Below are positions 1 to 64,000 of a stretch of DNA of 64,000 nt, piece by piece. Both the position numbers and the translations under genes were made by a program. Source of the stretch: a virus. Under the pieces are notes generated by a model. The model worked only from the letters and a program-made list of their open reading frames with translations, made no database searches and was not told the DNA's origin. The stretch lies in the IMG/VR virus record IMGVR_UViG_3300045988_055118, positions 8,622 to 72,621 of that record; one strand, given 5' to 3'. Numbering within the stretch: position 1 is the first letter of the stretch; each line of letters begins with the position of its first letter.

Positions 1-76
1 CCTCCATTCCAGAATGTCCATCCCATTCTGTTGCTAAATCTGTAATCTGATTAGGTAAATTTTCAAATTTTGCCAT
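1..76 (-). CDS. hypothetical protein, N-terminal part (gene continues beyond window start)
   Basis: ATG at 76-74 on minus strand followed by open frame MAKFENLPNQITDLATEWDGHSGME... running off the window edge. Confidence 0.3.
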   Translation of the reverse strand, partial: MAKFENLPNQITDLATEWDGHSGME

Positions 77-601
77 TTTTACAAATCAATTATTTTTCCA
101 TGAATCATCTTTTAACCAAGGTCTGTCTTGTAGCCAAGTTCCGCTACCAAAACAGCTTCTAACAGCATCGTATACGGTAAGCCAGACTAACTACGACCCT
201 TTATATATAGCTCCAATGTTCTTTTGTACTCTTTGCTAAACTTGTTCTACAAGTTCTAGAATATCTTTTTGGACCTGTAATATTAACTTACCATTTCTAT
301 ATATCATAATTTAGCAAAATCTTCCTTGACTTTAGCTTTTATCTATTTTAATATGTTAAGATATTCCTTATATTCATTAATAACTTCAGAATCAGAAGTA
401 AGATTTTCTGAATAGCTATTATATGAATTGATTAAATCAAATTCTTCATCAACTGTAAGGAATCTTCTAACTATAGCTTTTACACAATCTTTGTAATTAG
501 GCTGCCCATTTAATAATACCTAGATAAAACTATAGTAAGTTTTTTCTTTTATGGTATTGTCTAAATCAAGTACTTCAACACTAATTTCTTTTATATCATA
601 G

Positions 602-1876
602 TTATAGTAATAAGTACCGTTCCCAAGTTTTTGGATTGTCTAAGGATAAACGTCCATTTGTATTCTATTCGGCTCTAACATAAGGTGTTATTTTAAAATT
701 TATAGGAAATTTGTATCTAAGCAAAGAATAGTGTAATCTCCTATTCTTACTTTTAAAATAGTAGGGTTTATTGTTATACATGAAATGCACTCGAAAATGA
801 TTGTCATAATCAACAACCTCTACAATGTGAATATATTTATTATAAAACTTAGATATGTTAACTTCTTTTCCATTCCAGTTAGAGAATTTCAATCCAGTTA
901 ACTCCTCTACCTTTCTCAGCAAGTTCTTAGAGTTGCAAAATTTCATCCATCCAAAATAAGACCTCATTCTTCTATTCAATTCATCTTTATCAATCTTATT
1001 CTATTTATATAGATTTATAAGCCTAAACATCCTCATTTTTATAGATTTTCTCAGTAGAACATGAGTATGATAGAATTTATAGCCTACGAAATCAATACCT
1101 CTGCTTTCTACAGGGAATATTTGATAATTAGGCTTCAACTCTAGGTTAAGAACCTGTTTCAAATATAGTTTTATAGATACTAATACATTTCTCAAATAAT
1201 TCTTGTCATTACCAAGAATCACAATATCGTCAGCATATCGAAAGTAGTACTTACATTTTAACTCCTCTTTTACCCAGTGGTCAAAATATGTCAGATATAA
1301 ATTTGCAAAGAATTGTGATAGATAATTTCCAATAGGAACTCCCTTCGCTGAATAAATTATTTCTTTCAACAGTTTTAATAGTTTTTTATCCTTTATCTTT
1401 CTCTATAACATTTCGTATAAAATGTCGTGAGTTATAGAAGGATAGAATTTTTTTATATCCATTTTCAAGCAATACTTTGTTTCTTCTGGATGTTTCTATA
1501 ACACCTTGAACAAATCATACTCTACTTTATGAATACCTCTATTTCGTATAGAGGAATATGTTTGGTCTATAAATATACTAGTCCAAATAGGCTCCATAAT
1601 ATTCATTATAGCATGGTGAGTTATTCTATCTGGATAGTATGGAAGTCTAAAGATTAATCTTTCTTTAGGTTCGTATATTATAAAGGTACTATATTCAGAG
1701 GTTTGATAAATCAAATCCCTTAACTTATCGGATAATTCCTTATTTTCTTTTAATCTATTCTTATCATGCTGCTTGATTCCACATCTAATAGACTTATTTC
1801 TTCTAGCTTTATCGTCAGCTAGTTCGATGTTATCTTCAGCGTATACTTTCTCGTGCAAATATCCTACACGTTTCAA
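602..1876 (-). CDS. DGR-type reverse transcriptase; one reading frame containing two in-frame TAG codons (1001-1003, 1496-1498) plus a third TAG (665-667) near the 3' end before the TAA
   Basis: ORF-track pieces 1496..1876, 1001..1369 and 665..979 are all in the same frame, and only TAG separates them (manual translation of 1370-1495 shows TAG at 1403-1405 and 1496-1498 and no other stop). RT motifs are present: DIKKFYPSITHDIL (motif 1/2), GVPIGNYLSQFFANLYL, FRYADDIVILG (YxDD). A TR repeat and a VR-bearing target gene lie immediately upstream. Alternative TTG start at 1876; TAA stop at 602-604. Confidence 0.8.
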
Positions 1877-2019
1877 TTTTTTATATATTTCATCGGAAGC
1901 GTTCGAGAATTAACCTACTAACACCCTTCATTCAACACTACGTTATCTTTTACCTAGAGGCAAGGATATTACTTAGCAAACTAAAAAAAAATAATAAAAT
2001 GTTTCTAAATATATAATAA

Positions 2020-2110
2020 CTCGACATTGGAATTGGCATTGCTGACGTCATTGTTAGAATTGAAATAGCTGAGACCTGCATTGCTGCCATTATTCGCGTT
2101 GCTGCCTACT
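2020..2110 (-). repeat. DGR template repeat (TR), 91 nt, adenine-rich (AAY codons), noncoding, between target gene and RT
   Basis: Near-identical to VR1 (2221-2311) and VR2 (29053-29143). All 20 and 17 mismatches, respectively, fall at TR adenines in the manual alignment. Separated from the RT start by a 143-nt spacer (1877-2019). Confidence 0.8.
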
Positions 2111-2193
2111 AGCAGTACTTTTTTGCCAATCAACGGTTTTTAGAAGTAATATCCTACGATTTATCATCTAAATCGATTTTTATATTGTATATC

Positions 2194-3501
2194 TTAAGAT
2201 ACTCTATTCAGAGTCCTGAACCCGACATAGGAACTGGCATAGCCGACGCCAATGCTAGAATAGAAATAGCCGAGACCCGCACTGCCGCCATAATCCGCGC
2301 CGCCGCCCACCCGCAGCGTGCGAAGCGCTGTGCTGCTTGCGTTGCAGTAATGGTAATCGCAAATATAAGTAGTAGCACTTCCTCCAACAGTGGATGGAAT
2401 TATTTCAGCGGTTTCACCTAAGTCAAATGCCTTAATATAACCATCAGATGCTACTTCGTATCCTGCAACGGTTTTCTCTCCAACTACGTCGGTAAATTCC
2501 GATACGTTAGTAGTTGTATAGACAGTGCTAATCTCATTAGCAGCTGCTCTCACTATAACTACTCCGTCCAGGTTAGTCCAAATGTCTCCAAACGGATTAT
2601 CGAACCCTCTCCAGCGAGGTACTTTAAATGTATGAGTTGCTACTGTATTTGTGCCATCTTGAGCTGTACATTCTGGAATAACTAAATCTTTTACTCCAGT
2701 GAAGTTACCAAATTCATTGCAGTAACCACAAGGCGTAAGTGGATATGTTGCATTATATCCTGACCAACTTGTAGCTGCGTTAGCCCAATCTGTAACTCCA
2801 AGTCCCAAACCCCCTTGATGATATCCATCCGCAGTTAACTCTGCATTATATGCAGCCTAAGAATTAAAATTAGCATATTCAATGACATAATTCCAGTAGA
2901 ATATCCATTTGTAATATTCATAGCATAGCAATTCTGAACCAGCATTTGTTGCATATGTTCTCATAGTAGCTCTAGAAATATTAGTTCTAGGCTTTCCTAA
3001 ATCACTTCTGAATATATCCTTAGTTTCTAATTCTGTAGTTAGATAATCATCGTAGTTAGCTCTATTTCCTCCACCTCTAAATGCAGTAGTAGTATTAACT
3101 ACTGATACAGCTTTTGGAGTTGCGGAGACTGTGGTATCAACTGTACTTCTGTATGCATCTATTAATAGTTCAGGAATTTCTACCCATGAATCATCAATTT
3201 TGACAGTAGAAGTTCTAACCCATCTTTTGTTTCCATCGCTGCCAGATTTTCCATAAAATTTAGGAGTATTAACTCTTACTGTTCCATCAGTTCCATCTAA
3301 GACAGATGGAGTTTCTCCGTCTTCTTTATAAGACCAGTCATCTGGAAACAGATAGTAATTTACTACATCATTGTTTGCTACACAACCTCTATACGCTGAT
3401 TGAATAGGAAGAGATTTATGTAGCAAAGGATTACCTATTCTAGTAAGTTCCGGAGATGCTACTGTAACATCCCATTCTACTCCATAGGAATATAAATCCA
3501 T
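2194..3501 (-). CDS. DGR target protein (C-terminal variable domain), TAG-interrupted; N-terminus extends further upstream through additional in-frame TAGs
   Basis: ORF-track pieces 2857..3501 and 2194..2808 are in the same frame, separated by TAG at 2857-2859. The C-terminal 30 aa are encoded by VR1. Terminates at TAA 2194-2196, which is followed by further in-frame stops (TGA, TAA, TAA), so TAA is a real stop here. Confidence 0.65.
2207..2220 (-). other. hairpin (TTCAG-AGTC-CTGAA) immediately 3' of VR1; candidate DGR target-recognition hairpin
   Basis: Perfect 5-bp stem with 4-nt loop directly abutting the VR end, analogous to the hairpin/cruciform downstream of VR in characterised DGRs. 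Confidence 0.4.
2221..2311 (-). repeat. DGR variable repeat 1 (VR1) at the 3' end of the target gene
   Basis: 91-nt match to TR. 20 differences, all at positions where TR has A. Locally GC-rich (gccgccgcccacccgcagcg) in an otherwise AT-rich genome. Encodes GGGADYGGSAGLGYFYSSIGVGYASSYVG. Confidence 0.8.
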
Positions 3502-4460
3502 ATTACTATTTAGCTCAGTAATCTACTTATCAAGCTTTTGTTGTGCCTTCTACAATTCTTCCCAAGCCTCATTTAGCGCTGTAAATTGCTCTTCTAGCTT
3601 AGAACTTGAATCTGCCCATTCAGCAGTACCATCTGCTGAGAAAACTAGCATCTATCCAGATGCTCCTCCAGATGGAATATGTTTATTTCCAGAAGTAGTT
3701 GGATGTACATAATTATTAGCATTATTAGCTATAGTACTTAACTTTTCCTTCTCAGTTTCAGTATAATTGGCTTCAGAAAGTCCCTTTCCTAACTCCTTAT
3801 CTACTTTGCCTTCAAGCTCACCCTTAGTAGCTAATTCACTAATATCCTAATGCTCAGTTAAATATCCACTATCATTCTGTAACTAAGAAGTTTTAGTTGG
3901 AATTGCATTAGCCTTGGCATATGTCGTATCTATAACATTTCCAGCACCATCGTAAGTAGCTTTTAAATCGTATGTGGTTTCCCCAACCTTTATAGATTTG
4001 ATTGCTGCCATATCATTGTATTATTAAAGTTTCATCAACTACATCGTGATCTATTCCCTCTATGGAAGCAGTTAGGTCCTCAACAGCCTTCTACAATTCT
4101 GCTTTAGTAGCATAGTTCTTGAGAACTTCCTAGTCTACTCCAGAGCCTCCTCCTATACTTCCTCCAACAACTTTTACTGGTTTGGCAGAACTCTTAAACT
4201 GTCCTTCAATATAAATTGTTCCCATATTGTTTAAAATATTAATTGTTCATTTTCTCCATCTACCTCTACACTAGAACCTGGCTATAAAGCGTCTATCTTT
4301 TTCTACAATTCGGCTACGGCCTAGCTAATTAGTTCTTCTACCTCAGCTTTGGTGTAGTATCTCTCTATAAGATATTCGCTCCTAACATATCCAGTATCTT
4401 GTAAATCTTTTTCTCCATAGGTGCAATAATAAGTATCTTCTTCAGTCTTACTATTCTCAA

Positions 4461-4652
4461 CTAGGTCATCATAATCAGCTTGTGGTAAGCATACAAGTTT
4501 TGGTACTTCTTCAGTAATAGCAACTTGCTTGCCTCCAGCAAATAGCCTGTTATCTTCTGTGGTAAGTTTAACAGAACTCTCAATAACTTGCTCAGTTCCT
4601 GTTTCCTCAGAAGGTTCTCCAGTTGTTCCCTATTGTACTTCTTTTTCTCCAA
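4461..4652 (-). CDS. fragment of TAG-interrupted late (structural) gene
   Basis: ORF ends at TAG (4461-4463). Surrounded by a dense run of in-frame TAGs on the minus strand, with no long ORF in any frame under the standard code. Confidence 0.3.
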   Translation of the reverse strand: MEKKKYNREQLENLLRKQELSKLLRVLLNLPQKITGYLLEASKLLLLKKYQNLYAYHKLIMMT

Positions 4653-5829
4653 TTTTCTAAATAGTAATATCAGAAGTTTCTACTGATGTAGATTTCAAAA
4701 GCTCAGTGCTAAATTCTTTAGCAGCAGCAGCCTAATCATCCTGATATTTTTTCTAGGTAACAAATATGAAATCATCATCTCCGGTTTCAGGAGAGTCTCC
4801 CCTTAAACTTTCTTTTGTTACGTAATCTTCGGCTATCTAATCTGATAAATCAGATAATGACTATTGAGTAGCATAAGTAGACTGAGCATTTTCCTTAGTA
4901 AGAAATTTGTCATCAACCTGCTAAATAGTATAATAAGCCTTAATATCTTCTGTAGTAACGTAGTTTCCAAGTTTTTGCAAACCTTGAACTATTTCATCAA
5001 TCTACTTCTTGGAGTAATAATTTGTAGCAACCCAGGACTGATATTGATTGGTAGTATGATAATTCTAATCCAAATATTCCTTAGTAATATAAACCTTTGC
5101 ATCATTTGTGACGTCATATACATAGTAATATGTATCAGGCTCTACCGTCCCTTCCTCTACTAACTTTAGATACTCTTCTTCAGTTAATGTTACTAAGTTC
5201 GGAATATCCGATTCAGTAGCAATCTAATCTTCACCTATAAATAATCCTTCAGACCTAACGTCTACTACTAGCTAGCTCTCTCCCTCTACTACAGGAGATT
5301 TTATCTATCCAACAGTGATGCTTTCTAAGGAACCATCTCCATCTACCTTAAGAGTTTTATCTAACTCGTCTTGGATGGCCTACTAATCTTCCTCATATTC
5401 TTTCTTTGTAACGAAGACAAAATCATCTCCTTCCATTCCCTCTCCTCTAAGACTTTCTTTAGTAACGAAAATATCGTCTGTTTCTTCCTTAGTATAATAC
5501 TTAGTCAGGGATAGAGCTAAAAAATCATTAGAGACATAATTAGTAGTTAATTCTTCCAGTGTAGCATAATCTGATAGGCTGGCAATAGTGTTATCTAAGT
5601 CTGTTCTAATCTATACTACAGTAGTATTAAGGGCCTTCTGTTTTAATTGCTCTTCTATCTTTTTTCCCCATTCCGAGGATAGGTAAAACTAGTCATCGTC
5701 TAAGCTATCCTCATATATATAATAATATGTCTCAGCATGAAGATACGTTTTACTTTCATCTATGGGCCTAAAATCGTCTGTAGTATTCTCAGACCATTCT
5801 TTATATTCAGCCTCTGTACAGGTGATTAT

Positions 5830-6069
5830 CTAGATAGATTCATAGGATGCTTTCCATCCTTCCTTGTATTTAATCTTAGACTTATCAATTAGCATATAAA
5901 TATTTCCGTTATCTATGTTAGCAACGGTCATACCTTGATAAGCATACTTCTCTGGAATAGAATAAAGTTCGTCTAAGTTATTAACGACTGTTCTATTATC
6001 GAGAGGCTTCGGAGTTTCTACGGTTAAAGCGACACCTAAGGTAGCATCACCTGTATATTTAAATGCCAT
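5830..6069 (-). CDS. fragment of TAG-interrupted late gene
   Basis: Ends at TAG 5830-5832; same pattern as neighbouring pieces. Confidence 0.3.
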   Translation of the reverse strand: MAFKYTGDATLGVALTVETPKPLDNRTVVNNLDELYSIPEKYAYQGMTVANIDNGNIYMLIDKSKIKYKEGWKASYESI

Positions 6070-7016
6070 TATTGTGATAGAATAAAGTTAATTTGATGTG
6101 GCAATGCTGAGGAGTAAGTATCTTTCTTAGTCCATACCTTGTAAGTAAATCCATTTATCTACTCGGTAGACGTTTCCCAACCACTTAGGTCTACATTTAA
6201 ATATCCAAGTCCTCCATCTACGGTAAATGAATTTAACTATGTGTTACTTCCTGGCAATTTTATAATAGCCTTACCACTTAGTGAAAATGTGATAGTTCCA
6301 GACGATTGTCCAAAAGGAACTAGCGCCTATTTAATCACACTATCAGTATTACCAGAATACCAAGGATATGTGGCTACTACCTAAGCGGTAGCGGAAATAG
6401 AACCAGCTTCTACTCTCTTATCTGTAACTTCTCCTTTATTGTTTATCAAATATTCTCCAGCGGCATAACTCACTGTACCAGAGTGAGTATAAGTACCAAT
6501 AGAATTATATGTATCAGACTCTACAGGAGAACTGTTATAAGTAATAGTTTCTTGTCTGTCAGTTTCTTCTCCAGCATCATTCTTTATAAATGTAAGTGTA
6601 GGAGTTAATAAAGCAGTTCCTACTTCTACTATTTGAGAAGTAAAACTATAATAAAGCTATGGGTATACTAAATCTCTAACTACTGTTGGAAATAGTAAAG
6701 TATCAATAATCTCATTAAAGGGCTTGCCCTTAAGTTTCTCTACTGTAGTCCCTTCAATTACTGTTGAAGTAGTATCATCTGGGAGTTCTGTCTAATAAGT
6801 AGCTATAGTTTCTAAGTTAGTTTGTATATTAGTAATACTTTCAGTATTAGCTTCTACTTTAGTATTTGTCTCTTGTTGTGCTTCCTAAGTTTTCTATACT
6901 TCTTTCTTTGTTTCTTCTAGAGCAGGTTCAAGATTCTTAACATAGATACCTGGAAGGATAATAGAAGAGGTTTCCTCTCCAATCTCCTATTCTATTAAAT
7001 GAATAGCATTATCTTC

Positions 7017-7355
7017 CTAAGTAGATAAAATCACCTCTAAAGAATTATCTTCCTTTAGTTCTATAGTTTTGGAATTTTGGAGACTATTCTTAATCCAATT
7101 AAGAATGTTTTTATCAACATCTATATTCTCAATAGCATTATTCAACTCAACTATAGCTTCATTGATTTTTACTATTTCTTCAGATAGATTATTAATCCCT
7201 TTTCTATTAGTATCAATTTCTCGTTGTAAATCCTCCTTCAATACAGATATAGAAGTTCTAATATTGCTTATATCGACTTTCAGTTCTTCTATTGCTTCTG
7301 TATTAGATTCATATTCACTAATAAAGTATAGGGCATAGTCTAGGGCATCCTTCAC
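7017..7355 (-). CDS. coiled-coil protein fragment (tail fibre/needle-like), TAG-interrupted
   Basis: Heptad-rich sequence EELKVDISNIRTSISVLKEDLQREI...; GTG start in track; ends at TAG 7017-7019. Confidence 0.35.
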   Translation of the reverse strand: MKDALDYALYFISEYESNTEAIEELKVDISNIRTSISVLKEDLQREIDTNRKGINNLSEEIVKINEAIVELNNAIENIDVDKNILNWIKNSLQNSKTIELKEDNSLEVILST

Positions 7356-8041
7356 AGTATTAATACCTTCTGCAACGTCACTAGTATAGGTCCATTTTTG
7401 TTCTATATACTATACTAGGTCTTTTTGCAGTTCTATGGTTCCACTAATGTTTCCCCACAATAGACTCTACTCATCAGCAATACCTAAGTTCTTTCTTACT
7501 TTAGCTTTTTCTAGTTCTGTCCTATATTCTCCTAAATAGTTATTTCTTAAGAGAGGTATAGGCTCACATTTTATAGGCTTACCCTTTTTACCACAAGGCA
7601 CTATATCTGCGTTACTTACCGAAGTGTAAATAGACTGTATCATTCTAGTTTAATAATTGCTATTTAATAAATTCGTGATTATCTAGTCTTACAGGTAGGT
7701 TAATAAAACAAATTAGATTAAGAATATCTTGATAATCTGGTTTATATCCCTTTTTGAGTTTTCTTAGAAAATCCTCATACCTTTTAATAGCCTTTCTCTT
7801 AAGAGCATCCACAACCTATACGTTTATGTCCATGGTGGTGATTATCACAGAATCCTCCACAGGTACGGAACATCGCTAGTAATCTCTCAGCCTCCATGAA
7901 TTGTTTAAAGCATATTAAATAATCTATAATGTTAAGAGTCATCCATATGAAATCTCGAGCAAATATATCTGCTTCCTAATCTCTAGTTAGACACTTATTT
8001 AATAAAGAGTCAAAGAGTTTCTTACAGTAGTTAATATAACA

Positions 8042-8347
8042 CTATTGCAGATTTCCTGTAAAGAACACGTCTACCTTACATTTTTTGATAGTAGTTCCTT
8101 CTATATTTCTTTCAAGGATTTCTTTTACAGTACATTCCTCTAGCTCTCCATCTACTTCTTTATATAGCTTCTCTCCATCAGTTATATAGATAGTTTCATA
8201 ATACTCCTTGTATTCATCAGATGAATTTTCATACCATTTCATATTAGGAAGAATTATGTGGTCTACTACATAATATCCATCTTCTTTCACCTTAAATGTA
8301 CAAGAGTCTAAATCCTCTGTATGGTCATTGAGAAGTACGTCTATCAA
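8042..8347 (-). CDS. fragment of TAG-interrupted late gene
   Basis: Ends at TAG 8042-8044. Confidence 0.3.
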   Translation of the reverse strand: MIDVLLNDHTEDLDSCTFKVKEDGYYVVDHIILPNMKWYENSSDEYKEYYETIYITDGEKLYKEVDGELEECTVKEILERNIEGTTIKKCKVDVFFTGNLQ

Positions 8348-11300
8348 AGTAGCATCTCCTATACTAACTTTTATGATAGTATTTAGGGTAGCACTTTCAC
8401 TATACTTATAAGAATCATAGGAAGTTACTACCTCTAAATCTTCATCAATATACTATCCATATTCCTTTGAAAAGTCTTCAATAGTTATTTCCCCGTTAAT
8501 CTGGGTATGTATATCAATACTAAATTCCATATTATAATAATTAAGACTCAGTAGTAGGCCATTGACCATATTGAGCAGGAGTAGAAAATGGTTTCCACTT
8601 ACCTTCTTGTCGTATACGTCTAGACATAAAAACTGAACTAAATGATAAACTAATATCTTGAGGATAGTCTGTCCATGTATATGACTAACCTTCAGGGGTC
8701 GGTGGTAGACTATTTAACTTACCAGCTGGTTCCCCATTCCAATAATAATTATAGTCATATGCTTTAGTTGGAGTAACAGTCGTTGTTTCATGTCCTTCCG
8801 AATCTACATATAGAGGATTTCCATCCTCATCTGTTTTCTGCTTATACTCAATAACTGGAGTTATTCCCTCAGTTCTAGTGTATATATTCTAGATAATAGT
8901 AGAAACATCGCTTGCTACAATCTCATAAATAGTAGTTCCCTGAGATTCGTCAGCCCCCTAGAAAGTAAATTTAGTTCTTTTCCAGATATATGGATTCTCT
9001 TCAGTTGGAAGTTCAAAAGTATCAGTCCACTATTTAGTAGATAATTTTATCTCAGATTCTTCAGCAGTGTCAGCAGGTAAGTAATGAATCTTAATAATAA
9101 TATTATTTACCGCTTCACTAGAACCAGAAAGGTCTGACACCTATTTAAATAGTTTCTTTAAATCTTCTTCCACATTTGATTTAGAACCAGAAGCATTACT
9201 AATAATTACTGAACCATCTGAAATAGGATAAATCTATTGCTAATCCTTATTATATACAATTGTTCCAGTTGCCATATTAATGTATTTGTCTTATTTTGTC
9301 ATTATATGGATTTCCATCATGAAGCTAAGCCAACTCTATTTCAGTTCTCTTTTCTTCTATATCCATTTGTCTATCTTTATAAGTAGAATCAGACTGAGCT
9401 TTAAGCCAGTTAACTTTATATTCTAACTGCATCTTCTACTATTCTAATCCTAGTCTCTATTCATCTAAGCTTTCAATCTTTTGCTGAGCTTTCTATAATT
9501 CTTGCTATAACTACTGAGCCTATTGAGAAGTTTCTTCTAATTTTTCTTGTAGTTGCTGAAGCTGATTATTTTCCTCTTTGCGAACTTGAACAGCTTTCTT
9601 AACCTTATATTTAAGGTCTGTCAGACTCTTAGATGTAAGAGCCTCAAAAATAATATCTGGGTCCATCTGTTGACTTTTTACGAACTCTGGAATGATTGCT
9701 TTTATAGTCTATAGATCTTCCATCACTTCTGAACTAGCAGTAATATGAATATCGTAGTCAGTAACAGTAAAATACTCAGGAAGTGCGGTGAATATCTGTT
9801 GATATTTATCCCCAAGTATAATAGTTCCAGTTAATCCTTTCTTATAAGTAACTTTAGCCTAATTAAGACTATCTAGTAGTATCTCGCAGGTTATTAAATC
9901 CATCTGCTAAAAATAGTGCTTAGTTACTATATACGAGTTAGCTACTCCCTACTTAATATTAGTAACTGCATCTCTAGTTTCTATACCGTTAAGTCGTTCC
10001 CTAAATACTCCAGTTATTGATGATGTAGTTTGTTCTACTGATTGAATAGCTAATTCAATAGCCTATACAGCCTATGCTTTTAAGGTATCATCAAATCCGT
10101 TATATATCTAGTTTGGAGCTTGCTGTCCATCATTCCTACCTTCTTGGCTTGAGTCTATCCACATGATACCACCTTTTTTATAGGCTAACCATTTTTGTAC
10201 TCGTTCTGGCCATTTAACTCCTAAGTTGGTAGGCAACAGAGACATATCCATAATAACTCCGGCAGTACCACTATTAGCTATTAGATTATCTCTATAATAG
10301 TTTAATAAGTCGTATCTATCCTACAGATGTGCACATTTTAATATAAGAGAATAAGGCTACTAAGAGCGATTTAAGAAATATACTCCATTTACCGATAAAG
10401 AACAGAAGTTGGGATTATCTTTAGACCTCATAACAGTCTTGTCTAATCCTCTAAGAATATATATCTCTTCTCCTATTCTGATAGTATTGTATCTCTACAT
10501 CACAAAATCATCATCTGTTTCAATCCATTCAACATCATAGACTGGGATTAACTAGAACCTATGAGCACTATATTCATTGTCTGGATAGCCGGGAATGGTT
10601 TCATGATTCTAATCTTCATTTACTACTGTACAAGTATCTCCATATACTCTTCTATAAACAGCAGCTGAATCATCAGCTCGCCATTCATCTTTTAGTCTTC
10701 TTAAATCTTCTCTAGATATTTCTTTGCCATATTTAGCTAAAATCTAACTCTTACTCATCCACTTTCTTACTACAACTCTATATGAGTTCCTTACATATGG
10801 AGATTCTGGATTTCTATCAACAAATGTATTAAGTGGGTTTAATACCTCTATTTCAATATTAGTTCCAGAAGCCGATGATTTCACTCTAAAGAATGTATAA
10901 CCAGTAATTAATAAGTCTGTTAGTAACTAACGTAACTTAGTAATTAAATCGGTTTCTCTGGATTGCATAATATAATGTAATATATTCTAAGCTGCAATTT
11001 CATATTGAGAAATAAAGGATTGGTCAATATCCTATATAATTTTATCTAACTAAGTCTTTACAGCTTTATCAGTAATATCCTTGCCATCAATAAACTTAAG
11101 AATTGAATTACTTAAATGGTCTTTCAAAAACTTTACTATTCCCTTGGTTATTTCTAGCTATTTTTCTCTTGTTATATTACTGATAGTATCTGAATCTTTG
11201 CAAGAAATTTTCGGAAGTATAGGAGTTCCTAAATATTCTCCAACTAGGGCATCTACGTGTTTCTTTAATAAAGGCGTAAACTCTACCGAAGTGGGGCTAC

Positions 11301-11389
11301 CTATTCCGAAGTTTTCTTCCAGATAACGGAACTATTCAGGATCTCTTTTACCATTATAATAATTATAAGCTTTCTGTAACTCATACTTA

Positions 11390-11851
11390 TCATATACAAG
11401 TTCCGCAATAGCCTCGTTTGTCTTGTCTATCAATTCCTTCTCTTTCATAACATAAATTATGTTGTTCTGGAGGAAGTTTAGTAGCGTTATAATACTTAAC
11501 TCTTTGTAACTTCCTACTTCTTAATTCTTCCTTAATAAATGGCAGAAATTCTTCGTCTGGTAAATCTGCTATTATTACTAATGGCATTTCTGACCTATCA
11601 AAGTTAAAAGAGACTTTATACCCAACTGGGTCTAAACTCTCAATATCTAGTCCGCCTATATACTCCATTTTGTACAAGTCCCTCATATATTCTAGGATCA
11701 CTTGTTTCAACTCTGTATGGGTCATCATATTCGTTTCTTTGCATATTAAGTTCAGGAGTTTTCTTAGTTGGAATAACTCCAAATCTTTTAATTCCTCTCT
11801 CGTCGTAATAGTAACCAAAATCTTGGAACTATTCAACTTCTTTCTCCACAA
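11390..11851 (-). CDS. hypothetical late protein (ends at TGA)
   Basis: 153-aa ORF; stop TGA at 11390-11392, showing TGA is used as a terminator in the late block. Confidence 0.4.
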   Translation of the reverse strand: MWRKKLNSSKILVTITTREELKDLELFQLRKLLNLICKETNMMTHTELKQVILEYMRDLYKMEYIGGLDIESLDPVGYKVSFNFDRSEMPLVIIADLPDEEFLPFIKEELRSRKLQRVKYYNATKLPPEQHNLCYEREGIDRQDKRGYCGTCI

Positions 11852-12062
11852 GTACGGGCTGTCTTCCTGATAGCTCTTGGTCTGCTAACTCAGTCATACC
11901 TACAGCGGCTACAATATCATACTTACCCTTATTTTCATCATTATATGCAGTGAACTATTCTAGCATTTCTTCGAACCATATAGTATGGCAATAGTCTTCT
12001 ATAAAGGCGGCTGTTAAATCAGTATGCTATTCGATTATAGTTTTTGTAGCAGGAGTTCCATA

Positions 12063-13769
12063 CTATTTAGTAGTTCCATTTCTAACGTCAGTTAGAGTAG
12101 CTCTTGGGCGCTTCATAAAATAGTTAAGGCATCCTTTTTCTCTAGCCCAAGTAACCATACCCATACGAGTAGCTTCTATATTTATTTTACAATTATAATA
12201 GCGAGCTAAACACATAGCTATTTTATAGGCTTCTCTGATGTCTCCAGGTCTATCCTTGTACATAGCAACATACTGAGGGTCATTCATACCAAATGCACGT
12301 TTCTTAATCGTTATGCAGAAATCAGACGGGTCTCTGGTTTCCTTAGAAGTCTAATTCGCTCCAATATCAATACCGTCTATACCTGCTACGTATAAGTCTC
12401 GCATCTCTTTATAAACTGGAACTTCAAAATCCTAGCCATTATCTTCTGCCTCCTATCTAAGCTTTTCCATTTGTTCTTTATATAAGTCAGACCATATTGG
12501 ATGCTCTAGAATTTTTACTTTACCATTGCTGTTAGGAATCCATTTAAAACCATCAATGTTATCCTAAGTATGTTTATTATTTTTGTAAAAATAATCAATA
12601 TAACCACATTCGGGTCTTGGACCAATTTGTTTAAGTCTTATATTAGCTATCTATTCGGCAACTAAAATTTTATTAAACTTATTAATACCTTCTAGATTAA
12701 ATGCTTCTTCTGCATTCCAACAACGTTCAGCACATTTCTTTAGGTAGTCTTCTGGTACAGCTAATAGATTATCTCGCTCCTCCTATAAGAATTTCTTATA
12801 TTCCACAGTATTACATACTCCTCTGTGGTCCATAAATTCTGGATTCAAAGATTGTATAAAGTATGGAATAAAGAATCCACTCTCTATAGTAGTCCCATCC
12901 TAAGTCCAATTATGTCTAAATGGAAGAATCTTATATGCTCTTGGATTATAGTAAATCTTTTTTAAGCCCTCTAGAGGAGCACCCATATCACCGCCAGTAC
13001 CTCCAAACAACATTGTTCCACGAGGCATACCTTGAACTTCACAAAGTTCTTGACCTTGTACCACAGCGGTATCAAGTCCAGGCCAGGAACCAGCTTCATC
13101 ATATATTAATAAATCTACACGGTCTCCACGAATGTTAGATGGTTTAGCTCCGTTAATTGCTACAACCTCAGATTTAAATCCTACGTCTTCAAACTAACCA
13201 TTTATTTTGATTTGTTTACCTGATTTCTTTCTCAAATCCTGGTCAATAAGTCGCAATTTAAAAAATCCTCCTCCAGTACAGGTATTTAAGAATGTAAGAG
13301 CATTGTCAAACTTACTAAAGGTACCCTTAAGGAAGGTATCATTAAAGCAAGTAATCATAACCCTACTTCTTCTAATAACAGAGTACATACGAGCAGAAAG
13401 AGAGGCGTTTATTTCAGAGAATCCAATAGAACGAGCTTTCATTAAAGCTGCGTGCTTGTGTAGCACCCTAGCCATCTATAGATAATGAAAGAACATATAA
13501 TGTGATGCAAAGAATATTGGGAAGTCATTATCAGTACCCTCACCAGAGGCTTTCTACTAGTCAATAGTAGGTAACTAATAGAAATTTAAGAAGAAGTAAT
13601 TATCTCCAGTAATGGTGTATCCATTAACTGTCATTCCATACTTACATCTTCTATATTGCTCTTTCCAAAATTCGTTGTACCGCTTACTATCTCTAAGGTA
13701 GGGACAGTATTGACCAGTTCGTTTATATACTTCCCTAGTCTCGGTAAACCAATCTGGATTAAAGTCCAA
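12063..13769 (-). CDS. candidate terminase large subunit, TAG-interrupted
   Basis: ORF-track pieces 12063..12287, 13194..13475 and 13575..13769 share one frame and each ends at TAG. KARSIGFSEINASL resembles the RQxG(K/F)S/T terminase ATPase P-loop region. The C-terminal piece (RPGDIREAYKIAMCLARYY...IEATRMG) is terminase-nuclease-like. The assignment rests on motif resemblance only. Confidence 0.3.
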
Positions 13770-14819
13770 TCCATGAGTTTCGTCAATAGGTCTGTATCCA
13801 GTTATTTCATAAGATAAGGTAGGGTCAAATACTTCTATTTTATCTCCTATTTTAACATCCCAATAGTCAGAATTTCTGACCCTTTCCTCTCTTATTTTCT
13901 ATACTAATTCTCTAGCTTCTTTAGCATCCTCTTTCTATTCTTTTTCTCTTACCTAATCTACAATATTCTATATTTCTTCAGGTAATATCTTTTTTCTTGG
14001 CATAATTAAAAGTCTCCTGGGTCAAAACCATCCACAGCTCCAGCTCTAACAGTAGATTGTTCAGTAAGTTCTTTCTTAACCTAGTCTTCTAGTGTTATGA
14101 GTTCTTCATGAACTTTGTGAAGGGTAGCCATTTCCTTCATTACTTTTTCAGCCTGGAATACTGGCTTGCCGTTATTATCACGCTCATTTAAATCTACAAT
14201 AGTTTCGAAATAATCAATAAACTAGTCTGCAGCTCTTTTAGCTGCTTCTAGTAATTTTATTGACTTGTTTGAATCTTGTAACGCTCTGTATTTCCTACAA
14301 GCTTCTCTAAATATAGGGTCATTAAATTCTGACTCTGTCAATCCAGAATCACTAATAGCTTCGTCATGTCGTTCATGTTCCGAATACTAACTGTACGGAC
14401 TTTTCCAGTCTATAGCTAAATAAATGTAAGATAGTTCTCTAGTAGCTCTATCCTTTTCTGCAGATTTATCCCTCTAGATTAAAGCCTTAAATTCCTTAAC
14501 TAGCAATATCTCTGGTTCATTTATTTCTAGCTATTTAGTTAAAGTGTTATAGTTAAATACATTCATAATCATTAATCATTATCATACACATTAGATAATC
14601 TTATTATTTCTTTTTCATTTTGGAACCGCACTTATTGACTTTCATTTTGGAACCACAAGCGTCTTTCTTAGCATATTGTTTTCTGTCAGGAACCCATTTT
14701 CCTCCCTGGAAATTACCCTTATGTCCCTTATTGGCCATAGTTTCCTAATCATTGTATTTATTGATTGATATAGAATCTCTTGAGGCTTCGTCTCTAGCAG
14801 ATTTCATATCTTTCTTATA

Positions 14820-15029
14820 CTAAGCTCTTCCAGCCTTAAATTTATCAACTTCATTAGCTTTCTTAGTAACTTTAGTTCCTTTTTGTGCTTTCTGGCAAGC
14901 TTTACAGATTCTACCGCCTTGCTTAAAATATACAAGCTCTTCTCCTTCTGGACATACTCCTTTTAGCTTCTTATAATACTCAAGCTTAGCTCCAAGCCTA
15001 GCCATTACTCCTCCTTGCATTTTCTGCAT
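14820..15029 (-). CDS. small basic late protein fragment
   Basis: Lys-rich 69-aa ORF ending at TAG 14820-14822. Confidence 0.3.
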   Translation of the reverse strand: MQKMQGGVMARLGAKLEYYKKLKGVCPEGEELVYFKQGGRICKACQKAQKGTKVTKKANEVDKFKAGRA

Positions 15030-15392
15030 AAATTCCTGATACTTAGCTTTAATGCCGTCTTCACCTAATTGTTCAGCATAAGCTTGTAAATCCTATTCAG
15101 ATTGTACTTGTATTCCCTACGCAGCGGCATCTTGTATTAGATATGCCATAAATGCTTTTTGTAATTCTTCCTAGTTAGCCATTACTCTTCTACTTTAATT
15201 AAATCCTTAGTATTAAACACTGCTTCCTACATAAGTCCGGAATCAGTAAACCATCTACATCTTAATCCTCGTAATCCTTGGTTATCTTTAAATAAAGCTG
15301 CTTCTCTTCTTAGAACAAGCATAACTGGAGAATGCATTACTTTACACTACCGTAAAGTAACACAATCCCCAGGCTTAAAATAAACTTTTTCA

Positions 15393-15995
15393 TCAATTGT
15401 TTCCATACTTCAATTCGTTTCTTCTTTCAGTTAGCTTTTCGTTAACTACAGCCATAATTCTGTTCTCATTAACTACAACAAATCCAAACTTGTAGAACGG
15501 AACCATGCACTCGCTAGCTATTGTATAGAATACTATATCTCCAGGTTTTAGGAACTCACACTTGTGCCCAACCTCAATAACAGTACCCACTTTAATAAAT
15601 TGTTGTTCTTCTTCTATTTCTCCTGTTTCATTAGATTTATATGTTGGAGCAAACCCACCTAAGTCTGTAATTAATCCACTCTTAGTAGTTTTAATTTTTT
15701 GAAACGGATTTTGTTCGAAAGGTTTAATTAATGCATACCCATACATAGGCATAATTTCTACACCATTCATATCCTCAGATAATGATTTGGCGTAAGATTC
15801 TAAAGCTGCATTATGTTTCGAGAATTTATCTTCTAATTCATCTACTGCTGTATTGAATCTTTCCTGTTTTTCTCTTAATAAAGTTTTATCTGCAGCTTCT
15901 CCATTTACTATAAGGTGCTGTCCTGTACCTTCCATACCAGTTATAGCTAGTGCTAGTTTCTCATTACTGTTCAATTCTGTTCTTAAAGTTTCCAT
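15393..15995 (-). CDS. GroES-like domain protein with N-terminal coiled coil
   Basis: Intact 200-aa ORF (TGA stop, no TAG). The C-terminal half has GroES-like spacing (ALIKP...KTTKSGLI...GTVIEVG...LKPGDIVFY). Confidence 0.35.
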   Translation of the reverse strand: METLRTELNSNEKLALAITGMEGTGQHLIVNGEAADKTLLREKQERFNTAVDELEDKFSKHNAALESYAKSLSEDMNGVEIMPMYGYALIKPFEQNPFQKIKTTKSGLITDLGGFAPTYKSNETGEIEEEQQFIKVGTVIEVGHKCEFLKPGDIVFYTIASECMVPFYKFGFVVVNENRIMAVVNEKLTERRNELKYGNN

Positions 15996-16096
15996 AATTC
16001 ATTTTACCATTTACATAAATCACAATGTTCATCTTCTATTCTAGTTTTGTTCTCTAGTATACAACCACACTCCTCACATACTTCTCCAAATGAAGT

Positions 16097-16342
16097 CTAT
16101 AATTTATGAGGACAAGTATTACAAATATTTAATCTTGTGGTTGCTAAATCTTGATTAATTCCAAATATATGGAAATATATACTCTTCAATATTACTAAAG
16201 GTTTAGTAAATATTGCTTTAATCCATTTCTTTGGCATCTTTTCAGTAGGTTCTTGAGTCATAAGTATATAAGCCTTAGTAGGGTTAGCCATTACTGGAGT
16301 CCCATATAGTAATAAATTATTTACCATTTCTTCGCAGGACAA
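16097..16342 (-). CDS. hypothetical protein
   Basis: 81-aa ORF; overlaps the next ORF by 22 nt. Confidence 0.3.
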   Translation of the reverse strand: MSCEEMVNNLLLYGTPVMANPTKAYILMTQEPTEKMPKKWIKAIFTKPLVILKSIYFHIFGINQDLATTRLNICNTCPHKL

Positions 16343-16536
16343 TGCTTCTTCTCATTAGGTATCTTTAATTCCAGTAGACATCCACATCCTTTTATATACC
16401 CTTCTTTTGGGCCAATACTTATGTCATTGTTTTCTGGATTTAAATACAACTGTCCATTACATATTGCATCTTCTTGATTACATATTGGACAGCGTCTACA
16501 TATTTTCCATCTTTCTTCTATTTCCTCTAGTGTCAT
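16321..16536 (-). CDS. Cys-rich zinc-ribbon-like small protein
   Basis: CRRCPIC...CNG...CGC...HCP pattern; TAA stop. Confidence 0.4.
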   Translation of the reverse strand: MTLEEIEERWKICRRCPICNQEDAICNGQLYLNPENNDISIGPKEGYIKGCGCLLELKIPNEKKHCPAKKW

Positions 16537-16538
16537 AA

Positions 16539-17453
16539 TTAATATTCAATACGTTGACGTTTCTTTTTATTTTCTGCCAATATAGATTCTTTCTTGTAAA
16601 AAGAAAGCATTCTTATTACTTCATCTTTTAAGTATGGTAAGTGATATACTGTCATGTTATCACTGTGGTCGAAGTGTACTAAAACTAAATCTTCAATTTC
16701 AAATTCTGGGTTTTTCTTCTGAATCATCCAGGCGTAAGTACTTAGCTGAAGGGCATAATGCCAATAATTAACATCATCTAAATTATTTAGAGGATACTTC
16801 ATCTTAACTGATGTCTTAGTTTTAGAATTAAAGAAACTCTTTGTTTCTATTTTTTTATTAGTCTTCCAGTCACCAATAATTATCTTATTACCTCTTTTAA
16901 CTAATAAGTCAATTTGTCCAGCTATTCTTAGTTTTCCGTCCTCAGATACTCTAGAGATTAGATACTCAGGATATACCCCATTCTCCAAATCTAGATTGTT
17001 ATAGTCTTTTATACACTCAAACTTGCCACCTATTTGATATTTACTTAGGTCTATATCCTTCTTCTTTTTGTAAAAAGAGTTTTCCAAATCTGCATGGATT
17101 CTAGTTCCTCTCTCGCAAGAGTTTCTGTTCTCCATATCCCATGCATCTAAGATAGCTTGTTGTTCTTTATTAAACTCGTCTTCTGTAATGTTATGAAGTT
17201 CAAGTAGAACTTTGTCAAATTTCTTAGTATTCAGCAGAGACTTTTTCTCGATAGCCCAATCTTCTTTAGGTAGAAGTTTCTCTAGTGCTTTATAAGCTGA
17301 CCAGAACTCTTTATCAAAGGGTTGGGTGAAAGAATGAATTAAAGTCGTTACAGATATAAATTTCTGTTCTGGCTTTGTAACATCATAATAAATATGAGCT
17401 TCCTCTTCGAAAGCTATGTTCCCATTTTGTTTTGTAATTTTACTTTTGTCCAT
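16539..17453 (-). CDS. PD-(D/E)xK family exonuclease (RecB/YqaJ/Cas4-like fold)
   Basis: 304-aa intact ORF. IAGQIDLLVKRGNKIIIGDWKTNK (D...D/ExK) followed by YALQLSTYAWM (QxxxY) motifs. Confidence 0.55.
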   Translation of the reverse strand: MDKSKITKQNGNIAFEEEAHIYYDVTKPEQKFISVTTLIHSFTQPFDKEFWSAYKALEKLLPKEDWAIEKKSLLNTKKFDKVLLELHNITEDEFNKEQQAILDAWDMENRNSCERGTRIHADLENSFYKKKKDIDLSKYQIGGKFECIKDYNNLDLENGVYPEYLISRVSEDGKLRIAGQIDLLVKRGNKIIIGDWKTNKKIETKSFFNSKTKTSVKMKYPLNNLDDVNYWHYALQLSTYAWMIQKKNPEFEIEDLVLVHFDHSDNMTVYHLPYLKDEVIRMLSFYKKESILAENKKKRQRIEY

Positions 17454-17567
17454 TAGTCATAATTCATTTAATCATTTATCACATTTATCTATATTTATTT
17501 GATACTTTTCAAGTATATTAATATTCTTTGTAAGATACAAATCAATAAATAATACATTATATTAAAA

Positions 17568-17909
17568 ATGTCTAATATGACAAAAATGGTAACATTTGGA
17601 TGTCCAATTTTTAAAAACGGGTCAGGCATTCATATTAAAGAGAAAAACAAAGGTAAATTTACTGCCTCTGCTAAGGCTGCAGGATAGTCTGTACAGGAAC
17701 ATGCTAAATCTGTACTAAACAATCCTAATGCTACTCCTCTTCAGAAGAAGCGTGCTAACTTTGCTAGAAACGCGGCTAAATGGAAACACGAAGATGGAGC
17801 TAAGATACATAAACCAAGTGGACATAGATCTATTCTAGATAATGGATGGATTCCTACTACTAGATTAAAGAAAGGAAATTATGGATTAATTAAAACAAGA
17901 AAGCAATGA
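17568..17909 (+). CDS. small basic protein with one in-frame TAG (recoded)
   Basis: ATG 17568, TGA 17907-17909, single in-frame TAG after ...AKAAG. Not in the ORF track because it is split by the TAG. Confidence 0.4.
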
Positions 17910-17984
17910 ACGCTGTAGTTAAATTAATTAAAGAATTTATACTTAAGATATATCTTTATTTACTATTTATATTTAATAAGTAAT

Positions 17985-18176
17985 ATGGACTATAATAGAG
18001 CAACTCTTTATGCGGCTACTGGTCGTACTTTATTACTCCCTGGCTGGAAAGGGTATTTTTATTGGGACTATACTAAGAATGAATTAAATTTTAGAAATGG
18101 AGACTATCATTTAGATAACAAATAGCTCAAGGAGAAAGGAGTTATGGAACGTAATGATTGGTATTATATAATATGA
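17985..18176 (+). CDS. small protein with one in-frame TAG (recoded)
   Basis: MDYNRATLYAATGRTLLLPGWKGYFYWDYTKNELNFRNGDYHLDNK-TAG-LKEKGVMERNDWYYII; ends TGA. Confidence 0.3.
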
Positions 18177-18301
18177 TAATTAAAAATAATATTATACCGT
18201 TTGGAGGTTATAAAGTAATTAATCTGTTTGGATTAATATTTACTAAGTCGGATTTGACTGATGAGGATAAGAATCACGAGAATATCCATTCAGTATAGAT
18301 T

Positions 18302-18520
18302 TTGGAATGTGCAATAGCGTTTGCAATACTTATATCTATATTATTTGGATTAGAATGGGTATGGTTAGCTATTCCATCTTTCTATATCTGGTATGGATTA
18401 GAGTATTTAATTATACGACTATTAAGACTTAAAGATTCTCAAAATGATTGCTACAGAGATGTAAGCTTTGAAGAAGAAGCTTATATGAATGAAGACAATT
18501 TACAGTATCTAGAAGGATAG
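18302..18520 (+). CDS. small membrane protein (ORF ends at TAG; may read through 15 more codons to TAA)
   Basis: Hydrophobic N-terminus AIAFAILISILFGLEWVWLAIPSFYIWYGL. Confidence 0.35.
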   Translation: MECAIAFAILISILFGLEWVWLAIPSFYIWYGLEYLIIRLLRLKDSQNDCYRDVSFEEEAYMNEDNLQYLEG

Positions 18521-18609
18521 AGAAAGATGTTTTCATGGATAAAATATCTAAAAGTTAACGCATAACAAAATAGGCGAGCCTAGACTTAATTGTCTAAGTT
18601 CGCCTATTT

Positions 18610-18813
18610 TTATTTACTATTATACGTACAAGTGATTCTGTTTGGCTCTTCCCACCAAGGTTTATCTGAAAGTGGAGTTCTGATGCTATTGGGCCAATTT
18701 ATAATTGGAGTAGTTTCCTCTACTATAGCCTCCATTATTTTAAATAATGTATCCAAGTCTAGCTCTGGAAGCAGCTCATGAATATTAGTTATTGTTTTCT
18801 TATAATTTATCAT
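18610..18813 (-). CDS. hypothetical protein
   Basis: 67-aa ORF with TAA stop; opposite-strand ORF 18590..18781 judged spurious. Confidence 0.3.
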   Translation of the reverse strand: MINYKKTITNIHELLPELDLDTLFKIMEAIVEETTPIINWPNSIRTPLSDKPWWEEPNRITCTYNSK

Positions 18814-19032
18814 ATCCTTTAAAAGTGTTGTTAATAATTACTTTCTCTATCGTAGTATTTACTGACATATTAGTACGATACACTTAGCTTATTTAAGTTG
18901 TCTAGATAATCTAAGAACCATTGTTCGTTTTGTTTTCCTTCTTCTACAATAGTATTAATTAAAGATTCTGTAGCTAATAGTGTTATTTCTGCTAGTTCCT
19001 CTAATTCCGATTTAGTAAGTTCGTTATATTTT

Positions 19033-19347
19033 TCAATCAAGTTTAACATAATCCATCCAGTCTTTTATATATGATTTACATTCTTCCAAATCTGGATAGA
19101 TACTTGTTATAGAGCATCCAGTTTTCGGATTTTTAAAGTGGTGCATCTTAGCCTCTTCTTTTTTCTCCTCTTCTGTATTTCTATTTAATGTTCTATTCCA
19201 ATAGTTGTACTTTTCATCTAACATTTCCATATCACATTCCTCTAATATTTTCATATTAGGGTTATTCATTATCTTGTCGTATTTTCTCTTTAAATTAGAG
19301 ACTTTGACAACATCATTTCCATTTAATACAACTGCACACTGTTTCAT
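19033..19347 (-). CDS. hypothetical protein
   Basis: 104-aa ORF, TGA stop. Confidence 0.4.
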   Translation of the reverse strand: MKQCAVVLNGNDVVKVSNLKRKYDKIMNNPNMKILEECDMEMLDEKYNYWNRTLNRNTEEEKKEEAKMHHFKNPKTGCSITSIYPDLEECKSYIKDWMDYVKLD

Positions 19348-19571
19348 TTTAATACCTTATAAGTACATATCTTACCTATCTGTTTTCCTTGAACTGTTAT
19401 TTGCGGAAGAAAATAGCAGGCTTGATTCTCAAATTCTTGAGGTACAAAGATATAATCAAACTTACTTCCAACTACCTTCTCACAAACTTTATTCCAATCG
19501 TCTCCCTCTTCTATAATAAGAGTTTTAGCTCCTGTTGGAGTTACTACATAATTCTCATTTAATTTTATCAT
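19344..19571 (-). CDS. hypothetical protein (start trimmed to avoid tRNA)
   Basis: The ORF-track N-terminus overlaps the suppressor tRNA. Internal Met (MIKLNENYVV...) at 19571 chosen as start. Confidence 0.35.
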   Translation of the reverse strand: MIKLNENYVVTPTGAKTLIIEEGDDWNKVCEKVVGSKFDYIFVPQEFENQACYFLPQITVQGKQIGKICTYKVLK

Positions 19572-19589
19572 AACTATTAATTTTGGCGT

Positions 19590-19661
19590 TGCCCTACTAG
19601 GATTCGAACCCAGACTAAATGATTTAGAGTCATCTGTGCTGACCATTACACCATAGGGCAG
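19590..19661 (-). tRNA. amber suppressor tRNA, anticodon CUA (reads UAG), Gln-type
   Basis: Manual fold: acceptor TGCCCTA/TAGGGCA with U1-A72 (Gln hallmark), D arm GTGT/GCAC, anticodon stem GATGA/TCATT, loop CTCTAAA (U33, CTA, A37), T arm CTGGG-TTCGAAT-CCTAG. D and T arms nearly identical to the genomic tRNA-Gln(TTG) at 34204. Confidence 0.8.
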
Positions 19662-19798
19662 TAACTTATTTCTCTTTTAGAGATTTATTTTCTGCTGCCA
19701 ATTTCTCTAGTTCTTTTCTTAATTGTTCATTTTCGTGAAATAAAGCCTGCATAGTAGCGTTGATATTAGCTAATAGTATTCTCATTTGAGCAACCTAT

Positions 19799-20200
19799 TC
19801 ATACATAAGCTTTCAGTTGTTCAATTCTCTTTTTAGCTATATCTGACAATGCCATTTTGAATTTAGCAATACCAGCTCTTACTGTTTCTAACTTGCCGCT
19901 TTCTAAGCATTCTTGTATTTTATGAACTTCAAGCTCTCCTAGATATTCGCATACATCTATAAATAAATCATCATCTAGAGATTCTAAATATTTCTGGAAT
20001 TGGTCTACCTCTTCATTAGCTAGACAGCTTTCTTCCTTCTATCTTTCATAAGATATTAATAAGAACAAAGAATCGTCGGTAGATTCGGACTTAATAGTTA
20101 GCCCATTACCAGACATATAATATTCTTGATTCGTATTAATTGCCTCAACTAGCTATTTAAACTAGTCCTAATTTAACAATGTTTCTAAGTCTGTAATCAT
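19799..20200 (-). CDS. hypothetical protein with four in-frame TAG codons near N-terminus
   Basis: ATG at 20200; frame open to TGA at 19799-19801 if TAG is sense. Confidence 0.35.
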
Positions 20201-20518
20201 AATTGTTTTCTTTTTAGTTATATACAACAATAACCTCCGAAAAGTTAAACGCAAAGTTAAAAAATTCTAATTCAAATATTATACATATTTTATATATTAA
20301 GGGGAAAGCCGGTACAGGTACTTTATATAAATAGCCCCCTGGGGTTATTATAAATTCCGACTTTTATATTTGGAGGGCAATTACCTAGATTCCAAAAATT
20401 CATAGAGTGAGTGTAGTGGCGGTCCACAACCCCTTTAGTCCCCCCCTGTATATTGATATAAAACTAAAACAAAAACAAAAATCAATTTCCAGTATTAACA
20501 TTTTAAAATTTCAAGATT
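20201..20518. promoter_or_regulatory. divergent intergenic region between late (minus) and plus-strand blocks; probable divergent promoters and/or origin
   Basis: 318 nt noncoding, AT-rich with three short GC-rich islands (ggggaaagccggtacaggtac; tagccccctggggtt; gtggcggtccacaacccctttagtcccccctg). Confidence 0.4.
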
Positions 20519-20965
20519 ATGACACTCGAAGAATTGAAAGACCAGAACGTAAGCGCAGTAGAAAGAGCTAAGGCAGTAGTATCAGCATTAGGCTTAAAAG
20601 GAGATGAACGCTCAGTTGTTGTCGGCTTGTCAAAGGGCGATAAGTTTAAATTGGTAGCAATGAACAAGGTAGATTTGCCTGCAAATGCTAACCAACCAAA
20701 CCAAAGCAACTTTACACCGATTACATTTAGCACTGACACAGGTGCAACCATTGGTGCAAAACACTTTGCGGGCGTAGAAATCGACGACGATGCTCCGGCA
20801 ATCGGTTCAACTCCGTTGGAAAATGCCGCTTTCCTTGTTTATTGCATTGACCACAATGTAACATTTAAGGTAGACAAAAAGGTAACGGAAGACATCGAAG
20901 CTACCACCGACCGCCAAGCCTACAAGAAAAATACTTACAAGCTGGTAGTGGAAGACTATGATTAA
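20519..20965 (+). CDS. hypothetical protein (first gene of plus block)
   Basis: 148-aa ORF, TAA stop; overlapping minus ORF 20503..20751 judged spurious. Confidence 0.5.
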   Translation: MTLEELKDQNVSAVERAKAVVSALGLKGDERSVVVGLSKGDKFKLVAMNKVDLPANANQPNQSNFTPITFSTDTGATIGAKHFAGVEIDDDAPAIGSTPLENAAFLVYCIDHNVTFKVDKKVTEDIEATTDRQAYKKNTYKLVVEDYD

Positions 20966-21016
20966 AAGATTGGGGAGAAATCCCCTTTCTTTTACATACA
21001 AATAATCTTTGTAGAA

Positions 21017-21211
21017 ATGGACATAAGAAAAAAGTTTAAGACTATAAAGTGTTTGTATAATTGGGGCATAATCTATGACCCAAAGACTAATGAAAAGTTA
21101 AATTTCAAAGCCAAACGTGTTTATTGCGTAACTTCTTGGGCTTGGATTATGACCTATCAAAAGTCAGAAGAAGATATTCCTGAGATAATTAGGATAGTCT
21201 TTGTAGATTAA
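21017..21211 (+). CDS. hypothetical protein
   Basis: 64-aa ORF. Confidence 0.3.
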   Translation: MDIRKKFKTIKCLYNWGIIYDPKTNEKLNFKAKRVYCVTSWAWIMTYQKSEEDIPEIIRIVFVD

Positions 21212-21945
21212 CTCTAAGGTACTATGAGTTTTAAATAAAGTGCCCACATGAACCCCATCATCGGAACGTTGGTTAACGGGGAAAACAACATCACAACAAA
21301 TCAAATCAAAGTTTTTGTTTAGTTTTAGGATTATATCTGGCAGCTTGGAAAGACAAGCAAAATCTTTATACCTATCTGCTAATAGGTTTAGTGTTCAACG
21401 CGAAAATTCGGTAAAGGAAGGAGAGAAATTGTCCACTAAAAAGACCCTCAATTTCCGGACTTTTTCCGATTTTCAAAAAATCCGCCAGAGTAGGAGTTAT
21501 ATAGCTCACACTCTCTATGGACATTATTTAGTATTTAGCCTATAAAAAGGCAACAAAAAGCGAGGCTACGCAGAAGAGCCTAACACCAAAAATAACTGCT
21601 ACAAATTCTATGTGCATATTCGCAAACTTGAGCACTATAGGATTTAGGTTGAGCTATAAGGATTGGTCACTTATAGCAATATTATGAGTACTGCTGATAT
21701 GTCAGTGACCGTACATATCACATATAAAATATGTTATACAATTATGTTAGAAGTTGCCAGGTCTAAGAAGCCTGATTAAAATCTCTAGATAGTAAGAGAG
21801 AACCTCATAAGGGTTCATTTTCCATCTCGAACCTATTCGCAAGTTTATAGACTAGCTATCTATAAATTTAGTGAACGTTGATAACGTCCTCAGCATGGAA
21901 AACTGAGAAATAATCTCCTATCTTATTCTAGATATAGATAGGATT

Positions 21946-39855: not shown

Positions 39856-40107
39856 ACCTCCGCAACTAAACTCCTTTTGTGGCTCTGTTATTAGATTAAT
39901 TATTAACAATTTTAAACTTTAATGTTATGAAGAAAGTAATTAATGTTGTAAAGAAAGCTGCTAAATGGTATTTTGAACAGAGTTCTAAGAACTACACTTG
40001 GTTAGTGTCTGGAACAATACCTCCTCCATACAGAGGACAAGAGTAAAAATATCATTAAAAGGTAAGTACCAATGGGGTACTTACAGATGTCTGGGAGGAA
40101 ATAATAT

Positions 40108-40192
40108 GTATGGTTAGCCAAGTGGCCGACGGCAGCGGGCTGTTAACCCGTCGTGAGAAATCCCATCGCAGGTTCGAATCCTGCACCATACG
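40108..40192 (+). tRNA. tRNA with anticodon GTT (Asn) and unusually long variable region
   Basis: GTATGGT..ACCATAC perfect acceptor, anticodon stem GCGGG/CCCGT, loop CTGTTAA, T arm GCAGG-TTCGAAT-CCTGC; 16-nt variable segment. Confidence 0.5.
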
Positions 40193-40352
40193 CCTTTTTG
40201 CTGAACCCTCCTTAGTTTTTAACTAAGCAATAGTAATCCAGCAAACTCTAGACCGATGTGAGGAAGAGAGTCGTCTAGACGGTAGCTAGCACTGTAGTAC
40301 GCAATGGTGGAATAGAAACGGCTAGCATCCACCAACTTTTAATTAATTAGAT

Positions 40353-40718
40353 ATGATAGTACAACCTATTGGAAAGTTTAAACTTACTTATGCAAATGGT
40401 ATAAGTCAAGTTAAGCTGTTAATAACTCAGGAAGACTACAAGTCTATTGTCAAACCTATATTAGATAATATAGCTGAGTTAGAGGCACAGCGAAGTGGGA
40501 TTAATAAAAAGAGTAAAAGGTATAAGGAAATTTCGGAAAAACTTAGAGAACTGAAAAAACCTATATCGGAACTTGGAGAGTTTTTCACAAGCACGTCTCC
40601 TCTTGGATTAGCACTATGGAGTAGTCGCTTCCCAAACTTGATACTTCCGCCTCAACAAGGCGGTGGACATTTTGTTAGATTTGAAAAATTAGATTTGTAT
40701 GAAAATAAGGAAGGTTAA
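40353..40718 (+). CDS. hypothetical protein
   Basis: 121 aa. Confidence 0.45.
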   Translation: MIVQPIGKFKLTYANGISQVKLLITQEDYKSIVKPILDNIAELEAQRSGINKKSKRYKEISEKLRELKKPISELGEFFTSTSPLGLALWSSRFPNLILPPQQGGGHFVRFEKLDLYENKEG

Positions 40719-40955
40719 CTCCACTATCAAAAGACGAGTTCTTAGGGAAGTGTCTAGAGAGTGCAGAAAGAGGAATATGATGGACAAGAAAGGTGAAATT
40801 CCAAATGATATTAAAGACATATGGGAAGCGATTAAAGTATTAACAAAGAGAAATAAACAATTTGCTGTTAGATATGCATCAATGTGATTATTGTTGTTGG
40901 TATAATCCTGCCAGTGGGTGCTGTGATTGTCCATACGTAATGAGACGGAAAGCGT

Positions 40956-41153
40956 GTGAGAAGGCTCGTAAACAGAAAGAAGAAAATGAAAAGCCTAGAA
41001 AGTTATAGCATATTTACTAAGCCTAAACTATCTAATCCTGTATCATGGGAGGATATGAAAGAATTTAATACCCATATGAAGGAAGTAGTTAGAGACTATA
41101 AGATTAGGCAAGCTAAAGCTAGAGAAAGCGCTAAGAAAGTAATTATTAAGTAA
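40956..41153 (+). CDS. small basic protein
   Basis: 65 aa. Confidence 0.3.
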   Translation: MRRLVNRKKKMKSLESYSIFTKPKLSNPVSWEDMKEFNTHMKEVVRDYKIRQAKARESAKKVIIK

Positions 41154-41406
41154 ATACTAACCTGGCAAGGTAAAAATCCAGTCGGGGTCTGTTAGCATTT
41201 ATGCTAATAAGTCGAAGCCAGTCCCTGCGTAGTTATAATAGGCAAGCTGAACTTGAGAATTGTTAAACGGATGGTTGCCGTTAAAAGATATATAGTTACA
41301 AACTTATGTATCCAGAATATAACTAATTAAAGACTTATCTGGTGATGTTAGGTTATGGAATCCTAACAGTGGAAATTTATGAGTTATGTCACCAATTAAA
41401 AAGAAA

Positions 41407-41479
41407 ATCTCAAACATGGGCCGTTAGCTCAAATGGCTAGAGCGCTGGTTTTGCACACCGGAAGATAGGGTTCGAGTCC
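41407..41479 (+). tRNA. tRNA-Ala (anticodon TGC) with G3·U70; lower acceptor stem mispaired
   Basis: D GCTC/GAGC, anticodon stem CTGGT/ACCGG, loop TTTGCAC, T arm TAGGG-TTCGAGT-CCCTG. Only 4 of 7 acceptor pairs form. Confidence 0.5.
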
Positions 41480-41508
41480 CTGCGTGTCCACAACAAAATT
41501 AAATAATT

Positions 41509-41694
41509 ATGAAAGTATACGTAGTCGTAGTGAACCATCATCCAGCTAATGCGCCTCAGAACTATAAAACTGAGTGTCAGATATTTCTGGATAAAAAGGA
41601 AGCCGAAGGCTATAAGAAAGCCAAGGAAGAAGAATATCCCATACGTTGGGGAGGTGAATACAATCATTGTGAAATATTTAAAAAGCATTTGTAA
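41509..41694 (+). CDS. hypothetical protein
   Basis: 61 aa. Confidence 0.3.
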   Translation: MKVYVVVVNHHPANAPQNYKTECQIFLDKKEAEGYKKAKEEEYPIRWGGEYNHCEIFKKHL

Positions 41695-41698
41695 TATC

Positions 41699-41770
41699 GC
41701 GGGGTGTTAGCAGAGGTAGCTAGTCAGGCTCATAACCTGAAGGTCGAGGGTTCGAGTCCCTCTCCCGCTA
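41699..41770 (+). tRNA. tRNA with anticodon CAT (Met or Ile2-lysidine type)
   Basis: D TAGC/GCTA, anticodon arm TCAGG-CTCATAA-CCTGA, T arm GAGGG-TTCGAGT-CCCTC; acceptor register uncertain. Confidence 0.5.
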
Positions 41771-41803
41771 CTAGTAATTAATTAGATACTTAATTTTTAG
41801 ATT

Positions 41804-42229
41804 ATGAATTACAAAAATCTTACTAAAGAAACTCTCCCCGTAGAGTTTCAAAACAGAATCGAACGATTTAATCGTCTATTCTCAGCTGCAACCGACCATT
41901 CCTTTGAAGAGGATGACTTGTTTGAGTATGAAATGTTATGTATAAAGCAGGCTCTTTCATTCTCGGAATTTTTCCAAGATTTCGGTGATGAACAGTATCA
42001 AGACTTCTTGAAGCAATATGAGAGCTTATACGACTTAGTTGATGCTATTAAGGACAAACTTCAGTTCTTTGATAACGGACATACTGGAAACTCTATGAGC
42101 ATGAGTTGGCTTTTATTCAGAACTTATCGAGAAAGACCGGAATTAGTTCCGTATATGCACGGATGCTTGGCTCAGCTCGTTGGGGATGAAGGCTATTATG
42201 ATGACCGTTCAGATGTTCCAGAACTATGA
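41804..42229 (+). CDS. hypothetical acidic protein
   Basis: 141 aa. Confidence 0.45.
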   Translation: MNYKNLTKETLPVEFQNRIERFNRLFSAATDHSFEEDDLFEYEMLCIKQALSFSEFFQDFGDEQYQDFLKQYESLYDLVDAIKDKLQFFDNGHTGNSMSMSWLLFRTYRERPELVPYMHGCLAQLVGDEGYYDDRSDVPEL

Positions 42230-42522
42230 GCGTAATACAACAGGTCTACTTAGCTGAATCAGGCAGTTCTATTTACATAAAGGGGATTAAACCTGATAAA
42301 GAGAATGAATATTCTGGTGAGATTACTCTAAACGGTAATCCCACTAGATTAGAGAGAAAAGAACGTTACCATATAAGTAACGGTATGCTTGTTACAGATA
42401 GTTATCATATCCCTATGGAGTTCATTATTAGCTTCTTGCAGGCTAACGGATGTGTTCAAGAAGGAGAAGATGGCAAGTCGTATGTTGTTTTAAGAGAAGT
42501 AGAATTTAAATTGAATAACTAA
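42226..42522 (+). CDS. hypothetical protein
   Basis: 98 aa; ATGA overlap. Confidence 0.4.
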   Translation: MSVIQQVYLAESGSSIYIKGIKPDKENEYSGEITLNGNPTRLERKERYHISNGMLVTDSYHIPMEFIISFLQANGCVQEGEDGKSYVVLREVEFKLNN

Positions 42523-43103
42523 TGTTATCAGTATTATATAGCGAATATGAGCTGTGGGGTTGTCCTAATTGTGGGTGCGATTCCGTTATAAGTAGTGGAG
42601 TTTCTGGAGGAGGTCTAACATCTGGAACTTGTAGACATTGCAAGTTAAAATTTGAAGTTAGAAGCGAAAATCCAATGGGAATAGTCAAATATGGCTGCCA
42701 TCCAGAAAATCCCTCAGACCCGAAATCTAAATGGGTTATGGAAAGCGCAATCAGAATTGAACATCCTAGAAAAGGTATTCCTGCATGGAATTGGGAACCA
42801 GTTGACGAACGTCCAGAAGAAGGAGAATATTGGAACTCTCGTGGTCCTGGCTATCCAGATGTTTCTGGCTTTGTAAAGACCAAAGCTGCTGGTGAGCGTA
42901 TTCTAGCTATGGTGCATGAAGTGTTAGGAACTGACAAGTGTAAGACTTATCTAGATTTCAGACCAAGTGAACCAACGTGGATTCAATTCAAATTTCATAA
43001 AGACGAGTTTGATATAGAGAAACTAGATTCTCTTACTCGTGATAGTGGAATAATTACTAAAGACATAATCAAACAATGTATTTATGGCAAAAGTAGTAAA
43101 TAG
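42522..43103 (+). CDS. hypothetical protein with N-terminal CxxC...CxxC
   Basis: 193 aa; CPNCGC ... CRHC. Confidence 0.45.
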   Translation: MLSVLYSEYELWGCPNCGCDSVISSGVSGGGLTSGTCRHCKLKFEVRSENPMGIVKYGCHPENPSDPKSKWVMESAIRIEHPRKGIPAWNWEPVDERPEEGEYWNSRGPGYPDVSGFVKTKAAGERILAMVHEVLGTDKCKTYLDFRPSEPTWIQFKFHKDEFDIEKLDSLTRDSGIITKDIIKQCIYGKSSK

Positions 43104-43335
43104 GGCCTCTGATATAATCCAACTTAAAGACCTAAAGGATGGGGAATTTGCAGAAGTGATAGAATGGTTTGAGGATGGAACAGTATCTAACGGAGATATA
43201 ATTCAAAGATGTGGACTTGCACTATTTATATTAGGAAGTTGTTCTTACTATCCTGAGATATTTAGTAAGGGTGCTAGAGACTATACTAATACTAAGTTAC
43301 GGACACTACCTGAGGGTACAACTATAATGTTATAA
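43084..43335 (+). CDS. hypothetical protein
   Basis: 83 aa. Confidence 0.35.
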   Translation: MAKVVNRASDIIQLKDLKDGEFAEVIEWFEDGTVSNGDIIQRCGLALFILGSCSYYPEIFSKGARDYTNTKLRTLPEGTTIML

Positions 43336-43375
43336 TTTCTTTTTCCAGTTTTCTAATTAAAGATAAACTGGGTAT

Positions 43376-43936
43376 GGGCCTACTTGGATTTGACAGGCGA
43401 TTACAAATTATAAGGACGTGTAGAGCGCAATCTCTTTAAACGAAGGAAAATAATAAATGCTACTTATAGCGAAGTAAGAATGGCAGCCTAAGCTGCTGGC
43501 TTGTTGGTAGACACTATTAACTAAGTCGGGTTACGGGAGAGACCTAGAAACAGAAGAGGTTGAGTATATTGATATAATGGAGAGCTAGGCTCTAATCCTA
43601 GTAATATGCTCTTAATCAGAACACTCTAAGAGTTAGTAAGACTGAATCTCCTATGTCATAAAACAGATGGAAGATGTGTTCCGTGAGATGTGACGAATCT
43701 CTAAAGTATCATCCCGTTCTCCAACGTAAATGGAGTGGTGGAACGTTGACTTCGGTCAGCCCTATAGTTTGGTAGCTTGTAGATAAGCATCTAGAGAAAT
43801 ACTTAGTATGGACTCTTGTAAGACTTATAAAACTACCTAAATGCTAGAACTCCCTAGCTGATATAATAAAAATGAGACGCACGTTATCCTTGTAACGAGG
43901 GTTGTTTGGACACGGGTTCGACTCCCGTTAGGTCCA
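43376..43936 (+). ncRNA. ssrA: tmRNA (ssrA)-like RNA
   Basis: 5' end GGGCCTACTTGGATTTGACAGGCG matches the tmRNA 5' consensus (GGGG..UGGAUUCGACGGG). 3' end ACGGG-TTCGACT-CCCGT-TAGGTCC-A forms the T arm and an acceptor pairing with the 5' GGGCCTA. About 560 nt with no protein ORFs. Candidate tag ORF ...NATYSEVRMAA-TAA near 43447-43485. Confidence 0.6.
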
Positions 43937-43942
43937 CATAAT

Positions 43943-44016
43943 AGGGCTATAGCTCAACTGGTTAGAGCACCACACTGATAATGTGGAGGTTATCAGTTCA
44001 AGTCTGATTAGCCCTA
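43943..44016 (+). tRNA. tRNA-Ile (anticodon GAT)
   Basis: AGGGCTA..TAGCCCT, D GCTC/GAGC, anticodon stem CCACA/TGTGG, loop CTGATAA, T arm ATCAG-TTCAAGT-CTGAT. Confidence 0.75.
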
Positions 44017-44094
44017 CAAAACCGCCAGCTCACGCGGTATATAAGAAAGGATTGCCGGACTCGCAGGTGTAACGAGATAAATACCTGCATTTTC

Positions 44095-44165
44095 GAGGCT
44101 GTGGTGTAATGGCTTGCATATCACACTGTCACTGTGAAGGTTGGGGTTCGAATCCCCCAGTCTCG
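44095..44165 (+). tRNA. tRNA-Asp (anticodon GTC)
   Basis: GAGGCTG..CAGTCTC, anticodon stem TCACA/TGTGA, loop CTGTCAC. Confidence 0.65.
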
Positions 44166-44173
44166 GCATTTAT

Positions 44174-44246
44174 TCCCCTGTAGTTTAGTTGGTTAGAACA
44201 CGTGATTTGTAATCTCGAGACCTCGGTTCGAATCCGAGTGGGGGAT
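44174..44246 (+). tRNA. tRNA-Thr (anticodon TGT)
   Basis: TCCCCTG..TGGGGGA, D GTTT/GAAC, loop TTTGTAA, T arm CTCGG-TTCGAAT-CCGAG. Confidence 0.65.
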
Positions 44247-44273
44247 CTTAACCATTAAATCAGATTAATTTTT

Positions 44274-44948
44274 ATGACTAGATTAGAAAAGTATTTAGTA
44301 GCAACTGCTACTGAGATTATCGAAGCGGAAACAACTGTTTCTCGCTACTTTGTCATTGGAAACGTCAAAGTTAGAGTATCAGACCATTTAAGTAAAATGA
44401 GTGATGCAGACTTACAAGTGATTATTCCATTGAACGGAGGGACTAAGTATATAGTTACTGTTAAGGATAGTCCTGGAAAATTTCTTGTATGGAATGCAAC
44501 TCAAATAAAAGACTTTATTCCTTCATTGCAGATTATTAAGGGCTTGAAGGAAGGAGTACAACTTAAGCCAAAACCTAAAGACTCTGCAGTTCAGAAGATT
44601 CAGCTAGCATTAAATAATAGTAATACCGATGGAGGTTCGTTAACGTTCGATGGTACTATTATCGAGTCTAGATTGAAAGAAAAGCAACTTACCTCCAAAC
44701 AGCGGGAAGTTTTCAGGAGAACTAAATCTACTTGGGATATTTCTCAGATTGGAACATTACCCAGTATGATTAAAGTAGATTTGGGATTGTCAAATGGTTC
44801 TGTAAACGAAGATGTGCAGATATTTCTAACTTGTACATCTTTAACCTACAAAGAAATTCTGAACATTTATAAAATAATAGTTGTTGATAACCATATGGTT
44901 CCAACTATTAAACTGTTGCAAGAAGCTTATAGCTTAATTGTGCAGTAG
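44274..44948 (+). CDS. hypothetical protein
   Basis: 224 aa. Confidence 0.5.
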   Translation: MTRLEKYLVATATEIIEAETTVSRYFVIGNVKVRVSDHLSKMSDADLQVIIPLNGGTKYIVTVKDSPGKFLVWNATQIKDFIPSLQIIKGLKEGVQLKPKPKDSAVQKIQLALNNSNTDGGSLTFDGTIIESRLKEKQLTSKQREVFRRTKSTWDISQIGTLPSMIKVDLGLSNGSVNEDVQIFLTCTSLTYKEILNIYKIIVVDNHMVPTIKLLQEAYSLIVQ

Positions 44949-44951
44949 GAT

Positions 44952-45022
44952 AGCGCCATCATCTAATGGTTAGGATTCAGGCTTTTCACGCCTGCCATAC
45001 GGGTTCGAATCCCGTTGGCGTT
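44952..45022 (+). tRNA. tRNA-Glu (anticodon TTC)
   Basis: AGCGCCA..TGGCGTT, D ATCT/GGAT, anticodon stem CAGGC/GCCTG, loop TTTTCAC, T arm ACGGG-TTCGAAT-CCCGT. Confidence 0.65.
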
Positions 45023-45080
45023 ACTATGTACCCCAGCAGCGGAAGTTGTTGGGGTATTTTTTGTTTAATATAATTAATAA

Positions 45081-45401
45081 TTGATGAGAAAAACATTTGA
45101 GTTTGTAAAGGTTGGAGGAGTCTGGTTCTATTGGTGGCCAGATTATGACGGAACACCAGAGGAACTAGCAATGGTTGGTGGTGCAGATGAACTTCTTGAT
45201 TCTCTAGATAATAAGTTTGTTAGATTGCAGATGGTTGACCCAGCTGCAGCTAAGATAACGTTGTCTAAAATTGAGGAGGATGAATGTGGAGCAACTTACT
45301 TATGCAAAAGTAAGAATTACAATGACAGGGTATGGATTTGTGCTGTAACTCTATCAGTATTCGGGGAATATCCTCAAAATATTTACCTAAAAGATATGTA
45401 A
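45081..45401 (+). CDS. hypothetical protein
   Basis: 106 aa. Confidence 0.45.
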   Translation: MMRKTFEFVKVGGVWFYWWPDYDGTPEELAMVGGADELLDSLDNKFVRLQMVDPAAAKITLSKIEEDECGATYLCKSKNYNDRVWICAVTLSVFGEYPQNIYLKDM

Positions 45402-45404
45402 AAA

Positions 45405-45830
45405 ATGAAAACGTTAAATGAGATTTTAGACAATTACAAAGACTATGCCGTAGTTCTCGATGACCGTTTCGGTTCTAGATTAGCAAAGTTTTTAACAGAA
45501 GAGCAGTTAGAAAAAATAGGCTTCAAGTACGATGGTGATGAGCCTTATCCAGAGCCTAAGGAATGGACTAGAGAGAATATCCTAGAGCAACTTAAGTCTG
45601 ACGTGGAGTTTGGTTTTGAGAAGGCTCTAGACCAGAGAGGCATTTCAGCTAGCCTAATGTTCTACGTGGTACTAAGGTGGAATCAAGTTCTAGAAGAGGG
45701 CTTAGAGAATTATCCTGAAGAGAATTATGCTATGTATGGGTTGCCTTTGTTTAAGGCTACTGCTGTAAAGTATGGATGGGAGAATCCTATAGGCGACGAT
45801 AATGGGGACGAAGAGTTCTACAATGAGTAG
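45405..45830 (+). CDS. hypothetical acidic protein
   Basis: 141 aa. Confidence 0.45.
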   Translation: MKTLNEILDNYKDYAVVLDDRFGSRLAKFLTEEQLEKIGFKYDGDEPYPEPKEWTRENILEQLKSDVEFGFEKALDQRGISASLMFYVVLRWNQVLEEGLENYPEENYAMYGLPLFKATAVKYGWENPIGDDNGDEEFYNE

Positions 45831-46026
45831 CGCTATGAAGGAATCTTCTATACTTAAAGCAATTTCTGACGCTATTGAAGAATACGAGGAAAATCAACAA
45901 AGACGAATAGACCTGTTAGAGAGTAAAATTCTGCTATTTGAGAGAGAAAGGGAAGCTTTTATTCGGCATTTGAGAGAAGGAAACATTCAATTATTAAAGG
46001 ATTATCTAGGAATTAAAGATGAGTAA
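45802..46026 (+). CDS. hypothetical protein
   Basis: 74 aa. Confidence 0.35.
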   Translation: MGTKSSTMSSAMKESSILKAISDAIEEYEENQQRRIDLLESKILLFEREREAFIRHLREGNIQLLKDYLGIKDE

Positions 46027-46342
46027 GTACTATTTAATTAAGGAATGTAATAATATTCCTTTTATCTTAGGACAGTTCGATAGTATTGAAGAGGCTGAGG
46101 CCGCTCTTCCTTCTACAAATAAGAAGGGAGCTAAGCACTTTGTCGTTTGTTCTACAGAGCAATTAAAGTCAGCAAGGGCGGCTATATCCTACTTACAAGA
46201 AGAACTTAGAAAGAGTCGAGAGGAGGTACGGCAATGGAGGGATTTAGAACTTAAAACAAGGCTAGATTTCTCAAACCAAATCTGTGAATTATCGAAGATA
46301 GCTAATCTAACTGTAGAGGACCTAACTAAAGTATTGTTATGA
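46019..46342 (+). CDS. hypothetical protein
   Basis: 107 aa. Confidence 0.4.
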   Translation: MSKYYLIKECNNIPFILGQFDSIEEAEAALPSTNKKGAKHFVVCSTEQLKSARAAISYLQEELRKSREEVRQWRDLELKTRLDFSNQICELSKIANLTVEDLTKVLL

Positions 46343-46641
46343 TAGTAAGTTCTCCTTTTGATAAAGATTTGCTTGGACATGAGATAAGGGGTGTAAATAC
46401 ATCTTACTACGGACTTTCTGCATTGCAGGCTGTAATAAATCATGACGGAATCCGTCAAGATATCGCAAAATATATGTATAGAGACTGCATTGTAGATGGA
46501 GGACGAAAAGGAGTAATCATAGGATTTGAGGATAATAATCAATTCTTTGATTACTACTATATAGTCTATGTACCAGAGCTAAATACTACTGTATATCAAT
46601 TAGCTAATGATGCGAGATTTATTAATTCAATTGAGATATGA
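46339..46641 (+). CDS. hypothetical protein
   Basis: 100 aa; ATGA overlaps. Confidence 0.4.
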   Translation: MIVSSPFDKDLLGHEIRGVNTSYYGLSALQAVINHDGIRQDIAKYMYRDCIVDGGRKGVIIGFEDNNQFFDYYYIVYVPELNTTVYQLANDARFINSIEI

Positions 46642-47132
46642 AAAAGAAAATTTTAATTATCCTCATGATTAGTATTGTATTCGGATTTGCAACTGGTTAT
46701 TCTTTGCATCATCTGATACATTTCAATCAGAAACAGGAGGAAATGGTATTGCTGCCAGAGCATCCATTCTACTTATTGGATGAAGTAAACGAAGAAGTAT
46801 TGTACAATACTTTGAAGCATTACGATTTTCCAAATCCAGCAATTATAACAGCTCAGGCTGTTCTGGAATCTGGCAATTTTAAATCGAAACTTTGTAAGGA
46901 CAATAACAATCTGTTCGGATTGTATAATTCCAGAACAATGTCTTACTTCAAGTTCGATAGTTGGATAAGCTGCGTGTTCGCTTATAAGCAATTTATCCTT
47001 AGTAAGTATAACCCAGAAGAGGATTATTACAAATTCCTAGACAGAATTGGCTACGCTGAGGATTCCTTGTATGAAAGTAAAGTTAAGGAATTGGAATTAG
47101 ATATACTTAATAAATATGGAAGCTCAAATTGA
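46638..47132 (+). CDS. membrane-anchored peptidoglycan hydrolase, glucosaminidase (GH73/FlgJ-type) domain
   Basis: N-terminal TM helix (ILIILMISIVFGFATGY), then AQAVLESGNFKS ... NNLFGLYN (FlgJ/LytD glucosaminidase signature). Confidence 0.55.
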   Translation: MKKKILIILMISIVFGFATGYSLHHLIHFNQKQEEMVLLPEHPFYLLDEVNEEVLYNTLKHYDFPNPAIITAQAVLESGNFKSKLCKDNNNLFGLYNSRTMSYFKFDSWISCVFAYKQFILSKYNPEEDYYKFLDRIGYAEDSLYESKVKELELDILNKYGSSN

Positions 47133-47382
47133 AGAAGCTATCAAATTTAGAAAGAAAGCTAATTTCAAGATATTAACTAGATTAAGTCAAATCATTGACC
47201 AATATCCTTATCTAAGATTTCACCAAATTCTTATGATATATAAGGTTAGTGAACTGGGAGTGGATAAGTTCAATGAGGAGAGTGTAGAAACTTTGAAGAA
47301 GCTAGAGCATGAAATGGTGGAAAAAGGAATTAGTAAGATTACTAGTAATAGTTCTGATGGGAACAATACTATTAGTAACTAG
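47116..47382 (+). CDS. hypothetical protein
   Basis: 88 aa. Confidence 0.35.
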   Translation: MEAQIEEAIKFRKKANFKILTRLSQIIDQYPYLRFHQILMIYKVSELGVDKFNEESVETLKKLEHEMVEKGISKITSNSSDGNNTISN

Positions 47383-47463
47383 GGAAGTAACGGGTTTTGA
47401 GACCGCAGTTATGACTGGTCTAACTATTATATTATGCAATCAAATATTTAACGAATAAAGATT

Positions 47464-49488
47464 ATGAATTTTAAAGATTTTAAAGATTTCAAGAAAGATG
47501 TAGAGTCTGCTTTCAATGCTATGATTGCAGATAATTTATTTGTAGTTAATGTAGACAAAGACCTTTTGTGGATGAGTTATCTTCTCTCCTTTGAGGACGA
47601 AACAATTCGGCAAGATCACAATTGTAATGCTTGTAAGTCTTTCATACGTCACTATGGTAAGGTAGTCGCTATAGACCCTCAAACCTACAAGGTGAAAACC
47701 TTCTGGGATGATGTTCACACTCCTGGCTATGAAAAGACCGCATCTGATTTAGCTAAGCTCGTTAAGGAAGCTGGAATAGGAGATATATTCATTCAGGATG
47801 TTAATGAGTTTCACGGTTGTGACCATAATGTGCAACTTCTTCCTGATGGAACTACTAGAACTTGGACTCACTTGTACGTGACTATTCCTAACAAGTTTAA
47901 ATTCAACAAGAGAGTACATCATTTCGATTCTGCCGCAGGTTATCGCGGAGATGTTAGAGCTAGAGCTGGTGTCTTTGAACGCTCTCTTTCCGAGCTTAAA
48001 CTAAGTGCGGTAGAAACCGTAATTGAGTTGATAGAGGATAATAATCTCTATCGCGGAGAAGAGTTCCTAAAGACTCTGCAAGAGTTCAGAAGAACTATGC
48101 TTGAGGCCGATAATCTCTCACCAGAGGTTCGCACTAACTATTGTTGGTTTAACTTCAAATCTCCAATAGCTAAAATTAGAAATACGGCTATGGGAACTCT
48201 ACTGATTGACTTAAGTAATGGTGTAGACCTGGAAAGAGCTGTTAAGTCTTATGAGAACATTATGGCTCCATCTAACTATAAGAGACCTACTGCTCTTATT
48301 ACTAAGAAACAAATTGAGGCTGCTCAGAAGAAGGTTGAAGAACTTGGGTTAACTGATGCCCTTCCTCGCCGTCATGCTCGTGTAGAAGATATTTCTGTAA
48401 ACGACGTTCTGTTCGTAAATAGAGACACTCGTGCACGTATGAAAGGAGGTATATTTGACTCTTTAAAAGAGACCTCAACGGTTAATCCTAAAGAGTATAC
48501 CAAAGCTACTGAAATTTCAATTTCGGAGTTTGTAACTAATGTATTGCCACACTCTAAGGATGTGCAAATTCTTGTTGAGAATAAGCATATTCCTAATTTT
48601 GTTACCCTAACTGCTCCAGAGAACCCTGATGCAGGTCAGCTGTTCAAATGGAAGAATAACTTCGCTTGGGTGTATAATGGCTCTATGGCGGATTCATTCA
48701 AGGAGAAAGTAAAAGCAGCAGGTGGTAACGTAAATGGATTCCTAAGATGTTCTCTACACTGGTTTAACTATGATGACCTTGACCTCCATGTAACAGAACC
48801 TGGTGGTAATGAAATCTATTACGGGTATAAGAGAGGATTAACTGGTGGTACACTAGATGTAGATATGAACGCTGGTTCTGGTAAAACCAGAGATGCAGTC
48901 GAGAATATTATCTGGACTGACCAATCTAAACTCAGAGCAGGTCAATATGTAGTGAGAGTGCATAACTTCTGCAAAAGAGAGCATATAGACTTTGGATTCG
49001 AGGTAGAAATCGAAATCAATGGAGAGCTTCATAAGTTCAACTATGATAAGATGGTGCCAGACAGAGAATATATTACGGTAGCAACTATCAAGGTAGATTC
49101 TATTGGTAATATAACCCTAAGTCCGGTAATTGCCGAAGGTGCAACCTCATATAAGTCTATGAACGAGTGGGGCATTGATACTATGCGTTTCCAAACTGTT
49201 TCTTGCATCATGTATTCTCCAAATTATTGGGAAGGTAATGAAATAGGAAACAAGCACCTATTCTTCATGATTGATGGATGTAAAAATCCTGACCCAGTTC
49301 GGGGATTCTTCAATGAATATCTGAGACCCGATCTCGAAAAAGATCATAAGAGAGTATTCGAAGCTATTGGCTCTAGAGCTAAAGCAGAATACAACGATAA
49401 CCAGTTGAGTGGACTAGGATTCTCTAGTACGTCTCACGACGAGGTTGTAGTTAAAGTTGATAATAAACCATTTAAAATTAAATTCTAA
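47464..49488 (+). CDS. large hypothetical protein (674 aa)
   Basis: Long intact ORF, TAA stop; no motif recognised. Confidence 0.55.
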   Translation: MNFKDFKDFKKDVESAFNAMIADNLFVVNVDKDLLWMSYLLSFEDETIRQDHNCNACKSFIRHYGKVVAIDPQTYKVKTFWDDVHTPGYEKTASDLAKLVKEAGIGDIFIQDVNEFHGCDHNVQLLPDGTTRTWTHLYVTIPNKFKFNKRVHHFDSAAGYRGDVRARAGVFERSLSELKLSAVETVIELIEDNNLYRGEEFLKTLQEFRRTMLEADNLSPEVRTNYCWFNFKSPIAKIRNTAMGTLLIDLSNGVDLERAVKSYENIMAPSNYKRPTALITKKQIEAAQKKVEELGLTDALPRRHARVEDISVNDVLFVNRDTRARMKGGIFDSLKETSTVNPKEYTKATEISISEFVTNVLPHSKDVQILVENKHIPNFVTLTAPENPDAGQLFKWKNNFAWVYNGSMADSFKEKVKAAGGNVNGFLRCSLHWFNYDDLDLHVTEPGGNEIYYGYKRGLTGGTLDVDMNAGSGKTRDAVENIIWTDQSKLRAGQYVVRVHNFCKREHIDFGFEVEIEINGELHKFNYDKMVPDREYITVATIKVDSIGNITLSPVIAEGATSYKSMNEWGIDTMRFQTVSCIMYSPNYWEGNEIGNKHLFFMIDGCKNPDPVRGFFNEYLRPDLEKDHKRVFEAIGSRAKAEYNDNQLSGLGFSSTSHDEVVVKVDNKPFKIKF

Positions 49489-49490
49489 TT

Positions 49491-49865
49491 ATGTACAAAC
49501 AAGCGTCTAAAATGAAGTTGCGCTTTGCAACTAGTAAAGGTAATTTGAGTGTGGAAGATTTGTGGGACTTAAGTCTGCCTGCATTGGACAGACTGGCAGT
49601 GTCCTATGACGAAGAATTAGCCAAGAGTCCTAGAAAATCTTTCATAACTAATGATACTCCTAGCAATAGCGAACTGGAGTTAAAGTTCAACATTGTGAAA
49701 GATGTTATCACTGATAAGCTGAAAGACAAGGCCGCTAGAGAAGCAGCTAAAGATAAGGCAGCTGAGAAGGCACGCCTGACTGAACTGCTGGCTAAGAAAC
49801 AGTCTGAGAAAATGGAAAGTATGTCCGAAGATGAAATCAGACAACGACTTGCAGAACTCGGATAA
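49491..49865 (+). CDS. hypothetical protein with Lys/Ala/Glu-rich C-terminus
   Basis: 124 aa. Confidence 0.45.
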   Translation: MYKQASKMKLRFATSKGNLSVEDLWDLSLPALDRLAVSYDEELAKSPRKSFITNDTPSNSELELKFNIVKDVITDKLKDKAAREAAKDKAAEKARLTELLAKKQSEKMESMSEDEIRQRLAELG

Positions 49866-50232
49866 TTGTGTCGTATTGAAAACAGTTAGTCCACAAATCT
49901 TAGATAAACTAAGGGAAAGTGGATTGACTGTTTGTACGTGTTGTGAATTTCCTGGTACAGCCTGGTTAGTATTCAGACCAAATATGCCTACATCGGATAT
50001 TCACGGTGAGGGGGTATGATTTCGAAGAGATAGGACTTTTTGGAACAGAGGCTGTTCTCAAATACTTCGAAGCTAACACTCCGAATTATGTAGATTGCGG
50101 AACTGATGTCGATAAATTTATTAACATTTGTTTGCAGTTTAAATAAGTTAACGGTTTTTAACTTTGAATTTAACACTTGTACTGTTATTATAGTAAGTTG
50201 ATTAGCGGTACGTGAGTATAGCTAATTACTAT

Positions 50233-50318
50233 GCCCGAATGGTGGAATTGGTAGACACGTCAGATTTAAGCTCTGATGCCCAGTAATGGGCGTGTGGGTT
50301 CGAGTCCCACTTCGGGTA
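50233..50318 (+). tRNA. tRNA-Leu (anticodon TAA), long variable arm; isolated from main array
   Basis: GCCCGAA..TTCGGGT, anticodon stem TCAGA/TCTGA, loop TTTAAGC, variable hairpin GCCCAGTAATGGGC, T arm GTGGG-TTCGAGT-CCCAC. Confidence 0.75.
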
Positions 50319-50509
50319 CTAATTTAATATCAATAATATGGAAAGATATATAGAAGAACTTATTGAAATATATAGAAAAAATACTCTAAAGTCAGATGAA
50401 GAATTAGAATCTCTGAAGAGTTTACTTAGAAATGTTCATCGTGATGGATTTATAGCAGGAGAAGAATCAATAATTAATGTTGTGGATAAACTAACAAAAC
50501 GTAACTAAT

Positions 50510-51421
50510 ATGAACAGTGTATTTTTTGGAAATGAAGGGTTGACTTCTACGTCAGCAAACTTCTATGCGAACATCGCACAAGAAATGATTCAAGCAGCAC
50601 AGGAACGCTTGAATAATGTGAAATTCTTTCAAGTATCTGTAGCCTCTATCGGTGGAGGAGAAAAGCAGTTAATGACAGTAGGACAAAAGTCCCTTGACTT
50701 TATAAAAGATGATTTGGAAAAGGTCGCTGCCATGAATAGTTTTTGTGCTTGGGTACGAGAAGCTATTAAAGAGAAAGAAGGAATGATTGGCAAAGTATCT
50801 GCTACTATGCTTGATGATTGGGCAGAAAGTCAGGGAATAGGACTGCCAGAGCAGCCTAAGTATCCAGAAGCTCTACCTTCTCCGACTGAAGAGACTATCA
50901 TAAAGTCGTGGGATATTAACAAGAGAAATAAATTCCTAAGATTAGAGGCGTTTGCTTCTACCTATGGAAAGTATATTCATCCAAAAGGAGCCTTTAGTAA
51001 AGCACGAAAAGAAGTTCATGCAGCTGAGAATTGTCCTATCTATAAGGAAGGCTCTGGAAGAGATTTAATTCTCTACTACCAAGACCCTACCATCGAAGTA
51101 GAAAAAGTGGACAATATGTTCATGTCTCTTCAAGACACCTATCGTTCTTACGAGAAGGAGTTAAATGCTCTTAAAGCTGAGCTTAAGGAGGAGGTTAATA
51201 AACTTTCTAACACTCAAGAACAAGAGTATCGTGAGAAAATGGCTGAATTTAAAGCAAAATACGACAAATATACCTCCGAATTAGGAGAGTTGAGAAGTCG
51301 TTTCAATAGTTGGAAAACTTCTGAAATGGAACGTATTTCCAAACTAAAAATCGCTTTGCCTAAGAATCTTTTAGATATTTTCGAAGAGATTAGGAGACAA
51401 GGCGACTCTTCCTCTAAGTAA
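50510..51421 (+). CDS. hypothetical protein
   Basis: 303 aa. Confidence 0.5.
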   Translation: MNSVFFGNEGLTSTSANFYANIAQEMIQAAQERLNNVKFFQVSVASIGGGEKQLMTVGQKSLDFIKDDLEKVAAMNSFCAWVREAIKEKEGMIGKVSATMLDDWAESQGIGLPEQPKYPEALPSPTEETIIKSWDINKRNKFLRLEAFASTYGKYIHPKGAFSKARKEVHAAENCPIYKEGSGRDLILYYQDPTIEVEKVDNMFMSLQDTYRSYEKELNALKAELKEEVNKLSNTQEQEYREKMAEFKAKYDKYTSELGELRSRFNSWKTSEMERISKLKIALPKNLLDIFEEIRRQGDSSSK

Positions 51422-51856
51422 TTAGAGGACTTCCGTAGGAAGCTAACATAACATACTTAACAGGAATAATTATGAACAGTATATTCTTAAATCCGCATGG
51501 ATTTAATCTTTATTCGCTGGCTACACAAAAATTTACAACCTACTCTCTAATTGAGAGTCTTTGTCTTAGTCTTTGTTAGTGTAGCTAGGTCTTTGACTAC
51601 GGCTTCATCTTTGCCTGCGCGTTAGCTTCCTACATAGCTCGTCAACCACGTGTTGAAGGAGTTACGGAATCCCTTCGGGATTCTAGCCTTTTGCTTCAGT
51701 TACAAGTAATCTTTAAACTTGGTGACTATTATCCCAAATTCTCAACAAGATGAAGAGGGAGGTTGACCAACCTAATAATGGTACAAGCTCTTCGGAGTGA
51801 TAGGAGTGGGGAAAGTATCTGGTGAAGCACAGATACTGGAACCACTCTTTTTTTTT
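51422..51856 (+). ncRNA. candidate structured noncoding RNA / long 3' UTR ending in strong intrinsic terminator
   Basis: About 430 nt without ORFs, GC-richer than flanks. Hairpins AAATCC-GCAT-GGATTT and GAATCC-CTTCG-GGATTC. Compound hairpin GAGTGG...AGTATCTG-gtgaagca-CAGATACT...CCACTC followed by T9 (51848-51856). Confidence 0.4.
51805..51856 (+). terminator. rho-independent terminator
   Basis: Nested hairpin plus 9-T run. Confidence 0.6.
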
Positions 51857-51897
51857 GATAGATAAAATGATTATTAACTAATTTAAATTAAGAAAAA

Positions 51898-52071
51898 TGA
51901 AGAAAGTACTATTGCTTTTCGGAATGGTTGCACTGATGTCTGCTTGTGCAGGTAATACAAAGACTCAGGCTCCAGAAAACGATTCTATCGCAATCGTTAA
52001 AGAAGTTGCTGACACAATGAGTGTAGACACTCTAGGTGTGGATAGTCTTGTAATTGATAGTATTCAGTAAT
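51898..52071 (+). CDS. small lipoprotein (57 aa)
   Basis: MKKVLLLFGMVALMSAC lipobox; below ORF-track cutoff. Confidence 0.4.
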
Positions 52072-52395
52072 ATGGATTTTATCGCAACCAGAGTCAATGA
52101 ACTCTTAAGTAGGGTATCTCCTATTAAGCGATGGCTTATTTCTGATGTTGCGAATGAATACTATCGAGCAGGATATCAAGATGGTCAGAAACTAGTCTAC
52201 AGAAATGTGTTAAAGGGAAGCGCATTGAGAGAGTTTATCGAAATTCTAAATCATTGCGGAATTAAACTTAGTTACAACTTACGTAAGGGTGGGCTACTGG
52301 TCAGTGTAAGAACTGATAAGTTGTCCAACTTACAGAATCTTGTTAATTGTTACAAAAATGAGCAAAACAAAGAGAACAGTCCTGACAAGGGATGA
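52054..52395 (+). CDS. hypothetical protein
   Basis: 113 aa. Confidence 0.4.
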   Translation: MIVFSNMDFIATRVNELLSRVSPIKRWLISDVANEYYRAGYQDGQKLVYRNVLKGSALREFIEILNHCGIKLSYNLRKGGLLVSVRTDKLSNLQNLVNCYKNEQNKENSPDKG

Positions 52396-52738
52396 TTGTC
52401 CCCCATTGGAGGAACAATACAAAAGCATTATGGAGAACTTTGATTTTGATAAGGTTCTGGAGTATATGCAGTGGGACAAGAGTCATAGAGAATATGATGA
52501 CGAGGGTCGCTGTATAGGCAAAAGTACATGGAAAATGTATGTAGGTCCGAACGAACACAGAGTTCCCACTCTTTACGAACTATCCAGAAATGCTAGCGTA
52601 CTACTAAGAGAAGTAATGAAGCTGTACAATGACAACAAAAGTCCTTATCTTTCTATAGCTACTGGACCATTCAAGGTTATTTGCAGATATGGGATGCTGG
52701 AACTTATAGCTTGCCTAGAAACTTGGAGTTATGATTGA
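52340..52738 (+). CDS. hypothetical protein
   Basis: 132 aa. Confidence 0.4.
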   Translation: MLIVTKMSKTKRTVLTRDDCPPLEEQYKSIMENFDFDKVLEYMQWDKSHREYDDEGRCIGKSTWKMYVGPNEHRVPTLYELSRNASVLLREVMKLYNDNKSPYLSIATGPFKVICRYGMLELIACLETWSYD

Positions 52739-53144
52739 ATTTAATCAGATTTTTTGTGAGGATTTGAAAGATGATTTCGAGGAAGCTGGTAGGCATGAGA
52801 GAAATTTCGAGTTAGACGAGTTTATTCAGAAGGATTTAAGTAGAGCATTTGCGTTTGGTTATTGTCATTTAGACTGGATAAAGGAGAAAATGTGGTTTCC
52901 TGTTCCTATTAGGAAGGCTTTACGGCATTTAGGAGACGACCTAGAAGATTTTGCTCCTCAGCTTAAATGGCTTAACGAAAAATATGGTGCTATAGGAAAG
53001 AGAGTTAGAATTGTTGATTATGCAAACTATATTTTAGATAATATATTTTGTGACAATCAAGACGATTTGCTAAAGATAGCAATATTACTCGGAACTAACA
53101 TGAGAGTAAATACTGCTGATGAGCAGGCTAGAAGTGTTCACTGA
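52731..53144 (+). CDS. hypothetical protein
   Basis: 137 aa. Confidence 0.45.
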   Translation: MIEFNQIFCEDLKDDFEEAGRHERNFELDEFIQKDLSRAFAFGYCHLDWIKEKMWFPVPIRKALRHLGDDLEDFAPQLKWLNEKYGAIGKRVRIVDYANYILDNIFCDNQDDLLKIAILLGTNMRVNTADEQARSVH

Positions 53145-53562
53145 TGGAGCTTTTAGCTCGTCTAGAGACACAGGAGGAGTAGGAGTTGTATTCGTAATTG
53201 ATGGGGAAAAAGCCTATGAATTTAGTAAGATGATTCCTAATACTACTAATAATAAATGTGAGTTGTTAGCAGTAATTTATGCTCTAAATGCAGTAAGTCG
53301 TAAAATCGAATCTCTGACTATTTACTCAGATTCTCAGTACGTCATAGGATGTGCTACTAAAGGATGGAAAAGAAAGAAGAATGTAGAGTTATGGAATTTA
53401 TACGACAAGGTCTTAAATAAGGCAAAGCAATTTTGTCCTAATATAGACTTTTGTTGGGTGAAAGGACATACTTCAAGTTCAGACTTCTTTTCTCAGATGA
53501 ATAATCTCGCAGATAAATTAGCAGTTGAAGCAAGTCAGGAATATGAAACTAAGAAAGAATAA
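53119..53562 (+). CDS. rnhA: ribonuclease HI
   Basis: VFTDGAFSS...GGVGVV; CELLAVIYAL; IYSDSQYVI; WVKGH...NLADKLA (RNase H DEDD/H layout). Confidence 0.65.
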   Translation: MSRLEVFTDGAFSSSRDTGGVGVVFVIDGEKAYEFSKMIPNTTNNKCELLAVIYALNAVSRKIESLTIYSDSQYVIGCATKGWKRKKNVELWNLYDKVLNKAKQFCPNIDFCWVKGHTSSSDFFSQMNNLADKLAVEASQEYETKKE

Positions 53563-53959
53563 GAATAAGAAACTTATCAAAGAAGCTATGAAGTTTTATC
53601 CATTCGATTATGGATTTGTTCTCTCTTTAGAGAAACAAGCCCTAATTAGAATGTATGAATACTTTAAGGTATCTAGAATTGCGGAAGGCAATGAACGTGT
53701 CGAAAAAGAGCTAAATCTAGCACTAAAGCTATTAGATATTGTGCTAGAAATAGATTCTGCGTATCACCATGACTTTAGACCTGGGTCAAAGGGATTTGTA
53801 GATAGACACATAAATACTAAAAATTGGAATCGATTCCACTCTAAGGCTGCTGATCTCGATTGGAATACCCCAATCCTTAAAGATTATCTGAGAAGAGAAA
53901 AAGCCTGGTACTTATACAACAAACTAAAGTTTGAACGTATGAGGTCTTGGTGGGATTAA
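53525..53959 (+). CDS. hypothetical protein
   Basis: 144 aa. Confidence 0.45.
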   Translation: MKQVRNMKLRKNKNKKLIKEAMKFYPFDYGFVLSLEKQALIRMYEYFKVSRIAEGNERVEKELNLALKLLDIVLEIDSAYHHDFRPGSKGFVDRHINTKNWNRFHSKAADLDWNTPILKDYLRREKAWYLYNKLKFERMRSWWD

Positions 53960-53975
53960 TTTAATTAATAGAATT

Positions 53976-54992
53976 ATGAAGAAAATTTTTAGTATTATTT
54001 GTTTGTGTTTAATGTGCGTGTTTGCTAGCGCACAAGTTGTTGAAACTGGAAGTTTGAAAGATAACTGGTATGTTTCTGGTAATGTAGGTACTACAATTTG
54101 GGACAACTCAAGAAGTTGGGCTGAACCTCGTGATGTATTAGTAAATATTGCGGTGGGTAAAGAAATTACTCCTATCTTTGGACTAGAGTTAGATATGATG
54201 GCAGGTATGAATCAAGGCAGTGAAACGTTCTTCGATTCCCATAACCTTACAGCTAATGTAACTACTAATCTAACTAATCTTATTTGTGGATACGAAGGCT
54301 CTAGACGTTTATTTGAGCCTGTATTACTGATAGGTGCTGGTTGGTATCATACTTATGGTGATGTTTATAATAATGTATCTGCAAGAGGTGCAATTAGATG
54401 CAACTTTAATATTACTGATAGTTGGGCACTAAATGTTACTCCAGAGTATATGCTACTTCCAAAGACTACTCCTCTAAATCATGAAGTAAATGTTTATATA
54501 GGAGCCACTTACCGGTTTAAGTCTAATAAAGGAAACTTTCCTATGATGAAACTATATAGTGACGCTGAAGTAGAAAGTCTTAATGCTGCTATTAACGAGT
54601 TGAGGGTTAAGAATAGCGAATTGGAATCTCGTAAACCAGTAGAAATAATTAAGACTGATACTATAGTAGTTACTAAGGTAGAACTTCTTACACCTAAAAT
54701 TCAGTTTTTACAGAACTCTTCTGAAATCTCTACAACTTCTAATGTTGCAGTATCGGAGTTAGCAGCTTATATTTCAAATAGTGGTAAGTCATATATGATT
54801 GAAGGATATGCTTCTGAAGAAGGTCCAGTAGATTTTAATGACAACTTAGCTGTAGCTAGAGCAGAATCTATGAAGAAGGCCCTTATCAGTTATGGCGCTC
54901 CAGAGGATAAGCTTATAGTTAAAGGCTGCGGAAGCACTACTGAGTTTGGAGATAGAGAATTTAACAGAATCGTAATCGTAACAGAACAATGA
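53976..54992 (+). CDS. OmpA-family outer-membrane protein with signal peptide
   Basis: MKKIFSIICLCLMCVFASAQ signal. N-terminal beta-rich region, coiled-coil linker, C-terminal OmpA-like domain (GYASEEGPVDFNDNLAVARAESMKKAL...KGCGSTTEFGD). Confidence 0.6.
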   Translation: MKKIFSIICLCLMCVFASAQVVETGSLKDNWYVSGNVGTTIWDNSRSWAEPRDVLVNIAVGKEITPIFGLELDMMAGMNQGSETFFDSHNLTANVTTNLTNLICGYEGSRRLFEPVLLIGAGWYHTYGDVYNNVSARGAIRCNFNITDSWALNVTPEYMLLPKTTPLNHEVNVYIGATYRFKSNKGNFPMMKLYSDAEVESLNAAINELRVKNSELESRKPVEIIKTDTIVVTKVELLTPKIQFLQNSSEISTTSNVAVSELAAYISNSGKSYMIEGYASEEGPVDFNDNLAVARAESMKKALISYGAPEDKLIVKGCGSTTEFGDREFNRIVIVTEQ

Positions 54993-55257
54993 AATACAAG
55001 AAAAAAGTAAAATGGTTAAAGGATAAACAGGCATGGTGGGATAAGCAGGGAAAAGATTTCCAAGCTGCAACCACTAGACCTGGTTCCGTTAAAACTCGAT
55101 AATCTATGTTAGCTATTATACTAGCAATAGTCTTGATAATCGCCTTTATTTATTACGACCCATATGTAGATATTACAGAGGATAATGTCTTATTATGGTA
55201 TAATGGTAAGGGATATAGGGAATACATTATTCTGTGGTCCAGAAATACTAATTAAGT

Positions 55258-55572
55258 ATGGACGTAAAGATTATGTTGATAAGTGATTGTATAGGAGTTG
55301 TGCTCTATGCGCTCCTATACTATACACTTTATCATACCTATGAACTAGATTATTTAGGTTCTGGAAGGTGGAGAAGGTGGAGAAGAATATCTGTGCCTGG
55401 TTGGGCTGTAGTTATAGCCCTAGTGAGCCTATGTCTTCCTCCTGTAGCTGTCTCGCTTTCTATAGTAAGCTGGATTATATATATGCTTAAGTTTCTCGGC
55501 GATAAATATTACGAGGTAGACGTTTCTTTTATTAAGTTTTTATCAAACTCAATACATGACACGAATATTTAA
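55258..55572 (+). CDS. small membrane protein
   Basis: Three hydrophobic segments. Confidence 0.4.
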   Translation: MDVKIMLISDCIGVVLYALLYYTLYHTYELDYLGSGRWRRWRRISVPGWAVVIALVSLCLPPVAVSLSIVSWIIYMLKFLGDKYYEVDVSFIKFLSNSIHDTNI

Positions 55573-56068
55573 ACATCTAATTAGGATTATTAAGCATAAA
55601 TACTGGGTAGCACGCTATTGTTTCCAGTTAGGTCTTTATTGGCAGGGAATAGTACATGACTGGTCTAAGTTTAGCTATACTGAATTTAGTAGGTCAATAA
55701 AGTATTGGGACGATACTATTAGTCCTCTAGCTAATGAGAAAAACATACACGGATATTCTGAAACCTTCCTACATCATCGAGGAAGAAATCCACATCACTA
55801 TGAATATTGGGTTCATAGTTTAGATGAAGGAGGAGTTCCAGCGAAAATGCCAAGAAAATATGCTTTGGAATTAGTCTGTGATTATCTGGCTGCTGGGAGA
55901 ACCTATAATAAAGATTTTACCTATGGGAGTGAGTACAACTGGTGGATTAAATTTCTAAGTTCACCTAGAGCTATACATCCCGAAACCAAGGACTTCGTAA
56001 CTAAATGCTTTAGGCATTTGAGTGCCGGAGGTAATATTAAATATTTATTGAAAATTGACTATGAGTAA
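55556..56068 (+). CDS. hypothetical protein (His-rich, possible HD-like metal-dependent hydrolase)
   Basis: VHDWSK ... FLHHRGRNPHHYEYWVH. Confidence 0.35.
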   Translation: MTRIFKHLIRIIKHKYWVARYCFQLGLYWQGIVHDWSKFSYTEFSRSIKYWDDTISPLANEKNIHGYSETFLHHRGRNPHHYEYWVHSLDEGGVPAKMPRKYALELVCDYLAAGRTYNKDFTYGSEYNWWIKFLSSPRAIHPETKDFVTKCFRHLSAGGNIKYLLKIDYE

Positions 56069-56879
56069 GATAATAGGGCAAGACAAGTTAATTAAGGAAG
56101 TTAATAGAATATTTCAGGTATTTGTAAATAGTAATTGCAAGATAAGACCGCACTTTATTCTTACAGGTGAGAGCGGGTCTGGTAAGAGCTTTACTATTAA
56201 ACAGTTATGTGATATGAATGAACTTAGCTTTCTAGAAGTTAATGCAGCTCAAATAACTAAAGAGGGTATTTCTGGAAATAGTTTAAGCAAAATTCTATCT
56301 CCACTTGTTAACTATAGTCACACACCTATTGTAGTCTTCGTAGACGAGTTTGATAAACTTTTCATCAACGGAAACACTAATAGCCAACTGGCTAATGAAT
56401 CTACTGCCAGTGTACAGAACGAGTTTCTCAAACTTTTAGAGTCTGATACTACTAGTGTTTTTGGCGATTATGGGAAGTACATATCAGTCCCTATTGATAA
56501 TGTACTATTTGTGTTTGCTGGAGCATTCAATAATGAGCCTCACATTACATTAGATAGACTAAGAGACTTTGGAGTTAAAACAGAGTTTCTTGGAAGAGTA
56601 GGATTAATCTACAATACTAAACCTCTCACTCTAGAGGATTTGTATTCTATCTTGGAGTGTTCAGACTTGTTGCAGAATTATCTTGACTTATTCTTTAATG
56701 TAAATAGAGAACAAGTCATTAGTGATTTGAAAGGGTATCTCGAAAGTTCTTTTCGCAATAATACTCTTGGAGCAAGAACAATTAATACTCTTATTCACCA
56801 ATACTTTATCAAAGGTGGAAAACTCGAAACTGAAGAAGTAAAAGAAATAACTTTTAACAAAAAATTAGAATGGAAATAA
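56055..56879 (+). CDS. ClpX-like AAA+ ATPase (AAA+ module only, no zinc-finger N-domain)
   Basis: Walker A GESGSGKSF, Walker B VVFVDEFDKLF, then SVQNEFLKLLE...NVLFVFAGAF, colinear with ClpX (IDEIDKI...QQALLKLIEG...ILFICGGAF). Confidence 0.5.
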   Translation: MTMSKIIGQDKLIKEVNRIFQVFVNSNCKIRPHFILTGESGSGKSFTIKQLCDMNELSFLEVNAAQITKEGISGNSLSKILSPLVNYSHTPIVVFVDEFDKLFINGNTNSQLANESTASVQNEFLKLLESDTTSVFGDYGKYISVPIDNVLFVFAGAFNNEPHITLDRLRDFGVKTEFLGRVGLIYNTKPLTLEDLYSILECSDLLQNYLDLFFNVNREQVISDLKGYLESSFRNNTLGARTINTLIHQYFIKGGKLETEEVKEITFNKKLEWK

Positions 56880-58420
56880 TTAATGCTACAGATGGTTACA
56901 AGTTGGGCCATCACAGAATGTACCCCGAAGGTACTGAACAAGTTTATAGTAACTGGACTCCTAGAAGTAATAAATACTTCCCAGAAGCAACCGAAGGTTC
57001 AGTAGTATTTGGTATTCAATACCTAATCAAAGAATATCTCATTAAACAGTTTGAGAAAAACTTCTTTAATCTACCAAAGAAGGAAGCTGTGGAGATGTTC
57101 TATCGTAGAGTAAACAACTTTGTTGGTATTGAATCCGTTGGGTACAGACATATTGAAGCTTTATATGACCTTGGGTATCTACCAATTCGCATAAAGGCTC
57201 TTCCTGAAGGTTCTGTGTGCCCTATTCGGGTTCCCATGATGACCATTACAAATACTCTACCCGAGTTCTTTTGGTTAACTAACTACTTAGAGACTATTAT
57301 CAGCTGTACCTTGTGGATGCCATGCACATCTGCTACTAGAGCTAGGCTTTATAAGAAAGAGCTACATCGTCATGCTTGCAAGACTGGTTTTCCAACAGAT
57401 GTAAATCTTGGTTTTTGTTGTCATGATTTCTCAATGCGAGGTATGGCGGGAATGGAAGCCGCAATTATATCTGGTATGGCGCATATGACTTCTTTTGTGG
57501 GAAGTGAAACTATTCCAGCTATTGCTGCTTTGGAAGAATATTATGGAGCTAATTCAGACGAGGAATTGATTGCTGCTACAGTTCCAGCAACAGAACACTC
57601 TGTAATGTGTGCTGGAGGGGAGGAAGATGAGCTGGGCACTTTCAAACGTCTAATTAATGATTTGTATCCTTCTGGGTTTGTTTCTATTGTATCTGATACT
57701 TGGGATTTCTGGAATGTAATTGAAAATTTCTTGCCCAAGCTGAAGAAAGACATTATGGCTCGTGATGGTAGAGTAGTAATCCGTCCTGATAGTGGAGACC
57801 CAGTAGATATAATCTGCGGGTTGAGAACTAATCCTCACTTCAATACCAGAATGAAAGAAGGTAAGTATTATTGCTGCTATGCTCCGTTTAATGACGATGC
57901 AGAGTATGTTGAAGTGTCCGAAGGTCAATATTATGGGGCATATTATATGCTTGGTAAAATCTTCGGATGGAATACTACTTCAAAGGATTACCGTTATCCT
58001 AGCACTAAGGTTGGTCTGCTTTATGGAGATTCTATTACTCTGGAACGTCAAAAGCAAATCTACTTGAGATTAGAAAACGCTCATATGGCGGCTTGTAATC
58101 TCGTTCTGGGAGTAGGTTCATATTCCTATCAGTATGCAAGTAGAGATAGTCTTGGGTTTGCTATTAAGGCTACTGCTTGCGTAGTAAATGGCGAATTGAA
58201 AGAAATCTTCAAACATCCTAAAACTGATGATGGTACTAAGAACTCTTTGAAAGGTTTGATTGCTGTCTATAAATGTCTGGATGGGAAGTATACTGCTACC
58301 GACCAGGTCTCAATCGAGGAGGAAAAAGAGGGATGCTTAGAGACTGTCTTTGAAGATGGTATCTTGAAGAAAGAATATTCTCTTGAAGAAATCAGACAAA
58401 GAATTGACCATGGACTTTAA
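56870..58420 (+). CDS. nadV: nicotinamide phosphoribosyltransferase family protein (NadV/Nampt; possibly the Namat variant)
   Basis: ATDGYKLGHHRMYPEGTEQVYSNWTPRS and IRPDSGDPVD match Nampt signatures ([37 protein letters not shown]); 516 aa. Confidence 0.7.
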   Translation: MEIINATDGYKLGHHRMYPEGTEQVYSNWTPRSNKYFPEATEGSVVFGIQYLIKEYLIKQFEKNFFNLPKKEAVEMFYRRVNNFVGIESVGYRHIEALYDLGYLPIRIKALPEGSVCPIRVPMMTITNTLPEFFWLTNYLETIISCTLWMPCTSATRARLYKKELHRHACKTGFPTDVNLGFCCHDFSMRGMAGMEAAIISGMAHMTSFVGSETIPAIAALEEYYGANSDEELIAATVPATEHSVMCAGGEEDELGTFKRLINDLYPSGFVSIVSDTWDFWNVIENFLPKLKKDIMARDGRVVIRPDSGDPVDIICGLRTNPHFNTRMKEGKYYCCYAPFNDDAEYVEVSEGQYYGAYYMLGKIFGWNTTSKDYRYPSTKVGLLYGDSITLERQKQIYLRLENAHMAACNLVLGVGSYSYQYASRDSLGFAIKATACVVNGELKEIFKHPKTDDGTKNSLKGLIAVYKCLDGKYTATDQVSIEEEKEGCLETVFEDGILKKEYSLEEIRQRIDHGL

Positions 58421-58847
58421 TCATCCTTTTGGGAAAGAAGCTTGCAAGAAACGACTATTAGAAGAGTATCATAAATACGGAAAGCTAATAGTCGCTTTCG
58501 ATTTTGATAATACTATTTTCGATTACCATAATACTGGCGGAGATTATAGTTGCGTTATAGAACTACTTAAAGAATGCTCACTTCTAGGTTTTGAAATGAT
58601 TTTATTCACCACTGATGAAGATGATTATAAAATTATGGCAAAGCAGACAATTTGTATGCGATTAGGAATAGCAAATATTACTTCTAATACTTTATCTGCT
58701 CCAAACATTAGTAGTTCTATATTCTCTAAATCTAAGAAACCTTATTACAATATCCTCCTAGATGATAGGGCAGGTCTGGAAGAAAGTTATGAAATCTTAA
58801 AATATGTAGTAGATGAAATTAAACTTAATCAACAAGGAAATCAGTGA
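58383..58847 (+). CDS. HAD-superfamily hydrolase
   Basis: LIVAFDFDNTIF (DxDxT motif I). Confidence 0.5.
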   Translation: MKKSDKELTMDFNHPFGKEACKKRLLEEYHKYGKLIVAFDFDNTIFDYHNTGGDYSCVIELLKECSLLGFEMILFTTDEDDYKIMAKQTICMRLGIANITSNTLSAPNISSSIFSKSKKPYYNILLDDRAGLEESYEILKYVVDEIKLNQQGNQ

Positions 58848-59622
58848 AATTAAGTACAATGTTACTAGATTTCCTGATGGAGAGCCTCAGTTTTTCCTTA
58901 CTGAGGAATTAAACAGAAAGGAATCTATTGATGTCATTTGTAGAATATCTAATACTGAGGATTTATTCCTCTTAGTGCAAGTAGGAGATATTTTAGATAG
59001 ACAAGAAGTAGAATGGGATTTACACATTACTTATTTAATGTCTATGCGTATGGATAGAGTAATGAGTTTTAATCGTCCATTCTCCTTGAAAGTAGTATGT
59101 AATATGTTAAATAGCTTAGGCTATAGAAACATATATGTTCTTGAGGCACATTCTAGTAGAACTTTTCATCTTCTTGGTGACAGATGTTTACCTTGGGAAT
59201 TTGGACACCACTCTTGGATTCCAGCCCAAAGTAATATCGTGTTCCCAGACCATGGGGCGAAGGACAGATATGGAAGTAACTATTCTCACTATGGTTATTT
59301 AGTCTTCAAAAAGGAAAGAAATCTAGAGACTGGAAGAATTGAGTCCTTTGAAATAGAGGAGTCTAAGAATTGCTACTATTCTACATTTGTGTTCATTGAT
59401 GACTTGTGTGATGCCGGAGGAACTTTCCTAGGAGAGCTTAAGGTTCTCAAAGAGAGATATCCAAATAGCAAGTTTATCATAATCGTATGTCACGCAGTTA
59501 ATGATAAAGGTCTGATTAATATGTGTAATAATTTTGACCAGGTTATTGTATCTAATTCTCATAGGGATATTAATTATCGTCCCAGCAACGAGAACTTAAC
59601 TGTAATAGACGTTTGTAAATAA
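58813..59622 (+). CDS. ribose-phosphate pyrophosphokinase (PRPP synthetase) family protein (Prs, or the ADPR-PP synthetase Adps variant)
   Basis: RFPDGEPQF (cf. Prs RFSDGEV), VLEAHS, FPDHGAKDRY, VFIDDLCDAGGTF (PRPP-binding loop). Confidence 0.6.
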   Translation: MKLNLINKEISEIKYNVTRFPDGEPQFFLTEELNRKESIDVICRISNTEDLFLLVQVGDILDRQEVEWDLHITYLMSMRMDRVMSFNRPFSLKVVCNMLNSLGYRNIYVLEAHSSRTFHLLGDRCLPWEFGHHSWIPAQSNIVFPDHGAKDRYGSNYSHYGYLVFKKERNLETGRIESFEIEESKNCYYSTFVFIDDLCDAGGTFLGELKVLKERYPNSKFIIIVCHAVNDKGLINMCNNFDQVIVSNSHRDINYRPSNENLTVIDVCK

Positions 59623-59632
59623 CAAAATAAAA

Positions 59633-59935
59633 ATGGTAATTGAAGGTCCTTTTTACAGACTTACTCCCATTAGTGAATCTTCTCCGAGGTTTGACTTGGA
59701 ATTGTTGTATGATATTGGTGGGAAAAATCCGAGAAAAGAATTTAAAGTGGAAGGCTATGGCTATCCCCTAGAAGCTGCTATAGAGCGATGTCGCCATTAT
59801 GCAGTAAGAAAAAAGTTCGGAAAAGATGAAGTTATAACTTTAGGTAGGTACTTAGATGAGTTTAAAAAGGCAAAGGAGGAAATTAAACTCGAAGTCTCAG
59901 GAGATTCAGGAGATTCTAGCGGAGAGGCTGAATAA
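59633..59935 (+). CDS. hypothetical protein
   Basis: 100 aa. Confidence 0.4.
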   Translation: MVIEGPFYRLTPISESSPRFDLELLYDIGGKNPRKEFKVEGYGYPLEAAIERCRHYAVRKKFGKDEVITLGRYLDEFKKAKEEIKLEVSGDSGDSSGEAE

Positions 59936-60329
59936 GCTTTGTAGATTCTTAGATGAGGAATATGACGTTAATTGTGGAGGGTGTTGCTATATAGCATACT
60001 GTCTAGCTAGGCTACTAAGTAGAGATAAATTCAAGTTCAAAGTCATTATTTACGAGGATTATGAACTAGAAGAAAAGTTTAGCGAAGTAGCGAGAAGTCA
60101 TTATCATTATGCGATTTCTATTGGAAAGTACACCATAAACGCAGCAGATTGTGATGATGACGATAGCTTTTGCAGAAATGTGTATACTGGCGTAAAAGCT
60201 TCCGAACTACTATCTCACTATCAGAAATGTAGCTGGAATGACTGTTATAATACTCAAAAGAATCAATTCATTTTTAAGACTATAAAGGTGTTTTATGACG
60301 ACCTCACGGAGGACTTACGAGAAGGATAA
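59856..60329 (+). CDS. hypothetical protein
   Basis: 157 aa. Confidence 0.45.
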   Translation: MSLKRQRRKLNSKSQEIQEILAERLNKLCRFLDEEYDVNCGGCCYIAYCLARLLSRDKFKFKVIIYEDYELEEKFSEVARSHYHYAISIGKYTINAADCDDDDSFCRNVYTGVKASELLSHYQKCSWNDCYNTQKNQFIFKTIKVFYDDLTEDLREG

Positions 60330-60579
60330 ACAAATTGTGCATACGCACGATAAGTTTATCTACTGTAGTTCAGTATATCAAATATGGAGCTGGGGAGCTG
60401 CTCTAATGGAAGAAAAATACTACTCTTCTAATAAACCTATTGTATTGAAAAAGAATCAACTATGTTGTAAGAGGAAGAAGTACTCTTTGCATAGATTCTT
60501 TGAATTACAATTTGCTCCCGAAGAATATTTAATTAATAACGGTTTTAAAATTGTAGAAAATGAAACAGGATGTGATTGA
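60295..60579 (+). CDS. hypothetical protein
   Basis: 94 aa. Confidence 0.35.
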   Translation: MTTSRRTYEKDKQIVHTHDKFIYCSSVYQIWSWGAALMEEKYYSSNKPIVLKKNQLCCKRKKYSLHRFFELQFAPEEYLINNGFKIVENETGCD

Positions 60580-61144
60580 GTACATGGTAGACTCATTTGT
60601 AGACTTTAAGGGTGAAGAACGTAAAATTGTAGCTTGTGCTTTAAGTCAGGCTGCTGAAGTAAGTGAGGATGATTGTGTCTTAGCAGTAGGTTGGGTAGCT
60701 CCCGATGAATACATATGCACAAATGATCCGGACTATGCTAGAATCTGTAGAGTAGTAACCGTTGGTATTGCAGTATGTAATCCTAGTGATACCTTCGATT
60801 TGGCTAAGGGACAGAAGAAGGCTTACGATAAGGCTCTTCATGATCCAAAGTGTCCAGCTATTTATACTACATCTAGAGGTGTAGCAGGTAAAGTGCTGGT
60901 AAAAGCATTCTTGGAACAGGAGCTTACTTTCTTGAAAGAAAATCCAGAGCGTATCATTAAGGGGTATAACCAAATGAAAGCTCGATTCGAAAGAAAAGAA
61001 GCCCTCAAGAACGAAATCAAAAATCTCTCTGATAAAGAGAAGCAAGCTTTGAATCTAGCTAAAGAAGGTATAGATGTAGTTAAATGCGCTGAACTGGTAA
61101 CTAAAGCCAAGGCAATAGGCGTTGAGCTAAATGAACAGGACTAA
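60560..61144 (+). CDS. hypothetical protein
   Basis: 194 aa. Confidence 0.5.
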   Translation: MKQDVIEYMVDSFVDFKGEERKIVACALSQAAEVSEDDCVLAVGWVAPDEYICTNDPDYARICRVVTVGIAVCNPSDTFDLAKGQKKAYDKALHDPKCPAIYTTSRGVAGKVLVKAFLEQELTFLKENPERIIKGYNQMKARFERKEALKNEIKNLSDKEKQALNLAKEGIDVVKCAELVTKAKAIGVELNEQD

Positions 61145-61436
61145 GTTTTGCTATATCTTAATAGCCTTGATGGGATTGCTAATTATTTATTTGCTAATAC
61201 CTAAGAAGGAAACCGCAGTTTCTCCGCCTAATGTGCAGGAAATAGTAAGGGATTCTATAATTAGAGATAGCATCTATATAGTTAACGATTCCATCGTGGA
61301 GAAAATTAAGTATATAGACAAAGAGTATGATGAGAAAGTATCTACTATTATGTCTAGTTCTGATAGCATCAATTTGTGCTTTTTCTCAGAATACATCGAC
61401 CGTTACAATAACCAGCGAGCAACTAAAAACAACTAA
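61131..61436 (+). CDS. membrane-anchored small protein
   Basis: FCYILIALMGLLIIYLLI. Confidence 0.35.
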   Translation: MNRTKFCYILIALMGLLIIYLLIPKKETAVSPPNVQEIVRDSIIRDSIYIVNDSIVEKIKYIDKEYDEKVSTIMSSSDSINLCFFSEYIDRYNNQRATKNN

Positions 61437-61701
61437 TCTGATATTTGCCGAGCATCAGAAGTTGTCTGAAACTGTTCCGTTATTGAATAAGCGAATAACT
61501 AATCTAGAACTAATAAATAAGAGTTGGGAAAAAACGGATTCTCTTCGTAGAGTTCAGTTACTGTATTATGGAAACATAATTGAAGATAAAAATAGATCTA
61601 TTGAAGGTCTTAATAAGTCTTTAAAAAAGAAGCAGAATGTCATTAAATATGGCGCTGCTGGTTCATGTGTATTAATATTATTATGCCTATTACTGAAGTA
61701 A
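61327..61701 (+). CDS. secreted/membrane protein (signal peptide plus C-terminal TM)
   Basis: MMRKYLLLCLVLIASICAFSQ; C-terminal GAAGSCVLILLCLLL. Confidence 0.4.
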   Translation: MMRKYLLLCLVLIASICAFSQNTSTVTITSEQLKTTNLIFAEHQKLSETVPLLNKRITNLELINKSWEKTDSLRRVQLLYYGNIIEDKNRSIEGLNKSLKKKQNVIKYGAAGSCVLILLCLLLK

Positions 61702-61855
61702 TGTTTAAGGACAAAGATGGTTTTCACTACAAACATCCTGAACGTAGCTGCACTAGGTGTAAGAATTACCCTTGCTTGCCTAACATGGATAAGCTGCAAG
61801 GAGACTTCGCTTCTTATGGTTGTAGGAAGTTCGAGGATATTAATACATTTGAAGT

Positions 61856-62179
61856 GTGGAAACCAAAGAAGTAACTTACCATGTCAAATTTGTTGCTGAA
61901 TGTGAGGACGGGATGGGATACGCTAATTATGTCTTTGAAAGGCTAGAATATGATAATCTAGATTACAAGGATATAATGTGTGTTCGATTCCCGAATTGGA
62001 ACCAGTGTTCTATGAAATTAGGAGATGTCGGCTATGTTTCACTAAGATACGTAGAAGAAGGCATCGATAGATGGTACGATGGTAAAGATTTTGTTCCATA
62101 CAAGGATAGTAATATAATTTTCTTGAAATTTATTCATGAAAAGCCTATCATTGAAGATGGACAAATATTATTAGATTAA
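61856..62179 (+). CDS. hypothetical protein
   Basis: 107 aa. Confidence 0.4.
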   Translation: METKEVTYHVKFVAECEDGMGYANYVFERLEYDNLDYKDIMCVRFPNWNQCSMKLGDVGYVSLRYVEEGIDRWYDGKDFVPYKDSNIIFLKFIHEKPIIEDGQILLD

Positions 62180-62224
62180 CATTAAAAAGGAGATAAACTA
62201 TGAAGTATTTTTAAAGAATAATTT

Positions 62225-63088
62225 ATGACTGTATTAGGAGATAAGCTGAGAGAGGCTTTGAGCGATAAAGCAAACGACGTTAATAGCTATGTATGGAAAG
62301 GACCTAAGGTAAATGGGGTCCAGGAGGAAATTAAATTGGTAGACGCAGGTTATGACCAGCTGAGACGATTCTACAATCATTGTGAACAAATGTTGTACAA
62401 CTCTGATACCAAGAATCCGGGTCGTGTAACATTACTCGGAATTGTGTCCGACCAAATACAAAGATGTCGTGCAGAGCTTCTTATTAGATGGCTTAGAGCT
62501 GAAAAGCAATACACAAACACACGTTGTTTGGAAGACTTGAAAGCTGTTATCAAAAACAATAAGGAAGTGTTAACTAATGAGGCTATTAAGGTCTATCCAA
62601 TTGGAGAGATTCTTAATGGAATCCCTGTAGAGTTTAGAGAAGTACCAGTAAGTTTAGTTATGGATGCTTGTTTAGATTCCTTGGGATTGTTTGACAACTC
62701 TCATTTGACGCTTAACTTCATTGTAAAAATGGGACTGTGGTTTACACAGCAAGAAATGCAGAAAGACTTGTATCGTAAAGACCCAGTGACAGGTAAAGCT
62801 GTTAACAGACTGTTAGTAGTAAGTAAGGAACTTCGTTTGAATCCTTCTATAGCTCTGAAAATCTGTGATACTGGATTAAGTTATGCTGAGTTTAGATCTA
62901 TGTGTAGATTGAAACGAGATAAATATGCTAACTTAACTAGTGATCAGCTCAGACTGCTATCAAACAAAGTTCTTTATCGCTTCCAAAATCAATGCGAGAA
63001 CCAGGCTAAACAATGGAAGGATAAGATGGAAGAAATCAAGAAAGTTGCAGAACTTAAAGGATGGGACATCACTAGGAATATAGATTGA
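62225..63088 (+). CDS. hypothetical protein
   Basis: 287 aa. Confidence 0.5.
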   Translation: MTVLGDKLREALSDKANDVNSYVWKGPKVNGVQEEIKLVDAGYDQLRRFYNHCEQMLYNSDTKNPGRVTLLGIVSDQIQRCRAELLIRWLRAEKQYTNTRCLEDLKAVIKNNKEVLTNEAIKVYPIGEILNGIPVEFREVPVSLVMDACLDSLGLFDNSHLTLNFIVKMGLWFTQQEMQKDLYRKDPVTGKAVNRLLVVSKELRLNPSIALKICDTGLSYAEFRSMCRLKRDKYANLTSDQLRLLSNKVLYRFQNQCENQAKQWKDKMEEIKKVAELKGWDITRNID

Positions 63089-64000
63089 TGAAAGACCTCT
63101 TTACTCCTGTTACTCGTGATGAGCGACAGGAGCAATGTAAGAGAGCCTGGTTATTACATAAAGGAAGAGGCACCATAGAAGCCTGTACAGGCTTTGGTAA
63201 AACACGATGTGCTATTAATTGTTTAAAGGCTGTTCTATCTAAATATCCTACTATTAGAGCATTGGTAGTAGTCCCCACGGAACTTTTAAAGAACCAGTGG
63301 ATAGATATATTAGATAAGGAAGGTCTAGGGTTAAATACAGAGGTGCAAGTTGTAAATACTACAGCAAAGAATGGATACGAATGTGACTTTTTAATCATTG
63401 ATGAAATCCATAGAACTGCTGCTGAGACTTTACAATTTGTATTTAGTAAGGTTAAATACAAGTTAATTCTTGGGCTAACTGCTACTCTGGAAAGACTTGA
63501 CGGTAGACATACTATAGTCGAGAAATATTGCCCTGTAGTTGATAGTGTAACTATTGAAGTAGCCAAAGCCAATGGTTGGGTATCTGATTTTACTGAATAT
63601 CAAGTAATTATCACAGCAGAAGACATCGAAAGCTATCGAGAGCAAAATAGGGAATTTATAAGACATTTTGAATTCTTTAACTTTGATTTTGGACTCGCAA
63701 TGAGTATGGTTGGTAAAGACGGCCTCAGAAATAGGCTTAATTACAGAAACCAGATTTGCAGTAGTTCGGATAAAGCTGAGCTGTCTAATGCTTTGAAGCA
63801 GATTACCTTTCATTCTACAGCTTTTATGAGAGCTTTACAAGCTAGAAAAAAGTTTATCCATAATCATCCGGCTAAATTAGAAGTGGCTAGGGAGATTATT
63901 GCTCACAGAGCAGACAAGAAAATTATTACATTCTCTGCTAACACTGCAATGGCAGAGAAGATAGGAGTAGGATATGTTTACACTGGCAAAGAAAGTAAAA
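63088..64000 (+). CDS. SF2 helicase (DEIH box), truncated at window end
   Basis: GFGKT (motif I), DEIH (motif II), LGLTATLER (motif III). Confidence 0.6.
   Translation, partial: MKDLFTPVTRDERQEQCKRAWLLHKGRGTIEACTGFGKTRCAINCLKAVLSKYPTIRALVVVPTELLKNQWIDILDKEGLGLNTEVQVVNTTAKNGYECDFLIIDEIHRTAAETLQFVFSKVKYKLILGLTATLERLDGRHTIVEKYCPVVDSVTIEVAKANGWVSDFTEYQVIITAEDIESYREQNREFIRHFEFFNFDFGLAMSMVGKDGLRNRLNYRNQICSSSDKAELSNALKQITFHSTAFMRALQARKKFIHNHPAKLEVAREIIAHRADKKIITFSANTAMAEKIGVGYVYTGKESK

Follow-up and report, generated by a model that had tools for sequence, protein, structure and literature searches.

Two sets of decoding rules very probably operate in the genome of the phage studied here. In the block carrying the packaging, tail and diversity-generating retroelement (DGR) genes, TAG would be read as glutamine by means of a phage-encoded tRNA(CUA), with the standard code used elsewhere, and we hold this with high confidence to be the best explanation of the 64,000-nucleotide stretch of DNA analysed (hereafter the window). 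The recoded territory extends on the minus strand from position 86 or earlier to 15406 and from 19666 to 20200, with the addition of a small cassette on the opposite strand (17568-18565); within it TAG makes up about half of the glutamine codons, and TAA and TGA act as stops (Table 1). Translation table 11 breaks the genes of the terminase, portal, tail protein and reverse transcriptase (RT) into dozens of fragments that cannot be annotated, whereas code 15 leaves them intact. The phage is one more clean case of the block-wise mixing of two codes in one genome. The terms "early" and "late" denote presumed classes, assigned from gene function and strand.

Table 1. Coordinates of genes and RNA elements in the window.
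Feature	Position	Strand	Details
Small ORFs	86-307; 304-681	-	2 and 3 in-frame TAG; 304-681 matches phrog_11557 (3.5e-11)
DGR reverse transcriptase	602-1876	-	4 in-frame TAG; TTG start, TAA stop; Pfam RVT_1 (1.1e-19)
DGR template repeat (TR)	2018-2115	-	
Tail protein, DGR target	2194-4011	-	6 in-frame TAG; phrog_5302 tail protein (5.4e-85, residues 147-601)
Structural/unknown ORFs	4231-6069; 6069-7643	-	20 and 12 in-frame TAG; both end in TAA
Structural/unknown ORFs	7799-8530; 8541-9275	-	3 and 7 in-frame TAG; both end in TAA
Portal, 723 aa	9277-11448	-	28 in-frame TAG; Pfam P22_portal (8.5e-7); PDB 7qog, crAss001 gp20 (3.6e-11)
Large terminase subunit (TerL), 787 aa	11640-14003	-	20 in-frame TAG; TGA stop
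Three ORFs upstream of TerL	14006-14566; 14604-15182; 15182-15406	-	5, 5 and 2 in-frame TAG
TAG-poor island in structural block	15393-17453	-	GroES-like, two zinc-ribbon (one with a single TAG), PD-(D/E)XK exonuclease
Opposite-strand cassette	17568-18565	+	In-frame TAG in its three small ORFs: 1, 1 and 2
Four small TAG-free ORFs	18610-19574	-	Immediately follow the suppressor tRNA
Amber suppressor tRNA, anticodon CUA	19588-19660	-	Heads the minus-strand block
First two ORFs of minus-strand block	19666-19806; 19799-20200	-	1 and 4 in-frame TAG; upstream of tRNA(CUA)
Standard-code block	20407-63088	+	77 ORFs; 78% coding density; 26 further tRNAs, tmRNA, replication and metabolism genes
RAGATH-14 structured RNA	21749-21919	+	Rfam RF03145; 174.3 bits (gathering score 149.1)
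Second suppressor-type tRNA, anticodon UUA	21946-22016	+	In standard-code block
tRNA-Gln(UUG)	34204-34276	+	Closest paralogue of the amber suppressor

TAG as a Sense Codon in the Late Genes

With the standard code, ORFs of at least 150 amino acids cover 12% of the minus strand between positions 600 and 15200; taking TAG as a sense codon raises the coverage to 99%, and doing so with TGA or TAA gives 12% and 16%, respectively. The longest ORF observed has 793 codons, against 188 in 200 shuffles. Over the 4561 codons of the ten large late ORFs, TAG occurs 110 times in the coding frame and TAA and TGA never, whereas the two off-frames contain 137 and 273 TAA and 59 and 232 TGA. These ORFs terminate at TAA in eight cases and at TGA in two: both codons are kept as stops in the recoded block. 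Over all the 18 recoded genes there are 126 in-frame TAG, no TAA and no TGA, and TAG amounts to 48% of the glutamine codons.

A first-pass annotation of the same DNA, made from the sequence alone, had described the short ORFs of this region as in-frame pieces separated only by TAG. This was borne out at every boundary that it quoted, each of which is an in-frame TAG of the minus strand, in the RT gene (665-667, 1001-1003, 1403-1405 and 1496-1498), the tail gene (2857-2859) and the gene of TerL (12063-12065, 13194-13196, 13476-13478 and 13575-13577). Its extent for the recoding, 600-20200, is right at the upper end and wrong at the lower one, as the recoded set begins at base 86 or earlier, and the block probably extends beyond the start of the window. 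Reading through TAG yields long proteins supported by homology, as anticipated there, namely TerL, the tail protein, the portal and the RT, each matching its family over the full length. The TerL product matches phrog_6681 (1.2e-62, residues 91-712) and, by tblastn, annotated crAss-like terminases with 26-28% identity, and the product of 6069-7643 has a weak match to a tail protein.

The many short ORFs obtained with table 11 might also suggest pseudogenes, a decaying prophage or assembly errors, a reading to which we give practically no credence and which we consider refuted: only one stop codon of the three interrupts the frames, reading TAG as sense restores nearly the whole coding coverage, and the same genes, TAG included, recur in dozens of independent assemblies, with portal identity up to 99.9%.

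Glutamine as the Decoded Amino Acid

Comparison with relatives that have no in-frame TAG in the compared genes (L048 and L050) indicates that TAG is a glutamine codon in the packaging, tail and DGR block. In the portal, glutamine stands opposite 14 of the 28 TAG sites in L048, against a frequency of 8% in the protein (binomial p=7e-9); in TerL, with L048 and L050 pooled, it occurs in 16 of 110 residue comparisons at the TAG columns, against a background of 2.8% (p=8e-8). Homologues thus carry glutamine at these sites, rather than the gaps or stops that the first-pass annotation had named as refuting. Codon-level alignments of relatives agree with this assignment: CAA or CAG swaps with TAG at many columns of TerL and portal, and accounts for 117 of the 369 distinct alternative codons at TAG columns (background 6%), far above any other codon. 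In two other crAss-like phages of the human gut the reading of TAG as glutamine has been proven by proteomics, in the code 15 metaproteomic study of Peters et al. (2022, PMC9523058).

It is very improbable that TAG specifies a different amino acid, such as pyrrolysine (Pyl), glutamate, lysine or tyrosine. ARAGORN labels the CUA tRNA as "tRNA-Pyl", but it does so for any CUA anticodon, and the tRNA is a paralogue of tRNA-Gln that lacks the unusual architecture of tRNA-Pyl; no Pyl genes were seen. Glutamate ranks second opposite TAG in the relatives devoid of in-frame TAG, against a 5-6 fold enrichment of glutamine at the TAG columns.

The Amber Suppressor tRNA

The amber suppressor, judged from its similarity to the other tRNAs of the window, appears to derive from tRNA-Gln: among 27 comparisons its best match is the phage tRNA-Gln(UUG), at 78% identity, the D and T arms of the two molecules being nearly the same and both having a U1:A72 pair. 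In the acceptor stem the suppressor has C3:G70 in place of G3:C70, and for this reason we infer its charging with glutamine from the alignments and not from identity elements. The gene is kept upstream of TerL in relatives.

A tRNA-Gln(CUA) that acts as amber suppressor is known in Escherichia coli as supE (glnV44). As in supE, the phage suppressor would be a tRNA-Gln with its anticodon altered to CUA, inserting glutamine at UAG in competition with release factor RF1; unlike supE, it is encoded by the phage, has become fixed in its lineage and is required by essential genes.

Distribution of the Two Codes

TAG is read as sense only in a subset of the genes, as had been proposed in the first-pass annotation: recoding goes by blocks, and a divergent relative, L001, whose TerL is 72% identical, has the same mosaic of recoded and standard genes. 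The small plus-strand genes reported to contain TAG do so, with four in-frame TAG in the three ORFs of the 17568-18565 cassette. A PHROG match spans one TAG, and the last ORF codes for a membrane protein (phrog_15610, 9.5e-32, a family labelled "protease"). The stretch at 15.3-17.5 kb, described as free of TAG, is real, with the exception of the small gene 16004-16342, which has an in-frame TAG within its conserved domain. In L001 the genes of this island are also TAG-free, and so are the homologues of the 18610-19574 genes in L001 and L003. Together the two minus-strand islands hold one TAG against 28 CAA/CAG (Fisher p=1e-6 versus the late set).

In the plus block, no TAG occurs in the 29 largest genes against 220 CAA/CAG (Fisher p=1.5e-41), and none of the genes requires readthrough. 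The claim that the block is TAG-free stands in this sense, but not to the letter: the 77 predicted ORFs end in TAA (48), TGA (23) and TAG (6), therefore TAG is used there as a stop and is not absent.

These six ORFs bear on an alternative that we regard as unlikely, namely that TAG is sense genome-wide and all through infection (plain code 15), the plus block being merely poor in TAG, the six ORFs being slightly extended and no temporal switch taking place. Each of the six TAGs is followed 2-8 codons later by an in-frame TAA or TGA, so that readthrough would be harmless, and a suppressor-type tRNA is present in the plus block as well. Against a genome-wide use of TAG, its frequency among glutamine codons falls from 48% in neighbouring genes to 1 of 29 in the islands and 0 of 220 in the plus block, and the divergent relative avoids TAG in the very same genes; this points to selection against TAG, as expected for genes translated without the suppressor.

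Decoding, Timing and Lysis

In the block-wise mechanism that we favour, the phage amber suppressor, presumably charged by the host glutaminyl-tRNA synthetase (GlnRS), would compete at UAG with the RF1 of the host, and full-length products of TAG-containing genes would appear only once the suppressor has accumulated. The plus block and the two minus-strand islands avoid in-frame TAG, and so should be translatable by the unmodified host. Recoding might in this way delay or protect the late genes. The expression order is conjectural, and a simple one of tRNA first and late genes later is not evident from the position of tRNA(CUA), which lies in the minus-strand block itself, downstream of two TAG-containing ORFs and outside the standard-code block. 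A Pfam scan of 30 larger plus-block proteins, with about one third of the genome visible, revealed no release factor or GlnRS gene.

The organisation had been likened to the lytic-switch model of recoding, and the likeness holds for recoded structural genes and replication genes in standard code, but not for the preferential recoding of lysis genes. The sole recognisable lysin candidate in the window (46638-47132) is a glucosaminidase anchored to the membrane at its N-terminus; its gene belongs to the standard-code block and is free of in-frame TAG. A role as a lysis timer is not supported within the window, and other lysis genes may lie outside it or be unrecognised. The model, as presented by Borges et al. 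(10.1101/2021.08.26.457843), and the multi-code phage genomes found with Mgcod (10.1101/2022.06.29.495998) share with this phage a replication block in standard code, a recoded structural block and a phage suppressor tRNA. They differ in that here the candidate lysin lacks in-frame TAG and the main suppressor is inside the recoded transcription direction; nor does the visible third of the genome contain a "code-change module" with RF2 or an aminoacyl-tRNA synthetase.

The Second Suppressor and RAGATH-14

The second suppressor-type tRNA starts 26 nt after the RAGATH-14 RNA, an arrangement repeated in relatives. Its ochre-type anticodon matches no recoded codon. In relatives the homologues of this tRNA have the anticodon CUA, UUA or CUG (Gln), and several copies are damaged or missing. 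The pairing of a UUA-anticodon tRNA with RAGATH-14 is found in this genome and in at least seven IMG/VR relatives, and is not described in the searched passages of PMC7886860, PMC12386605 and Borges et al. (10.1101/2021.08.26.457843).

It is conceivable, if quite unlikely, that this sub-lineage runs a two-suppressor system, in which a fixed tRNA(CUA) heads the late block and is joined by an early-block tRNA, always about 26-56 nt after RAGATH-14, whose anticodon passed from CUG (Gln) to CUA to UUA. If RAGATH-14 controlled the production or processing of the second tRNA, the pair would be a regulated "code-switch" module; in that case the UUA form would also promote readthrough of UAA, perhaps buffered by the phage tmRNA.

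The second suppressor also bears on the purpose of the recoding, which might serve mainly as a weapon or shield rather than for lysis timing: suppressors would disturb the termination of the host, and late genes laden with TAG would be unusable by the host, competing phages and defence systems. This reading, compatible with the mechanism favoured above, is a possibility that we consider doubtful. This idea is proposed in PMC12386605 for those Zeta phages in which suppressors persist although nothing is recoded; a suppressor with an anticodon that fits no recoded codon and a lysin candidate that is not recoded are in line with it. The damage or loss of the second tRNA in several relatives argues against an essential role for this tRNA.

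Lineage and Comparison With Zeta Phages

By homology and genome features, the window can be assigned to a large crAss-like phage of the gut, of the Zeta group of Crassvirales, with a genome of roughly 185 kb of which it would represent about one third. Besides the match of TerL, the portal is homologous to gp20 of crAss001. Zeta genomes are characterised, in PMC7886860, by a size of about 145-192 kb, many tRNAs, inteins/introns and a PD-(D/E)XK nuclease located among the structural genes; here the contigs of relatives measure 180-195 kb, the window carries 28 tRNAs, TerL contains inteins in relatives and the nuclease is within the structural block (16539-17453). The Zeta signature genes (MCP, IHF and the giant RNAP block), unrecognised within the window, presumably lie in the other two thirds.

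Yutin et al. (2021, PMC7886860) report UAG or UGA readthrough, mostly in late genes, for Zeta crAss-like phages of 145-192 kb, and a 2025 study (PMC12386605) describes amber suppression in Zeta genomes of 176-189 kb that carry a DGR and a CTA suppressor; examples of the group are ctoVY1, cthgQ11 and 3717_85572. The published phages and the window are alike in their crAss-related TerL and portal, their tRNA complement, CTA suppressor and GC content of about 35%, in the amber codons of structural genes and DGR RT, in a DGR whose target is a tail protein, in the PD-(D/E)XK nuclease and in the TerL inteins (here in relatives). There is no essential difference; the published table has only CTA suppressors for the clade, and here a UUA tRNA is present too. 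Since the literature on the Zeta lineage already describes amber recoding by blocks, together with CTA suppressors and DGRs, the novelty is low, and the two-code mosaic opens no new question, because crAss-like genomes mixing two codes have been described since 2014-2021, with proteomic confirmation in related phages. Possible subjects for a short follow-up are the ochre-type second suppressor beside RAGATH-14, the phage tmRNA and the second DGR target.

The Diversity-Generating Retroelement

The DGR of the window has an RT and pairs of template and variable repeats (TR/VR) that differ at TR adenines. VR1 is at 2219-2316, inside the tail protein gene, and all the mismatches of the TR core to both VRs sit at TR adenines. 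The second target of the DGR is located in the standard-code block.

Reading Frames of the Minus-Strand Block

The window (35.9% GC) is divided near 20.3 kb, where the coding strand flips and the GC skew, negative from 1 to 20 kb, becomes positive from 20 to 64 kb. When TAG is taken as sense, the minus strand from ~86 to 15406 becomes an unbroken tiling of long ORFs, and all the fragment boundaries quoted in the first-pass annotation, which had proposed a TAG reassignment in late genes, are in-frame TAG codons of these ORFs (see the table). The coding frame of the ten large ORFs (4561 codons) contains 110 TAG, but neither TAA nor TGA, each stop codon being present in hundreds in the off-frames. 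The gain in ORF length that the annotation had anticipated is specific to this codon: 600-15200(-) is 99% covered by ORFs of 150 aa or more with TAG as sense vs. 12% under the standard code, and 12% and 16% when TGA or TAA, respectively, is the codon read as sense. Moreover, the longest ORF free of TAA and TGA spans 793 codons, compared with 188 in 200 shuffles. The open frames are far beyond chance and TAG-specific; TAG is recoded here, and TAA and TGA are still stops.

A reassignment of TGA or TAA was rejected because the late block gains no ORFs from either; the gain produced in the plus block by TAA as sense is only apparent, since same-frame neighbours, such as the NfeD-like and SPFH genes, become fused. 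Pseudogenisation or assembly error as the source of the interruptions was also rejected, being at variance with the fact that only TAG interrupts the frames and that the portal recurs on other IMG/VR contigs at 99.7-99.9% identity. In practice, the minus-strand block of the window should be annotated with code 15, in which TAG is read as Gln.

Coordinates of recoded genes, standard-code genes, RNA genes and retroelement parts in the window
Feature	Position	Strand	Content
ORF	602-1909	-	4 in-frame TAG
Reverse transcriptase (RT)	602-1876	-	
Poly-A tract	1877-1890	-	
TR	2018-2115	-	
VR1	2219-2316	-	tail protein C-terminus
ORF, tail protein	2194-4020	-	6 in-frame TAG
ORF	4231-6087	-	20 in-frame TAG
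ORF	6069-7649	-	12 in-frame TAG
ORF	7799-8713	-	3 in-frame TAG
ORF	8541-9290	-	7 in-frame TAG
ORF, portal	9277-11520	-	28 in-frame TAG
ORF, large terminase (TerL)	11640-14021	-	20 in-frame TAG
ORF	14006-14575	-	5 in-frame TAG
ORF	14604-15194	-	5 in-frame TAG
Island	15393-17453	-	GroES-like protein, two zinc-ribbon proteins, PD-(D/E)XK exonuclease
Cassette	17568-18565	+	small genes, 4 TAG
Island	18610-19574	-	four small ORFs
tRNA(CUA)	19588-19660	-	
Plus block	20.4-63 kb	+	standard code; AAA ATPases, SNF2/ResIII helicase, RNase H, radical-SAM protein, NfeD-like + SPFH/Band 7 pair, OmpA-like outer-membrane protein, NAMPT + PRTase
RAGATH-14 + second tRNA	21749-22016		
Second suppressor-type tRNA	21946-22016	+	anticodon UUA
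TAG-ended ORFs	within 22805-47382		standard-code block; ends 23267, 24910, 43101, 44946, 45828, 47380
VR2	29048-29145	+	inside gene 28703-29263, standard-code block
Auxiliary genes	30488-32989, 53976-54992, 56870-59622		standard-code block
tRNA-Gln(UUG)	34204-34276		
tRNA	39406-39488		83 nt
tRNA	41418-41490		
tmRNA	43376-43939	+	564 nt
Glucosaminidase	46638-47132	+	no in-frame TAG

The Amino Acid Read at TAG

The database homologues, whose DNA likewise carries 18-19 in-frame TAG, could not be used as independent evidence for Gln because their collection translated TAG as Q; therefore, codon-level DNA alignments were used, together with two relatives (L048 and L050, about 50-57% identical) whose TerL and portal genes lack in-frame TAG. 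In recoded relatives many TerL and portal columns swap TAG for CAA or CAG; at the portal TAG columns there are 369 distinct alternative codons, of which 117 encode Gln, against a background of 6%. As had been predicted from the sequence, Q aligns with TAG: the L048 portal has Q at 14 of 28 TAG sites vs. a Q frequency of 8% (p = 7e-9), and at the TerL TAG columns 16 of 110 residue comparisons (L048 and L050 pooled) are Q vs. 2.8% (p = 8e-8). The crAss001 portal (PDB) is too distant for its alignment at the TAG sites to be informative.

An amber suppressor, tRNA(CUA), is encoded by the phage upstream of TerL, and is kept in relatives. Its closest counterpart among the 27 other tRNAs of the window is the phage's own tRNA-Gln(UUG), to which it is 78% identical, with near-identical D and T arms and the U1:A72 pair in both; on this comparison, the label ‘tRNA-Pyl’ given by ARAGORN was dropped in favour of a Gln-type suppressor. 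On the alignments at the TAG columns, an amino acid other than Gln was rejected; combined with the Gln-like tRNA(CUA), they lead to the conclusion that TAG most probably encodes Gln. In 18 recoded genes there are 126 TAG, 101 CAA and 38 CAG, so that TAG makes up 48% of the Gln codons.

Recoded Products and Lineage

The read-through products are recognisable by homology: TerL (phrog_6681, 1.2e-62, residues 91-712), portal (Pfam P22_portal; crAss001 gp20 in PDB, 3.6e-11), tail protein (phrog_5302, 5.4e-85) and RT (RVT_1, 1.1e-19) were identified, in addition to several structural or unknown proteins. By tblastn, TerL is 26-28% identical to annotated crAss-like terminases, and its full-length homologues lie on contigs of 180-195 kb. 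The best relatives in the GenBank phage collection reach at most 69% identity, none being close, and near-identical contigs are found instead in IMG/VR. In some relatives (L044, L049, L031, L051) TerL is lengthened by insertions of roughly 0.3-1.2 kb; the Hom_end and LAGLIDADG domains of one relative's protein, P0003 (1131 aa), point to an intein, a known trait of the Zeta group.

The features of the window match this group of crAss-like phages, whose genomes are described as 145-192 kb long, rich in tRNAs and bearing inteins and introns; the structural block includes a PD-(D/E)XK nuclease, and suppressor tRNAs permit read-through of UAG or UGA, ‘mostly in late phage genes’ (PMC7886860). The Zeta genomes listed in a 2025 survey measure 176-189 kb, have a GC content near 35% and 23-27 tRNAs, and combine amber suppression and a CTA suppressor with a diversity-generating retroelement (DGR); amber codons are noted in their RT genes (PMC12386605). 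Prevotella or Bacteroides have been suggested as hosts of this clade. Phenomenon, lineage and model have all been published before, and near-identical genomes are present in IMG/VR.

Block-Wise Distribution of TAG

Under the standard code, the plus block has 77 ORFs and a coding density of 78%; it also contains 26 tRNAs and a tmRNA, and its recognisable genes belong to replication, repair and auxiliary metabolism; NAMPT and PRTase suggest NAD salvage. The first-pass annotation had described this block as TAG-free, which is correct for the interior of its 29 largest genes (0 TAG vs. 220 CAA/CAG; p = 1.5e-41 vs. the late set) but not for six ORFs that terminate at TAG. An in-frame TAA or TGA follows each of these six stops within 2-8 codons, the median distance to the next stop being 5 vs. 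10 in other genes, a weak difference (p = 0.04), and both termination and read-through would be tolerable there. Backup stops after TAG ends are likewise noted for Zeta phages in the survey (PMC12386605). For the early-gene TAG stop at 23267, all the sequences at hand for a test of conservation are identical.

Two minus-strand islands hold only 1 TAG vs. 28 CAA/CAG (p = 1e-6). Their homologues in L001, a relative whose TerL is only 72% identical, are TAG-free, whereas neighbouring genes have up to 39 TAG; hence, TAG avoidance is gene-specific and conserved, which suggests that the island genes are required before suppression starts. The small plus-strand genes between the islands do contain TAG, as previously noticed.

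Fit to the Late-Switch Model

Taken together, the homology of the read-through products, the Gln alignments and the block-wise mosaic support the interpretation originally put forward, that TAG is read as sense in only a subset of the genes, presumably the late-expressed one. The suppressor tRNA would be charged by the host GlnRS and compete with RF1 at UAG. In the model of Borges et al. (10.1101/2021.08.26.457843), standard-code genes would be translated first, and TAG-laden genes would give full-length protein only once the suppressor tRNA is abundant. Three observations agree less well with a timer. The conserved suppressor is itself located in the minus-strand block, and two TAG-bearing ORFs lie immediately upstream of it. 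Furthermore, the only lysin-like gene seen in the window, a glucosaminidase that bears a membrane anchor at its N-terminus and is a candidate signal-anchored endolysin, is located in the plus block without in-frame TAG, contrary to the expectation that recoding is heaviest in lysis genes. Finally, no release factor (RF2) or GlnRS was found by Pfam among the 30 larger plus-block proteins, with about a third of the genome visible.

A Second Suppressor-Type tRNA

In the standard-code block, a strong Rfam match to RAGATH-14 RNA (174 bits) is followed after 26 nt by a tRNA whose UUA anticodon would decode UAA and, by wobble, UAG; despite this tRNA, TAA is the main stop of both blocks. The pair is kept in relatives, but with differing anticodons: some have CUA, at least seven IMG/VR contigs have UUA, and L044 has CUG (ordinary Gln). 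A deletion damages the tRNA of L056, L057 and L066, and L062 has lost it while retaining RAGATH-14. The most economical reading is that of a redundant suppressor of Gln origin on which constraint is relaxed, and a regulated switch module is unlikely. A search of the literature library for RAGATH-14 found no papers.

Diversity-Generating Retroelement

RT, TR, VR1 and VR2 constitute a complete, classical DGR, in which TR adenines account for every mismatch in the repeat core and VR2 is 27 kb away on the opposite strand. Just before the TTG start of RT, the poly-A tract is A5, A6 or A7 among relatives, and an upstream ATG is in frame with RT only in the A7 form. An ATG start reached by frameshifting at the A6 tract was rejected owing to this variation in length, which fits an untranslated leader ahead of the TTG start.

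Other RNA Genes

The tmRNA (Rfam 63.6 bits vs. a gathering score of 47) is longer than the 374-position Rfam model and has a G3:U70 acceptor pair; it is missed by default ARAGORN, and at low stringency its tag reads ATYSEVRMAA*. The tRNA at 39406-39488 is assigned to Tyr by ARAGORN, with an unusual AUA anticodon, and the one at 41418-41490 is an additional tRNA detected by Rfam alone (39.5 bits).

Follow-up and report, generated by a model that had tools for sequence, protein, structure and literature searches.

One template and two targets: evidence for an active diversity-generating retroelement without accessory genes in a recoded crAss-like phage

A 64,000-nucleotide stretch of viral DNA (the window) carries what we conclude, with a probability of roughly 93%, to be an active diversity-generating retroelement (DGR) of the accessory-gene-less target-TR-RT architecture, in which one template repeat (TR) serves two targets and whose host is a crAss-like phage of ~186 kb that probably belongs to the zeta group. 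The original prediction for this DNA had proposed a complete DGR consisting of a reverse transcriptase (RT), a spacer, a TR and a target gene bearing a variable repeat (VR). All four parts are found, and they behave as a DGR. In order, and all on the minus strand, a tail-fibre gene with VR1 at its C-terminal end is followed by the TR, a 141-nt spacer and the RT gene (Table 1). Both VRs lie inside protein-coding target genes, and the TR is non-coding and ends 141 nt upstream of the RT start. Stop-codon-recoded RT genes and elements of this kind are already described for crAss-like phages. Specifically, Avd-less DGRs with amber codons in the RT genes of zeta crAss-like phages were published in 2025, and thus the element belongs to a known kind to which some new detail is added here. 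What is new is a second target repeat, VR2, which is diversified by the same TR as VR1. Neither VR2, nor the conserved RNA structure around the TR, nor the published precedent featured in the original prediction.

Table 1. Positions of the retroelement parts and associated features within the window
Feature	Position	Strand	Remarks
Small ORF after RT	304-656	-	PHROG 11557; syntenic in loci L001-L058
RT gene	665..1876	-	403 codons up to TAG 665-667; 424 up to TAA 602-604; TTG start 1874-1876
Structured spacer RNA, Rfam RT-17-like	1879..1967	-	P1 at 1950-1963, A-rich stretch after it; P2/P3 at 1895-1926, UAGUA and GAA conserved
Duplex 3' arm (AAGUAAUAUCCU)	1963..1974	-	directly 5' of hairpin P1
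TR, non-coding	2018..2115	-	98 nt, 30 A, 10 AAY codons in the VR frame
Duplex 5' arm (AGGAUAUUACUU), long-range, brackets TR	2144..2155	-	pairs 12/12 with 1963-1974
Target gene 1, tail-fibre protein	2194..4011	-	605 codons, 6 in-frame TAG, TAA stop 2194-2196; PHROG 5302 'tail protein' E=5e-85
Hairpin TTCAG-GACT-CTGAA, candidate IMH plus stem-loop	2207..2220	-	preceded by GTCGGG (TR: GTCGAG)
VR1	2219..2316	-	79% identical to TR; diversified core ~2228-2304
Suppressor tRNA, anticodon CUA, Gln-like	19588..19660	-	ARAGORN; Rfam tRNA 66 bits
Target gene 2, 186-aa protein, PHROG 11581	28703..29263	+	no TAG codon; standard-code block
VR2	29048..29145	+	opposite strand, ~27 kb from TR; A-only region 29052-29143

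Because the TR and VR1 form a direct repeat on one strand, the reverse complementation that had been suggested for aligning them is superfluous. When the two are aligned without gaps over 98 nt at an offset of 201, 21 mismatches are seen, 20 of which fall at TR adenines (15 A>G and 5 A>T). The sole mismatch at another base is a T>G at the 5' edge (2111/2312), outside 2020-2110, and within the latter interval the claim of 20 differences, every one at a TR adenine, holds exactly. The chance that 21 mismatches would all fall on the 30 adenines among 98 positions is ~1e-14 (hypergeometric). Of these adenines, 27 occupy codon positions 1 or 2, no codon of the TR is able to mutate to a stop, and the template can specify ~1.5e14 protein variants. 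Where a TR adenine is followed by G, the VRs carry G in 94% of cases, and this RT lineage may write G, opposite-strand-wise, almost deterministically at 5'-AG-3' template sites. VR1 covers codons ~-40 to -8 of its target gene and, as had been noted, sits on a GC-rich island (61% G+C versus ~35% for the window). The spacer, given earlier as 143 nt, measures 141 nt from the end of the TR to the TTG start at 1876, or 143 nt with the earlier TR end.

A 5-bp hairpin that had been described at the 3' end of VR1 is present and has a predicted DNA folding energy of -3.2 kcal/mol. Some relatives carry TTTAG/CTAAA at this place, a compensatory exchange in which both changes are synonymous, and others have one pair broken; support from conservation is modest. 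The IMH-like element is very short: GTCGGG ends both VRs and GTCGAG stands in the TR, a difference that is fixed in all genomes. Target gene 1 is syntenic with the tail protein adjoining the RT in crAss phage cr7_1. Its C-terminal 220 residues are modelled by AlphaFold with low confidence (pLDDT 37.6; 32 sequences), and since VR variants crowd the match lists, the alignments of the targets have little effective diversity. Neither target matched anything in Pfam or the PDB, whether compared by sequence or by profile. The ending VGFR and the motif WRGFxNxFGxIW are reminiscent of C-type lectin (or Ig) domains. C-type lectin models have been reported for the tail fibres of zeta crAss phages (PMC12386605).

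VR2 matches the TR at 64 of 68 non-A positions and differs from it at 17 adenines; within the A-only region, 17 of 17 mismatches are at A. It forms codons 116-147 of a gene that is encoded among early/middle genes, and an alignment of the protein family reveals 11 hypervariable residues between positions 121 and 145. The family as a whole (364 clusters at 50% identity) comprises small proteins of ~180-215 aa that carry an internal VR with a conserved helix after it. The target 2 protein has no close relative among GenBank phages and no relative in Pfam or among solved structures. Its AlphaFold model (pLDDT 52.9 from a 33-sequence alignment) returned only meaningless matches when compared with the PDB by Foldseek (best E=0.13, TM ~0.25). 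A hairpin located 13 nt past VR2 is not conserved in relatives. We also considered that target 2 might be a simple copy of the fibre tip. Profile-profile similarity between the two targets is confined to 41 VR columns, which argues against such an origin.

The RT motifs that had been read from the sequence (KFYPSI, GVPIGNYLSQFFANLYL and YADD) are all present in the minus-strand frame 602-1909, and motif 4 is PIGNYLSQ, of the DGR-type form IGxxxSQ. Profile comparisons, which had been proposed as a check, identify Pfam RVT_1 (E=1e-19) and PHROG 1423 'reverse transcriptase' (E=2e-113). Among solved structures the nearest relative is 8ub7_A (E=4e-45), a 328-aa RT with IGSLTSQ and YMDD that we take to be the Bordetella phage bRT, and it can be aligned over residues 43-329. 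Residues ~330-403 lie past the end of this alignment and constitute a C-terminal extension of ~70 residues that is conserved in loci L001-L058. The RT of the window resembles the 414-aa RTs found in relatives without TAG codons, and 414 aa is the length reported for three zeta phages (PMC12386605).

Avd is present in 74% of DGRs. Consistent with the original prediction, none of the 52 small ORFs in the window matches the Pfam Avd family at E<=0.01, and the 78-nt gap between VR1 and TR is too small to hold the gene; this search covered the 64 kb of the window in a genome of ~186 kb. One might propose that the DGR is active and has an accessory that goes unrecognised, the candidates being an Avd gene beyond the window, the RT's C-terminal extension and the small ORF at 304-656. 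In favor of this proposal, Avd is indispensable to the Bordetella element (PMC5758913), the ~70 extra residues are conserved, and the ORF follows the RT in all of the same loci. Against it stand the result for Avd in the window and a survey in which 29% of 372 DGRs had no accessory gene and one entire lineage was without avd (PMC5758913). Furthermore, IAS virus carries this ORF too, with no annotated RT alongside, and a conserved phage late gene is thus its probable identity. We regard an accessory of this sort as rather unlikely, and it would refine the main explanation instead of constituting a true rival to it. In the explanation that we favor, the DGR would operate independently of Avd.

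The RT frame is broken only by TAG, as had been claimed, with codons at 1496-1498, 1403-1405 and 1001-1003 and another at 665-667 near the end. An earlier suggestion that the RT depends on TAG suppression is borne out by three features. First, in an alignment of related RTs, TAG takes the place of invariant glutamines: the Q of GxxxSQ is encoded as TAG in 15 sequences and as Q in 51, and Q252 as TAG in 10 and as Q in 55. Second, the first TAG is codon 127, which precedes every catalytic motif. Third, the window encodes a tRNA-CUA that is identical at 57 of 73 positions to the phage's own tRNA-Gln(UUG), far above its identity to other tRNAs. The alignment and the tRNA indicate that the three internal TAG codons are read as glutamine, and the suppressor tRNA would be needed for translation of both the RT and target 1. 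Recoding is limited to minus-strand genes below ~15.2 kb, and in the neighboring late genes TAG is likewise the sole interrupting codon, with up to 28 per gene. It is a reasonable inference that TAG read-through couples diversification to the late phase. Because TAG splits both the RT and the target, annotation with the standard code hides such elements.

Read with that standard code, the RT frame has four breaks, and fragmented RT genes have been reported in some crAss-like phages (PMC11054128). Accordingly, the locus could be viewed as a fossil in which repeats and RT relics persist and the TAG codons are inactivating nonsense mutations. We consider this very improbable, and it is already contradicted by the data: TAG is the only interrupter here and in all neighboring late genes, it aligns with conserved glutamines, a Gln-like tRNA-CUA is available, and in dozens of genomes the RT is conserved at 87-99% along its whole length. 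In addition, as described next, VR1 and VR2 differ between genomes whose TRs are identical.

Evidence for activity comes from comparison between assembled genomes. Among 28 related genomes compared, 20 have an identical TR (98/98), and all 20 of these have a different VR1. Variation affects 26 of the 30 A columns, where all four bases occur, and is nearly nil at non-A positions. The presence of 20 different VR1 sequences under one identical TR, with changes almost exclusively at TR adenines, indicates that the element is active. The original prediction had named three grounds for its rejection: mismatches spread over non-A positions, an RT that fails an RT profile, and a lack of VR heterogeneity in deep read data. 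None of them is borne out, since the mismatches are A-specific, the RT matches RT profiles, and heterogeneity at TR-A positions is present across related genomes. In 35 related loci, VR2 shows the same hypervariability at TR-A positions. When related loci were searched for A-specific TR/VR relationships, 67 of 80 RT loci yielded 64 unique TR/VR pairs, which together have 11 mismatches at 3443 non-A positions. Moreover, TR polymorphisms are copied into both VRs of the same genome. In L090/L029 and L103/L025, for example, VR2 carries its own genome's T at four positions, and in L111/L021 its own genome's C. An exact scan for the repeat skeleton in 12 near-complete genomes recovers exactly the TR, VR1 and one opposite-strand copy, VR2.

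Hypervariability is common in the receptor-binding tips of phage fibres, and VR variability could in principle reflect ordinary positive selection or recombination on such a tip, with the TR being a chance or duplicated copy that has no templating role. Such an account is scarcely credible given that variation is limited to TR-A positions in the 64 pairs, and that two unrelated genes share one skeleton and both track the TR polymorphisms of their own genome. Equally remote is the notion that the RT belongs to another class of retroelement (retron, group II intron or defence RT) and adjoins the repeats by chance: generic profiles give significant matches (group II RT 113 bits, cut-off 300; retron St85 70, cut-off 235; Drt3a 62, cut-off 200), but all curated models for group II intron, retron and Drt RTs stay under their cut-offs in NCBIfam, which has no model for DGR RTs, retron-type and group II RTs of solved structure reach at best 1e-15 and so trail the DGR-type 328-aa RT by 30 orders of magnitude, motif 4 is IGxxxSQ, the TR-spacer-RT arrangement is conserved among related RT loci, and an Rfam scan found no intron RNA domains and no retron msr/msd.

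The active DGR also has a conserved RNA architecture. In one sequence alone, the 12-bp duplex that brackets the TR is not significant, since, with G-U pairs allowed, 12 pairs are attained in 129 of 1000 shuffles. Its pairing is nonetheless kept in relatives despite different sequences, with 8 of the 12 pairs changed on both sides, and in an anchored test 12/12 pairs form in 8 lineages, each matched by 0-3 of 2000 shuffles. Likewise, the single-sequence fold of TR plus spacer RNA is no better than those of shuffles (z=+1.22); the structure is revealed by comparative analysis only. When 25 spacer sequences including that of the window are aligned, 96% of cells are paired, compared with 35-54% when the sequences are slid, and there are 43 double-change cells (0/500 shuffles), so that covariation supports the spacer helices. 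The duplex architecture, previously associated with Avd, may be retained here in an Avd-less RT lineage.

The spacer RNA resembles Rfam RT-17 (RF03020), which occupies the same place directly 5' of the RT gene and has the same P1 (CCUUGCC-NNNN-GGCAAAA) and UAGUA/CGAA helix. The copy in the window scores 24.8 bits (E=0.013 for 401 nt), which is under the gathering threshold of 40.4, and the copies at the same place in relatives L059 (43.7 bits) and L072 (40.8 bits) are both above it. RT-17 is one of the motifs RT-1 to RT-19 (Weinberg et al., 2017; PMC5737381), among which only RT-10 was linked to a DGR, with assignments for the other motifs being speculation. In contrast, RT-17 is found here in the TR-RT spacer of DGRs, where the structured RNA might serve in priming.

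Among the nearest known systems are the DGRs carried by crAss-like phages of the zeta group, for which 43 genomes were analysed and amber codons were found inside the RT genes of 7 of 18 cassettes (PMC12386605). Shared characteristics include a tail-fibre gene with a C-terminal VR, the TR and the RT in a reverse-oriented virion block; a GxxxSQ RT of ~400-414 aa with a variable C-terminus; a suppressor tRNA-CUA; and the absence of Avd, which holds for all but two of those genomes. Zeta genomes also have two gene blocks that diverge from a predicted origin and many tRNA genes, and the window has two divergent gene blocks, 28 tRNA genes and amber recoding. The related genomes are 183-193 kb, and no close relative of the window is present in the GenBank phage collection searched. 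The published cassettes differ in having one VR each, save those of Lera and ct1yV3, which have several TR-VR pairs. Neither a distant second target in a small forward-block protein nor RNA structure around the TR was described there, whereas both are found here.

The prototype DGR from Bordetella phage BPP-1 (mtd-avd-TR-brt) shares adenine-specific transfer, AAY codons, and a TR-RT spacer of ~140 nt (141 here), and its stem-loop after the VR has a candidate counterpart in the partly conserved hairpin after VR1. In contrast to BPP-1, the present element has no avd between VR and TR, two targets rather than one, a very short IMH-like element, ~70 extra C-terminal RT residues, a TTG start and a requirement for amber suppression to produce the RT and target 1. 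Its TR-RT core without an accessory gene matches the architecture A DGRs of an earlier survey that predates crAss-like and recoded phages (Wu et al., 2018; PMC5758913). In phage-associated DGRs, targets that are not adjacent to the RT but lie within 50 kb of it are frequent (PMC5758913), and the non-adjacent target here is ~27 kb away.

These data provide in silico evidence for DGR activity in an abundant, uncultured gut phage, and they offer an unusually clean natural example in which, across dozens of near-identical genomes, one invariant template rewrites two genes. The distant small target protein and the conserved RNA scaffold in an Avd-less DGR lineage are both testable leads. We tentatively raise the possibility, which we hold to be well short of an even chance, that target 2 represents a new class of DGR-diversified protein and that an Avd-less lineage has kept the duplex, perhaps together with near-deterministic G at 5'-AG-3'. 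If target 2 is not a virion protein, then the phage would hypermutate an intracellular or early-acting binder, for example one directed against a host factor, alongside its tail fibre.

We envision that a transcript spanning at least 2155 through the RT gene is folded such that the 12-bp duplex would close the TR into a loop, followed by a hairpin, an A-rich stretch and the second helix of the RT-17-like spacer. The RT would be translated only once the phage Gln-tRNA(CUA) reads the three internal TAG codons, and the resulting cDNA would overwrite both VR1, near the C-terminus of the tail fibre, and VR2, within the 186-aa protein, 27 kb off and on the other strand. Integration may be linked to replication. 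Near 20 kb the GC skew of the window changes sign and has its minimum, and both VRs point away from this place, an arrangement that would make the cDNA complementary to the lagging-strand template. The putative origin is placed there by GC skew, which is confounded with coding-strand bias. The reconstituted BPP-1 DGR prefers targets that point away from an origin (PMC12875486). Two natural targets directed away from a putative origin, as the reconstitution predicts, constitute a further testable lead.

An ungapped comparison at an offset of 201 aligns the template repeat (TR) with the variable repeat (VR1) that ends the tail-fibre gene (target 1). The two differ at 21 of 98 nucleotides, and 20 of these mismatches (15 A>G and 5 A>T) fall at TR adenines; the sole exception is a T>G change at the 5′ edge. 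The original prediction, that every difference lies at a TR adenine, holds for 20 of 20 within its own coordinates. Read in the VR1 frame, TR carries 10 AAY codons and places 27 of its 30 adenines at codon positions 1 and 2, and none of its codons can mutate to a stop. The repertoire amounts to about 1.5e14 proteins, counting only positions that vary in nature. The diversified core spans TR index 12-88 (2027-2103 in the window). An A/G difference at index 94 is fixed (GTCGAG in TR versus GTCGGG in the VRs) and is likely the counterpart of IMH* and IMH.

A scan of IMG/VR for relatives of the reverse transcriptase (RT) returned 305, and 80 loci were kept. Twenty genomes share the window's TR exactly, yet all 20 of their VR1 sequences differ. 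Among these, 26 of the 30 TR-adenine columns vary in VR1, mostly with all four bases, and the non-A columns are nearly invariant, apart from a 5′ indel in a single locus and a polymorphic T/G site at the edge. The adenine-specific differences, the RT and this variation between genomes bear out the complete diversity-generating retroelement (DGR) first proposed, both as observation and as interpretation; as judged from the compared genomes, it is a genuine DGR and an active one. DGRs of this kind have been described before, in crAss-like phages, without the accessory protein Avd and with amber codons within the RT gene. Added here are a second, distant target of unknown function, a covarying RNA scaffold in a lineage without Avd, the symmetric orientation of the two targets about a putative origin, and a context bias at TR adenines that precede G.

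Features of the DGR and associated genes (positions in the window)
Feature	Position	Strand	Remark
Small acidic ORF	304-656	-	PHROG 11557; overlaps RT 3′ end; syntenic in all long-RT relatives
RT frame	TTG at 1876 to TAG at 665	-	403 codons (424 to TAA at 602); Pfam RVT_1, PHROG 1423
Second spacer helix	1895-1926	-	25-sequence alignment
Hairpin P1	1950-1963	-	followed by AAAAGAUAAC; 25-sequence alignment
Duplex 3′ arm	1963-1974	-	AAGUAAUAUCCU; directly 5′ of P1; perfect complement of 2144-2155
TR	2018-2115	-	ungapped comparison
Duplex 5′ arm	2144-2155	-	28 nt upstream of TR
VR1	2219-2316	-	ungapped comparison to TR
tRNA-CUA	19588-19660	-	among 28 tRNA genes of the window
Target 2 ORF	28703-29263	+	186 codons, zero TAG; 3′ of tRNA-His; holds VR2
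VR2	29048-29145	+	third repeat copy; TR-skeleton search

Scanning the window with the TR skeleton while ignoring A positions yields VR2, which differs from TR at 17 positions within 29052-29143, all 17 at TR adenines. Across 35 related loci, its variability matches that of VR1 at the same A positions. Moreover, the TR polymorphisms of a genome reappear in its VR2: contigs with T at TR indices 17, 29, 44 and 92 also have T there in VR2, and a contig with C at index 7 likewise has C. An exact scan of 12 near-complete genomes (183-192 kb) with the non-A skeleton finds exactly three repeat copies in each, VR1 and TR side by side plus one on the opposite strand. Both targets thus draw on a single TR. 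PHROG 11581 (unknown function) is the family matched by the VR2 protein, in which 11 residues within 121-145 are hypervariable. The protein's family of small proteins is broad (364 clusters at 50% identity) and conserves the G/A skeleton of the VR. No relatives were found in Pfam or among solved structures, nor any match in 50,697 GenBank phage records, and its likeness to the tail-fibre tip is limited to the VR itself. The end of the VR2 gene is overlapped by a lipoprotein-like ORF (29251-29511, plus strand) with a lipobox, LLLLASC, and DnaJ-type CxxCxGxG zinc-finger motifs, and a signal-peptide ORF (29508-29813) comes next.

The RT frame passes the profile test, matching RVT_1 (E=1e-19) as well as PHROG 1423 (E=2e-113), and contains the motifs PIGNYLSQ and YADD. 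Its best relative among all solved structures (E=4e-45) is a 328-aa RT with IGSLTSQ and YMDD, represented by 8ub7_A and eight more entries that their depositors name just 'Reverse transcriptase'; we take this chain to be the Bordetella phage bRT. The next relatives, retron-type and group II RTs, reach about 1e-15, and the window RT scores far below all cut-offs of the curated NCBIfam models of group II intron, retron and Drt RTs. Residues ~330-403 reach past the solved RT; the related loci L001-L058 conserve them, and the shorter RTs of L059-L081 lack them. The start codon (1874-1876, minus strand) is TTG in the lineage of the window versus ATG at the aligned position in more distant relatives, which suggests that RT translation may initiate weakly. 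At the other end (602-667, minus strand), a TAG at codon 404 precedes 20 sense codons and a TAA, and the next ORF begins within this region. Some relatives have GAA or AAA at codon 404 and retain the tail; this TAG could serve for either termination or read-through.

Only 78 nt separate the target 1 stop from TR, and none of the 52 small ORFs of the window matches the Avd family (Pfam), in agreement with the earlier statement that no avd-like ORF adjoins TR. In a curated set, 29% of DGRs have no accessory gene (PMC5758913), and most zeta crAss cassettes are without Avd (PMC12386605). The small ORF overlapping the RT 3′ end was considered as part of the DGR and rejected, as IAS virus carries a counterpart beside which an RT annotation is absent. 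The ORF thus probably represents a conserved late gene, not an accessory of the DGR.

The spacer between TR and RT matches Rfam RT-17 at 1879-1967 (minus strand) with 24.8 bits, under threshold; in relatives L059 and L072 the match is above threshold at the same place, directly 5′ of the RT start. In a 25-sequence alignment, 96% of cells of the two spacer helices are paired, versus 35-54% with partners slid, and 43 cells carry double changes; none of 500 shuffles attains the observed values. The single 12-bp duplex flanking TR is not significant alone. By contrast, an anchored test in eight lineages with differing sequences finds a 12/12 complement 5′ of TR for the 12 nt ahead of P1, a match attained in just 0-3 of 2000 shuffles for each lineage. 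Eight of the 12 pairs are changed on both sides; the pairing percentage of this latter comparison is biased because its arms were picked as best duplexes. This arrangement agrees with the Bordetella RNA and with DGRs that have Avd (bioRxiv 10.1101/2023.10.23.563531). The priming adenosine of the Bordetella RNA comes from the spacer (PMC6182149). Weinberg et al. located RT-10 within the BPP-1 spacer and only speculated on other RT motifs (PMC5737381).

The outcome at TR adenines depends on the following base. In 64 unique TR/VR pairs from related loci (L002-L081), adenines before G (n=330) appear in VR as 6% A, 0% C, 94% G and 0% T, and those before A (n=573) as 27% A, 14% C, 29% G and 30% T. 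For adenines before G, distant lineages alone give the same 94% G. Each of the eight such adenines in the window's TR (2110, 2107, 2103, 2085, 2077, 2070, 2043 and 2021) is G in both VR1 and VR2. The rule is also seen at third codon positions that are four-fold synonymous, where 58 of 61 are G, 3 are A and none is C or T, many of these observations being one site repeated across related genomes. Amino-acid selection alone cannot explain this bias. The pattern suggests an enzymatic or repair origin rather than protein-level selection; repair or nucleotide-level selection is possible. For the BPP-1 enzyme, the base 3′ of the adenine matters most, dC misincorporation is favoured, and a model of 're-use of the preceding template base' has been proposed (PMC12875486). 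Such re-use would yield AG to GG. The penetrance here is far above that reported for the BPP-1 enzyme (PMC12875486).

The sign of the GC skew flips near 20 kb, where the two divergent gene blocks meet. From the skew and the published zeta genome layout, we infer an origin there. Both VR1, on the minus strand of the left arm, and VR2, on the plus strand of the right arm, are directed away from this flip. Their orientation fits the reconstituted BPP-1 DGR, in which editing improves up to tens of times for targets directed away from oriC, since this orientation makes the cDNA complementary to the lagging-strand template (PMC12875486).

The window comes from a crAss-like phage. For 300-4100, the top nucleotide hits are genes for tail protein and RT in crAss phages, cr7_1 among them, with ~65% identity. 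Minus-strand genes from ~15.2 kb down to position 1 form long ORFs only with TAG read-through (up to 28 TAG per gene), and plus-strand genes from ~23 kb on have essentially zero in-frame TAG. RT genes of relatives carry 0 to 10 TAG codons each. In a comparison of 66 distinct variants of the RT, taken from related contigs, TAG aligns with invariant glutamines, specifically the Q of GxxxSQ (15 TAG versus 51 Q) and Q252 (10 TAG versus 55 Q). The tRNA with anticodon CUA, whose gene sits in the TAG-free proximal portion of the minus-strand block, is closest to the phage's own tRNA-Gln(UUG), with 57 of 73 positions the same. By these alignments, TAG is read as glutamine. The window RT has three internal TAGs (codons 127, 158 and 292), the first upstream of all catalytic motifs; both the RT and the tail fibre thus need the suppressor to reach full length, as had been anticipated for the RT. 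This need would delay diversification to the late phase.

Within 15200-23000 (minus strand), the proximal ORFs at ~15.4-20.8 kb, with tRNA-CUA, have 0-1 in-frame TAG each, and all minus-strand genes distal to them are heavily recoded. This layout is compatible with a suppressor expressed first and recoded genes afterwards. A RAGATH-14 RNA (RF03145) lies at 21749-22016 (plus strand; 174 bits versus a gathering score of 149), and directly downstream is a tRNA whose anticodon, UUA, would read TAA stop codons; late genes still appear to end on TAA as stop. A RAGATH-1 hammerhead ribozyme match at 24002-24078 (plus strand) is below threshold (29.7 bits versus 56.3), and unannotated DNA of the crAss phages cr131_1 and cr272_1 shares 97% identity with 24017-24054. 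An ORF at 53119-53562 (plus strand) hits the RNase H family of Pfam (E=5e-25) and probably functions in replication; its product could in principle process RNA-cDNA hybrids. Finally, ~50 nt at 23277-23328 (plus strand), close to the junction of the divergent gene blocks, are 96-100% identical to unannotated DNA of more than 10 crAss-like phages that are otherwise only distantly related, and hold the inverted repeat CTCAAT-13 nt-ATTGAG.

Follow-up and report, generated by a model that had tools for sequence, protein, structure and literature searches.

How does a phage translate structural genes that are crowded with in-frame TAG codons, and which molecule reads those codons? The question is raised by a small gene on the minus strand of a 64,000-nucleotide stretch of virus DNA (positions 8,622 to 72,621 of the IMG/VR record IMGVR_UViG_3300045988_055118), which as a whole is referred to here as the window. 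The gene, here called Sup-1, specifies a tRNA with the anticodon CUA. We conclude, with a probability of roughly 0.9, that it is a Gln-type amber suppressor tRNA and that it belongs to a large crAss-like phage that infects Bacteroidales, has a genome of ~186 kb and is probably a member of the 'Zeta' group. The coordinates of Sup-1 and of the features around it are summarized in Table 1.

Table 1. Features of the window that bear on Sup-1 and the reading of TAG.
Feature	Position	Strand	Basis
Densely TAG-recoded late/structural block, including tail-fibre-like genes	304..15406	-	ORF coverage, TAG counts
Portal, 28 TAG	9277-11448	-	within recoded block
TerL, 787 aa, 20 TAG	11640-14003	-	matches annotated crAss-like terminases
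TAG-poor genes downstream of Sup-1	15393..19572	-	ORF list, TAG counts
GroES-like gene	15393-15995	-	PHROG GroES
PD-(D/E)XK nuclease	16539-17453	-	Pfam PDDEXK_1
Three-gene cassette, 4 TAG, interrupting the TAG-poor stretch	17568-18565	+	ORF list
Sup-1, amber suppressor tRNA, 72 nt, anticodon CUA	19589..19660	-	ARAGORN, Rfam
Sup-1 anticodon CUA (TAG on the plus strand), within loop CTCTAAA (19623-19629)	19625..19627	-	read from sequence
ORF of 46 aa, 1 TAG, ending 5 nt before Sup-1	19666-19806	-	ORF list
ORF of 133 aa, 4 TAG, just upstream of Sup-1	19799-20200	-	ORF list
Intergenic region at the strand switch, with the late array running leftward and the early array rightward from it; presumed divergent promoters	20201..20518	.	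gene orientation, GC skew
Sup-2, second suppressor-type tRNA, anticodon UUA, U1-A72/A73	21946..22015	+	ARAGORN, Rfam
tRNA-Gln(UUG), nearest paralog of Sup-1 in the window	34204..34275	+	ARAGORN, Rfam, alignment

The affiliation of the phage was assessed from its proteins and from the contigs that resemble it. The window's TerL is 25-28% identical to annotated crAss-like terminases, with ~80% of the protein aligned and E values as low as 6e-44. Two unannotated human-gut phage contigs match it at 43-44% identity. Its identity of 28% to classical crAss and of 43% to MT835470 marks a deep TerL branch. The portal of a relative gives a faint match to P22_portal. The structural-strand array also carries a PD-(D/E)XK nuclease gene (PDDEXK_1), which is a hallmark of crAss-like phages (Yutin et al. 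2021, PMC7886860). The crAss-type TerL and portal, together with this nuclease, indicate that the phage is crAss-like. The TerL has 2552 relatives in a protein database, the closest of them on contigs of 180-195 kb, and one TerL variant (P0003) contains intein domains. The window is ~99% identical to contigs binned with 'Bacteroides sp.' (DXLM01000001.1, 186,052 bp) and 'Clostridium sp.' MAGs. Membership of the 145-192 kb 'Zeta' group (PMC7886860) is probable, judging from the size of the relatives (180-195 kb), the many tRNAs, the intein-bearing TerL variant and the deep TerL branch.

A conserved tRNA gene near the head of the late genes

ARAGORN identified 28 tRNA genes in the window and called the anticodon cta at 19588-19660 on the minus strand, a range that takes in position 74. 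On the same strand, the tRNA covariance model of Rfam, RF00005, scores 66.3 bits (E=3.2e-12; gathering score 29), which ranks among the best tRNA scores of the window. A preliminary description of this DNA had noticed a tRNA with anticodon CUA, the loop CTCTAAA and the first pair U1-A72; its observation of the gene is confirmed on each of these points, with the correction that its coordinates, 19590-19661, are one base too high against the Rfam placement at 19589-19660.

On the minus strand the gene reads TGCCCTA TG GTGT AATGGTCA GCAC A GATGA CTCTAAA TCATT TAGT CTGGG TTCGAAT CCTAG TAGGGCA A, from T1 at 19660 to the discriminator A73 at 19589. The acceptor stem begins with U1-A72, G2-C71 and C3-G70, G10 is present, the anticodon loop is C32 U33 C34 U35 A36 A37 A38 and the variable loop has 4 nt. 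No CCA is encoded at the 3' end, where a sole C74 is found at 19588. ARAGORN, RF00005 and covariation all give a canonical cloverleaf with CUA. The MFE fold of the single sequence is not the cloverleaf (z = -2.3); support for the structure comes from the covariance model and from the covarying pairs.

ARAGORN labels the gene tRNA-Pyl, which is merely its name for any CUA anticodon, and this identity was rejected. tRNA-Pyl is atypical, with a 6-bp anticodon stem, a 3-nt variable loop and a small D loop without GG. The CUA anticodon is the sole feature that it has in common with Sup-1, which instead forms an ordinary cloverleaf: its anticodon stem has 5 bp, its variable loop 4 nt and its GG-containing D loop 8 nt, its T loop reads TTCGAAT, and its cognate codon, TAG, aligns with Gln.

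Conservation of the gene was followed in 54 loci fetched around relatives of the TerL, whose TerL identity ranges from 97% down to 49%. A late-strand tRNA is present within 10 kb upstream of TerL in 45 of the 54, and its anticodon is cta in every one of the 45; the other nine are short contigs, have another arrangement or are non-recoded. Identical copies of Sup-1 already exist in IMG/VR and in GTDB-binned contigs. Covariation was measured on 12 distinct sequences, comprising 11 Sup-1-type tRNAs and the window's tRNA-Gln(UUG). In this alignment 98.8% of stem cells are paired and 13 of 21 stem pairs show compensatory (two-sided) changes; none of 500 shuffles, and no slid register, came near the observed pairing and covariation. 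All 12 sequences have U-A or U-G as their first pair, and the loop CTCTAA(A/C) is kept across the aligned Sup-1-type tRNAs. Sup-1 is under purifying selection.

Gene orientation and the sign of the GC skew both switch at ~20-20.5 kb, and Sup-1 is 540-860 nt from the strand-switch region. It had been described as lying on the minus (late) strand close to the divergent region, which is correct. It had also been placed at the boundary of the recoded block. This part stands in so far as the gene is near the head of the late array, but the dense TAG block starts only at ~15406, 4.2 kb further downstream; Sup-1 does not mark its edge. The gene is tightly embedded, following one ORF by 5 nt and preceding the next, a 75-aa ORF, by 15 nt. 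Neither PHROG nor Pfam gave a function for the flanking ORFs. In relatives the tRNA is preceded by a 131-137-aa gene, with a 46-aa coiled-coil ORF between the two in some clades, and is followed by a ~104-aa gene; a 304-aa nuclease gene, a 200-aa GroES-like gene and the TAG-rich genes come further downstream. The syntenic 131-137-aa gene has 0-4 TAGs depending on the clade, four in the clade of the window and none in distant clades. A sigma-70 promoter scan around Sup-1 returned 16 sites against 16.8 expected from shuffles, which gives no ground for assigning a promoter or terminator of its own to the gene.

TAG as a glutamine codon in the late genes

Under the standard code, ORF coverage of the bins covering positions 1-16,000 is 0 in five of eight bins and reaches 0.66 at most. 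Coverage becomes 0.65-1.0 when TAG is read as sense and is unchanged when TGA is. The minus-strand ORFs at 304-15406 hold 116 TAGs in 4682 codons (24.8 per 1000 codons, or 49% of TAG, CAA and CAG together), in agreement with the earlier remark that the late genes of the minus strand are full of in-frame TAGs. The minus-strand ORFs at 15390-19580, downstream of Sup-1, have a single TAG in 853 codons, and the early genes of the plus strand have 26 in 10329, mostly in doubtful ORFs. All of the 12-13 intact late ORFs that carry the 116 in-frame TAGs terminate in TAA or TGA. Five of 63 early ORFs end in TAG under the standard code, each with a TAA or TGA 2-8 codons beyond. The base following TAG has the same distribution as the base following CAA or CAG. 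The window needs a two-code annotation, in which the rightward early genes follow the standard code and the leftward late genes read TAG as Gln. Under the standard code TerL, the portal and the tail genes break into fragments.

These data also bear on the reading in which Sup-1 is the decayed remnant of a tRNA or resembles one by chance, and in which the ORFs interrupted by TAG are truly fragmented, as pseudogenes or assembly artefacts. It has nothing to commend it beyond the fact that expression of Sup-1 is a prediction. The tRNA scores 66.3 bits, shows compensatory covariation and is syntenic in 45 loci, the late ORFs are intact with respect to TAA and TGA while carrying 116 TAGs, and the pattern is kept across many independently assembled contigs. 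Codon alignments, covariation and synteny effectively refute both the chance tRNA and the fragmented ORFs.

The residue that corresponds to TAG was examined in codon-level alignments of nine late genes with 13 relatives, with protein identities of 26% to 100% depending on gene and relative. Where a TAG of the window faces a sense codon of a relative, that codon is a Gln codon in 238 of 529 cases (CAA 162, CAG 76), followed among other residues by Glu (63), Thr (34) and Lys (33), with His at only 7. In the reverse comparison, 267 Gln codons of the window are opposite a TAG in relatives. With a substitution table derived from the same codon alignments, the log-likelihood is highest for Gln, with a margin of more than 600 nats over Glu in second place. 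In close relatives the share of Gln at the window's TAG columns is higher still, at 28 of 33 in L014 and 33 of 43 in L023.

Nearly all of these relatives are themselves recoded, the exceptions being the partial relatives L051 and L053, which were therefore used as an additional check. Their TerL is 49-50% identical to that of the window and has no in-frame TAG, and they carry Q at conserved TerL TAG sites: LNFY[TAG]L in the window corresponds to LNYY[Q]L, KING[TAG]F to ING[Q]K and LVAE[TAG]IANI to IIAD[Q]LASI. The rate at which they match Q at TAG columns is about that at the window's CAA/CAG columns, with a Q background of 2.8%. Gln at homologous positions had been proposed as a check of the preliminary description, and both the codon counts and the two non-recoded relatives bear it out. 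The alignments indicate that TAG is Gln in the late genes.

Identity of the tRNA body

Derivation of Sup-1 from a tRNA-Gln had been suggested from its resemblance to the tRNA-Gln(UUG) of the window. That gene is its nearest paralog, with 78% identity; among the 28 tRNAs of the window the second most similar reaches 69%. The near-identity of the D and T arms holds, since the D arms differ in one loop base and the T arms in two bases, but the D arm is not diagnostic of Gln. Among the matches listed, the exact D arm occurs in cellular genomes in at least 98 tRNA-His(GUG) genes (Patescibacteria) and at least 15 tRNA-Gln genes. The D arm is 20 nt long, and of the tRNA-His genes of Patescibacteria that carry it at least 95 were extracted for comparison; it was rejected as a Gln marker. 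Similarity of the body alone is therefore weak evidence for Gln. The 3' half of the molecule (positions 26-72) does not discriminate either, with identities of 0.63 to cellular tRNA-His and 0.61 to tRNA-Gln.

The ends of the molecule were compared in the same way. All 95 extracted tRNA-His genes among the matches listed have G-1, G1 and C73, and the phage's own tRNA-His has G-1/C73. Sup-1 has C at position -1 and A as its discriminator; G-1 opposite C73 is lacking, and a tRNA-His identity was rejected. U1-A72 with A73 is found, as in Sup-1, in tRNA-Gln(UUG) genes labelled as Bacteroidales, namely those of a Bacteroidales MAG, Ca. Equimonas, Prevotellamassilia, Alloprevotella and a 'Bacteroides sp.' MAG contig. 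Sup-1 agrees with Bacteroidales tRNA-Gln in U1-A72, G2-C71, G10, A73 and the length of 72 nt; the weak U1-A72 pair, G2-C71 and G10 are also features of bacterial tRNA-Gln in general. The preliminary description had taken U1-A72 as the mark of tRNA-Gln; the pair is present but not unique, as tRNA-Thr(UGU) has it too. The combination of U1-A72 and A73 is confined in the window to Sup-1, Sup-2, tRNA-Gln(UUG) and one odd tRNA-like gene, and, in the absence of G-1, it is the combination that matches Bacteroidales tRNA-Gln. BLAST of the region found genes annotated as tRNA-Gln in the crAss-like phages cr7_1, cr124_1, cr60_1 and cr130_1, and also matches in unrelated phages, for example tRNA-Gln-TTG of Acinetobacter phage AM24.

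Recognition by glutaminyl-tRNA synthetase (GlnRS) is best described for E. coli, where the identity set includes G3-C70 and G73 and where U35 is the main anticodon determinant. Sup-1 keeps U35. It does not have the YUG anticodon (U35, G36), G36 being replaced by A36, the change that defines the suppressor, and in place of G3-C70 and G73 it has C3-G70 and A73. Its C3-G70 and A36/A38 deviate from the E. coli set. Bacteroidales tRNA-Gln(UUG) genes likewise have A73 and a third pair other than G3-C70, which means that the host may not follow the E. coli rule. Amber suppressor tRNAs are known to be glutaminylated. The nearest paralog and the Bacteroidales-like acceptor end uphold the suggested derivation and support the view that Sup-1 is most like a tRNA-Gln.

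Could Sup-1 be a working amber suppressor that carries another amino acid, such as His, Glu, Lys or Tyr? Charging with Gln is predicted from sequence features, Glu and Lys count among the next commonest residues at TAG columns, and the exact D arm is seen mostly in Patescibacteria tRNA-His(GUG) among the matches listed. Against this, the TAG columns hold Gln 238 times and His 7, Glu 63 and Lys 33 times, a difference of over 600 nats in favour of Gln, and a tRNA of the His type is contradicted by the absence of the G-1 and C73 that are found in all 95 tRNA-His matches and in the tRNA-His of the phage. LC-MS/MS has moreover shown Gln at TAG in crAss-like phages of 94 kb and 191 kb with annotated suppressor tRNAs (Peters et al. 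2022, PMC9523058); these results were obtained on those phages themselves. We consider charging with an amino acid other than Gln to be extremely improbable.

Decoding of the late genes and comparison with known systems

With regard to co-transcription and processing, charging by GlnRS, timing and the way in which RF1 is out-competed, we infer the following scheme. The early genes of the plus strand would be translated in the standard code by the host machinery as it is. Transcription running leftward from the strand switch would then produce a polycistronic RNA with Sup-1 lodged between ORFs; RNase P, 3'-end enzymes and the CCA-adding enzyme of the host would free the tRNA from it. Host GlnRS would charge it with Gln, and Sup-1 would insert Gln at UAG in competition with RF1, allowing the structural genes to be translated. 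As a tRNA needs no translation, its place near the head of the late array would amount to a feed-forward arrangement in which transcription of the late operon supplies its own decoder. A switch from standard early genes to recoded late genes, with charging by host GlnRS, has been proposed by Borges et al. (bioRxiv 10.1101/2021.08.26.457843), who also argued for glutaminylation of amber suppressors.

The scheme places high demands on decoding. For the portal, with its 28 TAGs, a per-codon efficiency of 90% would yield 5% full-length protein and one of 99% would yield 76%, and genes with 20-28 TAGs must be decoded with an efficiency of at least about 95-99% per codon. This exceeds what classical suppressors achieve against RF1 and implies an extra factor that defeats RF1. 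Pfam searches of ten large proteins and a six-frame motif scan, covering 64 kb of the ~186 kb, found no RF1/RF2, GlnRS or other aminoacyl-tRNA synthetase. Taken as a whole, the interpretation given in the preliminary description, of Sup-1 as the Gln-inserting decoder of the late TAGs, is supported.

The second suppressor-type tRNA of the window, Sup-2, could by its UUA anticodon read UAG through wobble. It is encoded on the early strand and always follows a RAGATH-14 RNA, which no paper in the collection searched mentions by name. The corresponding opposite-strand tRNAs of relatives have the anticodon cta in 18 cases, tta in seven and ctg in one, and two have a one-base deletion in the loop; the anticodon is polymorphic (CUA, UUA, CUG or a broken loop) even among near-identical genomes. 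Most relatives carry a second CUA tRNA beside RAGATH-14 on the early strand. In the relative L047 the anticodon of Sup-2 is CUG, a true tRNA-Gln anticodon, which makes a one-step path from tRNA-Gln to suppressor directly visible for Sup-2.

The presence of this second tRNA allows a reading in which TAG is Gln but is decoded mainly by Sup-2, or by a host or other factor, with Sup-1 redundant. The second CUA tRNA by RAGATH-14 in most relatives would fit it, as would the extra factors suggested by the required decoding efficiency, and recoded phages with no detectable suppressor have been reported (PMC7886860; bioRxiv 10.1101/2021.08.26.457843). However, the Sup-1 anticodon is invariant in 45 of 45 loci whereas that of the opposite-strand tRNA varies, the only CUA tRNA of the window, cognate to UAG, is Sup-1, and in the distant clades L004, L005, L035 and L040 Sup-1 is the only suppressor-type tRNA within the 10-kb flank. 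A redundant Sup-1 is therefore very unlikely.

Sup-2 could, on the other hand, take over part of the work of Sup-1. A more elaborate reading, which we put forward as a speculation and think rather unlikely, is a two-tRNA code switch. Read-through would be primed by Sup-2, which could be dispensed with or tuned and whose processing or regulation might involve RAGATH-14, and Sup-1 would be the obligatory feed-forward amplifier, invariant and made from the same transcript as the late genes. If this were true, the orphan RNA motif RAGATH-14 would acquire a role in the biogenesis of suppressor tRNAs, and a natural suppressor of both ochre and amber codons, the UUA allele, would circulate in a phage whose main stop is still TAA. 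The division of labour aside, Sup-1 as a Gln-type suppressor of the late genes is an instance of a phenomenon already known from crAss-like phages.

In a survey by Yutin et al. (2021, PMC7886860), 243 crAss-like phages were found with TAG-to-Gln or TGA-to-Trp recoding, mostly in late genes and accompanied by suppressor tRNAs, notably in the Zeta group, and the emergence of a UUA suppressor from tRNA-Gln(UUG) was traced. The window shares with the code-15 crAss-like 'Zeta' phages a crAss-like TerL, many tRNAs, a CUA tRNA and the use of TAG as Gln only in late/structural genes, with standard early genes, and differs from them in nothing essential. Sup-1 poses no new question and is of value as a well-controlled example, through covariation, the invariance of its anticodon and the exchange of TAG, CAA and CAG at the codon level. 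Lak megaphages and the other code-15 gut phages Garnet, Amethyst and Topaz, which are low in GC and have hosts among the Bacteroidota, resemble the window in late-gene TAG-to-Gln recoding and a phage-encoded suppressor tRNA (bioRxiv 10.1101/2021.08.26.457843). They are unrelated lineages, some of which encode RF2, a gene not found in the 64-kb window.

The closest counterparts of the gene itself are in Burzaovirus cr7_1 and cr124_1 (Suoliviridae), where the 'tRNA-Gln' of RefSeq in fact has a CUA anticodon and is 83-86% identical to Sup-1. Like Sup-1, it is on the structural-gene strand, a few genes from the strand switch and near a GroES-like chaperonin gene. These phages differ in having genomes of about 100 kb and a TerL only ~27% identical, and the genes downstream of their tRNA encode a dUTPase and a tail protein.

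The classical parallel is supE (glnV/glnX) of E. coli, which like Sup-1 has the body of a tRNA-Gln, the anticodon CUA and Gln inserted at UAG; the G36 to A36 change is the same in both. The supE gene arose by a point mutation in the chromosome and suppresses UAG weakly to moderately, in a cell where this codon is still a stop. Sup-1, in contrast, is a dedicated and conserved phage gene that serves genes with up to 28 TAGs, and its acceptor stem (C3-G70) and A73 follow the tRNA-Gln of Bacteroidales and not that of E. coli.

A second suppressor-type tRNA and TAG on the early strand

The early strand of the window carries a second suppressor-type tRNA gene with a U1-A72 first pair, A73 and the anticodon UUA, which is of the ochre type. 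Counterparts are present in several loci fetched around TerL relatives (L003, L007, L014, L015, L021, L023, L047 and others). The anticodon of this opposite-strand tRNA varies among the relatives (cta in 18 loci, tta in 7, and in L047 ctg, the true tRNA-Gln anticodon; two have a one-base deletion in the loop), whereas that of the late-strand suppressor is invariant. TAA is still the stop codon that the phage mainly uses. The window and four of the six relatives tested have a RAGATH-14 RNA (Rfam RF03145) ahead of the second suppressor, on the same strand and 26-55 nt away. The motif is not known to have a function, and no mention of RAGATH-14 by name was found in the literature searched.

Within the leftward array, a three-gene cassette lies on the opposite strand. 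With four in-frame TAG codons, 44% of its Gln-type codons, it forms a small recoded module on that "early" strand. One of its products, a membrane protein of 130 aa, has a match to PHROG 15610 ("protease", E=1e-31). Read in the standard code, five early-strand ORFs have TAG as their stop, and all five have a TAA or TGA 2-8 codons further on; these look like back-up stops for a period of TAG read-through.

Coordinates of features in the window and, where stated, in loci around TerL relatives
Feature	Position	Strand	Remark
Second suppressor tRNA	21946-22015	+	
RAGATH-14 RNA	21749-21919	+	174 bits
RAGATH-14 RNA, relatives	L007 1719-1890; L014 1245-1418; L015 1697-1890; L023 1064-1236	-	166-183 bits
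Three-gene cassette	17568-18565	+	
ORFs with TAG stop	22805-23269; 42522-43103; 44274-44948; 45405-45830; 47116-47382	+	standard code
tmRNA match	43376-43939	+	63.6 bits
tRNA-like gene	39406-39488	+	tRNA-Tyr(ata) by ARAGORN
Nicotinamide/nicotinate phosphoribosyltransferase	56870-58420	+	NAMPT_N + NAPRTase
OmpA-like outer-membrane protein	53976-54992	+	
SPFH/Band-7 protein	31031-32989	+	
Radical-SAM match	25041-26000	+	weak
Enlarged TerL, relatives	L047 10001-13522; L052 10001-13529; L034 10001-12681		
Enlarged TerL, relative protein P0003			1131 aa

Arms and ends of the tRNA genes

The 20-nt D arm of the late-strand suppressor, TATGGTGTAATGGTNAGCAC, occurs exactly in tRNA-His(GUG) genes of many Patescibacteria and in tRNA-Gln(UUG) genes of Bacteroidales among the matches listed from genome contigs (loci L057-L176). 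Being common to tRNA-His and tRNA-Gln, a single arm is an unsafe guide to tRNA identity. At the 3' end, a C immediately follows the discriminator base in every one of the window's 28 tRNA genes and in 74 of 76 tRNAs in loci L003-L056; that C is followed by A, T or G, and none of these phage genes encodes CCA. Since small samples of contigs labelled Bacteroidales (11/13) and of Patescibacteria (20/30) show a similar trend, a C after the discriminator without CCA is probably a general feature of 3' processing, not one specific to the phage.

The Rfam tmRNA match exceeds the gathering score of 47 and ends 4 nt ahead of a tRNA-Ile gene. It spans 564 nt, the model having 374 positions, and may be a phage tmRNA carrying an insertion; ARAGORN called no tmRNA there. 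The tRNA-like gene has U1-A72 and A73, and its acceptor, D and T arms are good, but its minimum-free-energy fold gives an "anticodon loop" of 15 nt (ACCAAUAAAGCAUUA). An intron or a non-canonical structure may lie behind this, which makes the ata anticodon call doubtful.

Related contigs and TerL variants

Two contigs listed as bacterial MAG contigs within GTDB species genomes are about 99% identical to the window: DXLM01000001.1 (186,052 bp; loci L132 and L110; "Bacteroides sp. HRGM_Genome_0403") and CALEBD010000406.1 (L138; "uncultured Clostridium sp."). Both are almost certainly the window phage, mis-binned. The phosphoribosyltransferase, OmpA-like and SPFH/Band-7 genes and the gene with the weak radical-SAM match, all in the early region of the window, are auxiliary and bear no relation to the suppressor-tRNA finding.

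In some relatives the TerL gene is longer by about 0.3-1.2 kb, and one such protein, P0003, contains Pfam Hint/intein and LAGLIDADG-type domains (PF05204, PF05203 and PF14528). These intein-type domains are a likeness to the Zeta group of crAss-like phages, which is described as intein-rich (Yutin et al. 2021, PMC7886860).

What the first reader, a model, noticed from the sequence alone, without database searches (positions are those of the whole stretch)
43376..43936. Phage-encoded tmRNA-like RNA, with a ClpX-like ATPase elsewhere in the window
The 5' end GGGCCTACTTGGATTTGACAGGCG and the 3' end ACGGGTTCGACTCCCGTTAGGTCCA reproduce the tmRNA tRNA-like domain (acceptor pairing plus T arm) across a 560-nt ORF-free stretch embedded in the tRNA array. 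A short candidate tag frame ends ...VRMAA-TAA, with the Ala-Ala terminus typical of ssrA degrons. At 56055-56879 the phage encodes a ClpX-like AAA+ module that lacks the zinc-finger domain. Together these suggest manipulation of trans-translation or ClpXP proteolysis. The tRNA-like domain of a tmRNA could also serve as a phage attachment site.
Basis: partly seen in the sequence, partly recalled or inferred. Interest (0 to 1): 0.65.

Follow-up and report, generated by a model that had tools for sequence, protein, structure and literature searches.

The report
Phage-encoded tmRNA in crAss-like phage
A large human-gut phage that reads the TAG stop codon as an amino acid in its late genes carries its own complete, unusually long tmRNA (the RNA that frees stalled ribosomes). 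This is a real but already known kind of phage gene, and the nearby ClpX-like ATPase shows no link to it.

Summary
Window 43376-43936 (+) is a genuine one-piece tmRNA gene. It scores 63.6 bits against Rfam RF00023 (gathering score 47, E 1.7e-22). It has a 7-bp acceptor stem with an invariant G3:U70, a T arm, a long P2 helix, and a 10-codon tag, ATYSEVRMAA-UAA, whose stop lies in a hairpin loop.

I recovered 67 distinct homologues (514-601 nt) from gut viral contigs. In a 19-sequence alignment, 22 of 52 core base pairs show compensatory changes. The tag frame is kept despite heavy divergence.

The RNA is about 1.5 times the Rfam model length. ARAGORN misses it. Pseudoknot 1 is reduced in the window's lineage.

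The host phage resembles the Zeta crAss-like group. Its late genes are TAG-recoded and it carries a Gln-derived suppressor tRNA.

The 274-aa ATPase has a ClpX-like fold. It lacks the zinc domain, the RKH loop, the IGF loop and the pore-1 aromatic residue. Its family occurs mostly in about 72-kb N4-like phages, where no tmRNA is known to me. No functional link is supported.

The attachment-site idea is also unsupported. Overall this is a new member of a known kind. A possible role in buffering amber-suppression read-through is untested.

The parts
43376..43936 (+). tmRNA (ssrA) gene, 561 nt up to the discriminator A. CCA is not encoded; the next bases are CAT.
   Evidence: Rfam RF00023 at 63.6 bits, E 1.7e-22, full model. 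67 distinct homologues were recovered. Covariation supports the core.
43376..43382 (+). Acceptor stem, 5' strand (GGGCCUA). It pairs with 43929-43935 (UAGGUCC). G3:U70 is the alanine identity pair. The discriminator A is at 43936.
   Evidence: All 7 pairs form. G:U is seen in all 17 correctly aligned rows of 19. Positions 5 and 7 show compensatory changes (C-G to U-A, A-U to G-C).
43912..43928 (+). T arm: ACGGG / UUCGACU / CCCGU.
   Evidence: 4 of 5 pairs show compensatory changes across relatives, and 100% of cells are paired.
43394..43421 (+). P2 connector helix, 5' strand. It pairs with 43879-43908.
   Evidence: 22 pairs in three helix segments. 12 of them show compensatory changes, and 95-100% of cells are paired.
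43422..43435 (+). Hairpin at the pseudoknot-1 position (AGAG / CGCAAU / CUCU). In this lineage the second stem is at most 2 bp (C51-G67, G52-C66).
   Evidence: Invariant in 19 of 19 sequences. Sister lineages have a longer stem (AGAGUU/AACUCU) plus a 3-bp pseudoknot stem, G(U/C)A with U(A/G)C, showing U-A in 9 and C-G in 3.
43459..43491 (+). Tag reading frame. The resume codon GCU is at 43459-43461. There are 10 codons, ATYSEVRMAA, and the stop UAA is at 43489-43491. The upstream context is UAAAU.
   Evidence: The frame is kept in all 67 relatives despite divergent N-terminal halves and no indels. In 64 of 67 a single UA(A/G)NU|G motif lies upstream of the stop and is always in frame. GCC/GCG/GCU synonymous changes occur. 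In the unbiased first set the stop is TAA or TGA in 20 of 20.
43482..43497 (+). P5 hairpin (GGCAGC / CUAA / GCUGCU) holding the stop codon in its loop.
   Evidence: 5 pairs, 100% paired in 19 of 19 sequences.
43498..43878 (+). A 381-nt 3' structured domain that takes the place of pseudoknots 2-4. Conserved blocks alternate with hypervariable, indel-rich stretches. The Rfam alignment needs a 213-nt insertion here.
   Evidence: Helices conserved in 67 sequences, in tmRNA positions: 123-126/149-152, 153-157/166-170, 256-259/265-268, 342-350/360-368, 396-403/455-462, 468-472/480-483. Pseudoknot topology is not resolved.
56055..56879 (+). ClpX-fold AAA+ ATPase (phrog_5534, 274 aa). I considered it and judge it NOT part of the tmRNA system.
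   Evidence: Pfam AAA at 1.3e-12. ClpX is the best match by sequence in PDB (5.8e-11) and by fold (Foldseek 4.7e-11, TM 0.45-0.5). There is no zinc-binding domain, RKH loop, IGF loop or pore-1 aromatic. It is present in 211 phage records, mostly about 72-kb N4-like phages.
19588..19660 (-). Context only: suppressor tRNA with anticodon CUA, derived from tRNA-Gln. It decodes the TAG codons of the late genes on the - strand.
   Evidence: ARAGORN and Rfam tRNA hits. Its closest relative in the window is the phage tRNA-Gln(UUG). Late ORFs carry 4-28 in-frame TAG codons.

Best explanation
Window 43376-43936 encodes a functional, standard (one-piece) tmRNA of a roughly 190-kb crAss-like gut phage. 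It is most likely transcribed with the surrounding tRNA array. RNase P and 3' nucleases would trim it, and a CCA-adding enzyme would complete it. Host AlaRS would charge it with alanine through G3:U70. SmpB, not encoded in this window and so presumably the host's, together with EF-Tu would deliver it to ribosomes stalled at mRNA 3' ends. Translation would resume on GCU at 43459 and add (A)ATYSEVRMAA before stopping at UAA. The ribosome is released and the peptide carries a non-polar Ala-Ala C-terminus of the kind that ClpXP-type proteases recognise. SHOWN here: family membership, the tRNA-like domain with covariation, and a conserved tag frame. INFERRED: charging, the use of host SmpB, degradation of the tagged products, and the selective reason. 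That reason is probably extra ribosome-rescue capacity during infection, when non-stop complexes should rise. The ClpX-like AAA+ protein at 56055-56879 is an unrelated phage gene.
For: Rfam RF00023 matches the full model at 63.6 bits against a gathering score of 47, E 1.7e-22. All relatives tested also pass, at 56-75 bits. In a 19-sequence alignment of the core, 95.6% of cells are paired against 37-45% when partners are slid. 22 pairs show compensatory change against 1-8 in the slid controls, and 0 of 500 shuffles reach the observed value. G3:U70 and the discriminator A are invariant. The tag frame is kept in 67 distinct sequences with 13 different tags of 9-10 residues, all ending in RMAA (the RMAA ending was required by the search pattern for most of them). 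The upstream UA(A/G)NU|G motif is always in frame, and the stop codon lies in the P5 loop. The gene sits at a syntenic position in the tRNA array in relatives. Neither the tmRNA nor any of the 28 tRNAs encodes CCA, so the tmRNA shares their maturation needs. Phage-encoded tmRNAs are already established (PMC4131195, PMC7162821).
Against: There is no expression, charging or tagging data. No SmpB gene was found in the window: tblastn with E. coli SmpB and Pfam scans of 59 + strand ORFs. The rest of the roughly 190-kb genome could not be searched. Pseudoknot 1, the pseudoknot most important in E. coli, is reduced to a 4-bp hairpin in the window's lineage. Pseudoknots 2-4 could not be resolved, and the Rfam model skips most of the middle. 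The tag ends in MAA rather than the usual LAA, so recognition by the host protease is assumed rather than shown.
Confidence: 0.85

Rival explanations
1. The tmRNA is part of the phage's code-switch toolkit. Late in infection the Gln-type amber suppressor reads through UAG stops on host mRNAs. Some ribosomes then run to the mRNA 3' end, and the phage tmRNA supplies the extra rescue capacity. Its own tag stop avoids UAG. This refines the best explanation rather than replacing it.
For: The late genes are TAG-recoded (TerL has 20 and portal 28 in-frame TAG codons), and a tRNA-Gln-derived Sup(CUA) is present. The tag stop is TAA or TGA in 20 of 20 unbiased relatives. In the same sequence context there are 94 loci with TAA or TGA and 0 with TAG. 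The four TAG-terminated early genes all have a backup TAA or TGA 3-9 codons downstream. Read-through caused by suppressor tRNAs is a documented trigger of trans-translation (Ueda 2002, as cited in PMC3985003). Only CUA suppressors were seen in the flanks of relatives.
Against: tmRNAs also occur in phages that are not known to be recoded, as far as I know (mycobacteriophage Bxz1, Bacillus phage G; PMC4131195). From my own knowledge, UAA is the usual tag stop in bacteria anyway, so avoiding UAG is weak evidence. No test of co-occurrence between recoding and tmRNA was possible here.
Confidence: 0.25
2. The RNA acts as a decoy or hijacker of host trans-translation. It would titrate SmpB or replace the host degron with a tag that host proteases do not recognise, protecting phage products or blocking a tmRNA-dependent host response.
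For: A TLD-only phage tmRNA (mycobacteriophage DS6A) inhibits host tmRNA (PMC4131195, PMC11915505). No SmpB gene was found in the window. The tag ends in RMAA, not the common ALAA.
Against: A pure decoy needs no tag frame. Here the frame, the resume context and the stop-in-loop arrangement are conserved across 67 sequences. The Ala-Ala C-terminus, the main ClpX determinant, is kept.
Confidence: 0.08
3. The tmRNA and the ClpX-like AAA+ protein form a dedicated phage tagging and unfolding or degradation module.
For: The AAA+ protein has a ClpX-like fold with intact Walker A and B motifs, an Arg finger and sensor 2. Both genes lie in the same early-gene region.
Against: The protein has no IGF loop, RKH loop, zinc domain or pore-1 aromatic. 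No ClpP is encoded in the + strand ORFs of the window. The two genes are 12 kb apart. The family (phrog_5534) occurs in 211 phage records, mostly about 72-kb N4-like phages, in which no tmRNA is known to me (not tested here). In close relatives it always abuts NAMPT.
Confidence: 0.04
4. The tRNA-like 3' end is a phage attachment site, or a remnant of integration into a host ssrA gene.
For: tmRNA genes are frequent integration sites for genomic islands (PMC11915505).
Against: The gene is complete and differs from any bacterial tmRNA. A scan of 185,579 species genomes with its 24-nt 3' end found only a mis-binned phage contig carrying the same tRNA array. No integrase was found among the 59 + strand ORFs scanned. 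The gene is conserved in place in 94 loci.
Confidence: 0.02

Closest known systems
Bacterial one-piece tmRNA (SsrA, Rfam RF00023), e.g. E. coli SsrA
   Same: It has a tRNA-like domain with G3:U70, a T arm and no anticodon arm. It has a long P2 helix and a U-A pair 5 and 4 nt before the resume codon. The tag has 10 codons and ends in Ala-Ala. The stop codon lies in the helix-5 loop. Its score is above the family gathering threshold.
   Different: It is encoded by a phage. It is 561 nt (family range 514-601) against a 374-position model. Pseudoknot 1 is minimal in this lineage. The pseudoknot 2-4 region is replaced by a larger, hypervariable domain. The tag ends in RMAA. CCA is not encoded. No adjacent or detectable smpB was found.
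Known phage-encoded tmRNAs (mycobacteriophage Bxz1 group, Bacillus phage G, huge phages of Al-Shayeb 2020)
   Same: All are full tmRNA genes carried by large, tRNA-rich phages (PMC4131195, PMC7162821).
   Different: This one belongs to a different phage lineage: crAss-like, probably the Zeta group, from the human gut, with a likely Bacteroidota host. Its genome has TAG-recoded late genes. ARAGORN, on which those surveys and Pharokka rely, does not detect it (PMC7162821, PMC12291355). The crAss-like and Zeta papers I searched do not mention tmRNA.
ClpX (AAA+ unfoldase of ClpXP), compared with the protein at 56055-56879
   Same: It has the AAA+ large and small domains. ClpX is the best match by sequence and by fold. 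Walker A and B, the GR(V/L) Arg finger and the GAR sensor 2 are conserved.
   Different: It is only 274 aa. It has no zinc-binding domain. The pore-1 motif is G(I/T/V)(S/A)G instead of GYVG. The RKH loop is deleted. Only 12 residues stand where ClpX has about 47 including the IGF loop. It is a phage-specific family of unknown function (phrog_5534).

Membership tests
tmRNA (RF00023) | Covariance-model score at or above the curated gathering score | tested here: met
   63.6 bits against 47, E 1.7e-22, model positions 1-374. Relatives score 56-75 bits.
tmRNA (RF00023) | tRNA-like domain: 7-bp acceptor stem with G3:U70, discriminator A, T arm, no anticodon arm | tested here: met
   All pairs form. 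G:U is invariant. The acceptor stem and T arm covary: 2 and 4 pairs respectively show compensatory changes.
tmRNA (RF00023) | Long helix (P2) joining the tRNA-like domain to the mRNA-like and pseudoknot domain | tested here: met
   22 pairs, 12 with compensatory changes, 95-100% of cells paired.
tmRNA (RF00023) | Short internal tag ORF with a GCN or GGN resume codon, no start codon, an in-frame stop and a non-polar C-terminus | tested here: met
   The tag is ATYSEVRMAA-UAA. The frame is kept in 67 relatives with 13 different tags. The upstream UA(A/G)NU motif is in frame in 64 of 64 cases. The stop lies in the P5 loop.
tmRNA (RF00023) | Four pseudoknots (PK1 upstream of the tag, PK2-4 downstream) | tested here: inconclusive
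   PK1 is a hairpin plus at most 2 bp in the window's lineage. Sister lineages have a 3-bp second stem with a compensatory U-A to C-G change. Downstream helices are conserved, but no pseudoknot could be established. The literature regards PK2-4 as variable and dispensable in vitro (PMC3985003).
tmRNA (RF00023) | Works with SmpB | not testable with these tools
   No SmpB was found in the 64-kb window. The rest of the genome and the host could not be examined, so use of host SmpB is inferred.
tmRNA (RF00023) | Alanylation and trans-translation activity | not testable with these tools
   This needs biochemistry or proteomics.
ClpX | AAA+ module with Walker A and B, Arg finger and sensor 2 | tested here: met
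   GESGSGKS, VDEFDK, LGRVG and GAR are invariant in the family alignment. The top 50 Foldseek matches are all ClpX.
ClpX | N-terminal C4 zinc-binding domain | tested here: not met
   Walker A starts at residue 38. There is no N-terminal domain and no Pfam zf-C4_ClpX hit.
ClpX | Pore-1 GYVG loop with an aromatic residue, and the RKH loop | tested here: not met
   The aligned positions read G(I/T/V)(S/A)G. The RKH segment falls in a gap of the query.
ClpX | IGF loop for docking on ClpP | tested here: not met
   There are 12 residues between GAF and FGV, against about 47 in ClpX including GIGF. No ClpP is encoded in the + strand ORFs of the window.
Phage attachment site in ssrA | A 3' fragment identical to a host tmRNA gene, with an integrase nearby | tested here: not met
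   No bacterial match to the 24-nt 3' end in 185,579 species genomes. No integrase domain among the 59 + strand ORFs scanned. The gene is full length.

The most novel reading that the evidence does not exclude
The tmRNA is an integral part of the stop-codon-recoding strategy of Zeta-type crAss-like phages. When the phage's Gln amber suppressor switches the cell to reading UAG, host messages ending in UAG are read through and some ribosomes run off the mRNA end. The phage tmRNA, whose own tag stop is never UAG, then keeps the ribosome pool available for late-gene translation and marks the aberrant host products for destruction. This would tie a ribosome-rescue RNA to a viral change of genetic code for the first time.
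Probability: 0.25. Interest if true: 0.65.

Novelty: new member of a known kind. Interest (0 to 1): 0.4.

Why it matters
Phage tmRNAs are known from a few cultured phages and from huge phages. This family sits in crAss-like phages, the dominant viruses of the human gut. It is widespread: at least 94 IMG/VR loci on contigs of 93-202 kb. The tool most phage pipelines use for tmRNA (ARAGORN) does not see it, and the crAss-like papers I could search do not mention it.

The family gives a ready comparative set of 67 sequences with strong covariation. That set could be used to study how much of the pseudoknot region a tmRNA can remodel. It also offers a concrete, testable link between ribosome rescue and viral stop-codon recoding.

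The work also corrects a tempting over-reading. The gene that annotators call ClpX is a ClpP-independent AAA+ protein of unknown function.

Tried and rejected
- **ARAGORN.** ARAGORN -m on the region finds nothing. It detects only the 515-nt relatives and assigns them a wrong tag.
- **Pseudoknot search.** I tried layered RNAalifold and RNAfold, an H-type pseudoknot enumerator, and an alignment-wide covariation scan of 67 sequences. The best-scoring candidate (339-345/357-363 with 347-352/368-373) was rejected because its second stem is absent in the other subgroups. The long-range pairing GGGAGA(160-165)/UCUCCU(272-277) is kept in all variants, with a correlated 1-nt extension in the L003 type, but it hardly varies, so I leave it as a candidate only.
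- **SmpB and ClpP.** tblastn with E. coli SmpB and ClpP against the window and flanks gave nothing. Pfam scans of 59 + strand ORFs found no SmpB, ClpP, integrase or release factor. The TAG-recoded - strand late ORFs were checked only by that tblastn and, for some, by PHROGs.
- **Bacterial source or attB.** A genome scan for the 3' end found only a mis-binned phage contig.
- **TAG tag stops.** A 14-base pattern gave only chance hits, none in tmRNA context among 120, and the scan was truncated. The specific 18-base pattern gave 0 hits.
- **GenBank phages.** Only two unannotated fragments carry the RNA.
- **Promoter scan.** The sigma-70 promoter scan is uninformative here, because hits do not exceed the shuffled expectation and a Bacteroidota host is likely.

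Full report
**1. The observation**

Rfam's tmRNA model RF00023 matches window 43376-43939 on the + strand over its whole length (model positions 1-374). The score is 63.6 bits against a gathering score of 47, with E 1.7e-22 for the 64-kb window. The stretch has no ORF longer than 33 aa on its strand. It is embedded in a + strand array of 26 tRNA genes, and tRNA-Ile begins 7 nt after the discriminator base. ARAGORN, run both through the tool and locally with -m, does not report it.

**2. Anatomy**

- **Acceptor stem.** Positions 1-7 (GGGCCUA) pair with 554-560 (UAGGUCC). This includes the G3:U70 wobble that defines alanine identity. A561 is the discriminator.
- **3' end.** CCA is not encoded; the next bases are CAU. 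The same holds for all 28 tRNAs in the window.
- **T arm.** ACGGG/UUCGACU/CCCGU.
- **P2 helix.** A long interrupted helix (19-46 with 504-533) joins the tRNA-like domain to the rest.
- **Pseudoknot-1 position.** After a small hairpin here (AGAG/CUCU, 47-60) comes the A-rich linker AAUAAUAAAU.
- **Tag frame.** GCU ACU UAU AGC GAA GUA AGA AUG GCA GCC UAA (window 43459-43491) encodes ATYSEVRMAA.
- **P5 hairpin.** The stop codon lies in the tetraloop of GGCAGC/CUAA/GCUGCU, as in canonical tmRNAs.
- **3' domain.** The remaining 381 nt (123-503) alternate conserved blocks with hypervariable stretches. The Rfam alignment needs a 213-nt insertion where the model has 26 positions. In a relative the model simply skips most of this region.

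**3. Relatives and covariation**

An exact-match scan of IMG/VR with the 3' end gave 29 loci. A scan with the tag and P5 sequence gave 94 loci. These lie on human-gut viral contigs of about 93-202 kb. GenBank phages hold only two unannotated fragments.

I extracted 67 distinct full-length sequences of 514-601 nt. I then aligned 19 diverse sequences, using the 5' part plus the last 84 nt of each. The results are:

| Measure | Observed | Control |
|---|---|---|
| Cells forming standard pairs | 95.6% | 37-45% when 3' partners are slid |
| Pairs with compensatory change | 22 of 52 | 1-8 in slid controls |
| Shuffles reaching the observed values | 0 of 500 | |

The acceptor stem changes C5-G to U-A and A7-U to G-C. 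Four of the five T-arm pairs show compensatory changes, as do 12 of the 22 P2 pairs. G3:U is invariant.

The tag region is the most divergent part of the 5' half, yet it has no frame-breaking indels. Thirteen different tags occur, including ATYSE-, AEIAP-, AERSD-, AEIDYN-, GETEGF- and GNTE-. All are 9-10 residues long and all end in RMAA-stop (the scan pattern required the RMAA ending for most of them). Synonymous GCC, GCG and GCU variants occur. In 64 of 67 sequences a single UA(A/G)NU|G motif lies upstream of the stop, and it is always in frame. The U-A at positions -5 and -4 matches what I recall as the frame-setting determinant in E. coli. That is established knowledge I did not re-test here.

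**4. What is unusual**

- **Length.** At 561 nt it is about 1.5 times the Rfam model. This probably explains ARAGORN's failure. ARAGORN does find the 515-nt variants, but with a wrong tag.
- **Pseudoknot 1.** In the window's lineage it is reduced to a 4-bp hairpin with at most a 2-bp second stem. Sister lineages have a 6-bp stem plus a 3-bp pseudoknot stem with a compensatory U-A to C-G change (9 against 3 sequences).
- **Downstream pseudoknots.** Six helices are conserved in all 67 sequences. I could not establish pseudoknot topologies. The literature treats pseudoknots 2-4 as variable and dispensable in vitro (PMC3985003).
- **Partner genes.** No smpB, clpP, integrase or release-factor gene is present in the + strand ORFs of the window.

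**5. The phage**

The - strand block at 1-15.2 kb, plus 19.8-20.3 kb, is unreadable in the standard code. It opens into long ORFs if TAG is read as sense. These include the terminase large subunit (20 TAG), the portal protein (28 TAG), tail proteins and a reverse transcriptase. A suppressor tRNA with anticodon CUA sits at 19588-19660 (-). It is most similar to the phage's own tRNA-Gln.

The + strand, which carries the tmRNA, uses the standard code. Its four TAG-terminated genes each have a backup TAA or TGA 3-9 codons downstream. Genes lack Shine-Dalgarno sequences: 4 of 46 have one, against a 15% background.

TerL is 25-28% identical to crAss-like phages of Bacteroides and Flavobacterium. Together with the contig sizes, this fits the Zeta crAss-like group of Yutin et al. 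2021, which has 145-192 kb genomes, suppressor tRNAs and recoded late genes (PMC7886860). It also fits the proposed Echekviridae (PMC12386605). Neither paper mentions tmRNA. The group assignment and the Bacteroidota host are my inferences.

**6. The ClpX-like protein**

The 274-aa product of 56055-56879 has Pfam AAA and AAA_2 domains. ClpX is its best match by sequence (5.8e-11). An AlphaFold model (pLDDT 71) has ClpX as its top 50 Foldseek matches, with E 4.7e-11 and TM 0.45-0.5. Walker A and B, the Arg finger and sensor 2 are invariant in the family.

Four ClpX-specific elements are missing:

- There is no N-terminal zinc domain.
- The pore-1 position reads G(I/T/V)(S/A)G, with no aromatic residue.
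- The RKH segment is deleted.
- Only 12 residues stand where ClpX has about 47, including the IGF loop that docks on ClpP.

The family is phrog_5534, of unknown function. It has more than 1,900 metagenomic relatives. It occurs in 211 GenBank phage records, mostly about 72-kb N4-like Pseudomonas, Erwinia, Salmonella and Klebsiella phages, where it is routinely labelled ClpX. No tmRNA is known to me in that phage group; I did not test this. In close relatives the gene abuts the NAMPT gene.

The gene is 12 kb from the tmRNA. I find no basis for a functional link with trans-translation or ClpXP.

**7. The attachment-site idea**

The gene is full length and is conserved in place in many genomes. 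Its 24-nt 3' end occurs in no bacterial genome among 185,579 species representatives. The one hit is a phage contig binned into a Clostridium MAG, which carries the same tRNA array and tmRNA. No integrase is encoded in the + strand ORFs of the window.

**8. Mechanism and rivals**

The best-supported explanation is canonical trans-translation by a phage-supplied tmRNA that uses host AlaRS, SmpB, EF-Tu and proteases.

The most interesting refinement is a link to recoding. Amber suppression should drive read-through of host UAG stops. Suppressor-induced read-through is a documented trigger of trans-translation (Ueda 2002, cited in PMC3985003). tmRNA also acts at unassigned UAG codons in recoded E. 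coli (PMC6207430). The tag stop is TAA or TGA in 20 of 20 relatives found without bias. In the same sequence context, 94 loci have TAA or TGA and none has TAG. This is only weak support. From my own knowledge UAA is the common tag stop anyway, and phages that are not known to be recoded also carry tmRNAs (PMC4131195).

A decoy role is unlikely given the conserved tag frame.

**9. Verdict**

This is a real, well-supported phage tmRNA. It is a new member of a known kind, with an unusual size and an unusual genomic setting. The ClpX link and the attachment-site reading should be dropped.

Noticed in passing
window 21749-21919 (+) and 21946-22016 (+): A RAGATH-14 RNA (RF03145, 174 bits) lies 26 nt upstream of a tRNA with anticodon UUA, which looks like an ochre suppressor. 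The recoded late ORFs contain no in-frame TAA, so the role of this tRNA, and of the RNA next to it, is unexplained.
   Followed up: partly
window 1-15200 and 19799-20278 (- strand); tRNA at 19588-19660 (-): The late structural genes are TAG-recoded: TerL has 20 in-frame TAG codons, portal has 28, and tail proteins are also affected. They are served by a suppressor tRNA (CUA) derived from tRNA-Gln. The + strand uses the standard code.
   Followed up: yes
window 22805-23269, 42522-43103, 44274-44948, 45405-45830 (+): The four early genes that end in TAG all have an in-frame TAA or TGA 3-9 codons further on. Amber suppression would therefore add only 2-8 residues to them.
   Followed up: partly
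window 602-1909 (-) and 2194-4020 (-): A reverse transcriptase (phrog_1423, E 5e-113) lies next to a tail protein gene. This looks like a diversity-generating retroelement, as described for Zeta crAss-like phages (PMC12386605).
   Followed up: no
L003 3833-4347, L013 5772-6287, L025 2620-3135: ARAGORN detects only the shortest (515-nt) members of this tmRNA family. It gives them a wrong tag peptide (VQQKDDRATVLNLKAKG**). Pipelines that rely on it would miss or mis-annotate the family.
   Followed up: yes
window 53976-54992 (+), 56870-58420 (+), 58813-59622 (+): The phage encodes an OmpA-type outer-membrane beta-barrel protein with a signal peptide. It also encodes a NAMPT and a PRPP-synthetase-like protein, which form an NAD-salvage pair directly after the AAA+ gene.
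   Followed up: no
window 20519-63088 (+), ORF not located: One + strand ORF matches the tRNA ligase phosphodiesterase domain (tRNA_lig_CPD, E 2e-7). Others match RNase H and a radical-SAM fragment. These hint at tRNA repair functions beside the tRNA array.
   Followed up: no
window 39406-39488 (+) and 41418-41490 (+): One tRNA is called Tyr but has the unusual anticodon AUA. Separately, Rfam reports a tRNA hit (39.5 bits) that ARAGORN does not.
   Followed up: no
window 43459-43470 (tmRNA positions 84-95): The first tag codons can form a small hairpin: GCUA/UAGC here, AGUG/CACU in sister lineages. It shows compensatory changes (helix 7). This may be chance arising from a few tag families, or it may be a structure that masks the resume codon.
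   Followed up: partly

What the first reader, a model, noticed from the sequence alone, without database searches (positions are those of the whole stretch)
56870..59622. NadV/Namat-like plus HAD hydrolase plus PRPP-synthetase-like cluster: candidate phage NAD+ reconstitution (anti-depletion) module
A Nampt-family enzyme (signature ATDGYK...GHH and IRPDSGDPVD) is followed by a HAD phosphatase and a Prs-family kinase (PRPP-binding loop VFIDDLCDAGGTF). In the recently described phage NARP1 pathway, a Prs homologue (Adps) pyrophosphorylates ADP-ribose and a Nampt homologue (Namat) joins it to nicotinamide to rebuild NAD+. This counters NAD+-depleting host defences. This locus has the same two enzyme families and no NMNAT, so it resembles NARP1 more than the classic NadV-NMNAT salvage route. 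The HAD enzyme is an extra component.
Basis: partly seen in the sequence, partly recalled or inferred. Interest (0 to 1): 0.7.

Follow-up and report, generated by a model that had tools for sequence, protein, structure and literature searches.

The report
Phage NAD+ rebuilding operon with phosphatase
A human-gut phage carries the two known enzymes that rebuild NAD+ from the fragments left by bacterial NAD+-destroying defences, and between them sits a small phosphatase that accompanies this enzyme pair in many unrelated phages and bacteria but has not been described as part of the pathway.

Summary
The three genes are real and sit at the stated coordinates: a Nampt homologue (56870-58420), a small HAD phosphatase (58410-58847) and a Prs homologue (58813-59622). 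They overlap one another on the + strand.

The Nampt homologue is a Namat. Its best solved relative is SPbetaL1 Namat (488 bits, against 227 for human Nampt), and it carries the adenine-clamp motif GSYSYQYASRD. The Prs homologue is Adps-like. It scores 58 bits on the Prs model (cut-off 113; E. coli Prs 423) and keeps the catalytic lysine. Its closest annotated relatives (cr126_1, DAC15) are already listed as NARP1 by the pathway's discoverers. No NMNAT, Nudix or Macro gene was found in the window.

The added value is the HAD. In 139 loci (33 sequence clusters) its family lies next to Adps and/or a Nampt-family gene in 24 clusters, in six gene orders. These include gut phages, Lak megaphages, Bacillus phages and NrtR-regulated bacterial NAD-salvage clusters. 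I found no paper describing this.

It most likely dephosphorylates a phosphorylated ADP-ribose species to feed Adps, by analogy with the Macro phosphatase of NARP1-AP. This role is inferred only.

The parts
56870..58420 (+). Namat (nicotinamide ADP-ribose transferase, Nampt family), 516 aa, stop TAA
   Evidence: It hits phrog_448 at 1e-182, PF04095 plus PF18127, and NF006629 at 524 bits. The best PDB match is 9W5X/9W5W, SPbetaL1 Namat, at 488 bits; human Nampt scores 227 and Xcc Nampt 198. Catalytic residues D13, Y15, F189, S190, R192, H245, R306 and D308 (SPbetaL1 numbering) are conserved, with D215 replaced by Glu. The SCH clamp reads GSYSYQYASRD and the SCL reads K35-Y36. There is an insertion of about 25 aa at aa 318-355 relative to SPbetaL1.
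58410..58847 (+). Small capless HAD-superfamily phosphatase, 145 aa (alternative TTG start at 58383), stop TGA; conserved accessory gene of the pathway, substrate unknown
58813..59622 (+). Adps (ADP-ribose pyrophosphokinase, divergent Prs family), 269 aa, stop TAA
   Evidence: It hits phrog_619 at 1.5e-51. On TIGR01251 it scores 58.5 bits against a cut-off of 113; E. coli Prs scores 422.7, Bas63 Adps 138.5 and SPbetaL1 Adps 106. It scores 161 bits on an HMM built from 15 published Adps sequences. The motif KKERNLETG aligns with SPbetaL1 HK162QRNFHTG, and IDDLCDAGGTF forms the ribose-phosphate loop. It is 47% identical to cr126_1 Adps, which is listed in the Adps clade.

Best explanation
The locus is a three-gene NAD+ reconstitution operon of the NARP1 type in an uncultured human-gut phage.

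Inferred from homology and conserved residues:
- Adps transfers pyrophosphate from ATP to the 1'' position of ADP-ribose, the product of host SIR2, TIR or SEFIR NADases.
- Namat then replaces that pyrophosphate with nicotinamide and regenerates NAD+. This blunts NAD+-depletion (abortive infection) defences.

Inferred from gene linkage only:
- The HAD enzyme between them is a dedicated accessory phosphatase of this pathway.
- Its most likely job is to remove a phosphate from a phosphorylated ADP-ribose species that Adps cannot use, so that the species re-enters the pathway as ADP-ribose. Candidates are ADPR-1''-phosphate from RES-type NADases, 2'-phospho-ADPR from NADP+, and monoesters derived from the unstable ADPR-PP/ADPR-cyclic phosphate. 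This would be a non-homologous counterpart of the Macro-domain Adpp of NARP1-AP.

My probabilities are about 0.9 that the core is NARP1, about 0.8 that the HAD is functionally tied to the pathway, and about 0.45 that its substrate is a phospho-ADPR species.
For: Namat identity:
- The best solved homologue is SPbetaL1 Namat at 488 bits, against 227 for human and 198 for Xcc Nampt.
- The clamp motif is GSYSYQYASRD, against the Namat consensus GS-X-phi-X-phi-X-phi-TRD with aromatic X. Xcc Nampt has GGALLQKVDRD.
- The SCL reads K35-Y36, the Bas63-type arrangement.

Adps identity:
- It scores below all Prs cut-offs and lower than proven Adps on the Prs model.
- It scores 161 bits on an Adps HMM.
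- The K162 equivalent and the K-x-R-[ND]-x-x-T-G motif are present and are absent from E. coli Prs.
- cr126_1, DAC15 and BPS10C are listed as Adps-clade by Osterman et al..

Operon structure:
- The genes overlap by 11 and 35 nt.
- None has an in-frame or terminal TAG, although the late module of this phage is TAG-recoded.

HAD linkage:
- Most of the 77 IMG/VR loci (70 by my count) and about 35 of 59 bacterial or MAG loci have Adps and Namat homologues beside the HAD.
- After dereplication, 24 of 33 clusters are linked, in six gene orders, all on the same strand.
- In Lak megaphages the HAD stays beside Adps while Namat lies more than 200 kb away.
- In Tamlana, Saprospiraceae and Paenibacillus the triad follows the ADPR-sensing regulator NrtR.

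Precedent and plausibility:
- The two characterised inserts in NARP1 operons, Macro Adpp and RyDEP, both convert an ADPR derivative to ADPR.
- aRES systems occur in Bacteroidaceae, Prevotellaceae, Bacillaceae, Flavobacteriaceae and Paenibacillaceae.
- NrtR responds to both ADPR and phospho-ADPR.
Against: - No activity was measured. The substrate of the HAD is not indicated by any sequence feature.
- One locus (L135) has a Macro Adpp-like gene and the HAD in the same operon. One Saprospiraceae cluster has a MacroD next to the triad. So the HAD is not simply a replacement for the Macro phosphatase.
- In Mucilaginibacter the HAD follows a canonical NadM-NadV-Prs cluster, so its role is not restricted to the ADPR-PP route.
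- 9 of 33 clusters have no NARP1 gene within 6 kb (three of those loci are cut at a contig end). NARP1-linked and unlinked members share all motifs.
- Some family members are fused to nucleoside 2-deoxyribosyltransferase-like domains in other phage contexts, which hints at a more general nucleotide phosphatase.
- Namat residue D215 is Glu here, as in 48 of 82 relatives.
- I did not build an Adps/Prs tree with a broad sample of canonical Prs.
- Only 64 kb of the genome could be checked for NMNAT.
Confidence: 0.8

Rival explanations
1. This is classical nicotinamide salvage. The Prs homologue makes PRPP, the Nampt homologue makes NMN, and a host or unseen phage NMNAT finishes NAD+ (a NARP2-like or prs-nadV route). 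The HAD is incidental.
For: - Both proteins belong to the Prs and Nampt families.
- Namat enzymes can still make NMN from PRPP in vitro.
- Only 64 kb of the genome was searched for NMNAT.
- Bacterial nrtR-prs-nadV operons were long read this way.
Against: - The Prs homologue scores 58 bits against a cut-off of 113, while E. coli Prs scores 423.
- The Nampt homologue has the adenine clamp that canonical Nampt lacks.
- Its relatives are in the Adps-associated clade.
- No NMNAT or Nudix gene is in the window.
- Osterman et al. found no phage carrying both pathways.
Confidence: 0.06
2. The core is NARP1, but the HAD acts on something other than a phospho-ADPR. It could be an inorganic pyrophosphatase that pulls the Namat reaction forward. 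It could be a nucleotidase that removes NMN made by Namat's side reaction with PRPP. It could also dephosphorylate ribose 1,5-bisphosphate-type decay products of PRPP or ADPR-PP.
For: - The HAD also accompanies a canonical NadM-NadV-Prs cluster in Mucilaginibacter, where PPi, NMN and PRPP decay products are the shared metabolites.
- It co-occurs with Macro domains in L135 and L098.
- Distant structural neighbours include sugar bisphosphate phosphatases and 5'-nucleotidases.
- Family members are fused to nucleoside deoxyribosyltransferase-like domains.
Against: - Hosts already have an inorganic pyrophosphatase (general knowledge).
- An NMN nucleotidase would waste pathway product.
- In Lak phages the HAD stays with Adps, not with Namat, which fits substrate supply to Adps.
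- Both characterised NARP1 inserts produce ADPR.
Confidence: 0.25
3. The HAD is a general phage nucleotide phosphatase that merely hitch-hikes in this region and has no functional tie to NAD+ reconstitution.
For: - 9 of 33 clusters lack neighbouring NARP1 genes.
- Linked and unlinked members are indistinguishable at the motifs.
- Fusions and contexts outside NAD metabolism exist.
Against: - Adjacency is kept in six different gene orders. It spans Crassvirales, Lak megaphages, Herelleviridae and chromosomal NrtR-regulated clusters of three bacterial lineages.
- Adps homologues occur in only about 3% of phage records, 1478 of 50,697, so chance adjacency is negligible.
- The coding regions overlap.
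Confidence: 0.1

Closest known systems
NARP1 (Adps + Namat; Osterman et al. 2024, bioRxiv 10.1101/2024.02.11.579819)
   Same: It has the same two enzyme families in one operon. Catalytic and clamp residues are conserved. There is no NMNAT. Its relatives cr126_1, DAC15 and BPS10C are already in the authors' tables.
   Different: The gene order is Namat-HAD-Adps rather than Adps-Namat. A third gene is embedded. Adps is more diverged from Prs than the tested enzymes are. Namat has Glu at the D215 position and an insertion of about 25 aa.
NARP1-AP (Adps-Adpp-Namat; Osterman et al. 2026, bioRxiv 10.64898/2026.01.28.702374)
   Same: Both are three-gene operons with a phosphatase inserted among the NARP1 genes. 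Some relatives even have the same order, Adps-phosphatase-Namat.
   Different: The phosphatase here is a HAD-fold enzyme, not a Macro domain. No Macro gene is present. The two can co-occur (L135), so their substrates may differ.
RyDEP-extended NARP1 (bioRxiv 10.64898/2026.05.28.727677)
   Same: In both, an accessory enzyme is inserted in a NARP1 operon. RyDEP funnels an ADPR derivative into ADPR.
   Different: RyDEP is a RyR-domain glycosidase that acts on cyclic ADPR signals. The protein here is a phosphatase-fold enzyme.
BT_0820 family HAD phosphatase (PDB 2OBB, NF046079)
   Different: The window protein scores 20 bits against a cut-off of 165, so it is not a member. I found no described function for BT_0820 in the library.
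Bacterial nrtR-prs-nadV operons (Rodionov et al. 2008, PMC2330246)
   Same: They are NrtR-regulated Prs-like plus Nampt-like pairs. The bacterial relatives of this triad sit directly after NrtR.
   Different: That paper did not mention a phosphatase. The window is phage DNA without NrtR.

Membership tests
NARP1 | A Prs-family protein of the Adps clade rather than a canonical Prs | tested here: met
   TIGR01251 scores are 58.5 bits (cut-off 113) for the window protein, 422.7 for E. coli Prs, 106 for SPbetaL1 Adps and 138.5 for Bas63 Adps. The window protein scores 161 bits on an HMM of published Adps sequences. It is 47% identical to cr126_1 Adps, which is listed in the clade. I did not build a bootstrapped tree with diverse canonical Prs.
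NARP1 | A Namat-clade Nampt homologue within 10 genes of Adps | tested here: met
   One gene separates them. The protein is 64% identical to cr126_1 Namat, which is labelled 'Adps-associated'.
NARP1 | ADPR to ADPR-PP to NAD+ activity, and rescue from NAD+-depleting defence | not testable with these tools
   This needs enzyme assays and infection assays.
Namat | Nampt-like catalytic core (SPbetaL1 D13, Y15, F189, R192, D215, H245, R306, D308) | tested here: met
   All are conserved except D215, which is Glu here and in 48 of 82 relatives.
Namat | SCH clamp motif GS-X-phi1-X-phi2-X-phi3-TRD with aromatic X | tested here: met
   The window reads GSYSYQYASRD, with Ser for Thr. Xcc Nampt reads GGALLQKVDRD.
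Namat | SCL loop with Arg, Lys or Tyr at the third position and a stacking residue | tested here: met
   The window reads PRSNK35Y36, the Lys-then-aromatic arrangement described for Bas63. The stacking itself was not modelled.
Adps | Catalytic lysine (SPbetaL1 K162) | tested here: met
   KKERNLETG aligns with HK162QRNFHTG.
Canonical Prs (TIGR01251 and equivalogs) | Score above the curated cut-off | tested here: not met
   The protein scores 58.5 against 113. All equivalog models score 48 bits or less against cut-offs of 296-536.
NARP2 | An NMNAT (NatV or NadM-like) gene in the same genome | tested here: not met
   No PF01467 or NUDIX hit was found in 39 ORFs. There is no HxGH or Nudix-box motif and no tblastn hit in any frame. 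Only the 64-kb window was covered.
NARP1-AP | A Macro-domain Adpp within two genes of NARP1 | tested here: not met
   An Adpp HMM and Pfam found no Macro domain in the window.
NARP1-AP | ADPR-1''-phosphate phosphatase activity that supplies ADPR | not testable with these tools
   Only the operon position and the phosphatase fold are shared.
HAD superfamily | Motifs I (DxDxT), II (S/T), III (K) and IV (DD) on a Rossmannoid fold | tested here: met
BT0820 family (NF046079) | Score above the curated cut-off | tested here: not met
   The protein scores 20.4 bits against a cut-off of 165.

The most novel reading that the evidence does not exclude
The HAD defines a third, undescribed extension of NARP1 ('NARP1 with a HAD phosphatase'). 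It would salvage a phosphorylated ADP-ribose species other than the Macro substrate, for example 2'-phospho-ADPR from NADP+ cleavage or decay products of ADPR-PP. That would imply either an unrecognised mode of NAD(P)+-depleting defence in Bacteroidota and Bacillus hosts, or a built-in metabolite-repair step of the pathway. The same triad would also be an NrtR-controlled housekeeping route for ADPR recycling in bacteria.
Probability: 0.35. Interest if true: 0.75.

Novelty: new variant of a known kind. Interest (0 to 1): 0.6.

Why it matters
NAD+ depletion is one of the commonest bacterial antiphage strategies, and NARP1 is the main known metabolic counter-measure. The two accessory genes characterised so far each revealed a new layer of that arms race: Macro Adpp led to aRES, and RyDEP to Thoeris signals.

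A third accessory enzyme gives a direct handle on what else happens to ADP-ribose during defence. This one is conserved with the pathway in gut phages, megaphages, Bacillus phages and NrtR-regulated bacterial clusters.

It also suggests re-reading bacterial 'prs-nadV' salvage operons as ADPR-recycling cassettes.

The hypothesis can be tested with one purified 145-aa protein and a handful of substrates.

Tried and rejected
- **Solved structures, by sequence.** A sequence search with the HAD found nothing.
- **HAD as a strict substitute for Macro Adpp.** I looked for mutual exclusion. 137 of 138 loci lack an Adpp-like Macro, but L135 has both, and L098 has a MacroD next door. I therefore rejected simple displacement.
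- **Residues separating NARP1-linked from unlinked HADs.** I found none.
- **Fusions as a clue to the substrate.** They gave only nucleoside deoxyribosyltransferase-like, DUF4406 and GIY-YIG partners in non-NARP1 contexts. These are suggestive of nucleotide chemistry but not decisive.
- **A crAss-like phage.** I first assumed this. I dropped it because a 674-aa core-like protein is closest to phiCbK-type and other large phages. Only the NARP1 genes resemble Crassvirales.
- **Promoter and terminator scan.** Counts did not exceed shuffled controls.
- **Literature.** Searches for a HAD enzyme in NARP1 found nothing relevant. NARP3 is unrelated; it consists of PnuC and NadR.
- **PDB entry 9KE8.** This is the second-best Namat match, and it could not be traced to a paper.
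Full report
**1. Observation**

- 56870-58420 (516 aa)
- 58383-58847 (154 aa from a TTG start; gene callers on near-identical contigs use ATG 58410, giving 145 aa)
- 58813-59622 (269 aa)

Successive genes overlap by 11 and 35 nt. The upstream AAA-ATPase gene (56055-56879) overlaps the first by 10 nt, so the block is most simply read as one transcription unit. A consensus promoter and terminator scan gave nothing above shuffled controls. The quoted sequence strings are present.

Profile searches confirm the family assignments:
- First protein: phrog_448 at 1e-182, NF006629 at 524 bits, PF04095 plus PF18127.
- Third protein: phrog_619 at 1.5e-51 and weak Prs hits.
- Middle protein: phrog_1238 at 4.6e-15 (mislabelled 'phosphoheptose isomerase') and a weak hit to the BT0820 HAD family.

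**2. The Nampt homologue is a Namat**

Among solved structures the best match is 9W5X/9W5W at 488 bits. These entries are the SPbetaL1 Namat crystals. Human Nampt scores 227 bits and Xanthomonas Nampt 198.

Lan et al. (PMC12774641) define Namat by two features. One is a conserved Nampt catalytic core. The other is an adenine 'selectivity clamp', made of an SCH motif GS-X-phi-X-phi-X-phi-TRD with aromatic X, and an SCL loop whose third residue is Arg, Lys or Tyr.

| Protein | SCH region |
|---|---|
| Window | GSYSYQYASRD |
| SPbetaL1 Namat | GSFTYQYNTRD |
| Xcc Nampt | GGALLQKVDRD |

The SCL residue R40 aligns with K35, which is followed by Y36. This is the arrangement described for Bas63. Catalytic residues are conserved except that D215 is Glu, as in 48 of 82 related sequences. 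An insertion of about 25 aa sits after IRPDSGDPVDIICG.

**3. The Prs homologue is Adps-like, not a canonical Prs**

| Protein | TIGR01251 score (cut-off 113) |
|---|---|
| E. coli Prs | 422.7 |
| Bas63 Adps | 138.5 |
| SPbetaL1 Adps | 106 |
| cr126_1 Adps | 54.9 |
| Window protein | 58.5 |

An HMM I built from 15 Adps sequences in Osterman's Table S1, with Bacteroides-phage sequences left out, scores the window protein at 161 bits. The SPbetaL1 catalytic K162 (HKQRNFHTG) aligns with KKERNLETG. All the Adps sequences displayed from that alignment share K-x-R-[ND]-x-x-T-G, whereas E. coli Prs has DKRRPRANV.

The discoverers' own tables already list cr126_1 (MT774391_00044 and _00046), DAC15 and BPS10C as Adps-clade with Namat nearby. 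The window proteins are 47% (Adps) and 64% (Namat) identical to those of cr126_1. I did not build a supported tree with diverse canonical Prs.

**4. No NARP2 components**

Pfam scans of 39 window ORFs found no NMNAT, Nudix or Macro domain. I also scanned all six frames with TAG read as Gln. That scan used the HxGH motif, the Nudix box and a MacroD motif, plus tblastn with NadR-like, NadM-like, NrtR, MacroD, ARH and PnuC proteins. It found nothing. The window is only part of the genome; related IMG/VR contigs are about 105 kb and about 186-193 kb long.

**5. The HAD protein**

An alignment of 25 homologues has invariant D31-x-D33-N34-T35, K110 and D118-D119-R120, with a conserved Thr in motif II. 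The AlphaFold model is confident, with pLDDT 89.6.

**6. The HAD travels with the pathway**

In the phage database the HAD occurs in 82 records. These include Bacteroides and uncultured gut phages, 15 Lak megaphages and 54 Bacillus phages. Annotated examples show two orders: Namat-HAD-Adps in cr126_1 and Adps-Namat-HAD in Bacillus phage BPS10C.

Most of the 77 IMG/VR loci carrying the HAD (70 by my count) have both partners adjacent. So do about 35 of 59 loci from bacterial genomes and MAGs.

After clustering the HADs at 70% identity, 24 of 33 clusters are linked. Six gene orders occur (N-H-A, A-H-N, A-N-H, H-A-N, N-A-H, H-A), always on one strand. One of the 24 is the Mucilaginibacter cluster, whose partners are canonical (see section 7).

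In Lak phages the HAD stays next to Adps, while Namat lies more than 200 kb away. The Crassvirales phages cr85_1 and Kolpuevirus 'frurule' have Namat and Adps adjacent without a HAD, so the HAD is an optional insert.

In Tamlana, a Saprospiraceae MAG and Paenibacillus the triad directly follows NrtR, the ADPR-responsive regulator of NAD metabolism. In Saprospiraceae a MacroD and two ADP-ribosylglycohydrolases follow it. In Paenibacillus PnuC and a NadR-like gene follow it. NrtR is released from DNA by ADPR and by phospho-ADPR (PMC2330246).

I found no paper in the library that mentions a HAD enzyme in NARP1.

**7. What the HAD does**

Both characterised inserts in NARP1 operons convert an ADPR derivative into ADPR:
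- The Macro phosphatase Adpp acts on ADPR-1''P made by aRES.
- The glycosidase RyDEP acts on 2'/3' cyclic ADPR.

By analogy, and because the HAD keeps company with Adps in Lak phages, the likeliest role is dephosphorylation of a phospho-ADPR species to supply Adps. aRES systems exist in the relevant host families.

Several results argue against a simple Adpp equivalent:
- L135 carries an Adpp-like Macro, Adps and the HAD together.
- L098 has a MacroD beside the triad.
- In Mucilaginibacter the HAD follows a canonical cluster of a NadM-like NMNAT-Nudix gene, NadV with the Nampt-type GGALLQKVDRD, and a Prs closer to E. coli Prs.

The substrate may therefore be something common to both routes or distinct from ADPR-1''P. 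Candidates are 2'-phospho-ADPR, 1- or 2-phosphates left by decay of PRPP or ADPR-PP, PPi and NMN.

Family-wide, 851 cluster representatives exist. A few are fused to nucleoside 2-deoxyribosyltransferase-like, DUF4406 or GIY-YIG domains in other phage contexts. Linked and unlinked members do not differ at the motifs.

**8. Genomic setting**

The only near-identical record is a 25-kb fragment from human faeces. The minus-strand block at about 600-14,000 resolves into long ORFs only if TAG is read through. A tRNA with anticodon CUA lies at 19588-19660, among 28 tRNA genes. The NARP1 genes use TAA and TGA stops and contain no in-frame TAG. This fits expression before recoding sets in, as expected for an early counter-defence module; that timing is an inference.

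The phage is not shown to be crAss-like. A 674-aa protein is closest to proteins of phiCbK-type and other large phages.

The population is polymorphic at this locus:
- Some contigs have Namat and Adps at 99% identity or more but a HAD allele at only 69%.
- Others have deletions that remove Namat and fuse the AAA gene to the HAD.

**9. Verdict**

The two-enzyme core is a new member of a known system, and its close relatives are already catalogued. The conserved HAD partner makes the locus a new variant. Its mechanism is a testable inference, not a demonstrated fact.

Noticed in passing
window 600-14021 (- strand); tRNAs at 19588-19660 (-) and 21946-22016 (+): The minus-strand module has almost no standard-code ORFs of 200 aa or more. 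It resolves into eight long ORFs (250-794 aa) when TAG is read through; reading through TGA or TAA does not help. A tRNA with anticodon CUA and another with anticodon UUA are encoded nearby, among 28 tRNA genes in the window. This is TAG stop-codon recoding of the presumed late genes. The NARP1 genes avoid TAG.
   Followed up: partly
window 35276-35686 (+): A 136-aa protein matches the tRNA-ligase cyclic phosphodiesterase (2H) domain PF08302 at 31 bits (cut-off 23). It sits inside the tRNA gene array. It could serve tRNA repair, or could open cyclic phosphates such as ADPR-cyclic phosphate. This was not examined.
   Followed up: no
window 55556-56879 (+); L141; L005: A DUF5662 protein (with an HDWSKF...HH motif that looks HD-like) and an AAA+ ATPase (phrog_5534) lie immediately upstream and overlap the operon. 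The ATPase is present in some near-identical contigs and absent in others. Some contigs carry deletions that remove all or most of Namat and fuse the AAA gene to the HAD.
   Followed up: partly
L023, L024, L026, L029, L040, L051, L082: These contigs have Namat at 100% and Adps at 99% identity to the window but a HAD at only 68-69%. This points to allele replacement of the middle gene alone.
   Followed up: no
L135 4139-6200: A MAG contig has a Macro Adpp-like gene (95 bits on an Adpp HMM), then Adps, two small ORFs and the HAD, which is cut by the contig end. The two accessory phosphatase types can therefore co-occur.
   Followed up: partly
L086, L098, L116 (bacterial genomes): Chromosomal clusters in Tamlana, Saprospiraceae and Paenibacillus consist of NrtR followed by Adps, HAD and Namat. 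MacroD plus two ADP-ribosylglycohydrolases follow in Saprospiraceae, and PnuC plus a NadR-like gene follow in Paenibacillus. The old 'nrtR-prs-nadV' operons may be ADPR-recycling cassettes of the NARP1 type.
   Followed up: partly
L107, L108, L109, L117 (Mucilaginibacter): Here the HAD follows a canonical-looking cluster. It has a NadM-like NMNAT-Nudix gene, a Nampt with the non-aromatic GGALLQKVDRD motif, and a Prs that scores higher with E. coli Prs than with Adps.
   Followed up: partly
Prevotella Lak megaphages, e.g. MK250021 at 420737-422031 against 195703-197172: The HAD and Adps are adjacent, but Namat lies more than 200 kb away in the 540-550 kb genomes.
   Followed up: no
window 53976-54992 (+) and 31031-32989 (+): The phage encodes an OmpA-like outer-membrane protein that appears to have a signal peptide. 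The identical gene in L141 is annotated OMP_b-brl plus OmpA. It also encodes a 652-aa SPFH/Band 7 protein.
   Followed up: no
window 47464-49488 (+): A 674-aa protein of unknown function (phrog_1735, 804 bits) has its best named relatives, at 43-44% identity, in Caulobacter phiCbK-like phages and other large phages, not in Crassvirales. The taxonomy of the phage is therefore open.
   Followed up: partly
P0196, P0227, P0179, P0125, P0170: Members of the HAD family are fused to nucleoside 2-deoxyribosyltransferase-like (PF15891), DUF4406 or GIY-YIG domains. They sit in phage-like contexts without NARP1 genes.
   Followed up: partly
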